Assembly: GCA_047495785.1 (NCBI GenBank)
Contig: JBLDXI010000015.1
Location: 1,922,001-1,986,000, forward strand
Origin: Lepidodermella squamata
Taxonomy: Eukaryota; Animalia; Gastrotricha
Length of the DNA stretch: 64,000 bases
Direction: 5' to 3'
Numbering within the stretch: the stretch's first letter is position 1; each line of letters starts with the position of its first letter. Below are positions 1 to 64,000 of the stretch, in pieces. Position numbers and translations under genes: made by a program. The notes under the pieces were generated by a model. It saw only the letters and a list, made by a program, of their open reading frames with translations. It was not told the origin of the DNA and made no database searches.

Positions 1-3000
1 TGACGCGATTACACCGAAACTGGCGCGGTTCACTGGGCGATGAGGGCTGGGTTCGGATCCTGCCCGAAAACCAAACGCGACTTTGGTTGAAAGTCGGCAT
101 TTTCAACTCAATAACCAGCTCATATTCGCTAAATGGCTGTAGGTTGTTGAAAGTTGCAGTTCGATTTTCAGAGTTGAATCGCTGCTTTTGACAGATTTGA
201 CGATCGCGGTGCGAGCAAAGTGAGGCGAAATCCGCCGATTTTCCAACAGGTAAAAGGTACAGATTCGAGGCGTAGAGGGCGAGGCGATTCAGAGCCGAAC
301 CAGCAGAGCAATTTTTATTCGTCAGGTTGAGAAAAGAAATTGAAATCGAGTTGGAAATTGAGTAATTTTTAAATAAAATCTCAGCCGAGTTCAAGTCGAA
401 ACAAGCGCGATTTTCTGAAAAAAAATTATTAAAAAAATTAAAATAAAAATAAATTTCATACCGTGGATTGAAATCACATTTTCATCGAAAATTGGCTGGC
501 AATCTTGGGTGAATTCCTGGCGTTCGTTAGTTAGAATTCGATCAACAGCTTGGCCAATCGATGCATCGAAATCGGTCATCATTTTATTAGAAAGTAGGTC
601 AAAAATCACCGCCCCACTCGGCGATTTAGCATTGCCAGACAGCACGAATAATAGTCTACAAAAAATTGTAAATATTTAGGAAAATAATAAAAAATATTTC
701 TTTACCCAGCGGTGGAGTTGACTACAATGCGATTCCAAACTTGGTCGTTAAGCAGCGGATAGACCAAAGTTTCGCGGTTATTCCCAGCCGAATTTTTCCA
801 AGCCGCGCTGTGAAGTTCGGCTCCACTTCGCGATGTTGAATCACTTTCCAGCCAAAACACGCGTTGAGAAATGAAATCAAAGCTCAACGAATGGCGGCGA
901 GTTCTCGATAGAATCGGGCTGTCAACTAACAGCCGCGTTTCGCCGCTTGATGACACAGCGTAAATTCGACCTTTATCAGCATCGATCCAGGCTATGGATC
1001 CGTTTTGGTGAATTTCAGGCGTTATTGGTAAATAAATCGAAGATTCAGTTCGAAGACTGCCAACTGCGGCCATAAATTTCGTAAAATTTCTACGAATTGA
1101 GCCATCGTAACCGGACGATATTGCTAGAGACGAATTCCGCCAACATAAATTCAGAGGTTCGAATTTTAAATCTAGATGAAAAGAACTAAAATTAAAAAAA
1201 TTCAGGTAATTTTATTTTATTTTCTCACCTTGGGTGTTGATTTTGATTTTCGCAGGCTCCGAGCAGTTCCAAATATTGCAATTTTCTATTTTAGCGAGGT
1301 ATTTTCCCGGCTTCAGGGCCGTAAAAATTACTTCTTCCTTTGTTGTACTTTGATGTAAAAATTTATCAGGATCAGATTCAGGCACCAAAGCAACGCTCGT
1401 TACAGCTTGAAACAAAGTTGGCAGGCGCCATTTAATCGAAATTGATGATAACACATCGACGTTATGAAAGGCTTGGAAAGCTTGAACAGATATTGGAGCT
1501 AAAAAAATTAATTTAAATTTTTATTTCAAAATTTTCAAAATTTCAACTCACCAAATGGGCTTTGTTGGACGTAGACATTAGCCGGAATAGCGCAGTGCCA
1601 TTTCGAGCAAAGCCGAATCGCGATATGAAGCGCGACTGAATCGCCCATTTTCAAGTCGGAAATCAGTTGATTTTGCGTTAAAATCGTTGAAAAGTTGCTG
1701 TTCCGAGTTCGATAAAACAGCGCATTTCCGATATCGATGAGAAAAAACGTCGGTTCATGCGTGGCTTGGTCGTCGAAAAACCATTTACAGCTGACTTTCA
1801 CCGAAAAATCGGCACCAGGCTGGCATTGGCACCTGACTTGCTCCGTGAAGGTTGACTTGAGGAATAAATCATCCAATTTAGGCATGTGTGGTAGGACGGA
1901 GATACGAGTCAAGTCTTTTGAAGTAGGGTGACTACTGCACAGGCCGTCGACTTCAAATGTCAGAATTTGCGACAAATCGCCGATTCGAGGCGACTTTTTC
2001 CGTACATCAGGCGACAGCCAGAAGAACACGTCAGTTTCGTCGAGGTGGGTTAGCGATCGAACGGGAAACGGGCAGTTAACAACGCTGTCATCGTAGCCTT
2101 CATTGGCGAAGGTTCGCGTGAGACCGGCTTGTCTAACGCTATTTTGGCCAATATGAAAAATTGACTCGCGAGATGCGTTAGTAAACGCAACATCGCCTGA
2201 TGTGAAATTAACGAGAATTGAAGTAACGCTCGGGTCGTTCAGTAAGCAGGATGAAGTAGTGAAATCGCGCAGAGATAACCGATTAATTCCGGAGCAGAAC
2301 CGAGCTCGAGTTGACGCGACGGGGCTTCGTTTTTGGTTCCAGATCAGCGATTGCGAAAATGGGTCAATGCGCACAATTGACGGATTGAAATCGGGGTTAA
2401 TTTTAGTTTCGATGCAGTCAGCAACGGCGCCATGAGTTGAGGAAAATGGGCATCGAACCATCTAGAAAAAAAATTAAAATTAAAATTCCGCCTTAAAATT
2501 TCAATTTTTTCATAGTTTATCAATTTTTATGCATTTTCAGTTCATCAAATTGTTTCATTTACCATTTCGGGTAGAATGATGTAGACATCGCCGTTGAGCC
2601 AATCAGTGGTTAGAAAAATGCCGGAAGTCGATGAATTTGGGCTAATTAATTGGCGGTACAGCAAACGCGTTGAAAGTGAGCACGATAGGAGGTCATCAGC
2701 CGGCCTTAACAGGTAGCATTCCGAAACCGAGACGGTGCGCGGCGACTCTGGAGTGGCGCGGCTGCTATTAGCGAATACCAAGCGCCGTCGAGTGGCGTCG
2801 AAATCGTAATCCGCGATTATCGACGCGTTCAGCGGTGATGATGAGTGCGCGTCGACGACCGCCGACCAGCGCATATCGACGGCATTCGCGCCTTCGAACA
2901 GCAGGGCTTTGTAAATTGTTCGATCATCCGAGGCTAAAAATGTAACCTCACTGCCGGAGTCTAAAAAATTACACAAAAATCAGAAAATAAAATAAAATAA

Positions 3001-3520
3001 ATCAGAAAATAAGATGCGATTTCACGAAATCGCAATTTTCCCAATGTTGCCTGTGGCTGATTTGCGAATGAAAGCTGAAAGCTGATCAATTATAATATTT
3101 GACTTTTTCAACGACGTTCTAGCTAAGAATCACGTAAGTCAAGAGATTCGCTCTAAGTAGAGTTGAAATTCGTTGCGATCATGGTTTTTTCTAGCGAAAA
3201 AATCGGAGAAATATTCTGCGCAATTTTCCCCTCAGAGCTCAACTCATAGCGAAACTTGATGCTATCATAATTCGATAAAAATAATTGACAGCCTCATTAA
3301 CGCTTATTTCTAAATTGATGCCAAGTCCGCTAAAATTTGGTTAAGCTAAAATATATCAAAATAATATACGAAAGTGTCCAAGTATTTTGGACATTTCGGA
3401 AATTTGAAGAATGGAAAATGACTATTGCTTACCTTGAGCGGCATAATAAGCGGTCAGCTCGGCTAGAATCGGCAGTAGATCGAACGTAAATTGAATGATT
3501 AACCATCGGAATATGAGCAT
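1..3520 (-). CDS. ROS1/Sevenless-like receptor, N-terminal ectodomain (partial; continues off the left edge)
   Basis: GT-AG exons 3520-3433, 2960-2563, 2461-1552, 1498-1229, 1171-706, 655-462 and 414-<1 join in frame. The protein has a signal-peptide-like N-terminus (MLIFRWLIIQFTFDLLPILA). YWTD-like propeller segments (FDFISQRVFWLE, TDWLNGDVY) alternate with FN3 repeats (FTALKPGKYLAKI, FNNLQPFSEYEL...IRTQPSSPSEPR), the ROS1/Sev architecture. The kinase domain is not in the window. Confidence 0.65.
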
Positions 3521-4790
3521 TTTGCATAGTCCTAATAAATTATCGTTAGAAGAAAGTTTTAAACAGGCAAAAATTAGACAGTAATTAGCAAAACGGCTAT
3601 TGCAAAATAAACATAGCCGCTGTCATGCGTAAAATTTGCGAGACAGACACGGAAAAGGTGGCAACAATAGTGTAACAATAACGCGGTAATGACGCGGTAA
3701 ATGAAAACATTAACAAGGCGGTTGGGCGGCGGTCGGCGGCTGTGGTTTTCGAAGGTGCGCGCTCAGTTTGCTGGCTACAGGCGTGTTTGCTCTCTTGAAG
3801 GTTGACGAAACTTGCGCCGCACGCGCAACGGGCCCGCCGCGCACCTCTCATGGCTACATATATATCGGCGTCCACTGCCGGCTCATCGCGCGCGTGTTTG
3901 CCCGAATGAAGTATATAAGCGCCATATACTTACTCTTGAGCCAGAGCGCGAGCGAGAAAGTGTTATGCGCGCGATACAAGTAATGATGATGATGAGTAAA
4001 AATGGGTGTACGTCGCCTCTTGCTCAAAGGTGAGGCGACAAACTGCGTATAAAAATGTGTATGGGTATGGGTAATAATAATATGGCCTCTTTCCTGATAT
4101 GCCAATATATATATATACAATTTATGTACAGGATTTTGGCAACAACAAGACACGTGTAAAACGCCTCGTAACACTTTGCGCGCTACCTTGTTTGCTTTAC
4201 ATAAAGAGCCATCCCGCCCGAGAAATTATTCTCGGGCGCCGACGACGTCTCACCTTCACGTCAATATACCACTACTACCGCTGCATAGTAGGAGGATATC
4301 GTATGCAGCGAACAGGAAGGGCGAGAGGCTAAATCTGAAGCCCGGGATAACAACGTGACAAAAAAGTGTTGACTTTGCGACAACTTGAACACGAGAGGCT
4401 GGCCTCCTTAAATACTGGCGTAGCATATAGGCAGCCCAGTGCAGGCCTGTCCACCACCGGATGCGCGCCCGTCGCGTTGAAATGCAGGCGCGAGAGCGGA
4501 GTGTGCCAGTCAAAAGTTTTGACGCGCGCCCATCGCTCGAGTGTTTAGACTCAGATTTCAGGGTAATACAATATATATGGCCGCATAACAACAACACACG
4601 CGGTAATATTACCGTGCCCCTGAATAAACAATCAGTTAAAATTTCTTCTCGAGCCAGGAACCGGTGGCTCGTGCGCCTTTCACATCAAAGTTTTCAGCAC
4701 CACCTAATTAGCTACATGTGAGCCAATTATAATAAGGCAGAAAATTCCGGAAAAAACCGGATCTAGGTTGCGTGAACAATTCCAATTAAG

Positions 4791-5215
4791 TAGGGTCGAA
4801 ATATTTGCACCACTAAAAATGAAGTTCCAACACTAAATTTAAGCGTCCTGGTACTAAATTTTTCAGATTCTTTGCGATTTCGTCGTTTTCGTTTTTTGAT
4901 CGATACTGGTGCCCTCCCTGAACCTAGGATTTTTTGTTTCAACTACATGTTGCCCCAAGTTACGCAGGCAAATTATCGATGTTGGGTTACAAGACGGCTG
5001 ATATCGGGAAAATCGCTGATTTGTAAAATCGATACCTGGAATCGATATCGGCTCTGTAAGAAGAAGTATATTTCGTAAACTGGCCGCTCATAGCCTGAAA
5101 TACGCGTAATATGAAGATCTATCGGTTAGACATGATAACAAATTTGAGGTTCTAGTGAAGACTAGAAACTGGATGCTGGATTCTCGAATTTAGGTTGCGC
5201 ACTTGGCACACCCAA
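4791..5215. mobile_element. Dispersed non-autonomous repeat (MITE-like), copy A
   Basis: Aligns by eye along its length with the reverse complement of 43140-43575 (e.g. ctaaatttaagcRtcctggYactaaatttttcagattc; caagacggctgatatcgg). It has short T(A/T)GGGT...ACCCAA-like ends and no credible ORF. Confidence 0.75.
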
Positions 5216-6528
5216 TTAAATATAGGCTGGGAAATAACCTAGTATCTTTGATATTTTAAGACTTTATTCGATGGAAAAGGCAGAATTCAAGTCGATTTCA
5301 TGTCATTTTATTTATTTCCATCATTTCTTTCTGTTCCTTTCACTTTTATCAAGCCCAATTTGATCACTTTTTAAACGAGAGAAAAAACGAGAGACAGCGC
5401 CTTTGGTGATGATGAGTGTATAGGTAATTGTATAATTAATCATTATTAATTAATTAATTATCAGACGACGATGATCATTAATATATCGAATGACTCATTC
5501 CATCCACGCAAAATATTACAATCGAAGAAGATGCGCCAATTTAAAAAAAAACAAGAACCAAAACATAGCATCGCCTGTACAAACTCAGGTTTTGTAAACT
5601 TAGTCGCTCTTTTTTATCATAAATAAAGTTACGCACGAGGAATCATCACCTTAAAAGCTCACTTCCAAGGAAATATTGAAGCCACAATTTTTGATAGCCG
5701 ACAATAATAGTATAAATATCATTCCAAATACTACTTTTTTTTATCATATTATTGATGCCACAAAAAGCCACGAATTTTATAGTATTGTTCGAATTTTTAT
5801 TATCATAATACCAGCAAGTAAAAATCCGCATAATCAAGAAATGTATCCGAAGAGACTAAATTTAGTTTATTTCGCATGTCGAAAATTCGCAAATCTTTTG
5901 CTCAAAAAATGGAACCGATATATAGCACGGAAGAAACGCATTCAGGGTCGGAGAACACAGGCGAAAAACGTAAGAGAGAGAACCGCATTTTTCATCAATA
6001 TTCATAAAAACTCGGCCGACAAAATGTACATAAATTCATTTATATAGATAGATATATTTTTCCTCGAACAAATCAAACAAACAGCATAACAATTAATAGG
6101 GTAATTTTAGGGTAGTTACCATAACAAATATCATAATATAGCAAATTTTTACACGTGGTATATTACTGATTTTTTGACGAAGGAAAAGCGCCACGTTATT
6201 CCACAAATCCCGAAGTTTTGTTGATTTTACATCATTCCGCATTATTTTGCATCCACAAACCCAAAAGAACAGGGAAGGAAATATTTGTTCATAATAATAA
6301 TTTCGTCAAGAATGTTTATCGGCCTATTTTCTTCACATTTGCATAACAAATATTTCACAAAAAAAAACAATTTATCGTTCTCTCTTCAAGCGAAATATGA
6401 CATACGTATGAGGAATGAGTTACTTCGACATTTAATTTCTTGGATGAATTCTCTAGTATTATTTTTAATATTATTATTGGTGTCAAAATTATCAGCCTCC
6501 ACTTCCTCCGCCTAGGTAGTAGATTGTT

Positions 6529-9500
6529 TCAAGCAGTCGTTTCGCCGATTGATTTACTGCAAAATAAAAAAACGTAACTCAATAAAAATGAATCAGAAAA
6601 AATTAGAACACTGAAAATCAAGAGGATAGAACCTTTTCCATTAAGGGAAAGTCCGTATTATTATTTTCATATTATTCACAAAAAGGCAAGCAATTTTCAA
6701 GCGGAAGCTGCATTTCTTTACATTTCTTTTCTCCTCAACTACAGTGGCTCTGATATGATTTCCTCGATGAAGGGAATTCTTGAGCGGAAAAATGAAAGAA
6801 AAAAAGACAAACAAAATAAACGTCACAACATTGACACTCAGCAGCGTGATAAAACATCTACAAAACTAATAAGGAGGATCTTGATTTTACCTATCCTCGT
6901 CGGAGGTGTTTTGTTCGTGAAGCGTCCGCGTGACGGTTAGCGTGGAGCCGCCTGAAAACGACGACATTGACGCTGAGACGACGACGGGCTTCATGAAATC
7001 GATCGATATACTTTCCGGACTAGCAATAGGCGCCGGATGGCCCGAGGAGGAGGCCGACGATGAGGATATAGTCGACTGCGTGACGGCTTCCGATATGGTC
7101 TCGGTGGTTGCCGCGGTGGTCGTAAAGGCCTCGCTGCTAGCTAAATTGGCCGAGATGCTGTGCGAGGCGGGAAGCGACGGTGGACTAGCGGGCTGAATGC
7201 TGACCGAAGGCTGAACCGCTTCGGATAGCATCGACGAGTTTTCAGAGGTAACCCTGCTTTTGCTGAACCAGGTGAGGGGAACAAATTACAAGCAAATAAA
7301 ACAAAGCCACTCATTTCACTCAAAGAAAAATAATCAAGAAATCGTCAACTTAAATTTTTCTAGCAGGCAATATTTTTAAATGCGGGCTTACTTTCTGAAG
7401 GAAGTCGGAGTGGTCGAAGCTGCTGTAGCGAAGGAAGATGCTGCCGACGCCGGGCCGGTCTGATTGTGCACGGAATGGTCGTTATTAGCAGTGATGGTAT
7501 CATCGGAAAACGTTACGCTCATGCCGCCGAGGCCCGACGACGCCGCATTCGCCACGCTGCCGCTCGTATCATCGCTCGGCAGCGCGGTGGTCACCGCGAC
7601 GGGGCCCGAGCCGTAGCCGGTGATGGCCGGCGGGCTCAACTCACGAACAAAAACGTCAGCGTTAGGCGGCAACAAATCAGGCCGATTGGTCAATACTAAG
7701 AAAAAACACGGAAAAAATTTAATAAAAAATCCAGCTTAAAAATTTCCAAAAATTCCAAACCTCCTTGCCGCTTAGCCGATGGACCGGTTTTACGTTTAAC
7801 CGAATCTTTTGAGTGAACTTTGATTGCTAGACGAGTGAAAAAACAGAAAAAAATGAACAATAAAATTCGAGCCAATTAAAGTGAATCGTTGAGGAGAGCA
7901 TTCAAAGCTTTTTTTATTTTTTTGTTATAAAAACCGCGCAAAAACAGTGCGTTCAAGCGCAAACTTTGTGCTCCCGAAATCAACCCATTTTTCCATAACC
8001 CTAACAGCTAAAAATATGATTGCTACTAGGAAAATTGTTATTACATTGATTACCAACGTAACGACAGACAATTAATAATAATATTATGAGTATGTACAGG
8101 AAAAGAAACGAAATAATTCGCTACAGGATTGCGGATTTAAAACTGAAAATCGAGTATATATTTCAAGCTAATGATGGAACGTAATAATTTACGGTTAATT
8201 AGGTTAGAACGAAAATACAGGATACACTGCGTTTTTCCCTGGTGGTCTTCAAGCCGGTTTCTCAATGTATTCCGATAAAGCAGCGTAGTAGAAGGTTATC
8301 AAGGCTTGAAGAGTCGCATCGCAGGTTTAATAAAGCATAAAACGTGATCTCATAAAAACAGGTCGGTGGGAATTAATAATTACTTAATAATAACGGTACA
8401 TGACAGCAAATCAGTGGGTTGGTGACAGATGATTATATAACCAACATAAACTAGTTCAGAGACGATCGACCGATCTTTTACCTAAATTTACAATATTTCG
8501 GAATCGTTGCCGGGCTGGTGGTAGTAGTAGTAGTTAAAACAGGTGGCAAACGGACGGGTAATGAAGAAGATGATGATAAAAAACGCAGAAAAACCAATTA
8601 TTATTAAGCGAAAATGATTTTTCTGAACAGGGCCACTCATTATTATGATAATAATGAAACTGAACGAAACTGAAAATTTTGACAGGGACAATGCGATTTA
8701 TCTGAGTCGACGATAGGGTTATCGTGTAAATTAAAATTGAACATCAAAAAATAAAAAATGAGAGGACGGGCGGATTATTCCTAGAACAAATAAGAAACAC
8801 GTACCTGAAGGTCCTTTCCGGAATACTTTGTTCATCATGAACTGTTGGAAGCGATTTGAGTAAAAACTCGGCCGACAAACGGATACCGTGTCCTGAAGCA
8901 TCAATATTATGCACATAGAAGGTAAGTATTTCAATTTAATACTAACCCCATCGTAGACAACGGCTTTGAAAGCATGTTCGAGCTTCTTCTTGAGACGATA
9001 GTCTTGCAAGATGTCGATAATACCGACGTAGAGATATAATTGATCACCTTTTGCATTATGCGCGGGAATACCACCCCTGAAAAACGTTAAAAATGCAGAA
9101 ATTAGCATAATATATAACTCGCATTTTATTACCATGAGAATATAAAAATGGGTTGAGGTGTTTTAAGAAATATTTTAGAAAAATCGGATATCAAAATCAG
9201 TTAGACATGGCTCGAAAAGGCTCAACACTGCAATTACTTTATACGACGTAATTTTCGTGATTAGATTTGGGAATTAAGAAATCCTCAACAAGAATGAGGG
9301 TGGATAACAACAAAAATCCATTTAAAAAGCTCATTACCACACAATTCTACCCTAATTTTTGAATGATTCTAACTGAAGACGCCACAGAACTATTCTTAAA
9401 CCTATAAAGCTCCCTAAAACGTGCTAAAAAATTCTGCTCATATCAAGTGAAAAATAAAGTATTAAATTTCGCGGTTATTGCTCTCGATAACGAGAATTAA

Positions 9501-12437
9501 GTCGCAACGAAAAATACGTCGTATACAGTATTGCCTACTCGAGACGCAAGTCCGTGTAAAGCCTTAAAATGAAAATAAAAAAACCACCCTGTGAAAAAGA
9601 TTTCTTTTTAGAAAAAACGGACAAGGATTATAAACTTTTCCGAGGGTGAATCATAGATGTAATCATCAGATGTAAATAGAATATTGAAAATTTTTGACAG
9701 ACTTCTGAGGTGTCATAAAGCTCGGACGTTATTTTAAAATTAAGGATTATTCCAAAAAATATATTTTTCGTAAAAATGTACTTTTGCTCTACTCAACTGC
9801 TGATGTGTGTTAATAACCGCCTTACAAAAATACGATTTTTAACCCCACGAAATCCCCCGTGTGTCCAAGTTGCACTTTCTATTTTCGGCCAATTCGAACT
9901 CAAAAGCTTATAGGTAAAAATAGTTCAAGCGAGTGTGAAGTTTTTGTATTCACTCAGACAATTTCAAATTTCTTGATCCAGATTTTTCAACAAATCGGTC
10001 TGCTTCGTAAATTTGATATTGAATAAGCATCCAAAATAAGCAATTTTCCTTAATTATGAAAAATGAAAACAACTGTTACCCACCTATGATCACATTGAAA
10101 TTGCGGACCACTTGTCGTCGGAGTCAGCGGTAATTGCACGCCCGGCGTCTGGTACGAATCGGCAGTTTGCCGCGCCGTCGCGTTCTGATTATTCATCATC
10201 ATCGCATCGGCGAACAGCTCGCTATCGGTGTGCGGCATCGACCCGGACGCCTCGGCTGTACTCAACCGACCGGCGCCCTGGATCGCTTCCATAGCCGTGT
10301 GGAAGGCCGGCTGCAGCCGCGCCGACATCGCGCCTACCCCGCCAACCAGGGCGGCTACTGTCGCGCCGGTCGCGATTGGCCCCGGCGCTACCGATTCGTT
10401 GAGCAACGGGTTCGGGGTGACCGTAGCAGTGGGCGGGGCCGTTGCCGCGGTCGCTGGTACCTGGTTATTATTGTTCGCCTGTGCCGCCTGGCACGCAGCA
10501 GTGTGGTTGTGAATCCCCAACAGCAAGCTATAGTCCATGATTTTAAAACTCTCCAACACCCGGCAATCACGTTCAATCGTCATTTTGAGGGCTTCAAATT
10601 TCTCCGCATCCAACGTAATGCCTTCCGGGTGCTCTTCCATAAAATCTAAATCCTTGAGCGTAGGCAGCTTCTTCTCCCTCTCCTTTTGCGAGGCCCGTCG
10701 CTTGAACGTACTGCCCTTCAGATCGTACTTCTCGTGGAAGGTAACATTCGACGGCAGCAAGTTGTTCATGATGATGAAACGAATGTTCTTGCCGCGTGAT
10801 TGATACGTGAAGAGGCCGTAGAATTTCGGCAGAAATGTCCGCGGGTTCTGCGTCAAGTTCATGTAGTAACCGGGCAGTAATTTGAGTAAAAAATCCGCCT
10901 CGTTATGTTGCACTGTTTTTATAATGAAGTTATCATCGGCGGTCAGGTAGAACACGGAACCACTGGCACCGGGGTTCGAAAGTTCCCGCAATGAATCATC
11001 ACAAAGGGAACGCTAAAATAGCAAAATAAAAAAAACGTAAAAATTCCACCTTAATTTTTTTTTAATTTCTCATCCTAACCATGAAGTCTGTAGGCTCGAT
11101 TTGAAAGGCACGTCGAAAGTGGCGGAAAGCAGTAGGAGCGTAAGAGCGGAATTTAAAATCCGCAAACCGGTGCGCAGGTGTCGGAGGTTCACCGCCTCCC
11201 TCGCTATGAAAACAAAAATTAAAAAATATTACAATAAATTGGAAAAAAATCTTTAAAAAATTAAATAGGTTGGTTAAATGTTAGCAGTTGGTTATATGTA
11301 ATTTGTTAGGCTTGTATTACGAAATAATCGAACTGGTATTTGAAAGAGTAGGGGTGGTCGAAGTAGCTGCGTTCTTCCGGCTCAATCCAGGCGTCAAAGG
11401 CTCGACGCACTGGACTTTTAGTCGACGACCTTTTTTTTTACCACAATGTCACATAAATAAAGTGTTTATAAAAAAAACCGAATTTCCGTTGCGCGCAATG
11501 TGGTAAGTAATCGAAAAGTTCGCAGTAAAAACAACGCTCACGTTTCTCATCATCGATCAGGTTCAAAACAATGGTGTTAGTTCAGGTGCATAAAAGGTAT
11601 TAACCTGGTTTTAAGTAAAACCTCCCGCCGACACCGCGCGTCACTTGATTAGTGAAAGCAAAATAAAAAATTAGAGAAAAAAATCAATAATTAAAGCAAT
11701 AAGATGAAATATTATTTTTTAAAACTTCATCAATCGCCCAGGGATGAAACAAATTTGTTGAAGCAAACTTAAAATGTGTCAACATAACTAGATCTAAACT
11801 ACGAAATACCTCTCATTCATGGTATAACCTCTACCCTCTGTTCCTGTTCCATCGTACACAAGAACGCTGAGGCTAGTGAAAAATGACAATATTTAAAAAA
11901 AATACTCCTTAAAAATTGTTTCATCCCCGATTTTTTAGGATTAGATTATAAAAAATGCAAGCAGTTAGCTATATAAGCAGAATTTTTGTACCTCGGAAAG
12001 TCTAGAATCTCAATTCGCTTGAAGTCGCGATACAACAAGTCGTGTTGGCCCATTTTCTCGGCAAATGCGAGCGAGGTGTAGATGCCGAGTTGGATGGTCT
12101 CCATGAGTTCTTGAGTCGGGGTTCGCTTATAGAAAACCTGCCCAGACTCGTCGACCCGTCGATGGCCGATTTTCTTGACCCGCATACTAGGCCGCTGCGT
12201 CGAGCTAAGCCCGCCTAGCGTAGCATTGGGGCCGAAATCGCCGCCCGCCAGCAGCGTATCACCCAGCGTGTCGGACGCTGCCTGGTTGTTAGACGACATG
12301 TCTGTCGTGGTTATTGTAACTTTTGTTGCCACGTTATTGCCGTTACTCGTCGAATTCGAGTTCATCGTATTGTTGGCCGCCGTTGACGATTGGCTCGCGT
12401 CGGAAGCACGAGCAGCGACGCTGCTTTCGCCTGGCAT
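6529..12437 (-). CDS. PIP5K1: Phosphatidylinositol 4-phosphate 5-kinase type I
   Basis: Exons 12437-11992, 11203-11080, 11012-10084, ~9076-8947, 8892-8805, ~7826-7761, 7695-7392, 7253-6891 and 6556-6529 join in frame. Family motifs: [75 protein letters not shown]. Confidence 0.95.
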
Positions 12438-13761
12438 GGCCGTCGATAAAAATGGGCAACCACTAGTGGGCCCGTAAATTGGTCACCATTTGAAACAAAA
12501 TCAAGGTAAATATTCTAGAAAAATCAACATGAAATTAAACGCGGAAAATAGGTCACCACAACTCGACTGAACAGTCCCAAAATGTCAGGACAGCAAGGGA
12601 GAAAATCGGTCGAAATAATTATTAGGACCTTGAAACGCATTATCAACGCCATAACTGAATTAAAATTGGCAGTAGCAATGGCTGTGAAATCAAAGTGAAG
12701 CAAATTGGGAATGACATCGAAGATTAGTTCCCCCACAGGCAATAGAATAGGCCCATAGCTTGCAAAAACATGGCGTAACACTGCGGTAGAAATAATTATT
12801 ATTCAAAGAGAGTGGCTACGAGCAGCAGAAATTATCGACTATTTGCGAACGATGGTAGAAATCAAAACCGCCCTGAATAAACATTTGCACCCCGTTTTTG
12901 TGTCCTACGACCGCCATCTATACGCAATAACAATTATTATTATTATTACGTGAAAACATTAGCCCATCTCGCTGCAATGGTAATAATAAATGCGACACGG
13001 AAGATGTCAGAAAGCAAGAATTACCATATTGTATAACAATATATTATGTGTCACTCTGAAGAGATCGATGCGCGTAATCAACGATGAGGTTGGAGTAGTC
13101 GGACAAAAAAATGACTATTACAATGGATTACCACAAGAGTCCGAGCGACTAGGGACACGAGACGGAAAAAATACGCTGCTTTTCCCATGGCTAAAAGCTG
13201 ACATCGAATCTTTCTGCTGTTGTTGATTAAAGAAGCGCAGCTACACTCGAAACATTTGTAGGTTTTTGTACATTTGTATGCACTTAGTACTCGTGCGAGT
13301 CAGTCGCCAATTTTTACATAATATTATAAATTCGGTGGGGTTCAAAATACGAATAGTAATAGTAGTATAATAATAATAATATAAAAAACTACAAACACTA
13401 ATACATAGTGAAAAAATCGGCGCAAATGCGATAACGAACGCAGCGAGAGAAAAAATGATGATGATGACAACGCGGCGAAGACATGAAGGGCTGCGGAACA
13501 CTAGTAGCGCAAGATTAAAATCGAAAAAACTGCTACTACAAGAAACCACGAAAATCAATAGGCCGCGCGCTGTCAAGCACTGCTCCACGAAAGCTGTAAT
13601 ACGATTACAATTTATACACATCGATATTTTATTGCATTTGCGAAGAGCTTCCAGTGATCCGCAAATGTTAAATGAAATACCCTATAATACTATACTATAA
13701 ACGCATTTCCTCCTTACGCGAAAAAACGATATTACATTACGTTCTCTTCATTGAAACTAAC

Positions 13762-13838
13762 CTTGTTGAAGTAATAGGATGCAATATGGGCTTGGCTTGG
13801 TCGATACAGCCTGTTAATTATATCTCTTAAAATAACAC
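13762..13838 (-). other. Putative non-coding 5'-UTR exon of PIP5K1
   Basis: Acceptor ctgtatttttag| at 13840-13839 and donor aag|gttagt at 13761. A matching acceptor lies upstream of the PIP5K1 ATG at about 12516. Confidence 0.45.
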
Positions 13839-14098
13839 CTAAAAATACAGAATAACATCGTCATCATCAACTTACAAAGAAGTGGTTAAAAATTTATTAA
13901 CACGATGAAAAGCACGAGTCACAAACGGCAGTAGATATTACCTCCCTCAACTTTTGCACATCGATCTAGCGAAAAAATCGCCAAACAATAATTTTCACTC
14001 ACAATACACTGAATAATAAATCAACCATAAAAAAATTGAGCACAACTAAACACAATAAAACGTTGAGCTCTTCAGACGAATAAAACCTAAATGTTATA

Positions 14099-15082
14099 TT
14101 ACGGCTCAGTATTAGCCGAATTTTTAATGGCCGAAAGCAGGCTGACCATTGTAGAAGGCGCATTAAGTCGGCTTTCCAAGGCAGGAGTATTTTGAGTAAT
14201 AATGCTCGTTATCGGCAGCCAACATCTATGGAAGCTACTAATAAATACATGATAATGAAATCCCTGGATATCAAAAAATAACTACCTTGTCTTCGAAGGC
14301 GATATCTGTACTTCACGACCTGACTTTGTTAATCGCGTGGCTAATACCGGTGCTTGAGGTACCTAACGAAAACGAATTGAACATTCTTTGAAGCTGAATT
14401 TTCAGTTATTTACCAATGATTTAGATTTTTTCTGACGTTTTGAATAAGACTTTCCAATACTAGAACGACAGCGTCCTTCGCTAATCCATTTTGTTATAGC
14501 TAATAGCGTCGGAGCATCCACAGGGTCCATTTGCTTCACAGCTGGGGTAGCAACTCGATGATAATGGACTAATCGATGCCTTGGAGGTAATTCGAATAGT
14601 TTTGGTGATGGTTTGACTGTTACAGGCGATGAGACGCGACTGTGAGAAGCAGCATGTAGAGCTAGAGCTGACTCAGTTCCATATGCTTTGTCACAACCAG
14701 CTTGAGCACATCTAGATAGGATCATAAAATTATTTCCTTATTTTTAGTGATCAAAATTCAATACTCACATGTATGGCTTCCGAGGTCCGTGGTACTGTAA
14801 AACATGGCGAAATAACGGATCAGCTTTGCTAAAAGTCTTCCCATTAATGCGACATCCTTCCCAGCGGCATGCCAAGTTACGAGCCCCGTTGATCGGGGAA
14901 CGAGCAAAATGACGAGATTCCAAATGCTTGACCAGGTCTGCGTCAGTATCAAACATTTCTTTGCAGCGATGCCATTTACATTGGCGTTTTATCGACGAGG
15001 AGAGATCCTGACTCATTTTATCGCACGCATTCAGACTGGCTGACGACTTGATCGGACGGAAGTTAATAATCTCTTGCTTCAT
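14099..15082 (-). CDS. AEBP2: AEBP2/Jing C2H2 zinc-finger PRC2 accessory protein
   Basis: Three GLI-like C2H2 fingers (CKWHRC...HLESRH, CRWEGC...RHVLQYH, KPYICAQAGC...HAASH). They are followed by DPVDAPTLLAI (cf. DFFDAQTLDAI) and PVLATRLTKSGR (cf. TVIAKRKEDSGK). Exons 15082-14769, 14711-14414, 14362-14286 and about 14234-14099; the last exon is less certain. Confidence 0.75.
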
Positions 15083-16564
15083 GATCAGCCGCCCTTCGTC
15101 CTTTACTCTCACTCGCCCCAAGTAAAGACGCCTAGTAAAGAGTAAATAATTATGAAAAAAAGAATTGACTAAATGAAGATGGGTAGATTTCGCAAAAACT
15201 CAAATGACGACCGGCTCGACGAGCACTAAGAGCGAAGCGCGTACACTTTCATATTCCAACACGCTATTTCCCACTTCCCATATCCTAAATTCATTCTACC
15301 ATAAGCGGCAAGCGGTAATCCAAGCAAGATTGCAGTTAATTATCATGGTCGGTAGCAGAAAGAAGAAACAAAAACCATCAAAGCGGAAAAGGCAAGCATA
15401 AGCCGTAAGCCAAGTAAACGTTCAGCGATTGAGTATTCGATAATTAAGCATAGATCCCAGATCGAGTACAAACTTCGATGAAAGAGGAGGTTGGGGCCGG
15501 TAGCCGGTATACTCATTTAGCAGCAAACAAACGCGTTTGTATAGAGCATAGTTGCACCCCCAGCTCCTGAAAATGTAACATGAAGGCTGGCGACACCTGG
15601 AAACTTAATCGGTGACCACATAGGGAACCCTTACAGTGACTGATAATTTTTCACTACTGTTTTGTCCATTTCATCAGGGTTTTCCTGACTCAAAACCCAA
15701 AACGCTTCAAAGCGAGTGTCATTTCAATAACTGATAAAATTACACGCCAGTCATTCGAGTTTACGACGCTAAACAATACGAGGGTTGCAACACCTTGCAA
15801 CACCGACACTATTACCTATGCTATGATGCCAATGGCGGCAACGGGCTTGAGGACATGGAGGGATAGGCTGCAAAAAGTGGGTGGCTCCACCGCCAGGAAA
15901 AAGTGGCACAAACAATTCACTAAAAACCAGCTTTCACTAAAGATAATTTGTAACTATAAAATTACAATTTTGGTTCCAAACACAAATTTAAAATATAAAC
16001 TGACTACTTTTGAGAATTTAAAATAATGTATGTCGCCGCAGGTTTTGGTTCGGTGTTTCAAGTGTCAAGAGTCGTCGTTTAACCATGTTTAAGCACCTGC
16101 CAGTGCCACCTGCCGCCTGAATCCCAAGATCCCACGGAAATAACATTCCCACCCATGTACAGAGAGCGGCACACAATTTAGAATGACAAAATAACCCGGA
16201 CTGAGCCAAAATGACAGAGTAAAGACAATAGCCGGACGGCCTCTCGGCCAAAGCTAACCAGCGTCGTCAGGTGAAAAGATTATGAAATTATAAGACCCAG
16301 TATGTGGTGCGACTTAATCTCACTGCGACAGAGGGCGCAGATGCTTGAATATCGCTCTCATCGAAATTCGCGTTGAATGTTGACCCTGCAAGGTGTAGCT
16401 GCTGCCAACTCCAAGTCTCTTGAATTTTATCTCGGGCCAAAACATTGTATTTGTTGGCAGTTCCCCAGTTTGATAAATTGGATAATAGAGGGGAAATTGA
16501 GGCTAACAATCCCACAGATCATCGCGGCGTGTTATATTTGGATACCAGGTTTTCATTCTTTCGT

Positions 16565-16892
16565 CTAAATTTCAGACACTTGACGGACTGCCGAGTCTTT
16601 CCCACATATCCCAGCAAATTTATCAAAGATCTCAATATCTGCTCCGATGTGTTGTAGTAGCCATATTTCACTTTCAGGCAGAAATAGATCTAGTGGCGTA
16701 AATTGAAGTACTTCATATTTAGATACGTCGAACGTGTCGACCGGCCACAGATTCAAAGAGCAATAAAATACATCGAATGAGAATTTTGCGAAGGAAGTGT
16801 CGTATATTGATGTTATGCTACCAAATGCTTCCAAGTTTCCATAGAATTTTCGTTCAGCCGTCAAGCCAGCTTCCGCATTCCCTATGTCATTC
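16565..16892 (-). pseudogene. Truncated paralog fragment of the Cys-loop ion channel (ectodomain exon)
   Basis: Similar to 19616-19300 (RKFYGNLEAFGSITSIYDTSFAKFSFDVFYCSLNLWPVDT). The first Cys-loop Cys is changed to Tyr, the loop Pro to Ser, and a stop occurs before TM1. Confidence 0.85.
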
Positions 16893-17964
16893 TAGAGAGT
16901 AAATTGACCACTTGAAATATCAAGAAAAGATTATTCTGCTGCCAACTACGGTTTTGATGTTTGCATTTGCTTATGCGACTGAGAACCTAGCGCAATATTT
17001 ATCTGATGGCCGTTTGATTGCAGACGTGGATACTGCGTTGCCTTATCCGGAGAGAAACAATTTTACATATTGCTGCTGATTTCTCCCGCTAAGCTTAGTA
17101 ATTAATAAGTTAAAACTTGAAATAGAGTATTTCTTTTCGTCAAAAGCTGCCAAGTTAAGTCAACCGCGGAGTTAGAAGCAACGCTCTCTTGGAGCTTGGA
17201 GTTGAAAATAAACCAAATTATCACTTCCTTGGGAGCAGAAATTCGATATTTCGAAAGAAACTCCTTTCAAACCAACAGCGAAGAAATATTTGCCTTGAAC
17301 GGTGGTGCAGGTAGGCCAGTTACGAAACCACAGGTCGCTTCCTCAACTAATAAGGGCTCATCTACTTTTCTAAGACCTCCGCAGATTGTCTCGAGAACAG
17401 CACTGTCATTTTGCGCTGATTTCCCAGTCACTATAGGACAAACGGATTTGGCGCGACTTTGCTTTGTTTGGTAGTGTGAGGGCTAAGGATTTCTGGGGCA
17501 GTTTGAAATGTTCCATTTAGGAGCCATCGCGTGGAACAAAGGCGTCTGAGGAGCTTATAATGGAATAATTCTTTTCGAAGTCGACTTTGACAATCCGCAA
17601 TACGTCGAGAGTGCCTCAATTCATGCGGTTTGGGCTCTCGTCGCAGCGATTTGTTCCGTCTAATAAAGACGTGCGACCGCGCTTCTTGTGTGATGAGGCC
17701 TGATGCCTGCCCCTATCTTCGCTTGCAACGAGGGTGCTACCGACGTTAAGGTGGATCATAAATTTCATTATCGAAAGTTATCAAAGTTTACAGAACGAAA
17801 CCAATATCCTCTCGAAAAATGTTGTTCGATTTGCGTTGCTTTGTAGCCGGAAGTCGGAGTAATTTCAATAGAAAGCAGCCGAAAACATGAATCGTGGTAC
17901 ATGAATAAATACATTATTTATTACAAATTATAGCGTACATGGAGAATTTTCCAGAGATTTTGGC

Positions 17965-18118
17965 GCCTCACTCAAAATTAAGTTGACATTAATATGTAGA
18001 AGACAATGTCAGCGAGAGACGTCGAAATATAACAACAAGAACGCCCAAGATAAGATCAAGCAATCTAATTGCCGTAATTTTCATCGAACAGCACTTCAGA
18101 CCCTGTTGACCCCTCACT
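17965..18118 (-). pseudogene. Duplicated M4/stop/3'-flank fragment of the Cys-loop channel
   Basis: Copy of about 18859-18990 with substitutions and a 1-nt insertion (gaaatataacaac vs gaaatgacaac). A second partial copy lies at about 18806-18868. Confidence 0.85.
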
Positions 18119-18375
18119 CGAAATGAAAAATATAGAATTGTCGTCAAAAATATAGGTCGAGTCGCTATAACAATTCGATATTTTACGGTATAACATTCGT
18201 AAATCGTTCATATCTGAACTCGCCGCACTCGATTTACTCATCGCAACTCGCCTCCGGCTCGTTCCGACTCGTAAATCTCGGGCGGCTCCGTACAGATATA
18301 AACGTTTTACTCATGTCATACCATACAAATATACAACAGAACAAAAATATATATACGACGCAATAAAAAATATAT

Positions 18376-18641
18376 ACGCTCTCATATCTCTACACTTTCA
18401 AGCCTAATCATGCCGAGATGCGATTCCAGATACGTAGAATCCTAATCGGGACTGAGTAGTGAATGCTATAAAATGTAGGAAAATACGAAAAAATTATGAA
18501 TGCTACATGAAGACACTCCTACAACATCTCGTGTAACTACACAGCGTAGCATTCAAATCAGGCGCCGCTTGAGATTTTGCGTATCTGGAATCGCTTATCG
18601 GCCTTATTAGGCTTGATCAAAGTGTAGGTGTATGAGAGCGT
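18376..18641. mobile_element. Foldback/MITE-like element with ~70-bp imperfect terminal inverted repeats
   Basis: acgctctcatatctctacactttcaagcctaat...gcgattccagatacg is the near reverse complement of cgtatctggaatcgc...attaggcttgatcaaagtgtaggtgtatgagagcgt. Confidence 0.75.
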
Positions 18642-18871
18642 TTACTAACTTCGCGCCTTTTGAGATGGTGCAATGATTTTGGCAATTATCGCTGTCATCG
18701 ATCCAATAATTCGAAAAATTTTCAAATTCAAAAAACTTGCAAGTCAAATTTTGGTGAATAACCATAATTTTCAAAATTAGTATTTCGGTGAATAAGGGGT
18801 ACCTATAGCAATCGAATTGCTGTGATTTTCATCGAACAGCACTTCAGACCCTGTTGACGCCTCACTTAAAA

Positions 18872-20169
18872 TTAAGTTGACATTAATATGTAGAGGACAA
18901 TATCGGCGAGACACGTCGAAATGACAACAACGACGCCCAACATAAGATCAAGCAATCGAATTGCTGTAATTTTCATCGAACAAAACTTCAGAACTTTTTG
19001 ATTCGTGCCCTGCGCATAGTTTGAAATCACCAGCATGTAGCAGGTTAGAGCCATGCCAAGAATATACTTCATAGCTATTCCAACGACGAGGTAAATAACT
19101 TCCGAGGTCGATGGAACCTGGCTGGCCAATAAGCCAAGGGTAACAGAGTTAGCCAAGACCACAGTCATGCTGAAAGCTGGCCTATCAGGCATATCTGGCG
19201 GCATGATAAGGCAGAACACTTGGGTGACGAAAAAGCCATAAGTCGGCACGAAAATTGTGGAAACGTAATACTCCGCTAGGCGCTTAAACTGCAATCTCAG
19301 GCTGATTTCATTCTGTTTGAAGTTATCGCTTTCCATCCCATCAACTTGCATGAAGGTTGTTATTGCAAAATCATGTTGTTCAAGAAACCATATTTCATTG
19401 GCAGGTATGAAGTTTGCCAATGGTTCGAATACCAGCACTACAAATTCAGTCACATCTAACGTGTCGACCGGCCACAGATTCAAAGAACAATTGAATACAT
19501 CGAATGGGAACTTTGCGAAGGCAGTATCGCAGATCGATGTTATGCTACCGATTGCTTCCAAGTATCCATAGAACTTTCGATCCTCTGTCAAGCCAGCTTT
19601 CGCGTTCTTTGCCATTCTACAGACGATATAATAAGATGTATAATTCATTAGGAAGAATTGATGTTAGATTACGAATCGAATGGATAATTGGTTGTGAATC
19701 CGTTATCGTGGGCAACCACCGGGTACCATATCGGTTGTTCATCCGGTGTCCCGAGTGGCATAGGGAAGGAAACTACGGTCGGATTATTCTGGCAGGCATT
19801 GCGTGCAATTTCAGTATTTAGACTCGAGCAATTGATTGGCTGGCCGCAGTTGTAGAGCCATTCGAAGCGGAAAACTCCACTCATGGACAGCCTTGGAAAA
19901 TAATTCAAGTTTTTTTGAAACAATCAAATGACGTCTTCTCACGTTTTGTCCTTATCAATGACATTGATGAAACGGGTTGGTACGATTCTAAGCGATACTT
20001 TGAGCTTCTCACCACACATCAACTTGCTTTCAGCAGGCAGATTAGTTGAGGTTGAATCAGGGCTGGCTTCCATAAGATCAGCTCGAATTTTTTCGATCTC
20101 AGATTTTGAGCAGTCTGAAGGCCTTATTGAGATGGTTGAAACCATAATCAGAACGTGCGTTACCTTCAT
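18872..20169 (-). CDS. Divergent Cys-loop (pentameric) ligand-gated ion channel subunit, nAChR/5-HT3-like
   Basis: Exons 20169-19943, 19891-19673 and 19616-18872. Features: signal peptide, IWYP (loop A), exact C-x13-C loop CDTAFAKFPFDVFNC, pre-M1 FKR, four TM segments and PPDMPDR before M2. Confidence 0.9.
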
Positions 20170-20250
20170 GCTTATATGTCAATGTAAGCTGAAATTCTAT
20201 ATTTTAGGTAAAATGTGGTTTACAGTAAAACTGTCGTGAAATTGCATGGT

Positions 20251-20708
20251 CAGTGTTAGGGATTTTATTTGAAATAAAAATCGAAATCAAATCTCGCTCT
20301 CTCTAAAATCATTTCCTGATCCCAAAATCAAATCTCAAAATCGTCGAAATCTTTGGAAATCATGTATCTGCAGGATTCAACTGGTTTGTTACTTGGATCA
20401 TAGATAATTCCTCAAATTAAATCACTTCTCACCAGAGCATGAGCAAAGTTTGAAGAAATTAGGTCCCATTTTATGTCAAAGTTCTTTTTGACCTGGATGG
20501 GTTTAAACCTAAAAAAATTGAAGTTCCTTATGATTATCTCGACAATTTGGGCATACGAGTCACTATTGTCCCCCGATGTTTATTGCCGCATTTGATTTTG
20601 AAATCCCTTAAATCAAGCTTTTTTGCGCCAATCTAATCTTTGTTTTTTTTAAATCAATCCCTGAAATCCGTGAAAATCAAAATCTGAAAAATCAAATCCC
20701 CGACACTG
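20251..20708. mobile_element. hAT-type MITE (458 bp)
   Basis: TIRs CAGTGTTAGGGATTTTATTT and CAGTGTCGGGGATTTGATTT (17/20 match). 8-bp TSD tgcatggt/cgcatggt (7/8 match). Many subterminal aaatc repeats. An 8-bp TSD with CAGTG ends is typical of hAT elements. Confidence 0.85.
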
Positions 20709-22180
20709 CGCATGGTTCATGTTTTTCTGCTGGTCCCTCTTGAAATTACTCCGGCTTCCGGCTACCAATTAACTCAGATCGAGAGGATATTGAGTTCTAT
20801 CTGCAAACATGAACCCCTAGTGCGAATATTCGAATCAGCTCGAATCAGCTCTTCTCATCTTCTGTGCTTGCAATATCCATGAAACTCCAGAAATTTCTGT
20901 AGCTGAAACTATAGGAAGAGACGAAGAGTAACGCGATATCGACCCTGCAACGGCCTACAACACGACTCTTATCTGTGAGTTCAGCAGCTCAAACATACGT
21001 GCATTACCTTCATGCTTATATGTCACTGTAAGATGGAAATCCTATTGGTATCATGATGATATGCTACAGACAGATCGAAAACTACCCTTCTTTGTTTGCA
21101 TTTGATTATTTGATTAAAAAGCTTGCGCAATATCTCGTGGAGATTATTGAAACCGTTGAGCAAAAGGGTACCGTCGTTTGGGGTGAAATGGGCACTTTTG
21201 AAAAATAAAGCTGTTTTGAAAAATAATGAAATCATTCGAATTCAAGAAATCGATAATTTGATCGATCGATAATCGATAATCAATAGCCGATTATCGATTT
21301 TCTATGCAATGCTAAATACACTCAAGAAACCTCAAATAATCTTAAAACCCTTGAAAGGCTTCAAAATGTTCTCAACCGAGAAAAAAACTCGGTTATGCCG
21401 GGTTTTCTTCATTTGTCGAGTTTAAAACCGACTTATAGCGATTATAGCGGAATTTGACAAAAAGTCGGTTGCGAACTCAGTTTTGCCGGGATTTAACGCC
21501 GATAGATAGTAATCACCGCGATTTATGTAATTGGTGATGACTGAGTTATTTTTTACAGTGTGGGGCGATATGGCCGAAAATTGATGCCATCACATTACTT
21601 TTAATAGCTCATAGACTGTATAAGTCAGGTCTCTGAAAAAATTTGTGCAGATGATCTTCAACATCTGTAAAAATGTATAGCCAGTTATGTCCCAGAATGA
21701 GGTCACGGCAAGCCAGTATTTACAGGTAAGTTTAGGTGGGTAAAAACGACCCATTCAATGAATTGAATTATCTGTAACCAATCGAAAGGCTTTGAGTTCG
21801 GATGACATTTTTTCCTTCGACCACTTCCTTTGGTGATAACAAGGAAAAAAAACCGTGACTCGAGGCGATGCACAGGTATGGCCAGGTAATTGCGCCCAAA
21901 TTGCATATTGATAAGACCCGAACTTTTCCGAAATTTTTAAAAAAACTTTGAGTCATTGAAATCATTGCGAAAAGTGTCAATTAATAATTTTATTTCGATA
22001 CGTTAAAACAGACAACATAATATGTAGCTTCAATTTATCAAGACGGATGCGTCAATTTAAACGACTAGCATCCGCCGAATAGCACACTAGTAGACATGCC
22101 GCGTTTCAATAAATTTACTTTTCTCATAAGAAAAATCGCAATGAATTGCTTTTATTTTGAGCAACAAGAAACACTCAATT

Positions 22181-23252
22181 CTATTGAGCTTTGGTACGCT
22201 GTGGGCTGGTTTTCACGGGCGAGCCACTCGACGAGCCAAACAGATGCCGGTTCAGCCAATCAGAGCTTGGAACGTCAAGGTAGTTGTCAAAATCGACCAG
22301 TTTCGCCTCCAAGTTGTCACCCAGAGCTTGGTGATATTTTTCGATTGCGCCCTCCTCAACGCTCAATTTGTGGGAGCCAACCTCTTTCCAACCCCTAGTT
22401 TCGCTTGGCAAGAACAGCTTGAATGGACTTGTCGCAATGTCAGCCGAAAATGGAGCAATATTATCATTAGAAACCTGTAAAAAAGGCAATAAATTATATC
22501 GAAAAACGACTACAAAAAATATATAATTTCAATTTTTCCACAATGTCGCATTCAGATTACCAAAGAATCAATCACATTTTGGGTTAACTTTTGCTGAAAA
22601 CTGTAGCTGCCCATTCAAACCAATCGAACGTCACTGAAAACGATCGGTAGCTTGAGTTAATAGCAGCATTTATTGATTTATACTTGATTTTACGACGATC
22701 TACCTGGGTGGTCGGTAGCCGCCAAGATTTCAAGTAATACTACTGATTAGGAATGATAGTCTGGCTTCCTATAGCACAAAATATCAGTTGAATGTGTTTC
22801 ATCAAGCGACCTCCTTAAATTTAGTTACGAAAAAAACAGACACTTACAATAATTACACAGGCATCGGAGCAATTTTCCAGAATCTTCTGACCAACTCCAG
22901 CGCTGAATAAGGTCAATCTAAAATATTAGGATGGATTAATTGAATATTGAATAGTTTGTAAATGATATGAAATTTACCCGTTATTTGTGAATAGCTCATT
23001 GGCTTGATAATATCCAATAATTGCTTTACTCTTCACCTTGCAATAGGCTTCAATCTGGGCGAAGGCGACCTCCAACATGGGCGTGACTCCGATCAAATTG
23101 TGGAAAAGCGGAATTACATCCGATACAGTGTAACGGCCATTAGATTCCTGTTCGCCCAACAGAATTCCATTCACTGTCCGGTGGGGATATTTCACGACGT
23201 GAAGCAGTAATTTGCAATAAGCATCAGATGTAAAATGATAAGATCCAGCCAT
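22181..23252 (-). CDS. EMC8: ER membrane protein complex subunit 8/9 (MPN-like, UPF0172)
   Basis: Exons 23252-22978, 22917-22848 and 22474-22181. Motifs AYCKLLLHVVKYPHRTVNGILL, DVIPLFH, PMLEVAFAQI, IGYYQANE, LVDFDNYLD..DWLN. Confidence 0.93.
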
Positions 23253-23485
23253 TTTTCTAGAAAAATTAATAGTTTCACAATTATGCAAAGAAAATTTATT
23301 GTATGAGCTCAAAGTTGCTAAAAAGACGACGAAGAAAATCACGATTTTTCACGTAGCACTGGTGTCATATGTCATCAGATGACAGCTATTTCACGGCTGG
23401 AATTCACAGAAAGAAGAGAAAAACTTGTCACTATAAATCTGAAATTGATAGTCACTGGTTGTAAAATGCGAAATTTAGCAGTTGT

Positions 23486-25669
23486 TTAATCGCTATCTTC
23501 ATCAGCCGAAGAAACCTTGCTGCTCGAAGCTTCAGATTCAGAACTGGTCGAGTCGTCGACGTCACTCGGCACCAAATCACTAGATTTCGATTTCGACGCA
23601 GATTTAGCCGGCGATTTCGTTGTAGCACTTGAGCTTGCAGCAGGCTTGGAACTGCTGCCGCCCTTCTTGTTGTACTCCACCATATCCCGCTCATACCGAG
23701 CCCTGTCGTCCTTGGCCAACTTTTCGTACTTCGTCTTGTCGGTACATTTCTTCCACAACTCGCCCATAATTCGAGCAATATCCGCGACACCAGCTTTAGG
23801 ATTTTCTGACTTGACCTTAGCGCGTTGCTCGTTCGTGAAGAAAAAGAAGGCAGTCGTCGGTTTTTTCGGCGCGTTCGGGTCTTTCGCTTTCTTCTCCTTC
23901 CGCGGCCTTTTACCGGTTGGGGTTGATGGTTTCTTAGCCGGGGCTGGTTTTTTCGCAGCAGGGGCTGGTTTCGACTTCTTGACCGGTGGTTTTTCTTCCT
24001 CAGATTCGCTCTCCGACGCACTTCCTGAGCTAGACCCAGACCCAGATTCGGACCCTGATTCAGAAGCCGAGCTCTCAGATGCCGACTTCTCAGAACCACT
24101 CGTAGATTTCCGCTTAGCCTCCTTGACAGGTTTCTTCGACTTCTTCTCATCGCCGCTCTCGCCTTCACTTTCACTAGTGCTTGAAGTGTCTTTCGGCGCT
24201 TTTGCGTCCTTGTTCGGATCGTAGTCATCATCCTCGTCGTCCTCATCGCCATCCGACCCACCATCGTCGTCGTCATCGGCTGGTTGCGATTTGCCCTCGG
24301 CTTTGACTCGTTCCAAGTAGTGATCTGGCTCTGCGTCGTCTTCGTCATCTTCCATATCTTCATCGTACATGCGACCACCTTTCTCGCCCTTATTCTTGAC
24401 AGGAAGCTGCTTCTCGCGGACGTAATCAAACAGCGGGTCGTATTCGCGCTTGTCAATACCCGAAAACGTGTATGAAGAACCGCCTTTAGTTTCGATTTCG
24501 AAATCAAAAGATTTTACGAAGCCTTGTTGAGATCGAGCAAAATTGACGGATAAAATTTCTTCGAAGCGAATATAGATCGGCGGCTTCGGAACGAACATAA
24601 AACCACGTTCCAGCGGGTAGAGGAAACCAACGCCGGCTTTGTATGAGCAGCTCAAGAACTGACTGCCGAAAACAGCTGCCTTGAAATTGCCAGGGATAGT
24701 CAATTTACGGTTGACAAGAGCTTTAAATACTCGGCTGAAGACTTCGAATTCGGGTCCCGACATTTCTTTCTGCAACTTGCCATCGTATTTATTCTTGAAA
24801 TCTTCCTCTGGGAGATTTACTTCGAAATTGGTCAGCTCTTGATCTTTATCGAAGTTACAGACCAAAAAGTGATAACGAGTTTGGCCTTGTTTGATCGGCG
24901 GATCGAGCGCGACTACGAAAAATACATGACGATCTTTGTGGGGCAGTAAGAATAATCGCAGAATAGTGGAATAGGCGATTTTGTAATCGAAAGATTTGCC
25001 ATGGAGCTGTAGGAAAGTCGGATACAATTTGATGTCGTAGCGACCACGAGGCTGTACGAGACTGACTTCAGAGAAGACCGCAATCGCATCTCCGGTTGTG
25101 CGAATTACATCAGCGCGACTCATAACCTTTTCGCAGAACATATCGACGCATGAGTTGTCAGGGTCAGGAACATGGAATCGAATTTCCATTAAAGAGATGG
25201 GCGCATCATCGTATTGATGCAGGGCGATTGATACTTCGTTCTTGCCGGGAGTGCAGTTGGACACGGAGTTGAGCGGGATTTCAAAAGCTGGCTGATCTTC
25301 AACGTCAAAACATAATGTATTGCCTTCAAACTTCGCTTTGCCCCAATTCCAGCCTTTCAAAGACAGCTCTTCTTTTTGAAGCTCTTTGCCAAAGGTGTTT
25401 TGACAGAACCTTGACAAGTTATCGTAGTCACCTTCCTTCAATCCATCGAAAAAGAAGATTTGACCTGATTTGACAGCTACTCGTAAGCAAGCGCCTTTGG
25501 CTCTTAGCGTCCAAGATAGCTTCTCGATATCAGAGGCGGTGATGCTGTCAATGCGGCCAGACTTAATGTCTTTAAAAATAATTGAAGTGGGTTGTAGCTT
25601 TAAACGACCAGGGTGCATGCATCCTCGTGATTCTTGCAGTACGTCCGTGTATTCAATGACGTCCGCCAT
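23486..25669 (-). CDS. SSRP1: FACT complex subunit SSRP1 (intronless, 727 aa)
   Basis: KGWNWG, PRGRYDI, LHGKSFDYKI, LDPPIKQGQTRY, GFLYPLERGFMFVPKPP, an acidic region and an HMG box (KDPNAPKKPTTAFFFF...GELWK). Confidence 0.98.
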   Translation of the reverse strand: MADVIEYTDVLQESRGCMHPGRLKLQPTSIIFKDIKSGRIDSITASDIEKLSWTLRAKGACLRVAVKSGQIFFFDGLKEGDYDNLSRFCQNTFGKELQKEELSLKGWNWGKAKFEGNTLCFDVEDQPAFEIPLNSVSNCTPGKNEVSIALHQYDDAPISLMEIRFHVPDPDNSCVDMFCEKVMSRADVIRTTGDAIAVFSEVSLVQPRGRYDIKLYPTFLQLHGKSFDYKIAYSTILRLFLLPHKDRHVFFVVALDPPIKQGQTRYHFLVCNFDKDQELTNFEVNLPEEDFKNKYDGKLQKEMSGPEFEVFSRVFKALVNRKLTIPGNFKAAVFGSQFLSCSYKAGVGFLYPLERGFMFVPKPPIYIRFEEILSVNFARSQQGFVKSFDFEIETKGGSSYTFSGIDKREYDPLFDYVREKQLPVKNKGEKGGRMYDEDMEDDEDDAEPDHYLERVKAEGKSQPADDDDDGGSDGDEDDEDDDYDPNKDAKAPKDTSSTSESEGESGDEKKSKKPVKEAKRKSTSGSEKSASESSASESGSESGSGSSSGSASESESEEEKPPVKKSKPAPAAKKPAPAKKPSTPTGKRPRKEKKAKDPNAPKKPTTAFFFFTNEQRAKVKSENPKAGVADIARIMGELWKKCTDKTKYEKLAKDDRARYERDMVEYNKKGGSSSKPAASSSATTKSPAKSASKSKSSDLVPSDVDDSTSSESEASSSKVSSADEDSD

Positions 25670-26463
25670 TTTACGTAAAATCTAACAAGGAAAGATCAAA
25701 ATAATCCAGCTAATTCAGCTAATTCAGCATAATCAAAACTCAGGAACGACCAAAACTGCAGGCATAAAGATTCTGGCATAAAGATGGCCGATAACTGAAA
25801 GACACTGTTCTGACTAGAGTAATCGATTTCTTGTAAGGAACAAAAAACAGGCTTTTTTGGTGGGGGGAAGGTACTGACTTCTCTAAAAACAACAAATAAC
25901 AGCAGTTCAGGGTGAAATGCGAATGCAAAACATGTTGAGACCTCGCTAAACTCAGCAGCAAAACGCGCTTTTCCGCATTTCCGCGCGCTTTCATTTGAGG
26001 AGCTTTATTTGTTTTTCGCGTATATTAAGATTAAAATATGCGTAAATCAACCAGTAGACTGAGTCAATATATGAGGTTCACCTACTTAGGTATTTTGGCC
26101 AAATATTTTCAAGGTTTTTTTTTCATCACGCGGGCAACGTTGACCAGAGCAAAAGCGTTGTGCAGTTGGAACGAATCTGAATCCTAAAGCGGGACGCATG
26201 ATGCCAACTGCGCGTTCGTATTGGTAAGTGAAATCCATACTTTGCCTATCAGGTAACCGAAGTTATCAAAGAGTCGAGCTTTCCCTCGCTTGAATGTTAG
26301 GCTTGGATTCCAGTTTTTCGGTGTGATTGATGATCGATATCTATGAGCTTTTCCCTGTCGCCAGGTTGCTACTCATAGGATTGCGCGTAACTATATTCTA
26401 TAAGGGTGGCTACATTTTTGATAAAATTTGATTTCGGCTTAGAATTCATATTAATACAAAGCA

Positions 26464-28767
26464 ATGGCATCCAACACCCCGTCGCCTGCTGATATGGTTT
26501 CAATAGCTCCGCTTGGTCTTGCCAGGGTGGACACATTCAAAGATGGTAAGTTCATACATTACTTGGTTTGCGCGCTTTTCAATAAGTTGTTTATTTCAGC
26601 CGATCCAATCGTGAAACTTATTAAAGATGCTAAACGCATGCGTATATTATCGCTTGTGGGTACATCAGTCGGGGTTGACGCAGCCGCTGCGATTGGTCAA
26701 GCGATTGCTAGTCATACCGAGCTTCAAGAAGCCTGGTGGGCGGACATGTTCGTTAGCCGATTGAAAACCGAGATTCCCGATGCACTCATCCATCTCGGTA
26801 ATGGGTTGTCGACAGGTGGTTGCCGTTTGACTGTGCTAGATCTTAGTGACAATGCCATTGGACCTGTTGGCTTCAAGGGACTCGGACCTTGGCTTGTCTC
26901 TCCAGTATGTTACGGTCTTGAAGAGCTCAAACTGAACAACACTGGCATGGGTCCTCACGGCGCATCGCTGCTTGCTGAAGCTTTGGACCAGCTGGTCGAT
27001 GCTACAAAGAGCTTGGGAGGTTTCAAGCTGAAGTCATTCGTCTGCGGTCGATCGCGGTTGGAAAATGAAGGTGCCAAAAAGTTGGCTGCGGTTTTTGCTA
27101 AGATGGGTCATCTTGAAAAGATCGTGATTCCTCAAGATGGCATCGGCCACGAGGGTATCTCCGCTATCTGCAACGCTTTGAAATCGAATCCGAAAATGAA
27201 GCACATTGATTTTTCTGATAATACGTTAACAAAACCTGGAAGTGAAGCGGTTGCCATGATATTGCCTGACATGAAGGAACTGGAAGTGTTGATTCTCGGC
27301 GACTGTTTGCTTAGCGACGATGGTGCATTAGCGATTGCTTCGTCTCTTGAGCATTCCCATTTACCAAAACTTCGTCACTTATCTATTCAATACAACGAGT
27401 TGGGCCTGGAGTCAGTCATGGCAGTTGTTGAATCGCTTGAACAAAAGACTGCGCTCGAGGCGTTTGAAATTAGCGGAAATCCTATCGGTCGTCAAGGTGG
27501 CGATCAAGTTGAAGCTATGCTGGACGCATTGGGTAAAGCTAACGTCCTTGGCGAGCTTGTGTAAGTTGAGCTGGTATCTCATGTGAAATTATTTATATTT
27601 ATTACAATAACAGAGAAATTGACGACGAATACGAAGAGGATGACGATGATGAAGACGGAGATGATGCCGGGGAGGAAGATCTTGAAAACGGTGGAAATGG
27701 TGACTATAACGGGAAGGACGAGCAACTGCTCGAAAATTCAGGCCGATTTGACGACAAAAGCAACAAAAGTCTAGATGCCCTTTGCGTTCGTGGCGTAAGC
27801 ATAAAAGCTGCTGCTGCTTCTCCCGGCCAGAAATCGTCGTCATCAAACGTGAGTTGATAAATCACTTGATAAAGGGATGGGCCAAATGATTTAAACACGT
27901 TAGGCTGGTTGCGATGAACAATAAGTGCAAATGAATTTATATACTGCGTGATTTTCTCGAAAACCTGTGATAACTATCGACTCATTTCAATTTTTTTACG
28001 TTTTATTTGCCTGAATTTTGTTTGAAATCTTCTGAAAAGTCAGAATAAAGGCCAATTTGTTATTGAATGGGTGATTTATATCGGGTGAATTGCTGTTTCT
28101 AGCCCCTCATCGCGCTGTTTGATGATGTTACTGCGTCAACAGAAACAAGAACAAGCAGCCCGACGCCGCAGACCGCTTTGAATTTATTTAAGAAAGTTCC
28201 TAACCAGAATCTCGAGCGAGCATGGGTTGAGGAGCTGGCCAAGCGATTTCCATGCACCCTTGAGCTGTCTCTACACCTGCTGGTCCAATTAGCTTCGGCG
28301 GTCGATAGCGCTGGCGCATCGCAGGCGAACGGGATCAACGTTGAGGCAGTCATTAAATTCGCAGACTCACTCCTCGGCGAACTCAAGGCTTTCTACACGA
28401 CTTCTCCCACGTCGCCTCTTGCTAGTTTCGATAATGGATTAGGTAAAAAAAGTGAATTTAAGGTTCTTTATAAATTCTATGTTAAAACTTTTCAGCATCT
28501 GCGTTTTTATCGGCTTTCGGCCTCGTGAAGGGTGAAGCGTTGCGAAATGCGCGACGTGCCTTGCCAACCCGAGGAGCCGTGTGGCGACTAGTCAGCCACC
28601 TTAACACCCAGCCGTACTTCACCGGAGCCGCTAGAATCGTCAAATCATTCCTCGACGCGACGGCCTCGTCCGGCTGGGGCGCCCCGTTTGCGCCCGGTTC
28701 TCACCAGGACATTGTCCGGCGTCATCTCATCGGCTCGCTGGGGCCAAATGCGACAGCCACGAATTGA
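26464..28767 (+). CDS. RANGAP1: Ran GTPase-activating protein 1
   Basis: Exons approximately 26464-26545, 26600-27560, 27614-27848, 28103-28442 and 28496-28767. LRRs with DMFVSRLKTEI, LDLSDNAIGP, LKLNNTGMGP and GRSRLENEGA, then an acidic linker and a C-terminal domain with the SUMO-type motif GLVKGE. Confidence 0.93.
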
Positions 28768-28941
28768 TAATAGCGACAATCATGTTTTAGGATATTACTT
28801 TGATTCGTTTTGCGCCCTCTTTCATTTCACGGTTATACGAAACATGTGATGCCTGAAGTTACTGTGTTGCAAAATAACGTACTTTCTTTTATCAGAAAGC
28901 TGACTGATTTCTCAAATTAAAAATTTATAGATTTTTTGATA

Positions 28942-31900
28942 ATGCCTCCTCGTAAACGAAAGGCCCCTGTAAAGAAAGAAGAAGCTGAGGATAAATCGTC
29001 GTCTGAGGACGAAAAACCTGCGAAAAAAACGCCGGCTAAGAAAAAGAAGCCTGAAGTTGAGAAAACGGAAATAGCCGAGATTGTTGTCGATAATTCCGCG
29101 AAGCAAATGAAAGCTGCGTTGAAAGTGTTGTGTTGGAACGTGAACGGCATTCGAGCCTGGGTGAAGAAAGGATCGCCGCTGAAGTACGTGACAGACCTTG
29201 CAGCGGATATTGTGTGTTTTCAAGAGGTGAAATGTGCCGAGGATGAAGTTCCGGCCGAGTTGAAGAAGGCCATGCCTGGCTATGAGATGTACTGGTTGAC
29301 GGGCGAGAAGTCGGGTTATGCTGGTGTGGCGATGTTGTCGCGACTGAAGCCGAAGAAAGTGACGTTTGGTCTCGGCGATCCTGAACATGATGCCGAGGGA
29401 CGAGTTATCACGGCTGAATTCGATAAATTCTTCCTAGTCAATGCTTGTAAGTCTCAAGTAAATTTTCGAATCAGAATAGCTTTTAGCGGAACCATGAGTC
29501 ACTTTTTGAATAGTTTGACGAATTTGAGGCGATGCATGGGTTCTGAATTGAACAGTCGAGTCTTATAGAGATTGTTTTTAGGAATATTTTGGTCTATCTT
29601 GATACCCAAGAAATATCCTAAAAGTGGCTTCAGGCCGCTAGAAAATTCCAAAATTAGGTTCTGCTGCAGCAAATTAGGTTCCGGTAAAAGGAATGATTTT
29701 CGAATGACTTATATTCGATATCTCGTCGGCCGTACAATACTAGGTTTAATTTTATTCATTTTTTAAAGATCAAGGTGAAGTAACATTTTCGCCTGTTTAG
29801 AGCCACTAAACTACTTTGAGTAGGGAAATCGCTTTATTTTTCTCCATCACCAGGGGTCCGATATGACCCCACAATTTGGGTGTCAAAATCTAACATGAAA
29901 TTAGGATGGATCTCGGACTAACAGAATTGCCATCTGGCATAAGAGGCGGGCCAATTCTGATGAACGCACAGTGGAAAGCCATAGGTAGAGAAAAAATTGC
30001 TGCGAGCAAATTTCAAGTTCAAGTCAAGCATTTCGTGTAACAGAAAAGAGCTAATTCATCACCAGGCGCAGTGAGGTAGAATTTCGAGGCTAACCAGGCG
30101 TTTTGCCGCTCAGAATCCTGTTAAATTTCCGGTTCGGACGAAGAAGTTCGAGTTTTAAGTTTCAGCGAGTAAGTTTCGAATTGATGCCAAAGTTAGCCAA
30201 ATATGAAGTGATGAGTTCTTCGTAATACTTGCTCCGTCGGCGTACATATCATATTGGATTTCGAGTTCTACGTTAATATAGACAGATGAATTAGAGCAAG
30301 GCATAAATGGAGTCGATCCTTCATCTGAGGTCAATTTAATTAGCTTGCAAATTGCCTGGGAAAATCATGAAAAATTCCGCAGCAGGTTTTTTTCAACCAA
30401 GTGAAATTCCGAAAATTATGGAATAATTTACCATTTCGGGGCGTTAATTGGTTAAATTGGGTAGAAAATATCCCGATACTTGCTTGGAGTAATGAAGGAG
30501 CATAAATTGGGGGAATTCCTCAAAGGCGGAAACTGGCCGCAAGTAGGGCACAGTGTCGATGATCGTCGAAATCGGGATGTCAAACGGAAGTTCATCACAT
30601 AGTTTTTGTTGCCAGTCGGCGGCCGAGAGCAGTGGTTAGGTCTAGCTAATCCGCCTTGGCTTTTTGAAGGTGCTGGCTTCAAAGATACATCAGAAGAAGC
30701 CGCAGTGGGCGTAAAAACCATCAGTTCATTGTTTTTGTGAGGCAAATAATCGAGCCACGTTTATACACTGGATCGTGGCGAGGCTTCTGAACAAGAACAC
30801 CGTGCCGATGCGCACCAATCCCGGTGGTTTCAAAATACGAGTAAAGCTGTGATACTCGAGGCACTCTACCAGAAATTTCGATCATTTCGCATCGATTTGG
30901 TGAAAGGATTCAGCGAGATGTTCAACAGCAACAATCGCCTGAGCAGCGATTCACTTGCATCAAAGTTAAAATAGAGCACTTATTCTCCGGTTTTCGTACG
31001 AACCATCTCAGAAATAGACGGATTTTATCGCAGCGGCGACGGATATTGTGGTCAGCATTTGACCAGTATCGAAAATTTTGTATATTTACGCAGTCATTCA
31101 CTCGGAACAGCGTCTCCTCTCTGGCAAGAATTTGCGTCAAAAAAATTTCGAGCTCATCCGCCTCTTTTTCGAGAAGTCATTTGCAGAAATTCACGTGTTT
31201 CTGGTAATCCTCGGCTTGCAGAGTCAGTTTATATGGGTGGAAATAAAATTTTGGGAATTGACGTTCTCTCGATAAATAGCATTCGCGACATTTCAGTCAG
31301 AGAGGCCTTTAGTATCAATTTATTAAATTCGAGAATTTTTGTTTTTTTCACGACCTGGAAATCGACCAGGCTAGGCTGTTTGTGATTTTTTAAATCACCA
31401 GATTTCCGCTGTTTATTTTGAAAGTTTGAATTTTATAAATTTTAATTTCGTTTTAATTTCTTAGACGTTCCCAATTCTGGCCGCGGCTTGCCTCGCCTCG
31501 ACTATCGCACTTCGAAGTGGGAACCAGCCATGCGTGACCACCTGGCTAAACTCAACAAGACGAAACCGGTCATAATGTGCGGTGACCTCAACGTGGCTCA
31601 CAAGGAAATTGACCTCGCCAACCCGAAAACGAACGTCAAAAACGCCGGTTTCACGCCTCAGGAACGCGCGGAGTTCGATAAGCTGCTGAAGCTTGGTTTT
31701 AGCGACTCGTTTCGTCATTTCTACCCGGTAATATATTTTGCAAAATTTCAGATAAAAATGAATTATTTTTTTATTTAGGATAAAAAAGATGCCTACACCT
31801 TCTGGTCAGCTCGTGGTGGAGCCCGTGAAAACAACGTCGGTTGGCGCCTCGATTACTTCATCGTTTCGGATCGTTTCAAGTCAAATCTAGTCGATTCCAC

Positions 31901-31964
31901 GATTTCAGGACCGACAGTTACTGGAAGTGACCACTGCCCTTTGATTTTGTACGCTAATCCGTGA
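28942..31964 (+). CDS. APEX1: DNA-(apurinic/apyrimidinic site) endonuclease APE1 (ExoIII family)
   Basis: Exons 28942-29446, ~31465-31727 and ~31779-31964. Motifs [77 protein letters not shown]. Confidence 0.96.
30990..31380 (-). mobile_element. Degenerate Tc1/mariner-superfamily transposase relic in APEX1 intron 1
   Basis: Across stops and frameshifts it reads FHPYKL...[15 protein letters not shown]...[24 protein letters not shown]. This resembles the HPYK...DxxxRxxFC...FSDEAxFxLNGxVNxQNxRYWS pattern of Tc1/mariner-type transposases. Confidence 0.7.
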
Positions 31965-32292
31965 ATTTTCTATCGTTTCTTTTTTACTCAATAAAACACG
32001 CATTTTTCTTATTTTTCGATGTTTTATTTGATTTTATCTCGCTTCAACTACGGTGTTAGAAAACAATAGAGTAACAATTTTTCATAATTTTCCAGGGGCT
32101 CGTCTACCACGCCATTTTATATATAGAATTTTTTACAAACAGGCAACAAATTTTCCGGTTTTTATACAAGAAAAAGATGCAGATAATAATTATTTATATT
32201 ATTATTACGATCGAGTAAAATTATTGAGGTAAAATGATCTATCTACATTCAGCTCAAGCAATAAGACAGCAGCAGCACGATGATAAAATACT

Positions 32293-35200
32293 TCAAAGAT
32301 GCGCCTCGGGAGCAAATGAATGGCCATCCAGTGACAGCCCGATATTAGTCGTCTCCTCCAGCAGCGCGACTTGCTTCTTCAAAAGCGAAACCTTCGTCTC
32401 ATACCGCGACGTAACAGAATTCAACTGCGTCTCCAGCCGTTTGATTCTCTGCTCCTGCTTCTTCCTCGCCCGTTCGTAAGACTCAGACAGCGTAGCATTC
32501 GCCTTGCGCAGCTCGCTCACCAAATCAATCCCACCATCACACATTTGCTTCTCAGCACTTCGCCCGACCATTTCCAGGGTATCAACCAGCTCTTGAATCC
32601 GAGCCCTTAGCCGTTTCTCACGCAGCAACGCCTCAGCTAATTCGGCGTGGACGTTCGAGTTGGCGTTTGAGAACGAATCGCGGTTAGAATCGCTGACATT
32701 CTGCTGCAGAATCTCCTCCAATTTTCGCACTTTATTCGTCGCCTCTTCCAGCTCAAGCCTCGTCTGCTCGAGTTGAACCTTCAAAACTGTAGTCTGCTGA
32801 TCCCGGGCTCGTAATTCAGTCTCTAACGCTCGTTTTTCGCGTTCTAAGATGAAACACTGCGTCCTAGACTCAGCTCGTTGTTCTTTTAAGGTGGCTAATT
32901 CTTGCACTAGAACTGCCGTTTCAATGTGCTGTTGGTGATGATGGCTACTCTGCCCGAATAACGAGTCTTTATTCGACGAGCTAGTTCCGACTGAACTCAA
33001 CGGCAGCGGCGAGTCGAGTAGTGACGTGTTAATCTGAGACTGATGCGATGATTTACACGCGGCTGATTCGAGAACTGGGTCGTTGAGGGTCATCGTCATG
33101 GCCTGCACGTCACGGTCGAGTTGAGCGACGTACTCCCGCAGCCGCTGCTCGTCCAACGAGCTCCAAGAACCCGAGGCAGTGACCACGCCACTCGACTCCT
33201 CAGGCTGGCTAGCTCTAGAACTCGTCGACGAGCAAGTGCCAGTCGCGCGCGGCGATGAGTTCGAATTCGAGGATAAACACCCTAATTCTCCGGATGATGT
33301 CCCAGAAATTCCGCAGGAATTATCCAATCGACTGAGAACTCGTTGCGCCTCAATTTCAGCCTGCCGCCTCGCCGAAACAGCCTGGCCTAACAGCACCGTT
33401 TGTTGGTCCTGGTCGAACTCAGAATTCACCACGCCAACAGTCCGGCAGTGGGCGAGTAGCAACATTTGCTCACTTTCAGACAATTTCAACAAAGCCTGAA
33501 CCGCCTCCGCCTTTTGCATAGCGCAATCTAAAGCCATTCTCAGGCCGGATTGGTTCTCCTCCGATCGAGCTAGGGCAGTCGCGAGATTCGACGCGTGCTG
33601 CCGTTGTTTTTGTAGACTCGACGCTAGTAGATCAGCCGCGGCCTTCAATCTGTCCGCCTTCGACGACCGGCACTCGAGTTCGGCGGCGAATTCAGCCAGT
33701 TTTTCGGGCGGGATTCGGCAGCCGGACGACGCGAGGCTTTGAACGAGTTCTTGAATAACAGCGGCGTGTTCCGTTTCTTCAACGAGATGCTCAGCGACCG
33801 GCGTTGACAGGACGCCGTTGTTCAGCGACAAATCAGCAGCGGTTATCGATGTTGTTTCGTTCGTGCCGAGCAGCATAGGCGAGCACGAGGCGATTCGAGG
33901 CACTTGCCGCACCTCGGCGAGTCGCGACGATGACGACGGCGTCGATGGCAGTTGCGTCGACGACGAATGGCTCGTGCTGTTCTCCATCATCGGCGTCGTC
34001 GGCGAGCCTGGCAAGTCAGAGCCGTTTTTCTGATATTGAATCCGGCGATAAAAATCTTGCGCCTAATAATAAAATCGTAAACTCTGCTAAATTTTGATTA
34101 TTTCAACTACTCACCAATTTTTTGTACCGATCGCGATCGCTCATGCAGCCGATGAGTTGCTGCTTCAAATGCGCAACGAGTTGTTCTTGTTGTTGAAACG
34201 CGCTATCAACCGCTTCGATGTCGACCATAAAATTAGGCTGTTGAGGGACAGGGACCTCGTTAACCGGCTGAAAAGATTGCGAGGCTGTCATTTGTTGTTG
34301 TTGTTGTTGTTGCTGATCTCGACTTTTCCGACGATGGCTTTTGTGGCAATTCTCACGCCGTCTCCGTCTGTGATTCTATAAAAAAAAACAGGAAAAAAAT
34401 TATTAAGGCGGACTTTTTATTTTTTCATTTTCTTACCCGTCGATCGTCAGGATGTTCACCATCGGACGAAGATGACGAAGAATCTGAAGAGCCATGTCTA
34501 TCATCGCCGCTTTCGTGATGCGACAACTCGTCGATTTGTTCGAGGCCGAAATTATTCTGCTGTTGTTGCTGTTGGACTTGCTGCGGCACAAAGTTATTTC
34601 GAGGCTGAGGGACGGCTTGTTGCTGTTGATTCATAACGACGGGCAACGACCGGCGTGGCGGCGGTTTAGGCGCAACAGGCGGTGGTGGTGTTCGCATTTT
34701 TTGCTGCTTTTGCAACTCAACCGCTACGTAGATTTGTTGGTGGTATTTCGCGATCAACGCTTGGAGGTTTGCGATTTGCTGCTCGTCCCCGCAGCCGCCG
34801 TACGACGATCGCTGCATCATCATCGCCAATTTTGCTTCCAACGACTCCTTTTCGCGTTGCAGCCGCGATATCACCGGCATTTCCGGCATATTTTGTTCAC
34901 TCGCCTATAAGCAATAACAACAACACATTTTGATTAATTAAAACGTCGACGTGACATGGCGCTGGTTTTTATGATTTTTCTAACGAGAACGCGGACGTGG
35001 GCAATAAAATTATTTATTGCGGCTGTTAGCTACCGGGTCACGCAGTGCGGATTATGCAGTGCTAATTGCGCAACCCAAACTTGACTTGATATTAATATTA
35101 TTATTATTAGGTATTCATTTAATTTCATTGAGCTAAATTCTCGACAACATCCACAATTATTTCTGCCGTTTCAATTCATACACACGCAGTGGTATTACGA

Positions 35201-38200
35201 CAGGTTTCGAGTGAAAAGGAGTGGCGCGAAATCACGCAGGCGCAAAAATTAGGCCACGACGACGCCAGACGGACAATGACGCGACGCCAAATAACAGTAG
35301 TAGTAATAATTTTGGCGCCAAGTTTTATCGCCATCTGCTCGCAAATGGAAAAAATTTCCAATGGTGTCATCATCATCATAATAATTATGAGCGCTATTAC
35401 CTGAGCGGAACCTGATGATGACAAGGTATCATTATCTTATCAAAGCTGCGCGACGCAAAACCGGGGTCGAGAAAATTTTCGTAATTTTTCACCTGTGTTA
35501 CGTCGCCGGTTTTAGCGATAACTACAATAGGAAATGTACCTGCGCAACAACGACGCCGCTATTACATTATACAAAGGTTAAGGTAAAACATCGGTCACAC
35601 CACCAAGTCACTCGGCTCACTCGAACGTGTTCATTTTCTCATGGCCCTGCCAGTTAAATCGAGATAAGCAACGACCCGACATGGCGTCAGACGCCGAAAT
35701 AGCCATGTTTCTTACGACAAAACGGTATTACGGGCGATTTTTCGCGACAAAATCTTGAGAATGAAAAATCCACCTTAAAACTCACTTTTTGACTCGGCGA
35801 CGGTGAGCAGCTGAACTTTTGTTGCTGTTGCTGTTGTTGATGTAAGCCGTGAAGATCACCTATGAGCAAATGAAAACAGAGGGTCAATGACGGGTCTCAA
35901 TTTCCGAAAAGTGGGCACGCGTCCTACTACAGCAGATTACGCAACTTTTCCGTGTTTTGTTTTGCCTAAACAGCTGCAATGCCCACAGGGGGGCTATCGA
36001 CACTGAGTAACCCGATATCGCTGTTGTTAAATTTTGCGCACCCAGACTACCCAGCCCACTAAACGATGTGGTAATTAACAAACAAAATCACGATATAACT
36101 CACCCTGCTCATATCGCTTCAGCTTGACTGGCGAGCTAGTGTCGCTGTTTCGTGAAATATTTTGAAGTGGAAGCGAAGTTTGCTGCGTATAATTGCGTGC
36201 CATTGTTACGAGCTCGTGAAGGCTAACTCGCTGGCTGGGCTGATTCGGCGGCAGAACGCGGTCTAATTGACACACCAGTGACGGCGGGAGACCGCCTAAT
36301 TCATGCGAAACTCGGACAAAATCGGCCCTATTTAGACAAAAAAAATCGATAGAATAATTCAAGTCTTTGATTGATTTCGGTCAATTAATATCGCGACTTT
36401 GATTCAATTGTTTATAACGACTGGAAAATTGACGCCAAACACAAACATCGACTTCCGTCTTTATCTCATTGCGAGGTCATCGCTGATCAAATAAACGCCG
36501 ATTAGCCCTGGCGCGACGCTGTCTGGGTCAAGCGTTAATATTATTTATTGTTATTATAATGGCTGCGGCGTATTTTGAGGCGGCTATTTTTTATTTTTCA
36601 ATTTTTCGCGAGCGGAAAATATTGATGTTATTATTACACCCCGCGCCGTTTTGATAGCGTTTTCGCCGCTCGACAGGTAAAGCGCGTTTAGTGTGTGTAA
36701 TCAATCTTCGGAAATATTATGATATTAACCACTGATTGAAAGCGCGCGGGTAATAATCACCTGGCGCGGCGCCCGTTTGGGATGCGTTATAGGTAGGTGT
36801 CGGTGAGAGGTCATGCCGAACGGAAAAATCGGAAGCAGATGCAATAACGATCACCATCAAAGGCAAAAGAGGGGGTGGAGAGCAATCGATGGCATAAGAT
36901 TGCAGCAATAACAACAACAAATAGCGCTAATAATGGCCTCAATCGACTAACAGCAGAGTCAGCCGCCTTAAAACAAAACATATTTGTTCAGGCGCTGCGA
37001 GTCTAGACGCCTGACCGCGCTAAGACAGTGGGCAGTATAGGCAGGGGGCGTCGACGAGCGATGATTTTTGCAATGGGACAGTACAGATAAGACTTTGTCA
37101 CGCCTGCTAAACGCGTTGATGGGTGGCAAAAATAGCCATCTGTGAAAGCCAGCCAGCCAGCCAGCCAGCTTAAAAATGAACATCTGTGTAGGTGAAAATC
37201 TGATAATGCGACGAGACGACGCGCACGTCGCGCGCGCAAGGTGGGCCGCAACTTACTGCTGCTGCTGCTGTCAAACGGTCTACTAGCGATAATGATAATT
37301 GTAAATATTACTACGCGAATTATTGTTATTTTTCTTCGACACAGAAGGAATTTCGCGGCGACAGGTGACACGTTGAAGTAGTTTCAAGCCGCCTTTGATC
37401 GACTCACGTCCATTAAATGTTACAAGCGCAGGCTCAGGGTAAATAAAAATGCGGTTACCAAGAACGCGTGGCTCTTGTTTTTGTGGCCATTAGCCAAAAG
37501 AAAATTGTAATTACCCATTGTTTCCACGAGATAAAAAGACGCACATTAATGCAAACTGGCCCCAGAAAACTGGCCATAAAGATATCCGCTACAAAACAAC
37601 ACTTGATATTCAAGAAAACCCCGGTGTAGGTGGTTTTTAGCTCTCAAAGAACGATAAAACCGCATTTGAAAAATCCAGCTTAAACATTTCTGGTTCCACA
37701 GGTTAAACGAAGCAGCTGCTACCTTGACGGTGATGAATCGGCGCGGGAGATAAATAATTACCACCTTCCGTTTGACAGGTTTACGCCTATTCGCGCACTA
37801 AATGAGCCTCGCCGAGGGCAAGTTGCCGACTAATAGGCGGTGCTTTGTTTCCTTAGCACATGCATCCTAGGAGGCCTTGAGGGGGCGCAAAAGCGGCCTA
37901 ATTGTAGGGCGCTAAGGTGCAAGGCGCATTACGCAACAACGCCTTGGCTTAGCGCGCAGACAGCTTCAAAATGAGCCGTCAAAGGCGCAGATGGACGGCG
38001 ATGGGTGGGTTAACATAACAATTACGTCTAAACAAAAACAATGACGAAACAAAAAACATCATCCACAAACCTAGTAACAAAGTCGTCGTTATCCGCATCG
38101 CACATCGCGAATAGTTGGATCAATTGATCGAGTTCGAAGACGGTTTCATCGTCGAAAACCGGCCGTTCAGCTGGGGGAGGCGGCGGCGGTGGCGGCGCTT

Positions 38201-38303
38201 CGCTTTTCTGCTGTTTAAACGCGTGAAATTCGAATTCCTGCTGTCCTGAATTCGACGACAATCGAGTCGCTGACGAATTTCGGGCTGGTCCCCGCGTAAA
38301 CAT
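32293..38303 (-). CDS. MCC: MCC (mutated in colorectal cancer)-like EF-hand/coiled-coil protein
   Basis: N-terminal EF-hand split by an intron (LFAMCDADNDDFVTR|ADFVRV). Further exons lie near 36328-36103, 34906-34437, 34376-34115 and 34062-32293. The C-terminal coiled coils match MCC: ETAVLVQELATLKEQRAE, ELAEALLREKRLRARIQELVDTLE, ELRKANATLSESYERARKKQEQRIKRLE. Confidence 0.85.
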
Positions 38304-40745
38304 GACCAAGCCGTCGTTGTTTAGAAATTTTCAACTTGAAACTGCGCCGTATTAATGATAATAACTGATATTAATTAGCTAGAAATGAATAATGAGATAA
38401 ATAGTAGTAAGGGGTCAAGTCACTCATGTCGTCTGCGGGCTGTCACAGGTGAACAAAAGGTATAGGCAAAATGGTTATAGTGTACCAATTTTGGCTACGC
38501 AGATAATGCGCGAGTCCGGAGCGTAAACACCGGAGTCACACTCGAGCTATGTTTAGCCGAATAGGGTGATGCAAATGAACCGGCGAGGCCCAGGTTGGCA
38601 AGTCGCTACGACCAGGGCAAACACAAACAGCGTAACAGCGTAAATCACGACTAAATAAATGATAAATTATGGTGATGATGGCGATTTCGGTAATGAACGT
38701 AAAGGTCGGGACGGGTTTTGTCGGTATCCCGCGCCCGGTTCTGTCGAGATAGAGCACACAACGGGCTTTATTAGATATGCGCTTTGATATATTACTACAA
38801 GCGCATAGGAAGAAGTGTTGTTGTTGTTGTGTGCGAGCTAATTCGCAGTGAGCGCGTGGCTCTAAGCTCCGCCTTAAAAAGCGGCGCCGACCAATCATCG
38901 CGCACGCTCACTTACTCACTCGCATCTCGCGGCGACTTATTTTTCAACAAATTTTTAATGGCTAAACAATGTGCTGTGTGTGTGTTCGTTTTAAAAAGAT
39001 GAGCGCGACCAAGTCATAAAAATATAACGAAGTTGATGGTAATAAAAACGACCCGACTGCTGTGCGCAGTAAACAAGGCAATAATGTACCTATCTATTTA
39101 TAGCTAAAAATGAAATTAACTGCTATTTGATGAACGCGCGCCAGGCCTCTTATTATTTTATTATCATCGCATGAAGTTGTTGCCGCGGAAAAAGCACACC
39201 TATCATTTATTTTGTTTATACGCCGATAGATCTAGCTAGAAATGCTTGTTTACTATAATCTCATCTTTTTCGCCGTCGAAAATCGCGTTAATTCGCACGT
39301 ATACACAAGATAATGATGGTATGTAATAATAAATGCACCGGAGTAACCAGGTCACACTGTAATAATCATTCACCGCGCTTTCGGGTTTTAAATATTCAGG
39401 TCACTGTGAGCTAAAATAGTAGGTAATAATAATAATGACCTGCCGATGAGTTTTTCGGAAATGTAAAAAGGTCAGCCTGTGCGCGGTGGCGTTGCGCAAT
39501 CGAGCGGCGCGCCAGAGACATGAAAAGGCGCCGACGCTCGAGAGACCGGACGTGACACACGGGACGCGCTCGCTCAGCCTTCTGCCGCCTGCCTCTTCTC
39601 GACGATGTGACTTTTGGCTCGCATTGAAGAGAGATAAATATGGAGCATTAAGCGATAATATTATTATTCAGGCGAGGATAATAGTCGGTAATATGCGAGC
39701 GCGATCGAATTAAATTCGCTAATGAATGGCTTTGATCTCATCATTACGACGCGAGCAAGCGTCTCGACGGCATTACGCTGTAATGCGTCGCGCTTTTCGA
39801 CCGCCTTTTAACGTTGACGTCGCACGTCAAACGGCAATCCCTTTACGGCAATGTGACTCCGAAATCATAATTGATGATCAAATTTGAATTTTCAACTTTT
39901 GAATCGCGTGAGACTGTGCGATGGTGATTATCCATTTAGCCATGTAAATTCTGAGGTTTGTTTCCCGAAGCTATAATAATGACTTATTAAGGCGGTTTAC
40001 ATTGACATTCCACGCGCATTCTTCGGAATTCCGAGAACAAACGGTTCGCATTAATGAACCGCTAATCAAGTGCAAAAGTATATCCGGTGTAAATAATAAC
40101 TGTAACGATTGAGTAAATAAAATGCTGGTAAATAGTAAAATAGGGCAAAAATTAGCGAAAAATTACGAACAGCGAAGAAATATGACTGACTAAATCGCTA
40201 GGTAGGTATATTATTGTTATCCCTGCAATCGACTGAACGAGCGGAACTCTGAGAACTCGGTCACATGATTTACTTCTTTTTTCCCATGGCCTGAAGACTA
40301 TTGGAACAAGTGTTCTTGCCCCACCTGATAAGGAAGTTAACAGTAAGAAGTAAACCCTCGAAAAACTTTCCGCCCATTATATCCAATGGTATAAAACATC
40401 GGTTTTTACATCCTCCGAGTTATGATATGAGAGAAATGTATTGAAGCAGGTAACGACGACGAGGCCTATTGTTCGTAGAAAGGGTTACATAATGTTAGCG
40501 AAAATGAAGGGCTATTATTTTATCATATAAACCTGGATTTCCTATTTTATTTTTATTCAACTAACATCTTATAAAGATCAAGGCAGAAGTCGTTTTTTAG
40601 CAGCTCAGGCTTAGGCATACTAGACCTTAACCTGAACCCTGAACGCATTACAATGTCCGAGTGGAGCTTCTAAAGGCATTTTCCACTCTGGTAGAACACT
40701 CTGGTAGTTGAATGATAGTTGAATGGCGATGCTTAGAGCAGAAAT

Positions 40746-41330
40746 CCCTAATTTCGGCCGCTTCCTAAATTCGGTCGCTGCGACCTAACTTCGGCCACCG
40801 GCCGAAATTTGGACACGAAGTGCTGTGTAGCAGTGTTTTTTTCCCGCAACTCAAGAAATTGTTATCGTTGAGCCAATCTGTTTCATGATTTTTCGAGCAC
40901 GTGATCGCAAAAAATAATTCCAAATGCGGGCGAGGGGGGTCATGTCGCTTATTGAGTGATTTGTTACCATAAACACCAGAGTTTCAGGCATCACGTCGTC
41001 AAGGAGAAGCTCCCAGGTAAAGCAAAAAAGGCGATTTCCACACTAATCTTGCCGAGACGAGTATAACGGTATCCAACGGTATCAAACCTAAGGTATTAGC
41101 GTAACTGGATGAGGTGGCCGAAATTAGGGCACCCGGTTCCCTATAATTCCGGCCAGGAGTCTAGGTGACATCAAAATTAGCCATAAATCAAGGTAAAATC
41201 GTCCGGACTTGCGGAAACCGGCATTTGATAGCCTAAGAACTGCTCTAAAAGTCTGTATTTGCCGAATATTTTCTAAAAATTCACCTGGCTGGCAAAGTAG
41301 GAAAAACCCGAAAAGTGGCCGAATTTAGGG
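40746..41330. mobile_element. Degenerate MITE-like element with reiterated CCCTAAWTTCGGCC motifs
   Basis: The motif occurs forward at 40746, 40765, 40784 and ~41139, and inverted at 40800, 41116 and 41317. The outermost copies form terminal inverted repeats. Confidence 0.6.
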
Positions 41331-41925
41331 CGGGATGTCCATCACATTCGATTCAGAGTGGCTAAAATTGCGCAGGTAGAACTTTTATGAGAACACTGTT
41401 TTGAAATACAATTAAAGGAATTTCTTTGCAGAACTATGAAAAGTATGTATCATGGTTTCATAAGAGCTTTTTGTACCAAAGCACACGTTAATTTAATTTT
41501 ATATTAATTTTTAGGACATTTTTTTCGTTTCATTAAAAAATAGTTTGGCGAGATGAAAAACGACAAAATCAAATTAAATTGCCTATCATCAACCTTGAGC
41601 CTGGAGTACAATTTTTGCGAGGATGTTATCTCAAGATTATTCTCAAGAGAACTCTAGAGAACTACTTGTGACGCGAAATAGACCATTCAGCCAGGCCGTA
41701 GTAAATAAAATCTGGGGGCATACCTATATGTCACCCATTTCAGGGACAGCATGGTTGGAAGATTCCGTAAATAAATCAATGAAAAACCGAAAAATTAACT
41801 AGTAATCATTTTTATTGATCGTAAGTGCAAAAGAACAAATTTTATCAAACAAGTGATGAAAAAATTCAGCGTATAAGTCACCGCGACACTATCTATATCA
41901 ATCTCTTCAACATCACAGGTTAAAA

Positions 41926-44900
41926 TCAGAACAAATTTGAGTCCGGAAAAAAATTGAGCAAACTGAAACCAATCACCGAATCAGAGATTTGTACAGAGAT
42001 TCAACTTGAGCTCGGACAGAATCTGAAAAAATTCAATAAAAAATGCCTTCATGGAGTAGAAATAAATGTAAAAAATTACCACTCTGACCCGAAGTTGGCG
42101 TCGAAACTCGCCGGGCAACAATTCTATCCATGATGCCGTGTTCCCTCGCGACCTTCGCCTGGAAAAGGAAATTTTAACAACAAATTGATTTTAAAAACAA
42201 AATTTTTACCAAAGCCTCATAATCTTGCTGAGCCTCCTTAAGACGAGCCGTTAACGTATCAATTATATCCCGGCCCTGCTCCTCAGTCTCATCCAATCGA
42301 CGTTTCGCCATTGCATGGGCTGAAATCAGTTTCGCATGTTCAACCCTCAATTGATGCAATTCCGACGCTAGCGATCGAATTTGGCTAGTAGACGCATCCC
42401 TTTCAGCGGCGCGGTCACTTTCTAGAACGTTCATAGCCGTAGATTTTTGCTGGGCAGCCGTCGAAACTTGATGTTGAAGATGCGCCAACTGCTTACGCAA
42501 CTCATCTATCGTTTCATTCGCCATCACCAGCTGCATCTCACAGGCCATTTTCTCGGAACTTTTCTCGCTCAAGGCGGCTTCAAGTCGTGCCGCAGACCGT
42601 TGATTTTGACCAATTTGTCTGACGCGTTTAGTCGCTAGTTCCAATCTACGCTCCATGTTCGCAATTTGAAGAGCAGATTTCGAGGCAATGTCCCGAAATT
42701 TTGCGATCAACTGAGCGACACCTTGCGATGTGATCTGGAGACATTCGCGGAGTTTAGCCTCGTTTCCACTCGATTGCGCCATCATTTTTTGATTGCAGTC
42801 GTACCGTGATTTTACTTCTTTCAGCTCGATTTCTTTCGCGGTCAGTTTAGCCTCGCAAATTTTGAGCTGCTCGTGTACGGCGACGACGTCTTGGCGCATT
42901 TTGAACATTTCCTTCCCGACGGCGAGTTCGTTCAGCTTAGTTCGAACCATTATATCGTAGACTTTTCGGCGCCACCTTAAAAATTGATAATTACCGTAAC
43001 GCGGGTTTTTTAGTTTGCAGGTGAATTGAGCTTTTCAACGCGATAAAACGTTGTTGTATAAAATATTTCTTCTCATCGGCTTTCGAATGGTATGAAGCTC
43101 AAGATTGTTTAAGCGATAGCCAATTTTTGAAAAATGATATAGGATGTGCCAAGTGTGCACTCTAAATTTAGGGTTCCAGCAATATTTTTGAGACTCCAGC
43201 ACTAGATTTCCACTATATATGGTTTTCCGAGTTTCATATCTTCACTAGAATCTCAATTTTTTGTTATCATGCCTAACCGATAGACCTTCATACTGCGCGT
43301 ATTTACGAGTTATACTTCAGCCTGTAGAGCCGATATAGATTCCATGTAGTGATTTTACCGATATCAGCCGTCTTGGAGCCCTACATCGGTAAATTTTCTA
43401 CGTAGCTTAGAGCACCATGTAGCTTAAATAAAAAATGCCAGGTTCAAGATATAGTATCAGTATCGACCAAATAGCGAAAACGCCGAAATCGTAAGGAATC
43501 TGAAAAATTTAGTGCCAGGATGCTTAAATTTAGCGATGGAACCTCATTTTAAGTGGTGCACATATTTGGACCCAATTATATATTCAAGGCGACTTCGGAT
43601 TTTGATTTAGGATCAACTACAAAATAGATGATCTGTTTAATTTTTCTTCGAAGTTTTTCTTATATAAATTCCGTAAGTCCAAAAGGGGCGAAACTAGAAA
43701 TCTACGAGGCCGTTGCAGTTGAGCGTCCAAAGTTAACAAGTCACAGTTTCTTAATTCTTAATTCTTAAAATTAAGGTAAAAATTAAACAATTCTCAAATT
43801 CAAATTAGGAACCACCTTGCCCGCCTTCGGTTCGAATTTTTGAAGCAGAAGCCGAGTTTTGATATTCAAAAATTACGTTTTGGCCCATAATTTACCTTCG
43901 TTACGGTGTAATTACGTAGAAATAAATTTTTCTTACTTTTCCAAGGTCGCTAGGCCTGGGATAACGTTAGGCTTGCTAGTCCTCAGCTGCTCTTCTTGCA
44001 CATCGATAATATGCTGCAAAGCTTCAACTTGAACTCGGAGATTGGTAATTGTCTATGAAATGAAATGTCAATGAAATTCGCGGATAGATGGAAAAATCGA
44101 GTGACAACAGTACTTACCTCACATTCAGGGACAGAAAGAGGCGATTTTGCTGGGAGCTTTACCTGCGAGAATGACGACAAATCGACCAACTCTCGACCAC
44201 CGGTAAAGTATAGCCTTAATTTCGCCGATTCTTCGCGGGCTTCTTTCAATTCAGAGATTTTCTCGCTGAAAATAACAAGATAAACAATAGCGAAATAGAG
44301 ATATTTTTCCAGAACACTTACTCAAGTGAAGCTTGAAGATTACTCAGTTTCATCTGATTGCGCTCGTTCAGAGACCGAAAACGTTCTTCGTTCGCAATGT
44401 TGGCGTTCACCTCAGCTTCCAGTTGTTTCCTGCAATGTTCCAGCTCATTTTCGAGCTTTTTAATCTAAACATAACAGAAGTCGAAGAAATTTGAAGAATA
44501 AGGATGGAAATATCTTACACTTCTCGTATGCTCCTCATTCAAAGTTTCCAGCGAGTTTTCGCATTGCTGAGCCATAGTTTCGAGGTCATTTCGACTTTGC
44601 GATAGCTGTAATGCAATCTCGTAATACATAGATTAAATAATTTCATGCGAACAAACTTGGCGCTGGAGAGATGCGATTTGGGCTTCGTAAGTTGTGACGC
44701 GCGAGTTCAGCTGTTCAATCAACGTCGCTTGATTTTTTATAGCAGACTCGAAAACTCTTGGTTCTTTTTGGGGCCTAAGCAAATTTTTAGCGGTAAATTT
44801 TCGAAAAATACATCAATGAATATCACAAGGACTCACGAGTCAACAGTGACATCACTGCGGGCATTCATTTTACGCTGCAATTGCTCGAAAACTCTGCGAT

Positions 44901-44985
44901 CAAACTCTTCAGCAGTTCTTTGCAGGATTTGATTAGAATCTTCCAACGTCATTTCGAAGGCAGATGGCGGTAACAATTGAGTCAT
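41926..44985 (-). CDS. CCHCR1: Coiled-coil alpha-helical rod protein 1
   Basis: Multi-exon in-frame reconstruction. LLPPSAF N-terminus, NLRVQVEALQHIIDVQEEQL (cf. LLQVRVQSLTHILALQEEEL) and KWRRKVYDIMVRTK (cf. RWREKVFALMVQLK). The 3' end is uncertain. Confidence 0.8.
43140..43575. mobile_element. Dispersed MITE-like repeat, copy B (inverted relative to 4791-5215), in a CCHCR1 intron
   Basis: Reverse-complement similarity to 4791-5215 along its whole length. Confidence 0.75.
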
Positions 44986-45129
44986 TTTTTTATAACCTAC
45001 GAGAAAGTTACATCGAATCGAGTGCAAAACAAAAGAATTGTGCAACTGATCAGTATATTTATTCACTCAATTGAACAACAAACAAGATTCAACAATAAAA
45101 ATTTAGAGGCATTTTTTCGCTGAATAATA

Positions 45130-45471
45130 TCATGAATTAGGACCGATTACCCCGAGAAACTTGGCACGCTCCATTTCGCGAGCTTCTTCAACGCCAAGTT
45201 TGTAGGCAAGCTTAATGAGATCACGCACTTTGTCCATCAGCTCAGCCCTGGTCAGAGATGACAATTCATGAACAGCATCGTTCAATTCACGCTCGGACAA
45301 CTCGTTCCACTTGCTCGGAGATACCGTGTTCAAGGATAGGCCGGGTATTGAGGATTTGGAAGCAATGCCGTCAACGCCAGGTAATCCATCACTCCATATA
45401 TCGGGAGACGCCCGGTCAAGCTTTTCCATGCTCATAAGACTGCTGCTAGATGCCCCAACATCCTTCGCCAT
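45130..45471 (-). CDS. LIN52: LIN-52, MuvB/DREAM core subunit (intronless)
   Basis: LMSMEKLDRASPDIWSDGLPGV (LxSxExL-like motif and RASP site) and LAYKLGVEEAREMERAKFLGV. Confidence 0.93.
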   Translation of the reverse strand: MAKDVGASSSSLMSMEKLDRASPDIWSDGLPGVDGIASKSSIPGLSLNTVSPSKWNELSERELNDAVHELSSLTRAELMDKVRDLIKLAYKLGVEEAREMERAKFLGVIGPNS

Positions 45472-46229
45472 GTTAAAAGTTTCTAATAAAAAACTATGGA
45501 AAGAAAGAGTAAAAAGAGTAACGACGTGGTGTTAAAATTGGGCATTCAACTTTAAATTGCAAATCTAGTGAAGCAAGGAAAAGTCGACGCGTGGTTCCAC
45601 GTAGTTTTATTAGTCATAAGCGAAGAAAGCACATCAACGATGTTCCTTTTTGCCATTAATTACTCCTTAACTAACTCGATCCGCGAGGACGGCTTGGAAT
45701 GCTATGCCCAGACATTGCCGAGAAAACCAAGGATTCATTTATCAGGATTGAGGATTGATCATTGATATTGGCTAGATCAACATATTAGTGCCCAGTAGAT
45801 AAGATCTTTGTTAAAGTGAAGTTATTTGCTTCAAGGACATGCAGCTCTGCTGGGAGCTTCGTCAATGACGCATGGCGTGATGCGTGATGTATGATTTTCG
45901 AACGAGCAGTCACCATTATTTCTACATTTTTACACGTCACACAATCAATTTGTAGGGAGTGATAGCAGCGAAAGACTTTCGGCTGAAATGGGTGGATGAG
46001 TAGTAGAAAAAGAGGGTGAAGGCTGAACGGGAAGATCGCAGAGAGCAGAGATAAGTAAGCGGAGGACGGAAGAGATCAGTACCGTAGGTCGTAGATAATT
46101 TTAAACTGAGCAAGTGAACGTTAGTTCTAGCAAAATCGGTCATATTGGCCGACGCTACGTGCAGCCTGCGATCAGCGATATGCGAGCTCCGGACGCCATG
46201 AGACGCGATTTGGGAGTTATTACCCGGAA

Positions 46230-46323
46230 TTCAGCAACCTGGTGAATTTCAGCCGAGTAATCTTGGTGATATCTTACAATAACCCGCTCCCGCTCGGCTC
46301 GTTATCAAAAACTGGTCGGCTAT
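46230..46323 (+). repeat. Inverted duplicate of an internal piece of the DUF288-like gene
   Basis: 46230-46288 is the exact reverse complement of 48381-48439 (59 bp), followed by about 35 bp of degenerate similarity. Confidence 0.9.
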
Positions 46324-47442
46324 CGGCTTTCCACCTGAACCAAGTGCCAAAACCGCGACTTGAGATTTCGCTAGATTTTCAAAAATTCGCGTACAAAACC
46401 AGGTTTATCAAGACAACACAATTTTGAAAAAACTATTTTATATCCATAATTTCCGAAACCAACATTACTGATTATATTCAAAACAAAATTATTCAGCCAA
46501 ATTATGCTGACCCTTGCCGCAGGTAATTTTTCCGTGCTCGACGTTCGACCCTTTGAGCCTCCAAGTTCCACCTTGAAGACTTGAATGGCATCGAGAACTT
46601 GAGAATTGAGAACTGAGAACATAAGCAGGTTCTACTCAAAAATATGCCACAGTGGCACGCACGGAAGCTCGCTTGCTCTCGGTGACTTGTTTAAGATGAT
46701 CGAAGTTTCCAAAATCCGGCACATGTTCAAACTTTTAACCAGAGTGTTCTGAGCGACTATATGAACGGGCATAGCCGAGATACCAGGTGGACGGAAGCCC
46801 TCTGGGTAATCATACACCGTCACAAAATCGCCTTCGAACGCACATGAGCTGATGTAATGTCAGCGGCGGTCGAGAGGTTAGCCTCCTGTGACGAGTGAAC
46901 GAACCGAAAGTTGTTGCCATTTCACCGATCCTTGAAATAATCCTTGAAATAATCAATTGGTTCAATTTGGAAAGAAGCATAAATCGACCTGCAAGACCGC
47001 CTAAGCCGAGTGAGTCGTTGTTAGCCTCAACAATTATCGCTCGAACGGGGCAAGGTCGTCCATTAATTTGACATTGAATTCATTGTCTCCTTTCATCTCT
47101 GTACTTATTTCCAAAACTTTGTTTCAACCTAGTTTCCATCTCAACAGAAAATCTAACCTTTTGCGCGGAACGCCATGATGTTAAAGTGATACTCATTACC
47201 TTCACCGCCAGGATTCTGCGGAAATTATGCATATGAAAAGAAAGACTGCTAACAAAGTTGATGATAGGAAAACTAATCTTGTATGGCACCTTGGCATTGA
47301 AACCTCGTCCGAGTAAATCATGGGTGCTTATTATTATATCATTTACAAGCAGCATGCAACTGACCACAAAAATAAATTTTAAGGTCGGTGCATTGAGTAA
47401 AATAGTGGCAAAGAAGGCATCAACAGCTTAGTTTTACTAAAA

Positions 47443-48715
47443 CTATGCCGAAGCATCTCGATACCAATCAAACATCTGAACAAGCCAGCAGTATAAGCAT
47501 TGCCTATCAAAAGTGTCATTATGAACACGACCCATTTTTAGGGGGTGATAAATATTATTTGTGGCATTATAGGTTGCTGTGACTGGCCAATCTCTTTTGG
47601 GTCCCCAAATTTGCCCGCGGCGGTTGATTAACCGAAGCCTGGATCTGGGAGTAATGGCGGATAGAATTGTGCCAACGGCCAACTCCATGTAAACGCCATG
47701 AGCAGCAAATATTTTGAAAAGCTCATTAGCTCTGGCTAAATCAGCTCGAGACACATAGAACATGTCCGCGTAGATGTTCCAAACTCTGAAAGGCCCTATG
47801 TATTCAAACATTAACGAACTTCAACAGACTTAATAAAGAATTCTCACCTCCAGTTCCAAAAACAAAGTCATTGAAGGTGGATTCGTTATACAGGGATATT
47901 TGAACATAGGCGTTCAAAATCGACTGACGGAAGTCACGCAAAACATCCCATTTGGCGGGATAGAGACAGTCTGCGGCATTATCTCCACTCATAGCATTGC
48001 ATTGCTTCATGCGCAAGGTATCATAGAGCTTCTCCGGAGGACCTAGCAACCAATTATCGGTTGTATTGAGATTTGAGGCTTTGTAATTCCACAGATTAGG
48101 GATCAAGTCATCAGAAATATGAAGTATGCCGTCAGTCTCTTCATTAGCAATTAGCTGTTGAACGTCTTTGAGAGATTCGCAGACTATTGGTAGGCAAGAG
48201 TAAAAAATTGCACCGGTTGGCTCTGTTGGTTCTTCTGAGACTTCTACAATTGAAACATTGACTAGGGGCAGTAATTTTCCATCTCGAAGTTCTCGCAGGT
48301 GTCGGATTCCAGTGACGCAGTAAACGATCTTTTGAAAAATCCCACTGTATAGCCGATGAGTTTTCGATATCGAGCGGAACAGCGGGTTATTGTAAGATAT
48401 CACCAAGATTACTCGGCTGAAATTCACCAGGTTGCTGAAATTATCGTGCACCACTCTAGCAGACCCTAGAATCGGTGGACAACTTTCGTTTCTGGTGAAA
48501 TGGAAGGCATCGTGATTCGAGCAATCAGCCTCTGGATCGGAAAGTTGAGCATTTTCATCTAATGTCTGTTTTCCGAGAAGGAAGCTTCGAAAAACTGGGT
48601 AATCTATTTTCCAGTCAATATAGAATTGAGAACCTACAAGTGCGGCGAGAGATATGAAGACAATGCTATAGACGAGTCTATTTATCAATCCGATACTACG
48701 GGGTTTTAAATCCAT
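47443..48715 (-). CDS. Type II membrane DUF288/STELLO-like putative glycosyltransferase
   Basis: Two exons joined across a 52-nt intron (47847-47796). N-terminal TM anchor, VILVISYN, LYSGIFQKIVYC, GILHISDDLIPNLWN, ADMFYV and VYMELAVGTI...YHPLK resemble the DUF288/STELLO C-terminal region. Confidence 0.65.
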
Positions 48716-49330
48716 CTCAGAAGGCAACTAAAGTCAGTCCGGACTTCGCGTCTTACTGTCTTTCTGTCTTTGCTGTAACATGTCACGGCAAAAAATCTAA
48801 TGTTTTTACTTTTTCATACTCTCCATAGATATACCAGCTTACTCAGCTGCATCGCAGATGCGTTACATTTGATTGAGTATATATAGTTGACGAATTTAGT
48901 TTACTTAGCGACTTGACCGGAACTAGGTACCTGAATAGTATCATATTATCAATAATACCTCATTAATAAAAGTAACAGGAGATGTCGCCTGCACTGTCAG
49001 AAGAAGACCAATGAACAGCAAAATCGCATCAACCGCAATATAGATTGAGCTGATAAAGTGGAACTTTTGCTCAAAATTGTTCTAGCCTTGATTCCGCAGG
49101 TTGCTGGGGTTCCGAGGTTTCTGCGGGTTCGCCGCCGTTTTGGTGAACTGGATATGCGCTTTCTTCTTCAGCAGCGGTGCTGATGCGCGCATCTTGTGGC
49201 TGCTGTGGTTCGACGGGCAATTCACCTCCTTCACCGCCATCTGATCCAAATCAAGCACCGCCCCGTTATTCTGGGGTTATTATTTCTTCTCCTATCTTCT
49301 TCCTTCTTCTTCTTTTCTCAGCTTTCTTCT

Positions 49331-49418
49331 TCCGGTCTGCGGTCTGCTATTTCTTGGTCAGATCCTTCTTCGTTTCCGGTCTGCGGTCTGCTATTTCTTG
49401 GTCAGATCCTTCTTCGTT
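49331..49418. repeat. Perfect 44-bp tandem duplication
   Basis: tccggtctgcggtctgctatttcttggtcagatccttcttcgtt occurs twice in tandem. Confidence 0.95.
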
Positions 49419-50167
49419 TCATCTTCCGTCTACTTTTTCCTCCCAGCAGCATCGCTAGTTATTCTTTTTCTTATCCTTGTTCTTTGAAGTTTCTTTGAAG
49501 ATTAGTAGTCTGTCGTGATGTCCTTGATGCAAATGGGCTTGACATTGTTGGAGCAGAAGACCGTCCGCCACTGAAACCGCGCCCCTGCCTATTGCCCTTC
49601 GTTTTTTGATCGTTAGCAATGCTGGAAGATCAAAGTTTGTTTCGTCGCGTCCATCATCACTGATTTCAGAGAACTTTGAACAGCCGCCTAATTGGGAAAA
49701 TCTCAAATCGAGCCAATCTCCTTTCATTTTATGACATTTCTAGTGGATCCTTTTACCTTTTGTATACCTATGTAAAGGAGAGTTGTAGAGCTTAGCCAAA
49801 CTTTCTCTAGGCATTGCTGGAGAATAGATTTCACTTGTCAAAGCCGACCATTTCTCCGAAATAATTCTAATATTAAATGGTAAACCCCTTTTGCACAGCA
49901 CCGCAGATTGTATTAACCTCTCATTACGGACGCAAATCCGGCTGTTGCAAAAAGGTAGGTATGTCGATGATAGACACAGAGATCAGACAGCTCCGGCGAT
50001 CGTGATTAGCATTCCATTTTGAGCCATAAAACCTGCAGAGACTCGGCAATTGACAGCAGGTGCGTCTGGTTTCCAGCATCAAAATGCCTCTCCAGAATTC
50101 ATCAAACGAAATTTCGGCGAGGGCACGGCTTGGATCTCATTTTCTAGCAATTTTCCTTTAATCTCTA

Positions 50168-51839
50168 ATGAACAAATTGTTTGTTAACACTTGCTTACTT
50201 GGCTTCACATTACTTCTCTCAGCGCAGGGGGGAGCAGCTAACATCAAGGCTGATGCTTCGCCTGATGTTGATGCCAGCGGCTCAATTCACGATCACTTAC
50301 TAGTCGCCAATGAAACTCATGCACTCATCAGCTTAGAGAAACTATTCGCTGCTCTTAAGAAGGGAAAGGACGGTCAGCCTGCTCTTCCACCATGTCACAT
50401 GGCTGTTTTCGAAAAGTTCTTCCCGTCAAACTGTTCCATGTCCGTGCCCTCCACTACAACTACCACAACTTCTACGACTACAACTACAACAACTACAACA
50501 AAACCGACAACATCATCGACTACGACAACGACCAAACCAACAACAACAACGACCACTAAGGCTACAACTACTTCAACCACAACTAGACCGACAACCACGA
50601 CTCGAACTATTCCTACTACAACCACGAAACCTACGACCACTACAACTAAAAAATCGATAGTTACCCAACCAGGTACATTCAATTTTAATTAATTATGTAT
50701 TTTGATTTATATTGAGAAAATTAATTTGCTTATCGCAAAGCAAAATAGCTTAGAATGGCGCATTATTAGGTGCCATTCGGATGCTCACAGGTCACCAAAA
50801 TCGTCCTTAGAATTTTATTAATTAGTTCGCTTTCATAATCGGAGAAAAAATATTTTGCTGTGAATTTTTAAATGAGAAAATAATGATTGCCGCGGACCAA
50901 GACCCCCAAAGTTGCGCAATTTCGGGGGCCCTGAGGCATTTTTTGCTATTTGATCACATTTACGAGGTTTGAGTTAGGTTTGAGACCCTAAGTGTCTAAC
51001 CTCGTTTTGCTCAGAATTCCAGGCTCTGCGCGATGGTACCAATATCTTACAGATATCCGAAATTGTTTTCCCATTTTGAACATTCGAATAATACGAAACC
51101 TGTCGCAGATAGAAATAGCACAATGAAGCAAAAAATGCACTAATTTCGCTAATAATTATAGCCCAAAAATTGAAAATATATTCTGAACCATACAATTCGA
51201 TTTCATTTTACGAAGAGCGGCAGGGCCATCAATGCCGAAATTGAGCCAATTTATGGGCTTCACCACGTACACAGCCAGTTTCCCTGATCATTCTCAGAAA
51301 TAACACCTATGCGATACCATCCACCTCATAAACCATAGAAACCGTCTAAAATTGCTCATAAAGTCTCATCTATCGGGTCGGTTAACTACCTAGCTTCATT
51401 AATTCTGTGATCTTTCATTCGAAACTAGGAATTTTTTAAATTTGAATAAAATCTGAATAAAAAATAGGGCCGATTCTAGCCGCAAAATGCTTCCGCAGTA
51501 ATAATTTCGGAATTCATTTTTCCTTGGTTTTAATCTCATATATGATGCTTTTCAGCTCCGACAGCGGCTCCGCTGAAACAAGAGCCTTCTACTACAACCA
51601 CAACCCCGTCAACAAGTACAACGACAACTACCACCACAACCACAACGACCAGCTCGACACCATCTACCCTGACGCCGTGTGAGCAGTATCGATCAACAGC
51701 TGCGCCAACAACGCGCCAGCCATTCAAATTTCCGTGCCCCCACAGCCTGAGCCTAACGTCGGCAGGAGCGAAAATTATCACCGAAAACATCCCACCCTTC
51801 CTATCCATCATCCTACTCGCAGTTTTGAATCGATATTAA
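50168..51839 (+). CDS. Secreted or GPI-anchored Thr-rich mucin-like protein
   Basis: Signal peptide MNKLFVNTCLLGFTLLLSAQG. Exons 50168-50672 and 51557-51839 join in frame. Two poly-Thr tracts; the C-terminus SAGA...FLSIILLAVLNRY resembles a GPI signal. Confidence 0.75.
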
Positions 51840-52112
51840 ACAAGACCAGGGCCAGAAAAAATTAAGTAAAAAAATTGCTCTTTATTAAGCTAGAAACTGA
51901 AGCTGTTTTTATTCATAACACTGCGATTGCAACGACGAACGAGATGATGAAGATGATGATAATAATAAGAGGCGGTTACATCTAGGCAGTAGTACATTGA
52001 TTTAATCGCGATAAAATATGAAGACTACAAAATCGTGGAATCATAACAACTCATCCCGTCGCCTTTGACAACAACTATTTTTATCAAAATAACGAGTTTT
52101 CAATCAAATCAA

Positions 52113-54218
52113 TCAATCAGAATCAGTAATCTCCGACTCAGTGCCAACCAACGTCGAGTCGTCATCTGGCCGCTGGTCGCTGGTAACAACAGGCTCCATC
52201 GGGGTTGACTGCGAGGTGACGGCGAAAAATCGCGCCGATAACGGCTGCAATCGCTCCAACGCGGCGGCTTTCGTTAGCATCGACGATTTTTTACGCGAAA
52301 TCACGCCGCCCGTTTTCCGAGAATGAGGCGAACGCAGCTTTTTCACCAACTTATCCGCCACATTTCGATCCGATGTTTTCGGAATGTCAAACGCTGACGA
52401 AACAACCGAGGCGTTTGCCGAGTCTTCGAGGGCTGATACGCTTAACGCCGCCCCGCCGGCCGTTATTATCGACATATTACCGGCCTGGCTTGCCGAGGGG
52501 GATAGCCCTAAATTTCCGACCAATTCCGCTTTTTCACTCTGAGTTAACCCGCCGCCGTTAACACTCAAATTGTCCTCGTTATCGCCGTCTTGCCACTCCT
52601 TTTCCGCGTCTTTTTGAACAATTTCTCGAATTTGCTGGCGGCGTTTCAACGTGCCGGCTTTCGCGGTTATAACCCGCTCCTTTTTCCGATCCTCCTTAAC
52701 AGCCTTCTTTTTCGCCGCAGCGGCCGGTGCAACAACTGGAGTTGGCAGTGACTCGAACGATCGGTCGGTTTGAAGAACTGCGCGGAAGGTTTTGTTGCGG
52801 TGGACGGATTTTTGAAGATGCGTCGAGTTGTTGAAGGTTGAGAAGCAGTCTTCGGCTGATCGAGTGCCGACAATGGCGGCCACCGCTTGCCAGTAATCGG
52901 TTTCAGAGGTCGGAATCTCGTCGACTGCTCGCCGTAACGCGGCTAACTCGTCGTTAGTCCACGGGCCCTTTTTGAAAATCATTCGCTTTCGAGTTCGTCT
53001 ACAAAATTCAAATTACAAGTTAAAAAATTCGAATCGAATTTATTGAATTTAAAATCGAATCGAGATTTAAAAAATAATTAGTCCCTCAGATATAAAATCT
53101 CCTAATTAAAGCATAACTGAATTTGCCCGTAATTGAAAATAAAAAATTAATTGGGCGCAGACTTTGTTCCTCTGAATTTTTCTGATCTCAATGAAGATTT
53201 TCAGAATTCAGAAGGAAATTTCTACTTAAAAACCCATATTTGGTGATGATTTAAAAGAACAGGTATTAATTTTAATATATTTTGAAAGTATTTCCCCGCT
53301 AAAATATTATTCAGAAATTGTTTCAGAGAAAATTCAGAAAATATTATTGAAGCAAATAAAAGTAAGCAAAAATTACTTTTTCGGAGGGACTGCAGCGTCG
53401 TCAGATTTAGATGGCCTGAAAAAGAACAAAACTTGATAAACGAAAGGAAATGAAATAAAATCAATGAGACGGAATTAATTGAATGAAAATAACTAGTAAA
53501 TTTGGGAAACTCAATAAAAATTGAAAATTGAATTGCGCCAAAAATACTCCATCACAGCTTTTTTTGTTCCTCTAATTTTGTTAAGATTATTTCATAAACT
53601 AGTCCCACTTTTACGAAGAATTGAAATGCCTAGATGCTCGTTAAAATCGGTTTTTTTATTTAAATATTATCAAAAAACAATAAAAAATTACCGTTTTGCT
53701 GAGACGAGGGTGAGTTCAGAGCAGGCCTTTCTAGATCGAGTAACTTTTTTAACAGGCGTAGTTTCACTTCTGCTTTTCCTCGGTGATAAGCCAGGCGGTC
53801 GTTTTGGAGAATAAGTCGCAGTCGCAAGAATCGACGGCAAATTTAATGGCTCTAGCTTAACTTTTGGTATCATAGAAAATAATTGTTCATCTGTTTTTAC
53901 GTTAGATCGAACAATCAAAAAACAGCAGTTTTATTAGATCGTCGTCGTAATTTTATTAAAGCTCCTACCTCTCTTCGCATTCGAGCGAGTACTTCGAGAG
54001 CCTTTCGTATCTGGCGAGACTTTTTCGATTAACTGGATGTTTGAGCTCGGTATCTGGTAATTACCATCGGCCGGCAGTATTTTGTACTTGTAAGGATCCA
54101 GCTTAATCGGCACCAGCCGAACCACCGGTACCATGTCGATACCAGACATTTTAGCTTTCTTCGGTGGATTAATATTGGTGTGGTTCGATCGCGCGTATTT
54201 GTTTCGAGTGACAAGCAT
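52113..54218 (-). CDS. MIS18BP1: MIS18BP1/KNL2-like SANT/Myb-domain protein (short form)
   Basis: Exons approximately 54218-53968, 53890-53692 and 52998-52113. SANT domain WTNDELAAL...YWQAVAAIVGTRSAEDC is followed by ITAKAGTLKRRQQIRE (cf. MIS18BP1 ITAKVGTLKRKQQMRE). Confidence 0.75.
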
Positions 54219-55513
54219 GATAAAAAAAACTACAAAATTAGCAGCACGTCATTTCTAATGAAAAGTCTGCGGGTAGAGTAAAGACGCACGCTGTGATGAA
54301 GACGAGTTACGCCACTAACGGTGATATTTCACATTAGGAGCACAAATTCTGTCGTGCAACGCGGTAGTAACAAGAGGCCATTGTCTGTAATGTACTGGAT
54401 GAGTATGAAGCGGCGCGTAGCGGAAGAAACACTTTTGTTAAAGAGGTCAACTGTGGCACCACAGTCGCGCTAAGCTCAAAGGCTGGCCGTGCTAATGGAC
54501 TGCGTAGGTTTAAATAGAAGTAGTGGGTACAAAATTACACGAGGTCATTTAACTTCAGGTCATTTTGAAAGTTATGACTCTACCACGGAGTAATGAAAGA
54601 CAAGGAAAATAGAGTAAAACTTGCCGCCAACTGGTCACTATCTAGACAAGAGCATATTTATCTAAAATTTATTAAGCTTTTCAGTCGGCAACATCTTTTT
54701 ATTAAATGCATTGCACACGTAAAATTTCATATGGGATGGTAGTAAAGAGCAGATTGCGATTTCGGACGTTAGTTGACAGTGAAGCTGATCGGCAAAACAA
54801 TACGATATACTTTGTTTAAAGGAAATGATCGCGTGTCTTCATGTTCATAGTTGATTGTTATTTTTTTTTATAAACTGAGTGGGTATGAATCATTCAGCTA
54901 GGCAGCATTAAGCGACTGCGATACACTTTTGCAGCAAAGCACAATTTTTGTACTACCTTCAGCACAAATGATAAAATTTCAAAGAGAAAAGTTGAACGAA
55001 AGAAAACAGAACACCTGCGAGGAGCTAGACCATAAACCTGAGGGTCGTGATGCACCCTGCACTCCCAGTCAGCATTCGAAATATTCAAAGAGGTACTCAT
55101 TAAATGTTATATTGAAAGGTAACAGATCATGATAATTTAGAAGGTATCATCTCAATCCTATCCCAACTCCTATCCCAACGCCAACATTTCTTGATTTCAT
55201 CATACAAGCTAGATATCTACGAGAATGTTGCCAGGGCCGCGATAAGTTAATGATTCATTAAATATCCTACAATTAATATATTCCATGGAAAATTAAATAA
55301 CCACTTTTCCGAAGACAACAAAAAACGAAAACCGTAAGTCAACTGTCAACTAAACCATTCTTGCTGGGAACTGATGCTGAGAACAAATAGAAAAACCTCG
55401 ATTATAACCCAGCGGCAAGATTATTTGTTTTCTAAAAAAAGAGGGACGCCATCGAATTAATAAGGACAAGTGATCAAGGAATTAAGCTGTGTCGGCCTGG
55501 CGGCCTTTGACAG

Positions 55514-55642
55514 TGACGGGGAAACTCCCCGTTTTTTACAGGACTGCCGAGTGCGCGAACGACGTGCCCAACTACTGCGCACACTTGACGTACGTACGGA
55601 ACGACGGAAGGCGCCCCACGACAACGGGGAGTTTCCCCGTCA
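55514..55642. repeat. 129-bp element bounded by perfect 20-bp inverted repeats that are themselves hairpins
   Basis: tgacggggaaactccccgtt (55514-55533) and aacggggagtttccccgtca (55623-55642). Confidence 0.9.
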
Positions 55643-56887
55643 TAGACATCGGCTCCACCACTTAGTTATTAAAAGTTTAAAGGACAGCATTTAGTAGTGC
55701 CAGGCAGCAATTTTCTGCCCAATTTCTATGCTTGAAAAGAAGGAAATCAACAAACCAACGGGAAAAGTTGACTCAAGAGTTGCTAAATGTCTCAAAACTA
55801 CGGAAGACTATAATAGGTAGCGGTACAACGGTCCATTTTCCCGGTGAAGGCTGAAGTCTCGGGGTAGTAAATGCAAATTGCCTATCACAATTCTTAATAA
55901 TGATCAAGTCGGCAAGCCAAAATGAAGGAAGATGTTTCGTATGCCTAAAAAGTTGTAACGGGTTGCTCGTAGCTTCCAACGCACCGCAGGGTGGCTGAAA
56001 AGGTGAAAGATTAGTAGCACTGCTAAATCAGCAATCATCCAAAATTCGCCAGTTACCGGCAGCAAAAAGCAGGAACAAAAGCTAAAACGAGGCATCCGGA
56101 AAAGTCAATTTCAAAACAGCGCGCAATGACCTCATAAAAATAACTCACAGATTGCTCTAAAATATATTCATACAATTATTTTGAATATATTAAATGATAT
56201 TTCATCTGCCTTTAACCGCATGCGATAGTTAAAGGAACGTGCGTTAATTTTTCGCAATAATTTTTTTATTCCGGCACACTTATCAGAATTTTTTCGAGGC
56301 GGTTTTCAGCAATCAATAGTTCTAGTGTGCGGTCAGCTTTTCTGAAAGCCCCGGTTGAAAAGGACTTGAGTAGAAAAGGCAGCAGCAACATTTGAGGCAT
56401 TTTTCAAAGGCGGAATTTTCTCAAAAAATCGCAAGCCTTCGACTTGTGAATCCATTTCTAACAGGGCTTTCAAAAACGACCTATCGATTGCTGAAAACCG
56501 CATCGAAAATATTCCGATTAGTGTGACGCAAGACCAGTTTCGACGCCAGCTCTCACTCCAATTCGATTTTACGTTGAAGGACAACGTTCGAACGACGAAT
56601 ATTATTTTAATTTAAACTTTGTTTAGTTCAGATGATGTTTGACTTATCTGAAAGATCAATAAGGAGATTTTGTTTATATTTATATGTCGAAATCAAATGT
56701 ATTAAGTCATGCCCCGCATAACCGATCTCTCGGCTAATATTGGCAAATGTATGATGCAAAATTGTGGGATGATCGTATCTTAGCTTCTAGCGCTTTACAG
56801 CGTAACAGCAGCATCATAACAAGATGAAAATGCAGTGAAGATGCAGTTGAGGAATCATTAGAATGAAATTGTGCTAATCTCCATCGG

Positions 56888-57436
56888 ATGCCCCGAAAGA
56901 ATAAAGCAGGAATTTCCAAGGCGGAAAGCGATCGTGGGAACGTTTCTCCAACTGCCCGCCCGGCAATCAAAAAGCCGAAACAAGCAAACCGACTGACACC
57001 AGCTAAGACAAAGTCGAACAGAACCCGGTCGAAGACGGCTGAAAGACCGGCAGTTGACGACTTGCCTCCGTTGAGTAAAAGCCATCCTATAATCTCGGCA
57101 ATTTTACTGGGCCGCGCGCTGCCAACGTCGCTGCGAAAATCGTCTTCATCGCACCAAGGCATGTTACGCCAGCCTGTTATTTCTGGCACTAGAAACAATA
57201 CCAAAAGGTCTTCGAATGTGAAAACAGTTGCAGCTGGAACTACAGGCAAAATTGAGTAAGTGGTTAATTTTTAATTTGAGTTTTTCTCAAGGAACGCAAG
57301 CAAATAAGTAGACTTGATCTAGAATTTAGAATTCAAAGGCGTGTGAACTTTTTAATTTCTCTTGCAGCCTGGCCGATCAGAGTTTGATGACCAATGAGAA
57401 CGATGGCCACCAATGCCAATTACAGCTGCAATGTAA
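56888..57436 (+). CDS. Possible orphan basic low-complexity protein, or pseudogene
   Basis: 123-aa K/R/S-rich ORF ending at a gtaagt donor (about 57256), with an acceptor cttgcag at about 57367. No recognisable homology. Confidence 0.2.
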
Positions 57437-57826
57437 TGATAATCCTCTCAAGTATGTTCGAAAAAGAAAGTATGAAACGAATGGTTTCAATGATTTCTTG
57501 TAGCGTGGAATGGGCGTTGTGCTCTGACCCATAGGACGGATAGAGCGAGGTTCCGGCTGCTAATTACTGAGAGACAGAGTTTTCTGATCATCATTTTCCA
57601 GTCATGTCCCAGTCATTTCCCGATATGATACTTCATGGCTGTATCAAGATCAGGACTGCTTTCTTGTTGCTATAAAACATAAAACTAATAAACAAGACAA
57701 TATATCAGGACAATTCCTCTTAAAAGGTCGAACTGCTGAATAAAATCAATAGGTAGAATCAATATAACCAATAAGCCTTCATGCGTAGTAAAAACTAGCC
57801 TATCGACTTTGGAAAAACGATGAAGC

Positions 57827-57900
57827 TGCCCCCTGTGAGGATCGAACTCACGACCTCCAGATTATGAGACTGGCGCTCTAGCCAACTGAGCCAAGGAGGC
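57827..57900 (-). tRNA. tRNA-Met (CAT), elongator type
   Basis: GCCTCCTTGGCTCAGTTGGCTAGAGCGCCAGTCTCATAATCTGGAGGTCGTGAGTTCGATCCTCACAGGGGGCA; G1-C72 pair and TTCG T-loop. Confidence 0.95.
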
Positions 57901-57976
57901 GCTTGTGTTCACCCTTAATCCTATTGTGATCAAAGATAGCCATATCAATGAATTTATGCAGGAAAAAGCGAAGCCG

Positions 57977-58048
57977 AGGCCCAGACGGGGATCGAACCCG
58001 CGACCTTCTGTTTACAAGACAGATGCTCTACCACTAAGCTACTGAGCC
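57977..58048 (-). tRNA. tRNA-Thr (TGT)
   Basis: Cloverleaf with anticodon arm TCTGT-CTTGTAA-ACAGA. Confidence 0.95.
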
Positions 58049-58115
58049 GGCTGATAGCTGAGCTCTTCGGTGATTTTAAATAGGGGCCAGTGTATCCATG
58101 GGGACATAAAAATAG

Positions 58116-58187
58116 CGACCCAGATGGGACTCGAACCCACAATCTCCGGCTCCGGAGGCCGACGCCTTACCATTAGGCCACTAGGCC
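58116..58187 (-). tRNA. tRNA-Arg (CCG)
   Basis: Cloverleaf with anticodon arm TCGGC-CTCCGGA-GCCGG. Confidence 0.93.
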
Positions 58188-58538
58188 GAGACAATACCGC
58201 CATTTTCAAGCCTCGAGTCCTCGTGGGACCCAACTAGCTAGGTGGGTTGTTGAATATGGTTTCTTGTTGCCCATCATATTAATTATATAGTGTGACAAAA
58301 TCGACAAACAGTTTGGAAACAAAAATGGTGTTGACTTTTCCTATAGGCAGAGAATTTCGTCTCGCCTTTGTCGTGAACAGCCATGCAACGTGACAGGGTA
58401 CCTAAATGTATCAAATTTTATTTGAGCTTTTTATTTTAATGCGCAACACCATTTTTATTTGTCAGCGCAAGAAATATTGGTACTTTTTCTTAAAGTGCGA
58501 ATCATTCACTCACATCCAACAGTCTCCGAATCCACCAA

Positions 58539-58620
58539 GCTGCTATGCCCGAGTGGTTAAGGGGTCTGACTTGAAATCAGATGCGGTCTCCGCGCGTAGG
58601 TTCAAATCCTACTGGCAGCG
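58539..58620 (+). tRNA. tRNA-Ser (TGA)
   Basis: 82 nt with a long variable arm, anticodon arm TCTGA-CTTGAAA-TCAGA and G73. Confidence 0.95.
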
Positions 58621-58759
58621 ATTACAATTTTTAGACGAGAGGGTGGCAGTGACCCAACGAACTGTAAAAAAAACTCCGAACGATCGCAAGGCAGATTTTA
58701 AAATTTCAATTATCACGCTTTTACTTACTTTTATGATAATCACGCGCAGTAAAAAAAAT

Positions 58760-58831
58760 TGGAGATGCCGGGGTTTGAACCCGGGACATCTTACATGCAA
58801 AGCAAGCGCTCTACCACTGAGCTACATCCCC
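58760..58831 (-). tRNA. tRNA-Ala (TGC)
   Basis: GGGGATG...CATCTCCA with a G3:U70 pair; anticodon loop TTTGCAT. Confidence 0.96.
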
Positions 58832-58903
58832 TGTGATTTTAAGGAACATGGACCCTCTTTTAATGGCAGTAGAACTTTATCGAAGTTGGAAAAAGGTTGG
58901 ACG

Positions 58904-58976
58904 AGGTTCCGGCGGGGTTCGAACCCGCGACCTTCTCCGTGTGAAGGAGACGTGATAACCACTACACTACGGAACC
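58904..58976 (-). tRNA. tRNA-Val (CAC)
   Basis: Anticodon arm TCTCC-TTCACAC-GGAGA. Confidence 0.94.
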
Positions 58977-59043
58977 TGGATGTAAACGAGGGTTCCCCGT
59001 AAGGTCATTACCCGAAGTTGCGATGAATATAAGAGAAAAATAG

Positions 59044-59115
59044 TTCCCTGACCGGGAATCGAACCCGGGCCGCCGCGGTGAGAACGCGGAATCCTAACCA
59101 CTAGACCATCAGGGA
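59044..59115 (-). tRNA. tRNA-Glu (CTC)
   Basis: TCCCTGA...TCAGGGAA; anticodon arm CCGCG-TTCTCAC-CGCGG. Confidence 0.95.
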
Positions 59116-59191
59116 GGATGTACCTGGATCCTATAATTGGGATGTGACATTCGTTAGGAATATTAGGATATGACTGTAAAAAAGTTGAAGC

Positions 59192-59265
59192 TGCCCCCTG
59201 TGAGGATCGAACTCACGACCTCCAGATTATGAGACTGGCGCTCTAGCCAACTGAGCCAAGGAGGC
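59192..59265 (-). tRNA. tRNA-Met (CAT), elongator type
   Basis: Identical to 57827-57900. Confidence 0.95.
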
Positions 59266-60044
59266 GCTATAAAGGATGTATTATAAAAGCAAATACAAAA
59301 ATATCAACCTATGATTAAAAGCTGTGACATATGTAAAAGGGTGACCACAGTCAAAAATGCCCGCTAATATGTACGTCGACATCTTATTCACCAACATTAT
59401 CACAATATTCACTAACGTCTCGCTGCTGAATCTGGAACCTTCAAAGGTCGAGTGTCGAGTCATTCATTTCTATGTCACAAATCATTAACGAGCTATTTAG
59501 GATTTAGGTACAAATAATTCAAGTTACTATATAGAAATATTTTTGCGCATCTGTACTTTTCAACCGATTCAACCGTCTAATACTGCGATTTCTCGATAGA
59601 AAATGAATGGATTGAAATTAAATAGGAGAAAACAGGAAGCAACGTGTTTCAGCCAATAAGTGAGCTTGCACATTTTTTGATTTCAAAAGCATGACCATTT
59701 TCAACGGCGTGGCATTGTTTTGCGCAGGTCAGCAACGTGAGAAATCATGAAACAGGTCTACCTAAATAAAAAACAGGAATTTTAATGAGTTGAAACCGGG
59801 CAAATTCACGTTTTTTAGAGCGGGCGATGTTTTTTAAATGATCGCGTAAATGCGCGGTGGTTGTTTTGCGGTGGAATAGTGTTTAGGATTTTCGGCCAAA
59901 AGAAATAAAAAAGGTTGCGAGCAACAGCAAACTCTGAAAAAATCAGTTTTAAAACTCTTCACTCGAATAGACAATCAAAGGCTGGTTCTGCAATGTGCTT
60001 AGCTTTTAGAGTATTTTTATCGAAATAATTTGACTGATTATTCA

Positions 60045-61918
60045 ATGGCGAAACTAATAGAATGTGTACCCAATTTTTCAGAGGGGAGGTCAAAGGAGGT
60101 AACTCTAATCACATTGTTGTTCAACAGTTTCACACAATACCTATGTTTCTACTTCAAGGTCATTCAAGCTATTTCATCCGCTATTTCCGATACTCCAAAT
60201 GTCAAATTGCTCGATGTCGATCCAGGAACTTCAACCAATCGAACGGTTTACACCTTTGTTGGATCACCGTCTGGATGTGTCGAGGCGGCTTTGGCAGCGG
60301 CTCGAGTGGCTTATCGATTAATCGATATGACAAAACAATCGGGAGAGCATCCCCGCATGGGAGCTCTTGACGTTTGCTTCTCTATCTAAGAAGAAATAAC
60401 AGTTCTAACCATCTACTGCATTTTTCCAGGTTTGCCCATTCGTTCCTTTGAATCCAGAGGATATGGCAATATGCATTCAGTGCGCAAATGAGTTTGGGAA
60501 GCGCCTTTCCGAAGAGCTGAAAGTCCCAGTATATCTCTACAACGAAGCTGTGACTGATCCAAGCAAAGATTACCGCAAAACGCTGCCCCAAATTCGAGCA
60601 GGCGAATACGAAGCCTTTGCTCAGGGGAAGGCATCGAAGCCCGAATGGAAGCCAGATTTTGGACCGACTGATTTCAACGCGCGATGGGGCGCCACCGTTA
60701 CTGGGGCTAGAAAGTTTCTGGTCGCCTACAACATCAATGTTCTTGGAACGAAAGAACAAGCCCACCGCATTGCATTGAACATCCGTGAGCAGGGCCGTGG
60801 TCCTAAGGAGCCGGGTAAGTTCAAGCATCTGCAGGCTATTGGATGGTACCTGGAAGAGGCAGCGATGGCTCAGATTTCGACAAACATTCTCGACTTTGAT
60901 GAAACACCAATGCATCGAGTTTTGGAGGAAAGCAAGCTTGATGCTGCCGAGATGAAAGTTGGCATTGCAGGGTCAGAGCTTGTCGGTCTAGTTCCTCTGA
61001 AAGCAATGCTCGATTGCGCTGAGTACTACATTAAGAAAGAAGGGCTCTTTGTTCTGGAGGAGTCGCAGAAAATTCGCCTGGTTATTGACAGACTCGGCTT
61101 ATCATCGATCAAGCCTTTCAAACCAGAAGAGCGTATCATTGGTATTGAAATCCCTTTGTCTGTTACAATGTAAAGCTTTACTTCTTCCTTCAGAGTATCT
61201 TGTCGGGGCGAATAAGCTTGGGAAATTGGCATCCTTGTCTGTTGCTGATTACGTCAGAAATGTAGCAGCACGCACGCCAGTGCCCGGTGGAGGCTCCGTC
61301 TCAGCAGTAGTTGGTGCAATGGGCGCTGCTTTAGCTACAATGGCGGGCATGCTAACATTCGGAAATCGTAAATTCGAAAAGGTCGATCCTGAAATGCGAA
61401 AATTGATTCCTGAATTCCACGCTGCTATCGCCAAGTGTTTGCCCCTCATTGACGCTGATGCCACGGCATTTGCGGTGAGCTTTCTGTTCAAAATCCTCGT
61501 AATTCAAAATTTCCATCTTGCTTCAATATAGGATTACGTCGAAGCGAATCGCGAATTCAATGCCGTTGCGAAGAGTGGAGACGCAGAGAAAATATCCGCG
61601 GCTGAGAAAAAGCTGAGTGAAGCTGCCTTAAGATCGGTCAAAGTTCCACTGGATCTGGTGCTATTACTGGATTCTTTATGGCAACCTTTGGGCGAGCTTG
61701 CGAAATATGTCAACCCAGTGGCGACGTCTGACGTTCGCGTCGCTGGGCATTGCCTAGCTGCTGCAATTCATGGAGCGGCTGCGAACGTTAACATTAATTT
61801 GCCCAATTTGAGGCAGCGAGATGATGCTTTGGAAGCAAGCTTGACGCTCGGCAAAGTTGCTGACGCTTCTGCGGATAAGAAGCTAGCTCAGGCCCTGAAA
61901 GGTCTTCCCGATGCTTGA
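60045..61918 (+). CDS. FTCD: Formimidoyltransferase-cyclodeaminase
   Basis: [97 protein letters not shown]; four short GT-AG introns. Confidence 0.97.
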
Positions 61919-62456
61919 CCAAAATGATGGCAATAGGATGACTGATACATTTTGATTTAATTACGGACGAAAGCCCTGTGAAAAATCTTGCATCTACTTT
62001 TTTATTCGACAAACGTGAATGTCGAATCATGTGGATTTTACGCTTTCTCGCTTTCTCGAAACATTTCTACGCTTTCTGCCGCTATATTAACGCTTGTATG
62101 ATGTATCGTCGCGTAGAAAATAGGAAGAGATATTAAGGTGCTTTTAGTAATGCCTTTAATCGATAACTCTGGATTCGACTCAAGACGCTAGCGAATAGCG
62201 AATAGAGGTAAATTATTACATAGATGTTAGCGTTAAGAAATTGCTTGGCTATTAAGTTTTCCCCGAATAAAGAAGATTATCGGTATCAAATTTTCAGCGC
62301 CATCCGTGACAAGAAACAAAAAAGGGGACAATTCTTTCTACGAGCATGGTGGCTTTATACAACTTGGATACTTATGTAACTTGGAATGTAATACCGCGCA
62401 CGAGCACTTAGAGGTGCTAATTGACAAGATTGAATTTATCACTGCTCGAAAAAGTA

Positions 62457-62530
62457 AGGTTCCGGCGGGGTTCGAACCCGCGACCTTCTGCGTGTAAAGC
62501 AGACGTGATGAACCACTACACAACGGAACC
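62457..62530 (-). tRNA. tRNA-Val (TAC)
   Basis: Anticodon arm TCTGC-TTTACAC-GCAGA. Confidence 0.92.
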
Positions 62531-62875
62531 TTGATGGAAACAAAACTGCTCGAGCGATTCGAAAATAGGTGAAATATATAAGAATGGAGGAAGAATTCCT
62601 GAATCGGTTATCGAAACCTGGTCGAGTCTCGGAATCCGGGCCACTTGAATATCGTTAGGACGCGCCAAAACAATCACTTTGTTTACTCATTCGATTGGAA
62701 TTTAAGGATTTTAAACGTATTAATGAAGCACCTTCGGCTTTTTTGAGCACTGATAGTAATTTGCATTTACGTTCAAGTGTCGAACGCACTTTCCATAAAA
62801 AATCTATAAATAGTAAAGTGTTATGGCTCGTCGCTAACAATATCAGTTAGGGTCCATTTTTCAAAAAGTTGAAGC

Positions 62876-62949
62876 TGCCCCCTGTGAGGATCGAACTCAC
62901 GACCTCCAGATTATGAGACTGGCGCTCTAGCCAACTGAGCCAAGGAGGC
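62876..62949 (-). tRNA. tRNA-Met (CAT), elongator type
   Basis: Identical to 57827-57900. Confidence 0.95.
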
Positions 62950-63020
62950 GCTTGTGTTCACCCTTGATCCTATTCTCCTAATCAATTGGGCATTAAATGA
63001 TTGAGGGAAAAAGAGAGCCG

Positions 63021-63092
63021 AGGCCCAGACGGGGATCGAACCCGCGACCTTCTGTTTACAAGACAGATGCTCTACCACTAAGCTACTGAGCC
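63021..63092 (-). tRNA. tRNA-Thr (TGT)
   Basis: Identical to 57977-58048. Confidence 0.95.
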
Positions 63093-63162
63093 GGCTGATA
63101 GCTGAAAGTTTTGGTGAATTTTTCCTTTGGAATCGATTGATTCAAGAGGATAAATAAGTTAA

Positions 63163-63234
63163 CGACCCAGATGGGACTCGAACCCACAATCTCCGGCTCC
63201 GGAGGCCGACGCCTTACCATTAGGCCACTAGGCC
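63163..63234 (-). tRNA. tRNA-Arg (CCG)
   Basis: Identical to 58116-58187. Confidence 0.93.
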
Positions 63235-63251
63235 GGTGCATGGCTAGCTAT

Positions 63252-63288
63252 TGGCGCTTTAGCCAACTGAGTCAAGGGGGCGCTTGTG
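63252..63288 (-). pseudogene. Truncated 5' half of tRNA-Met with upstream flank
   Basis: tggcgctttagccaactgagtcaagggggcgcttgtg vs tggcgctctagccaactgagccaaggaggcgcttgtg (3 mismatches). The anticodon and T arms are absent. Confidence 0.8.
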
Positions 63289-64000
63289 ATCAAGAATGTG
63301 AAAAATGCACCACTTATTCTTTAATCGAGATGTTATCTTGGTTTGTTAACTATTGATGCTATGAAAATTTGAAAATCAATTCATATTATCATTAAATTGT
63401 CACCAGCAAAGCAAAGCAATCGTGCAATAGGCCATAAATCGGTTTACCATGAACGCTAGCAAGCTAGCCTCAACTTAGCCTCAACTACATTAATTCGGTC
63501 AAAAAAGTCTAAAACCAGCAGTCAGACCATTTTCACTCGGGCGGCATCGAAAACAATTAATTGCCCCAATAAGTCTCGAAACCACAACCGATACCTTCGA
63601 TAGAGCTTTTTGAAATTATAATGAATAAACGAACAGCCCAAATGTGAAATAGAGTGAGTAGAACCTGTTAACAAAATTTAAAATCACAAAATTTAAAGTT
63701 CGACCATCAGGCGAGTTCTCAGGCCAAGATCCATTCAAATAGTGCAACTAATAGCTTACAAATTGAAGTCTTAATTACTCCAAATCGTTGCTTCCGCACG
63801 TCAATCATAAATATCGAATTAAAAATTCTCATAAATTTATAACCATCCTGCTCTTAATCCACAGATATTTAATATGCGAAAGCTGATTTCTGCGGCAGTG
63901 AAATACATTTATTGATTGCAAGCAAATTGAGTTTGACATAGTTATCGCCTCGTGAGAATTTCGATTATTTCTCGTACTTCTTTGGAATTCTTCAAACATT

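Follow-up and report, generated by a model that had tools for sequence, protein, structure and literature searches.

Splice acceptors ahead of start codons in a genome window of the gastrotrich Lepidodermella squamata and evidence for spliced-leader trans-splicing

Why do many genes in a 64-kb stretch of the Lepidodermella squamata genome carry a T-rich splice acceptor just before the start codon, with no convincing upstream exon nearby to which it could be joined? We refer to this whole stretch as the window; its GC content is 42.5%, and the genome paper reports 43% GC for a genome of 122 Mb in 157 contigs with 28,377 genes. A preliminary description of the window listed 13 such acceptors and suggested that they receive a spliced leader (SL), which would make them 3′ splice sites for SL trans-splicing. 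We consider this reading correct with a probability of roughly 0.8.

All 13 acceptors were found where they had been listed, each with a T-rich YAG directly before the predicted first exon base, TAG in twelve and CAG in the channel gene (20188) (Table 1). Using the number of pyrimidines in the 15 nt before the acceptor as a measure of tract strength, we found weak polypyrimidine tracts at 20188 and at 28931, the APEX1-like gene (6/15 each). The previously given distances to the start codon stood at twelve sites. At the ROS1-like site (3531) the nearest ATG lies 4 nt away, and the listed 11 nt lead to the second ATG; the first opens a 32-codon frame and the second a signal-peptide-like frame, and the choice between them is uncertain. 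Pfam matches indicated that the chosen ATGs are the true N-termini of SSRP1, EMC8 (UPF0172 from residue 5) and LIN52 (profile positions 1–92), and that the FTCD ATG is near the N-terminus. SSRP1 and LIN52 had been described as intronless, and their coding regions (727 aa and 113 aa) are indeed uninterrupted. The window holds further genes beyond the earlier list, PIP5K (10053–10991) and a USHBP1-like coiled-coil gene (32296–34889), the latter with an additional candidate acceptor, as well as a second copy of the channel gene. Since open reading frames alone did not fix the starts of PIP5K and of the second channel copy, the 13 listed genes are to be read against a denominator of at least 15 genes in the window.

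Table 1. Candidate splice acceptors and poly(A) signals in the window (distances run from acceptor to ATG)
Feature	Position	Strand	Details
ROS1-like candidate acceptor	3518–3534	−	TAG; first ATG at 4 nt (3527), ATG of the preliminary description at 11 nt (3520)
AEBP2-like zinc-finger candidate acceptor	15080–15134	−	TAG; 49 nt, ATG 15082
Channel-gene candidate acceptor	20167–20191	−	CAG; 19 nt, ATG 20169; weakest of the set
EMC8 trans-splice acceptor	23250–23259	−	TAG 23259–23257; first exon base 23256; 4 nt, ATG 23252
SSRP1 poly(A) signal and addition site	23281–23300	−	AATAAA 23300–23295; addition site 23281, from X3 RNA contig
SSRP1 candidate acceptor	25667–25684	−	TAG; 12 nt, ATG 25669
RanGAP1-like candidate acceptor	26440–26466	+	TAG; 21 nt, ATG 26464
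RanGAP1-like poly(A) signal	28916–28921	+	ATTAAA; 7 nt before APEX1 acceptor
APEX1-like candidate acceptor	28916–28944	+	TAG 28928–28930; 11 nt, ATG 28942
USHBP1-like candidate acceptor (additional)	34887–34907	−	TAG; 15 nt, putative start ATG 34889
CCHCR1-like candidate acceptor	44983–45063	−	TAG; 11 nt, ATG 44985; span includes LIN52 AATAAA
LIN52 poly(A) signal	45063–45058	−	AATAAA; upstream of CCHCR1-like acceptor
LIN52 candidate acceptor	45469–45485	−	TAG; 11 nt, ATG 45471
Candidate acceptor of 303-codon frame	48713–48730	−	TAG; 12 nt, ATG 48715; no Pfam match
Candidate acceptor of mucin-like secreted frame	50145–50170	+	TAG; 20 nt, ATG 50168
Candidate acceptor of gene with Myb domain further on	54216–54232	−	TAG; 11 nt, ATG 54218
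FTCD candidate acceptor	60007–60047	+	TAG; 35 nt, ATG 60045

Acceptor-like motifs before start codons could arise by composition, as AT-rich sequence ahead of genes would be rich in TAG and the 13 starts were selected by an earlier reader, who may have picked the cases that fit. Consistent with this, a loose motif scan of the window, the scope of the shuffled-control comparison, yielded 159 matches vs. 113 ± 13 in shuffles, a weak excess by which the motif alone does not discriminate. When we required a TAG preceded by at least 8 pyrimidines in 15 nt, at most 35 nt from the ATG and with no intervening ATG, however, 10 of the 13 starts qualified, vs. 14.1% of all 1,948 ATGs in the window (p = 6e-7), and a TAG exactly 11 or 12 nt upstream was present at 6 of the 13, vs. 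2.3% of all window ATGs (p = 2e-7). TAG was also preferred to CAG (12/13), vs. 38% TAG among the pyrimidine-preceded YAGs of the window (p = 8e-5). Chance is further opposed by relatives with 73–84% protein identity, in which a T-rich TAG precedes all seven orthologous ATGs (background 10.5%), and by the EMC8 acceptor, which is used exactly as predicted (see below). We therefore regard a purely compositional origin as very unlikely. As a gene-start finder, a scan of general design, which asked for a pyrimidine-rich YAG and then for an ATG with an open frame, was too noisy and was rejected.

The preferred spacing of 11–12 nt, which had been part of the original suggestion, is at most a putative feature. 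Within the window the clustering is significant, on 6–7 genes, and it is still so when any 2-nt bin is permitted as the peak (p ~0.005), but the corresponding distances in the relatives are 5, 9, 16, 16, 19, 25 and 27 nt and never 11–12 nt; they include 9 nt at SSRP1 (relative L001), 16 nt at LIN52, and 19 and 27 nt at RanGAP1 (L006 and L005, respectively). A constrained 5′ UTR of ~41–42 nt in L. squamata, made of a 30-nt leader and the 11–12 nt that follow, is a weaker possibility. A short distance between leader and AUG is in itself already known from C. elegans, where in 49% of the trans-spliced mRNAs no more than 10 nt separate the leader from the AUG (PMC3337475).

Direct evidence came from RNA contigs, which we compared over a single 5.8-kb stretch (5,801 letters) with 4 of the 13 sites in reach. 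The preliminary description had proposed to look for a non-genomic 5′ sequence at position 23256, upstream of EMC8, and such a sequence is present. An RNA contig from X1 follows the window sequence as far as 23258 and continues with 21 foreign letters; on the gene strand it reads ...TGCGAATTTGATTTGTGTCTA-AG-AAAAATGG, and the 21 letters together with two ambiguous AG letters give TGCGAATTTGATTTGTGTCTAAG. The junction, 23257|23256, falls on the predicted nucleotide, and the leader letters had no counterpart anywhere in the window when as many as 3 mismatches were permitted. EMC8 thus has an mRNA with a non-local 5′ sequence joined at an AG acceptor, as is characteristic of SL trans-splicing, and SL trans-splicing is supported here. 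The library was of the SMART type and the X1 run does contain scrambled contigs, in which the strand switches at 23306/23410 and 26334/26499/26441/26606, and an adaptor attached at 26250, so that cDNA chimerism or a wrongly joined contig at EMC8 has to be weighed. Yet the predicted AG is exactly where the break falls, adaptor sequence does not account for the foreign letters, and the same 23-mer precedes a GT donor in small genes of the ribosomal-DNA spacer on two unrelated public contigs, which makes an artefact extremely improbable.

These two contigs (L002 and L003) are metagenomic. In each, GTATGTAT comes after the exact 23-mer, with GTATGT as the donor, and by Rfam annotation the 23-mer is located in the ribosomal-DNA spacer adjoining 5S, between the 28S end, 5S and 18S. 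L002 carries a second leader-like gene that has the AACCATC start and the GTATGT donor in common with the first. To judge from its sequence, a leader with a GTATGT donor beside 5S has the layout of a putative SL RNA gene; a separate small gene with the leader as its 5′ exon followed by a GT donor was found on these public metagenome contigs, which are outside the L. squamata assembly. In the fold of the 93-nt RNA at L003:722–814, AACCUUGG is the pairing partner of the donor and there is a hairpin at the 3′ end; the fold as a whole is only modestly better than those of shuffles (z = -1.6). It had been anticipated that the leader would be followed by GT and by an Sm site. The first part holds on both outside contigs, while no canonical Sm site, RAU(4-6)GR, was recognised in the 93-nt L003 RNA; the last L002 copy, also examined for an Sm-binding site, carries AUUUUUUG. 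Rfam searches of the SL loci and of the window returned only rRNA and tRNA and no SL family, and the leader as a text string had no match in the literature.

Are the other acceptors used in the same way? The leader junction is visible at one of the four sites checked with RNA, EMC8, and hence at one of the 13 overall, which falls short of the earlier suggestion that most mRNAs are trans-spliced. At the RanGAP1-like gene, X1 RNA with a depth of ~34 runs unbroken over 26304–26691 and is unspliced across the acceptor at 26443, and no leader was seen in the RNA contigs there; some RanGAP1-like RNA is therefore unspliced, which counts against universal use. This contig, together with a GTAAGT ~217 nt upstream of 26443 and GTAAG strings at -115 and -29 upstream of 48727, would suit an explanation in which the majority of the acceptors are the ordinary 3′ ends of 5′-UTR introns, joined in cis to short non-coding first exons upstream, with the SL serving a minority such as EMC8. 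The 4-of-13 coverage of the RNA comparison leaves room for it, and in flatworms cis-splicing makes use of many SL acceptors as well and 11–47% of the mRNAs, less than half of the genes, are trans-spliced (PMC12582326), so that an acceptor alone is not proof of trans-splicing. However, none of the RNA contigs links 23256, 26443 or 28931 in cis to an exon further upstream, although the same contigs yielded four internal GT..AG joints, from three introns of which one has an alternative acceptor. A spliced X3 contig of RanGAP1 extends to 28924, and the SSRP1 acceptor (25681) is reached by none of the RNA contigs. The claim that no donor lies nearby stood at 12 of the 14 sites examined, which have no donor-like motif within 160 nt upstream, and is qualified by the strings at 48727 and the more distant one at 26443. 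In addition, three of the sites directly follow the poly(A) signal of an upstream gene, without space for a promoter and an exon. Cis-splicing at most of the sites thus appears unlikely, and most of the other 12 candidate acceptors are probably used like that of EMC8. Exact-protein look-ups with SSRP1, LIN52 and two other single-exon frames returned no record of RNA contigs with 5′ ends.

The three sites that follow a poly(A) signal belong to tight same-strand gene pairs. In an X3 RNA contig, 21 T precede 23281 on the + strand and represent the SSRP1 poly(A) tail, which places the poly(A) site 24 nt upstream of the EMC8 acceptor (23257). With the SSRP1 poly(A) signal and addition site so close (Table 1) a promoter and a first exon would not fit ahead of this acceptor, and the pair therefore looks like an operon. 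SSRP1>EMC8 combines a very short gap on one strand with a trans-spliced downstream gene, as in operons resolved by an SL, while for LIN52>CCHCR1 and RanGAP1>APEX1 the evidence consists of layout and conservation. We regard all three as putative operons that would be copied as one RNA; no polycistronic RNA was seen among the contigs, which are unable to show a single precursor. All three pairs are kept in relatives, with an AATAAA shortly before each downstream acceptor: SSRP1>EMC8 on L001, RanGAP1>APEX1 on L006 (AATAAA and a TAG 16 nt before the APEX1 ATG) and LIN52>CCHCR1 on L004 (AATAAA ~20 nt before the TAG acceptor).

Under SL trans-splicing, the donor would be a small SL RNA of ~90 nt whose gene lies next to 5S in the ribosomal-DNA spacer. 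The leader of this RNA would comprise 30 nt, namely AACCATC and the 23-mer found on RNA, ending in AAG and followed by the GTATGT donor. The leader would be spliced to a T-rich TAG that lies between a few and a few dozen nucleotides ahead of the start codon, and the joining would either replace an outron or release a downstream gene from a transcript of several genes.

This arrangement resembles that of C. elegans SL1, where the leader is likewise short, comes from a small RNA gene and is attached at an ordinary 3′ splice site near the AUG, and, as in nematodes, the downstream genes of tight clusters would be trans-spliced. The nematode SL1 gene is linked to 5S rDNA, a further likeness to the putative 5S-adjoining gene of the L. 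squamata leader. The leader sequences are unrelated and differ in length (22 nt in nematode SL1 vs. ~30 nt), and the nematode acceptor consensus is UUUCAG, vs. TAG in 12 of 13 cases here. The window analysis gave no evidence of a specialised leader of the SL2 type. Rotifers, like gastrotrichs, are microscopic spiralians and have compact genomes and SL trans-splicing, but their leader, of ~23 nt, is unrelated in sequence to that of L. squamata. Gastrotrichs are the proposed sister phylum of Platyhelminthes, another spiralian lineage with SL trans-splicing. Flatworm SL RNAs, at ~90–110 nt, are roughly like the ~90 nt predicted for L. squamata; their leaders, however, have a greater length and often AUG at the end, whereas the L. 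squamata leader ends in AAG, without AUG, and has no visible sequence likeness to them. Flatworm SL systems have mostly two-gene operons and partial trans-splicing (PMC12582326). In tunicates (Ciona, Oikopleura), according to the summary in PMC12582326, which cites Satou 2006, the gap from the upstream poly(A) to the acceptor is very short or absent. The 24-nt gap of SSRP1>EMC8 and the ATTAAA 7 nt before the APEX1 acceptor are reminiscent of such operons; tunicates, however, belong to another phylum and have an unrelated leader, and operon precursors in L. squamata are putative. A compact genome is also present in the annelid Dimorphilus gyrociliatus, for which trans-splicing was explicitly excluded (PMC7854359).

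It had been suggested that trans-splicing might be undescribed for this lineage. In agreement with this, we found no report in the literature linking gastrotrichs with spliced leaders or trans-splicing, and the L. squamata genome paper is silent on both trans-splicing and operons. We think it likely that Gastrotricha use SL trans-splicing, with operon-type gene pairs conserved between species and SL RNA genes in the ribosomal-DNA spacer. If confirmed genome-wide, this would bring one more phylum into the scattered set of animals with trans-splicing. Since a sister-group relationship of gastrotrichs and flatworms has been proposed, the finding bears on whether trans-splicing in this clade had one or several origins, and a sister-group comparison would make that question directly testable. 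The acceptor sites in Table 1 are ready predictions for RNA. There is also a practical consequence for gastrotrich genome annotation, since gene finders that ignore trans-splicing tend to fuse operon neighbours and to misplace 5′ ends.

The preliminary description had predicted a foreign leader joined at splice acceptors before start codons. We compared the window with the three public runs that hold 23200-29000 (RNA runs X1 and X3 and DNA run X2), all over 5,801 letters. At EMC8 an assembled X1 RNA contig tracks the window to 23258 and thereafter carries 21 foreign letters, the junction reading on the gene strand TGCGAATTTGATTTGTGTCTA, then AG, then AAAAATGG. As a spliced mRNA cannot retain the AG of its own acceptor, AAG must be the end of the leader, which puts the junction precisely at 23257|23256, the nucleotide that had been predicted. 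The leader 23-mer had no match anywhere in the 64-kb window with three mismatches allowed, and hence is not a nearby upstream exon. These results demonstrate trans-splicing of a spliced leader (SL), a known mechanism; neither how widely it is used nor the 11-12 nt rule is supported to that level. An X3 contig opens with 21 T, which correspond to the poly(A) tail of SSRP1 mRNA, transcribed from the minus strand, placing the poly(A) site 14 nt after the AATAAA and just 24 nt from the EMC8 acceptor.

EMC8 was one of four predicted sites in 23200-29000, and at the other three the leader was unconfirmed. The SSRP1 site is outside the reach of the RNA contigs. At the APEX1-like site no leader was seen in the RNA contigs, where the spliced RanGAP1 contig stops at 28924, and at the RanGAP1-like site an RNA contig of depth ~34 (71-140 deeper in the gene) crosses the acceptor unspliced, so trans-splicing at this site can be no more than partial. 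Since assembled contigs lose minor variants, the missing leader at these three sites is not evidence of absence. The RNA contigs also contain cis-spliced GT..AG joints and leave an intergenic stretch uncovered. One X1 contig near RanGAP1 is scrambled, running on the plus strand to 26334, on the minus strand from 26499 down to 26441 and on the plus strand from 26606; one of its breaks falls 2 nt ahead of the predicted RanGAP1 exon start, the point where a leader ending in AG would stop matching. This contig, and a reverse-complemented SMART adaptor attached at 26250 in X1, are probably library artefacts.

A single scan of metagenome contigs found the exact 23-mer in two records (L002 and L003), both identified by Rfam as ribosomal DNA and both continuing directly from the 23-mer into GTATGTAT. 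L003 holds the 28S end, 5S and the leader gene, in that order, and L002 the 28S end, 5S, leader copies and a nearly complete 18S. The layout of an SL gene, a leader exon with a GT donor beside 5S, was seen on outside metagenome contigs only. The same spacer of L002 holds another leader-like gene, in which AACCATCAAGTTTGATATTTCCGATACAG is followed by GTATGTAT and by two hairpins; it may encode a second spliced leader. It begins with AACCATC, the letters that also precede the 23-mer in L003, and from this common start we infer a leader of 30 nt. In the 93-nt L003 RNA the donor is paired and a 3′ hairpin is present, with a fold only modestly better than shuffles. The 23-mer precedes a GT donor in both contigs; a canonical Sm site was not recognised in the L003 RNA, and Rfam SL families gave no match on the SL loci. 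On L002, four copies of the leader end with a GTAYGTAT donor, arranged head to tail, 5′-truncated and partly diverged, separate this second leader-like gene from the SL RNA body; they may be relics of recurrent insertion and excision at the donor. In L003 the SL gene shares the strand of 5S, in L002 it lies on the other strand, and 3′ of the donor the RNA bodies of the two records differ wholly; the records represent either two species or two variants of the spacer, with an identical leader.

Positions of the predicted acceptors and of other features (window coordinates unless a contig is named)
Feature	Position	Acceptor	To next ATG (nt)	In relatives (nt)
Acceptor	3531	TAG	4 (32-codon frame)	
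Acceptor	15131	TAG	49	
Acceptor	20188	CAG	19	
EMC8	23256	TAG	4	5
SSRP1	25681	TAG	12	9
RanGAP1-like	26443	TAG	21	19 and 27
APEX1-like	28931	TAG	11	16
CCHCR1-like	44996	TAG	11	25
LIN52	45482	TAG	11	16
Acceptor	48727	TAG	12	
Acceptor	50148	TAG	20	
Acceptor	54229	TAG	11	
FTCD	60010	TAG	35	
USHBP1-like	ATG at 34889	TAG	15	
SSRP1 AATAAA	23300-23295			
SSRP1 poly(A) site (X3)	23281			
No X1/X3 RNA cover	25528-26109			
Joints in RNA (X1, X3)	27560/27614; 27848/28103 (alternative 27848/27904); 28440/28494			
Scrambled X1 contig	26225-26873			
Cys-loop channel exon	18875-19663			
Partial channel copy (minus strand)	16607-16879			
tRNA clusters	57827-59265; 62456-63235			
Second leader-like gene (minus strand)	L002 2660-2698			
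Four leader-end copies (minus strand)	L002 2440-2600			
5S and SL gene	L003 456-814; L002 2440-3027			

Direct reading of the window agreed with the YAG acceptors at all 13 sites, most of them preceded by a T-rich stretch. The distances listed in the preliminary description matched at 12 sites; at 3531 its value of 11 nt is that to the second ATG. Judged by Pfam, SSRP1, EMC8 and LIN52 truly begin at the chosen ATG and FTCD begins close to it, and the uninterrupted frames of SSRP1 (727 aa) and LIN52 (113 aa) bear out the claim that both are intronless. The window holds at least 15 genes, including PIP5K and the USHBP1-like gene, which has its own TAG; the closest named protein matches are spiralians. 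Its GC is 42.5%, and the published assembly, with 43% GC, spans 122 Mb in 157 contigs at a density of 232 genes per Mb (PMC11660948). A partial copy, 61% identical to the channel exon and absent from the preliminary description, represents a pseudogene or else another channel gene. The two tRNA clusters total 12 genes, and a Met-Thr-Arg triplet with identical spacing on either side of FTCD points to a local duplication.

We scored the starts chosen in the preliminary description with every ATG in the window (1,948) as background, requiring a TAG preceded by at least 8/15 pyrimidines, at most 35 nt from the ATG and with no intervening ATG. This motif was found at 10 of 13 starts and at 14.1% of ATGs (p = 6e-7). 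A loose version of the motif is weak by itself (159 matches in the window vs 113 +/- 13 in shuffles), and the signal lies in its placement ahead of true gene starts. TAG outnumbers CAG 12:1 among pre-ATG acceptors, against 97 TAG to 158 CAG among pyrimidine-preceded YAGs of the window (p = 8e-5), and the internal introns confirmed by RNA have CAG, TAG, TAG and CAG at their 3′ ends. The TAG preference may be a property of the trans-splicing reaction or merely reflect AT-rich intergenic sequence.

Homologues with 73-84% identity were found on three ENA metagenome scaffolds (L001, L004 and L006) and one Logan contig (L005). A T-rich TAG precedes all seven orthologous start codons (background in the same loci 10.5%; p ~1e-7), and the pairs SSRP1>EMC8, LIN52>CCHCR1 and RanGAP1>APEX1 (downstream gene second, same strand) are kept, each with an AATAAA shortly ahead of the downstream acceptor. 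Acceptors and tight pairs are therefore conserved, while the 11-12 nt spacing is not. That proposed preference is enriched in the window (a TAG placed precisely 11 or 12 nt ahead at 6/13 starts vs 2.3% of ATGs, p = 2e-7, or ~0.005 once the peak may be any 2-nt bin), but the relatives' distances span 5-27 nt. A short leader-to-AUG distance as such is already known from C. elegans, where in 49% of trans-spliced transcripts leader and AUG are less than or equal to 10 nt apart (PMC3337475).

The leader on EMC8 supports trans-splicing as such, but not the claim that it covers most mRNAs: it was confirmed at one of the 13 sites, and RNA over 26443 is unspliced. Caution is also advised by flatworms, the proposed sister phylum of gastrotrichs, where trans-splicing reaches just 11-47% of mRNAs and often shares its acceptors with cis-splicing (PMC12582326). 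In the annelid Dimorphilus trans-splicing was explicitly excluded (PMC7854359). Our literature search found no paper linking gastrotrichs with spliced leaders or trans-splicing, the L. squamata genome paper (PMC11660948) mentions neither trans-splicing nor operons, and the leader string does not occur in searchable papers.

In nematodes, too, SL RNA genes are small and adjoin 5S, and their short leader exon runs into a GT donor. The SSRP1>EMC8 gap is nearer the tunicate type, or a nematode type without an intercistronic region, than the ~100-nt nematode SL2 type (PMC12582326). In the mechanism that we consider most likely, T-rich TAG acceptors lying 4-49 nt ahead of the AUG would receive the leader, ~30 nt long, of an SL RNA. 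Leader addition would remove the outron (the 5′ stretch lost in trans-splicing) of promoter-proximal genes, and in tight same-strand pairs it would free the downstream gene beside the poly(A) site of the upstream gene.
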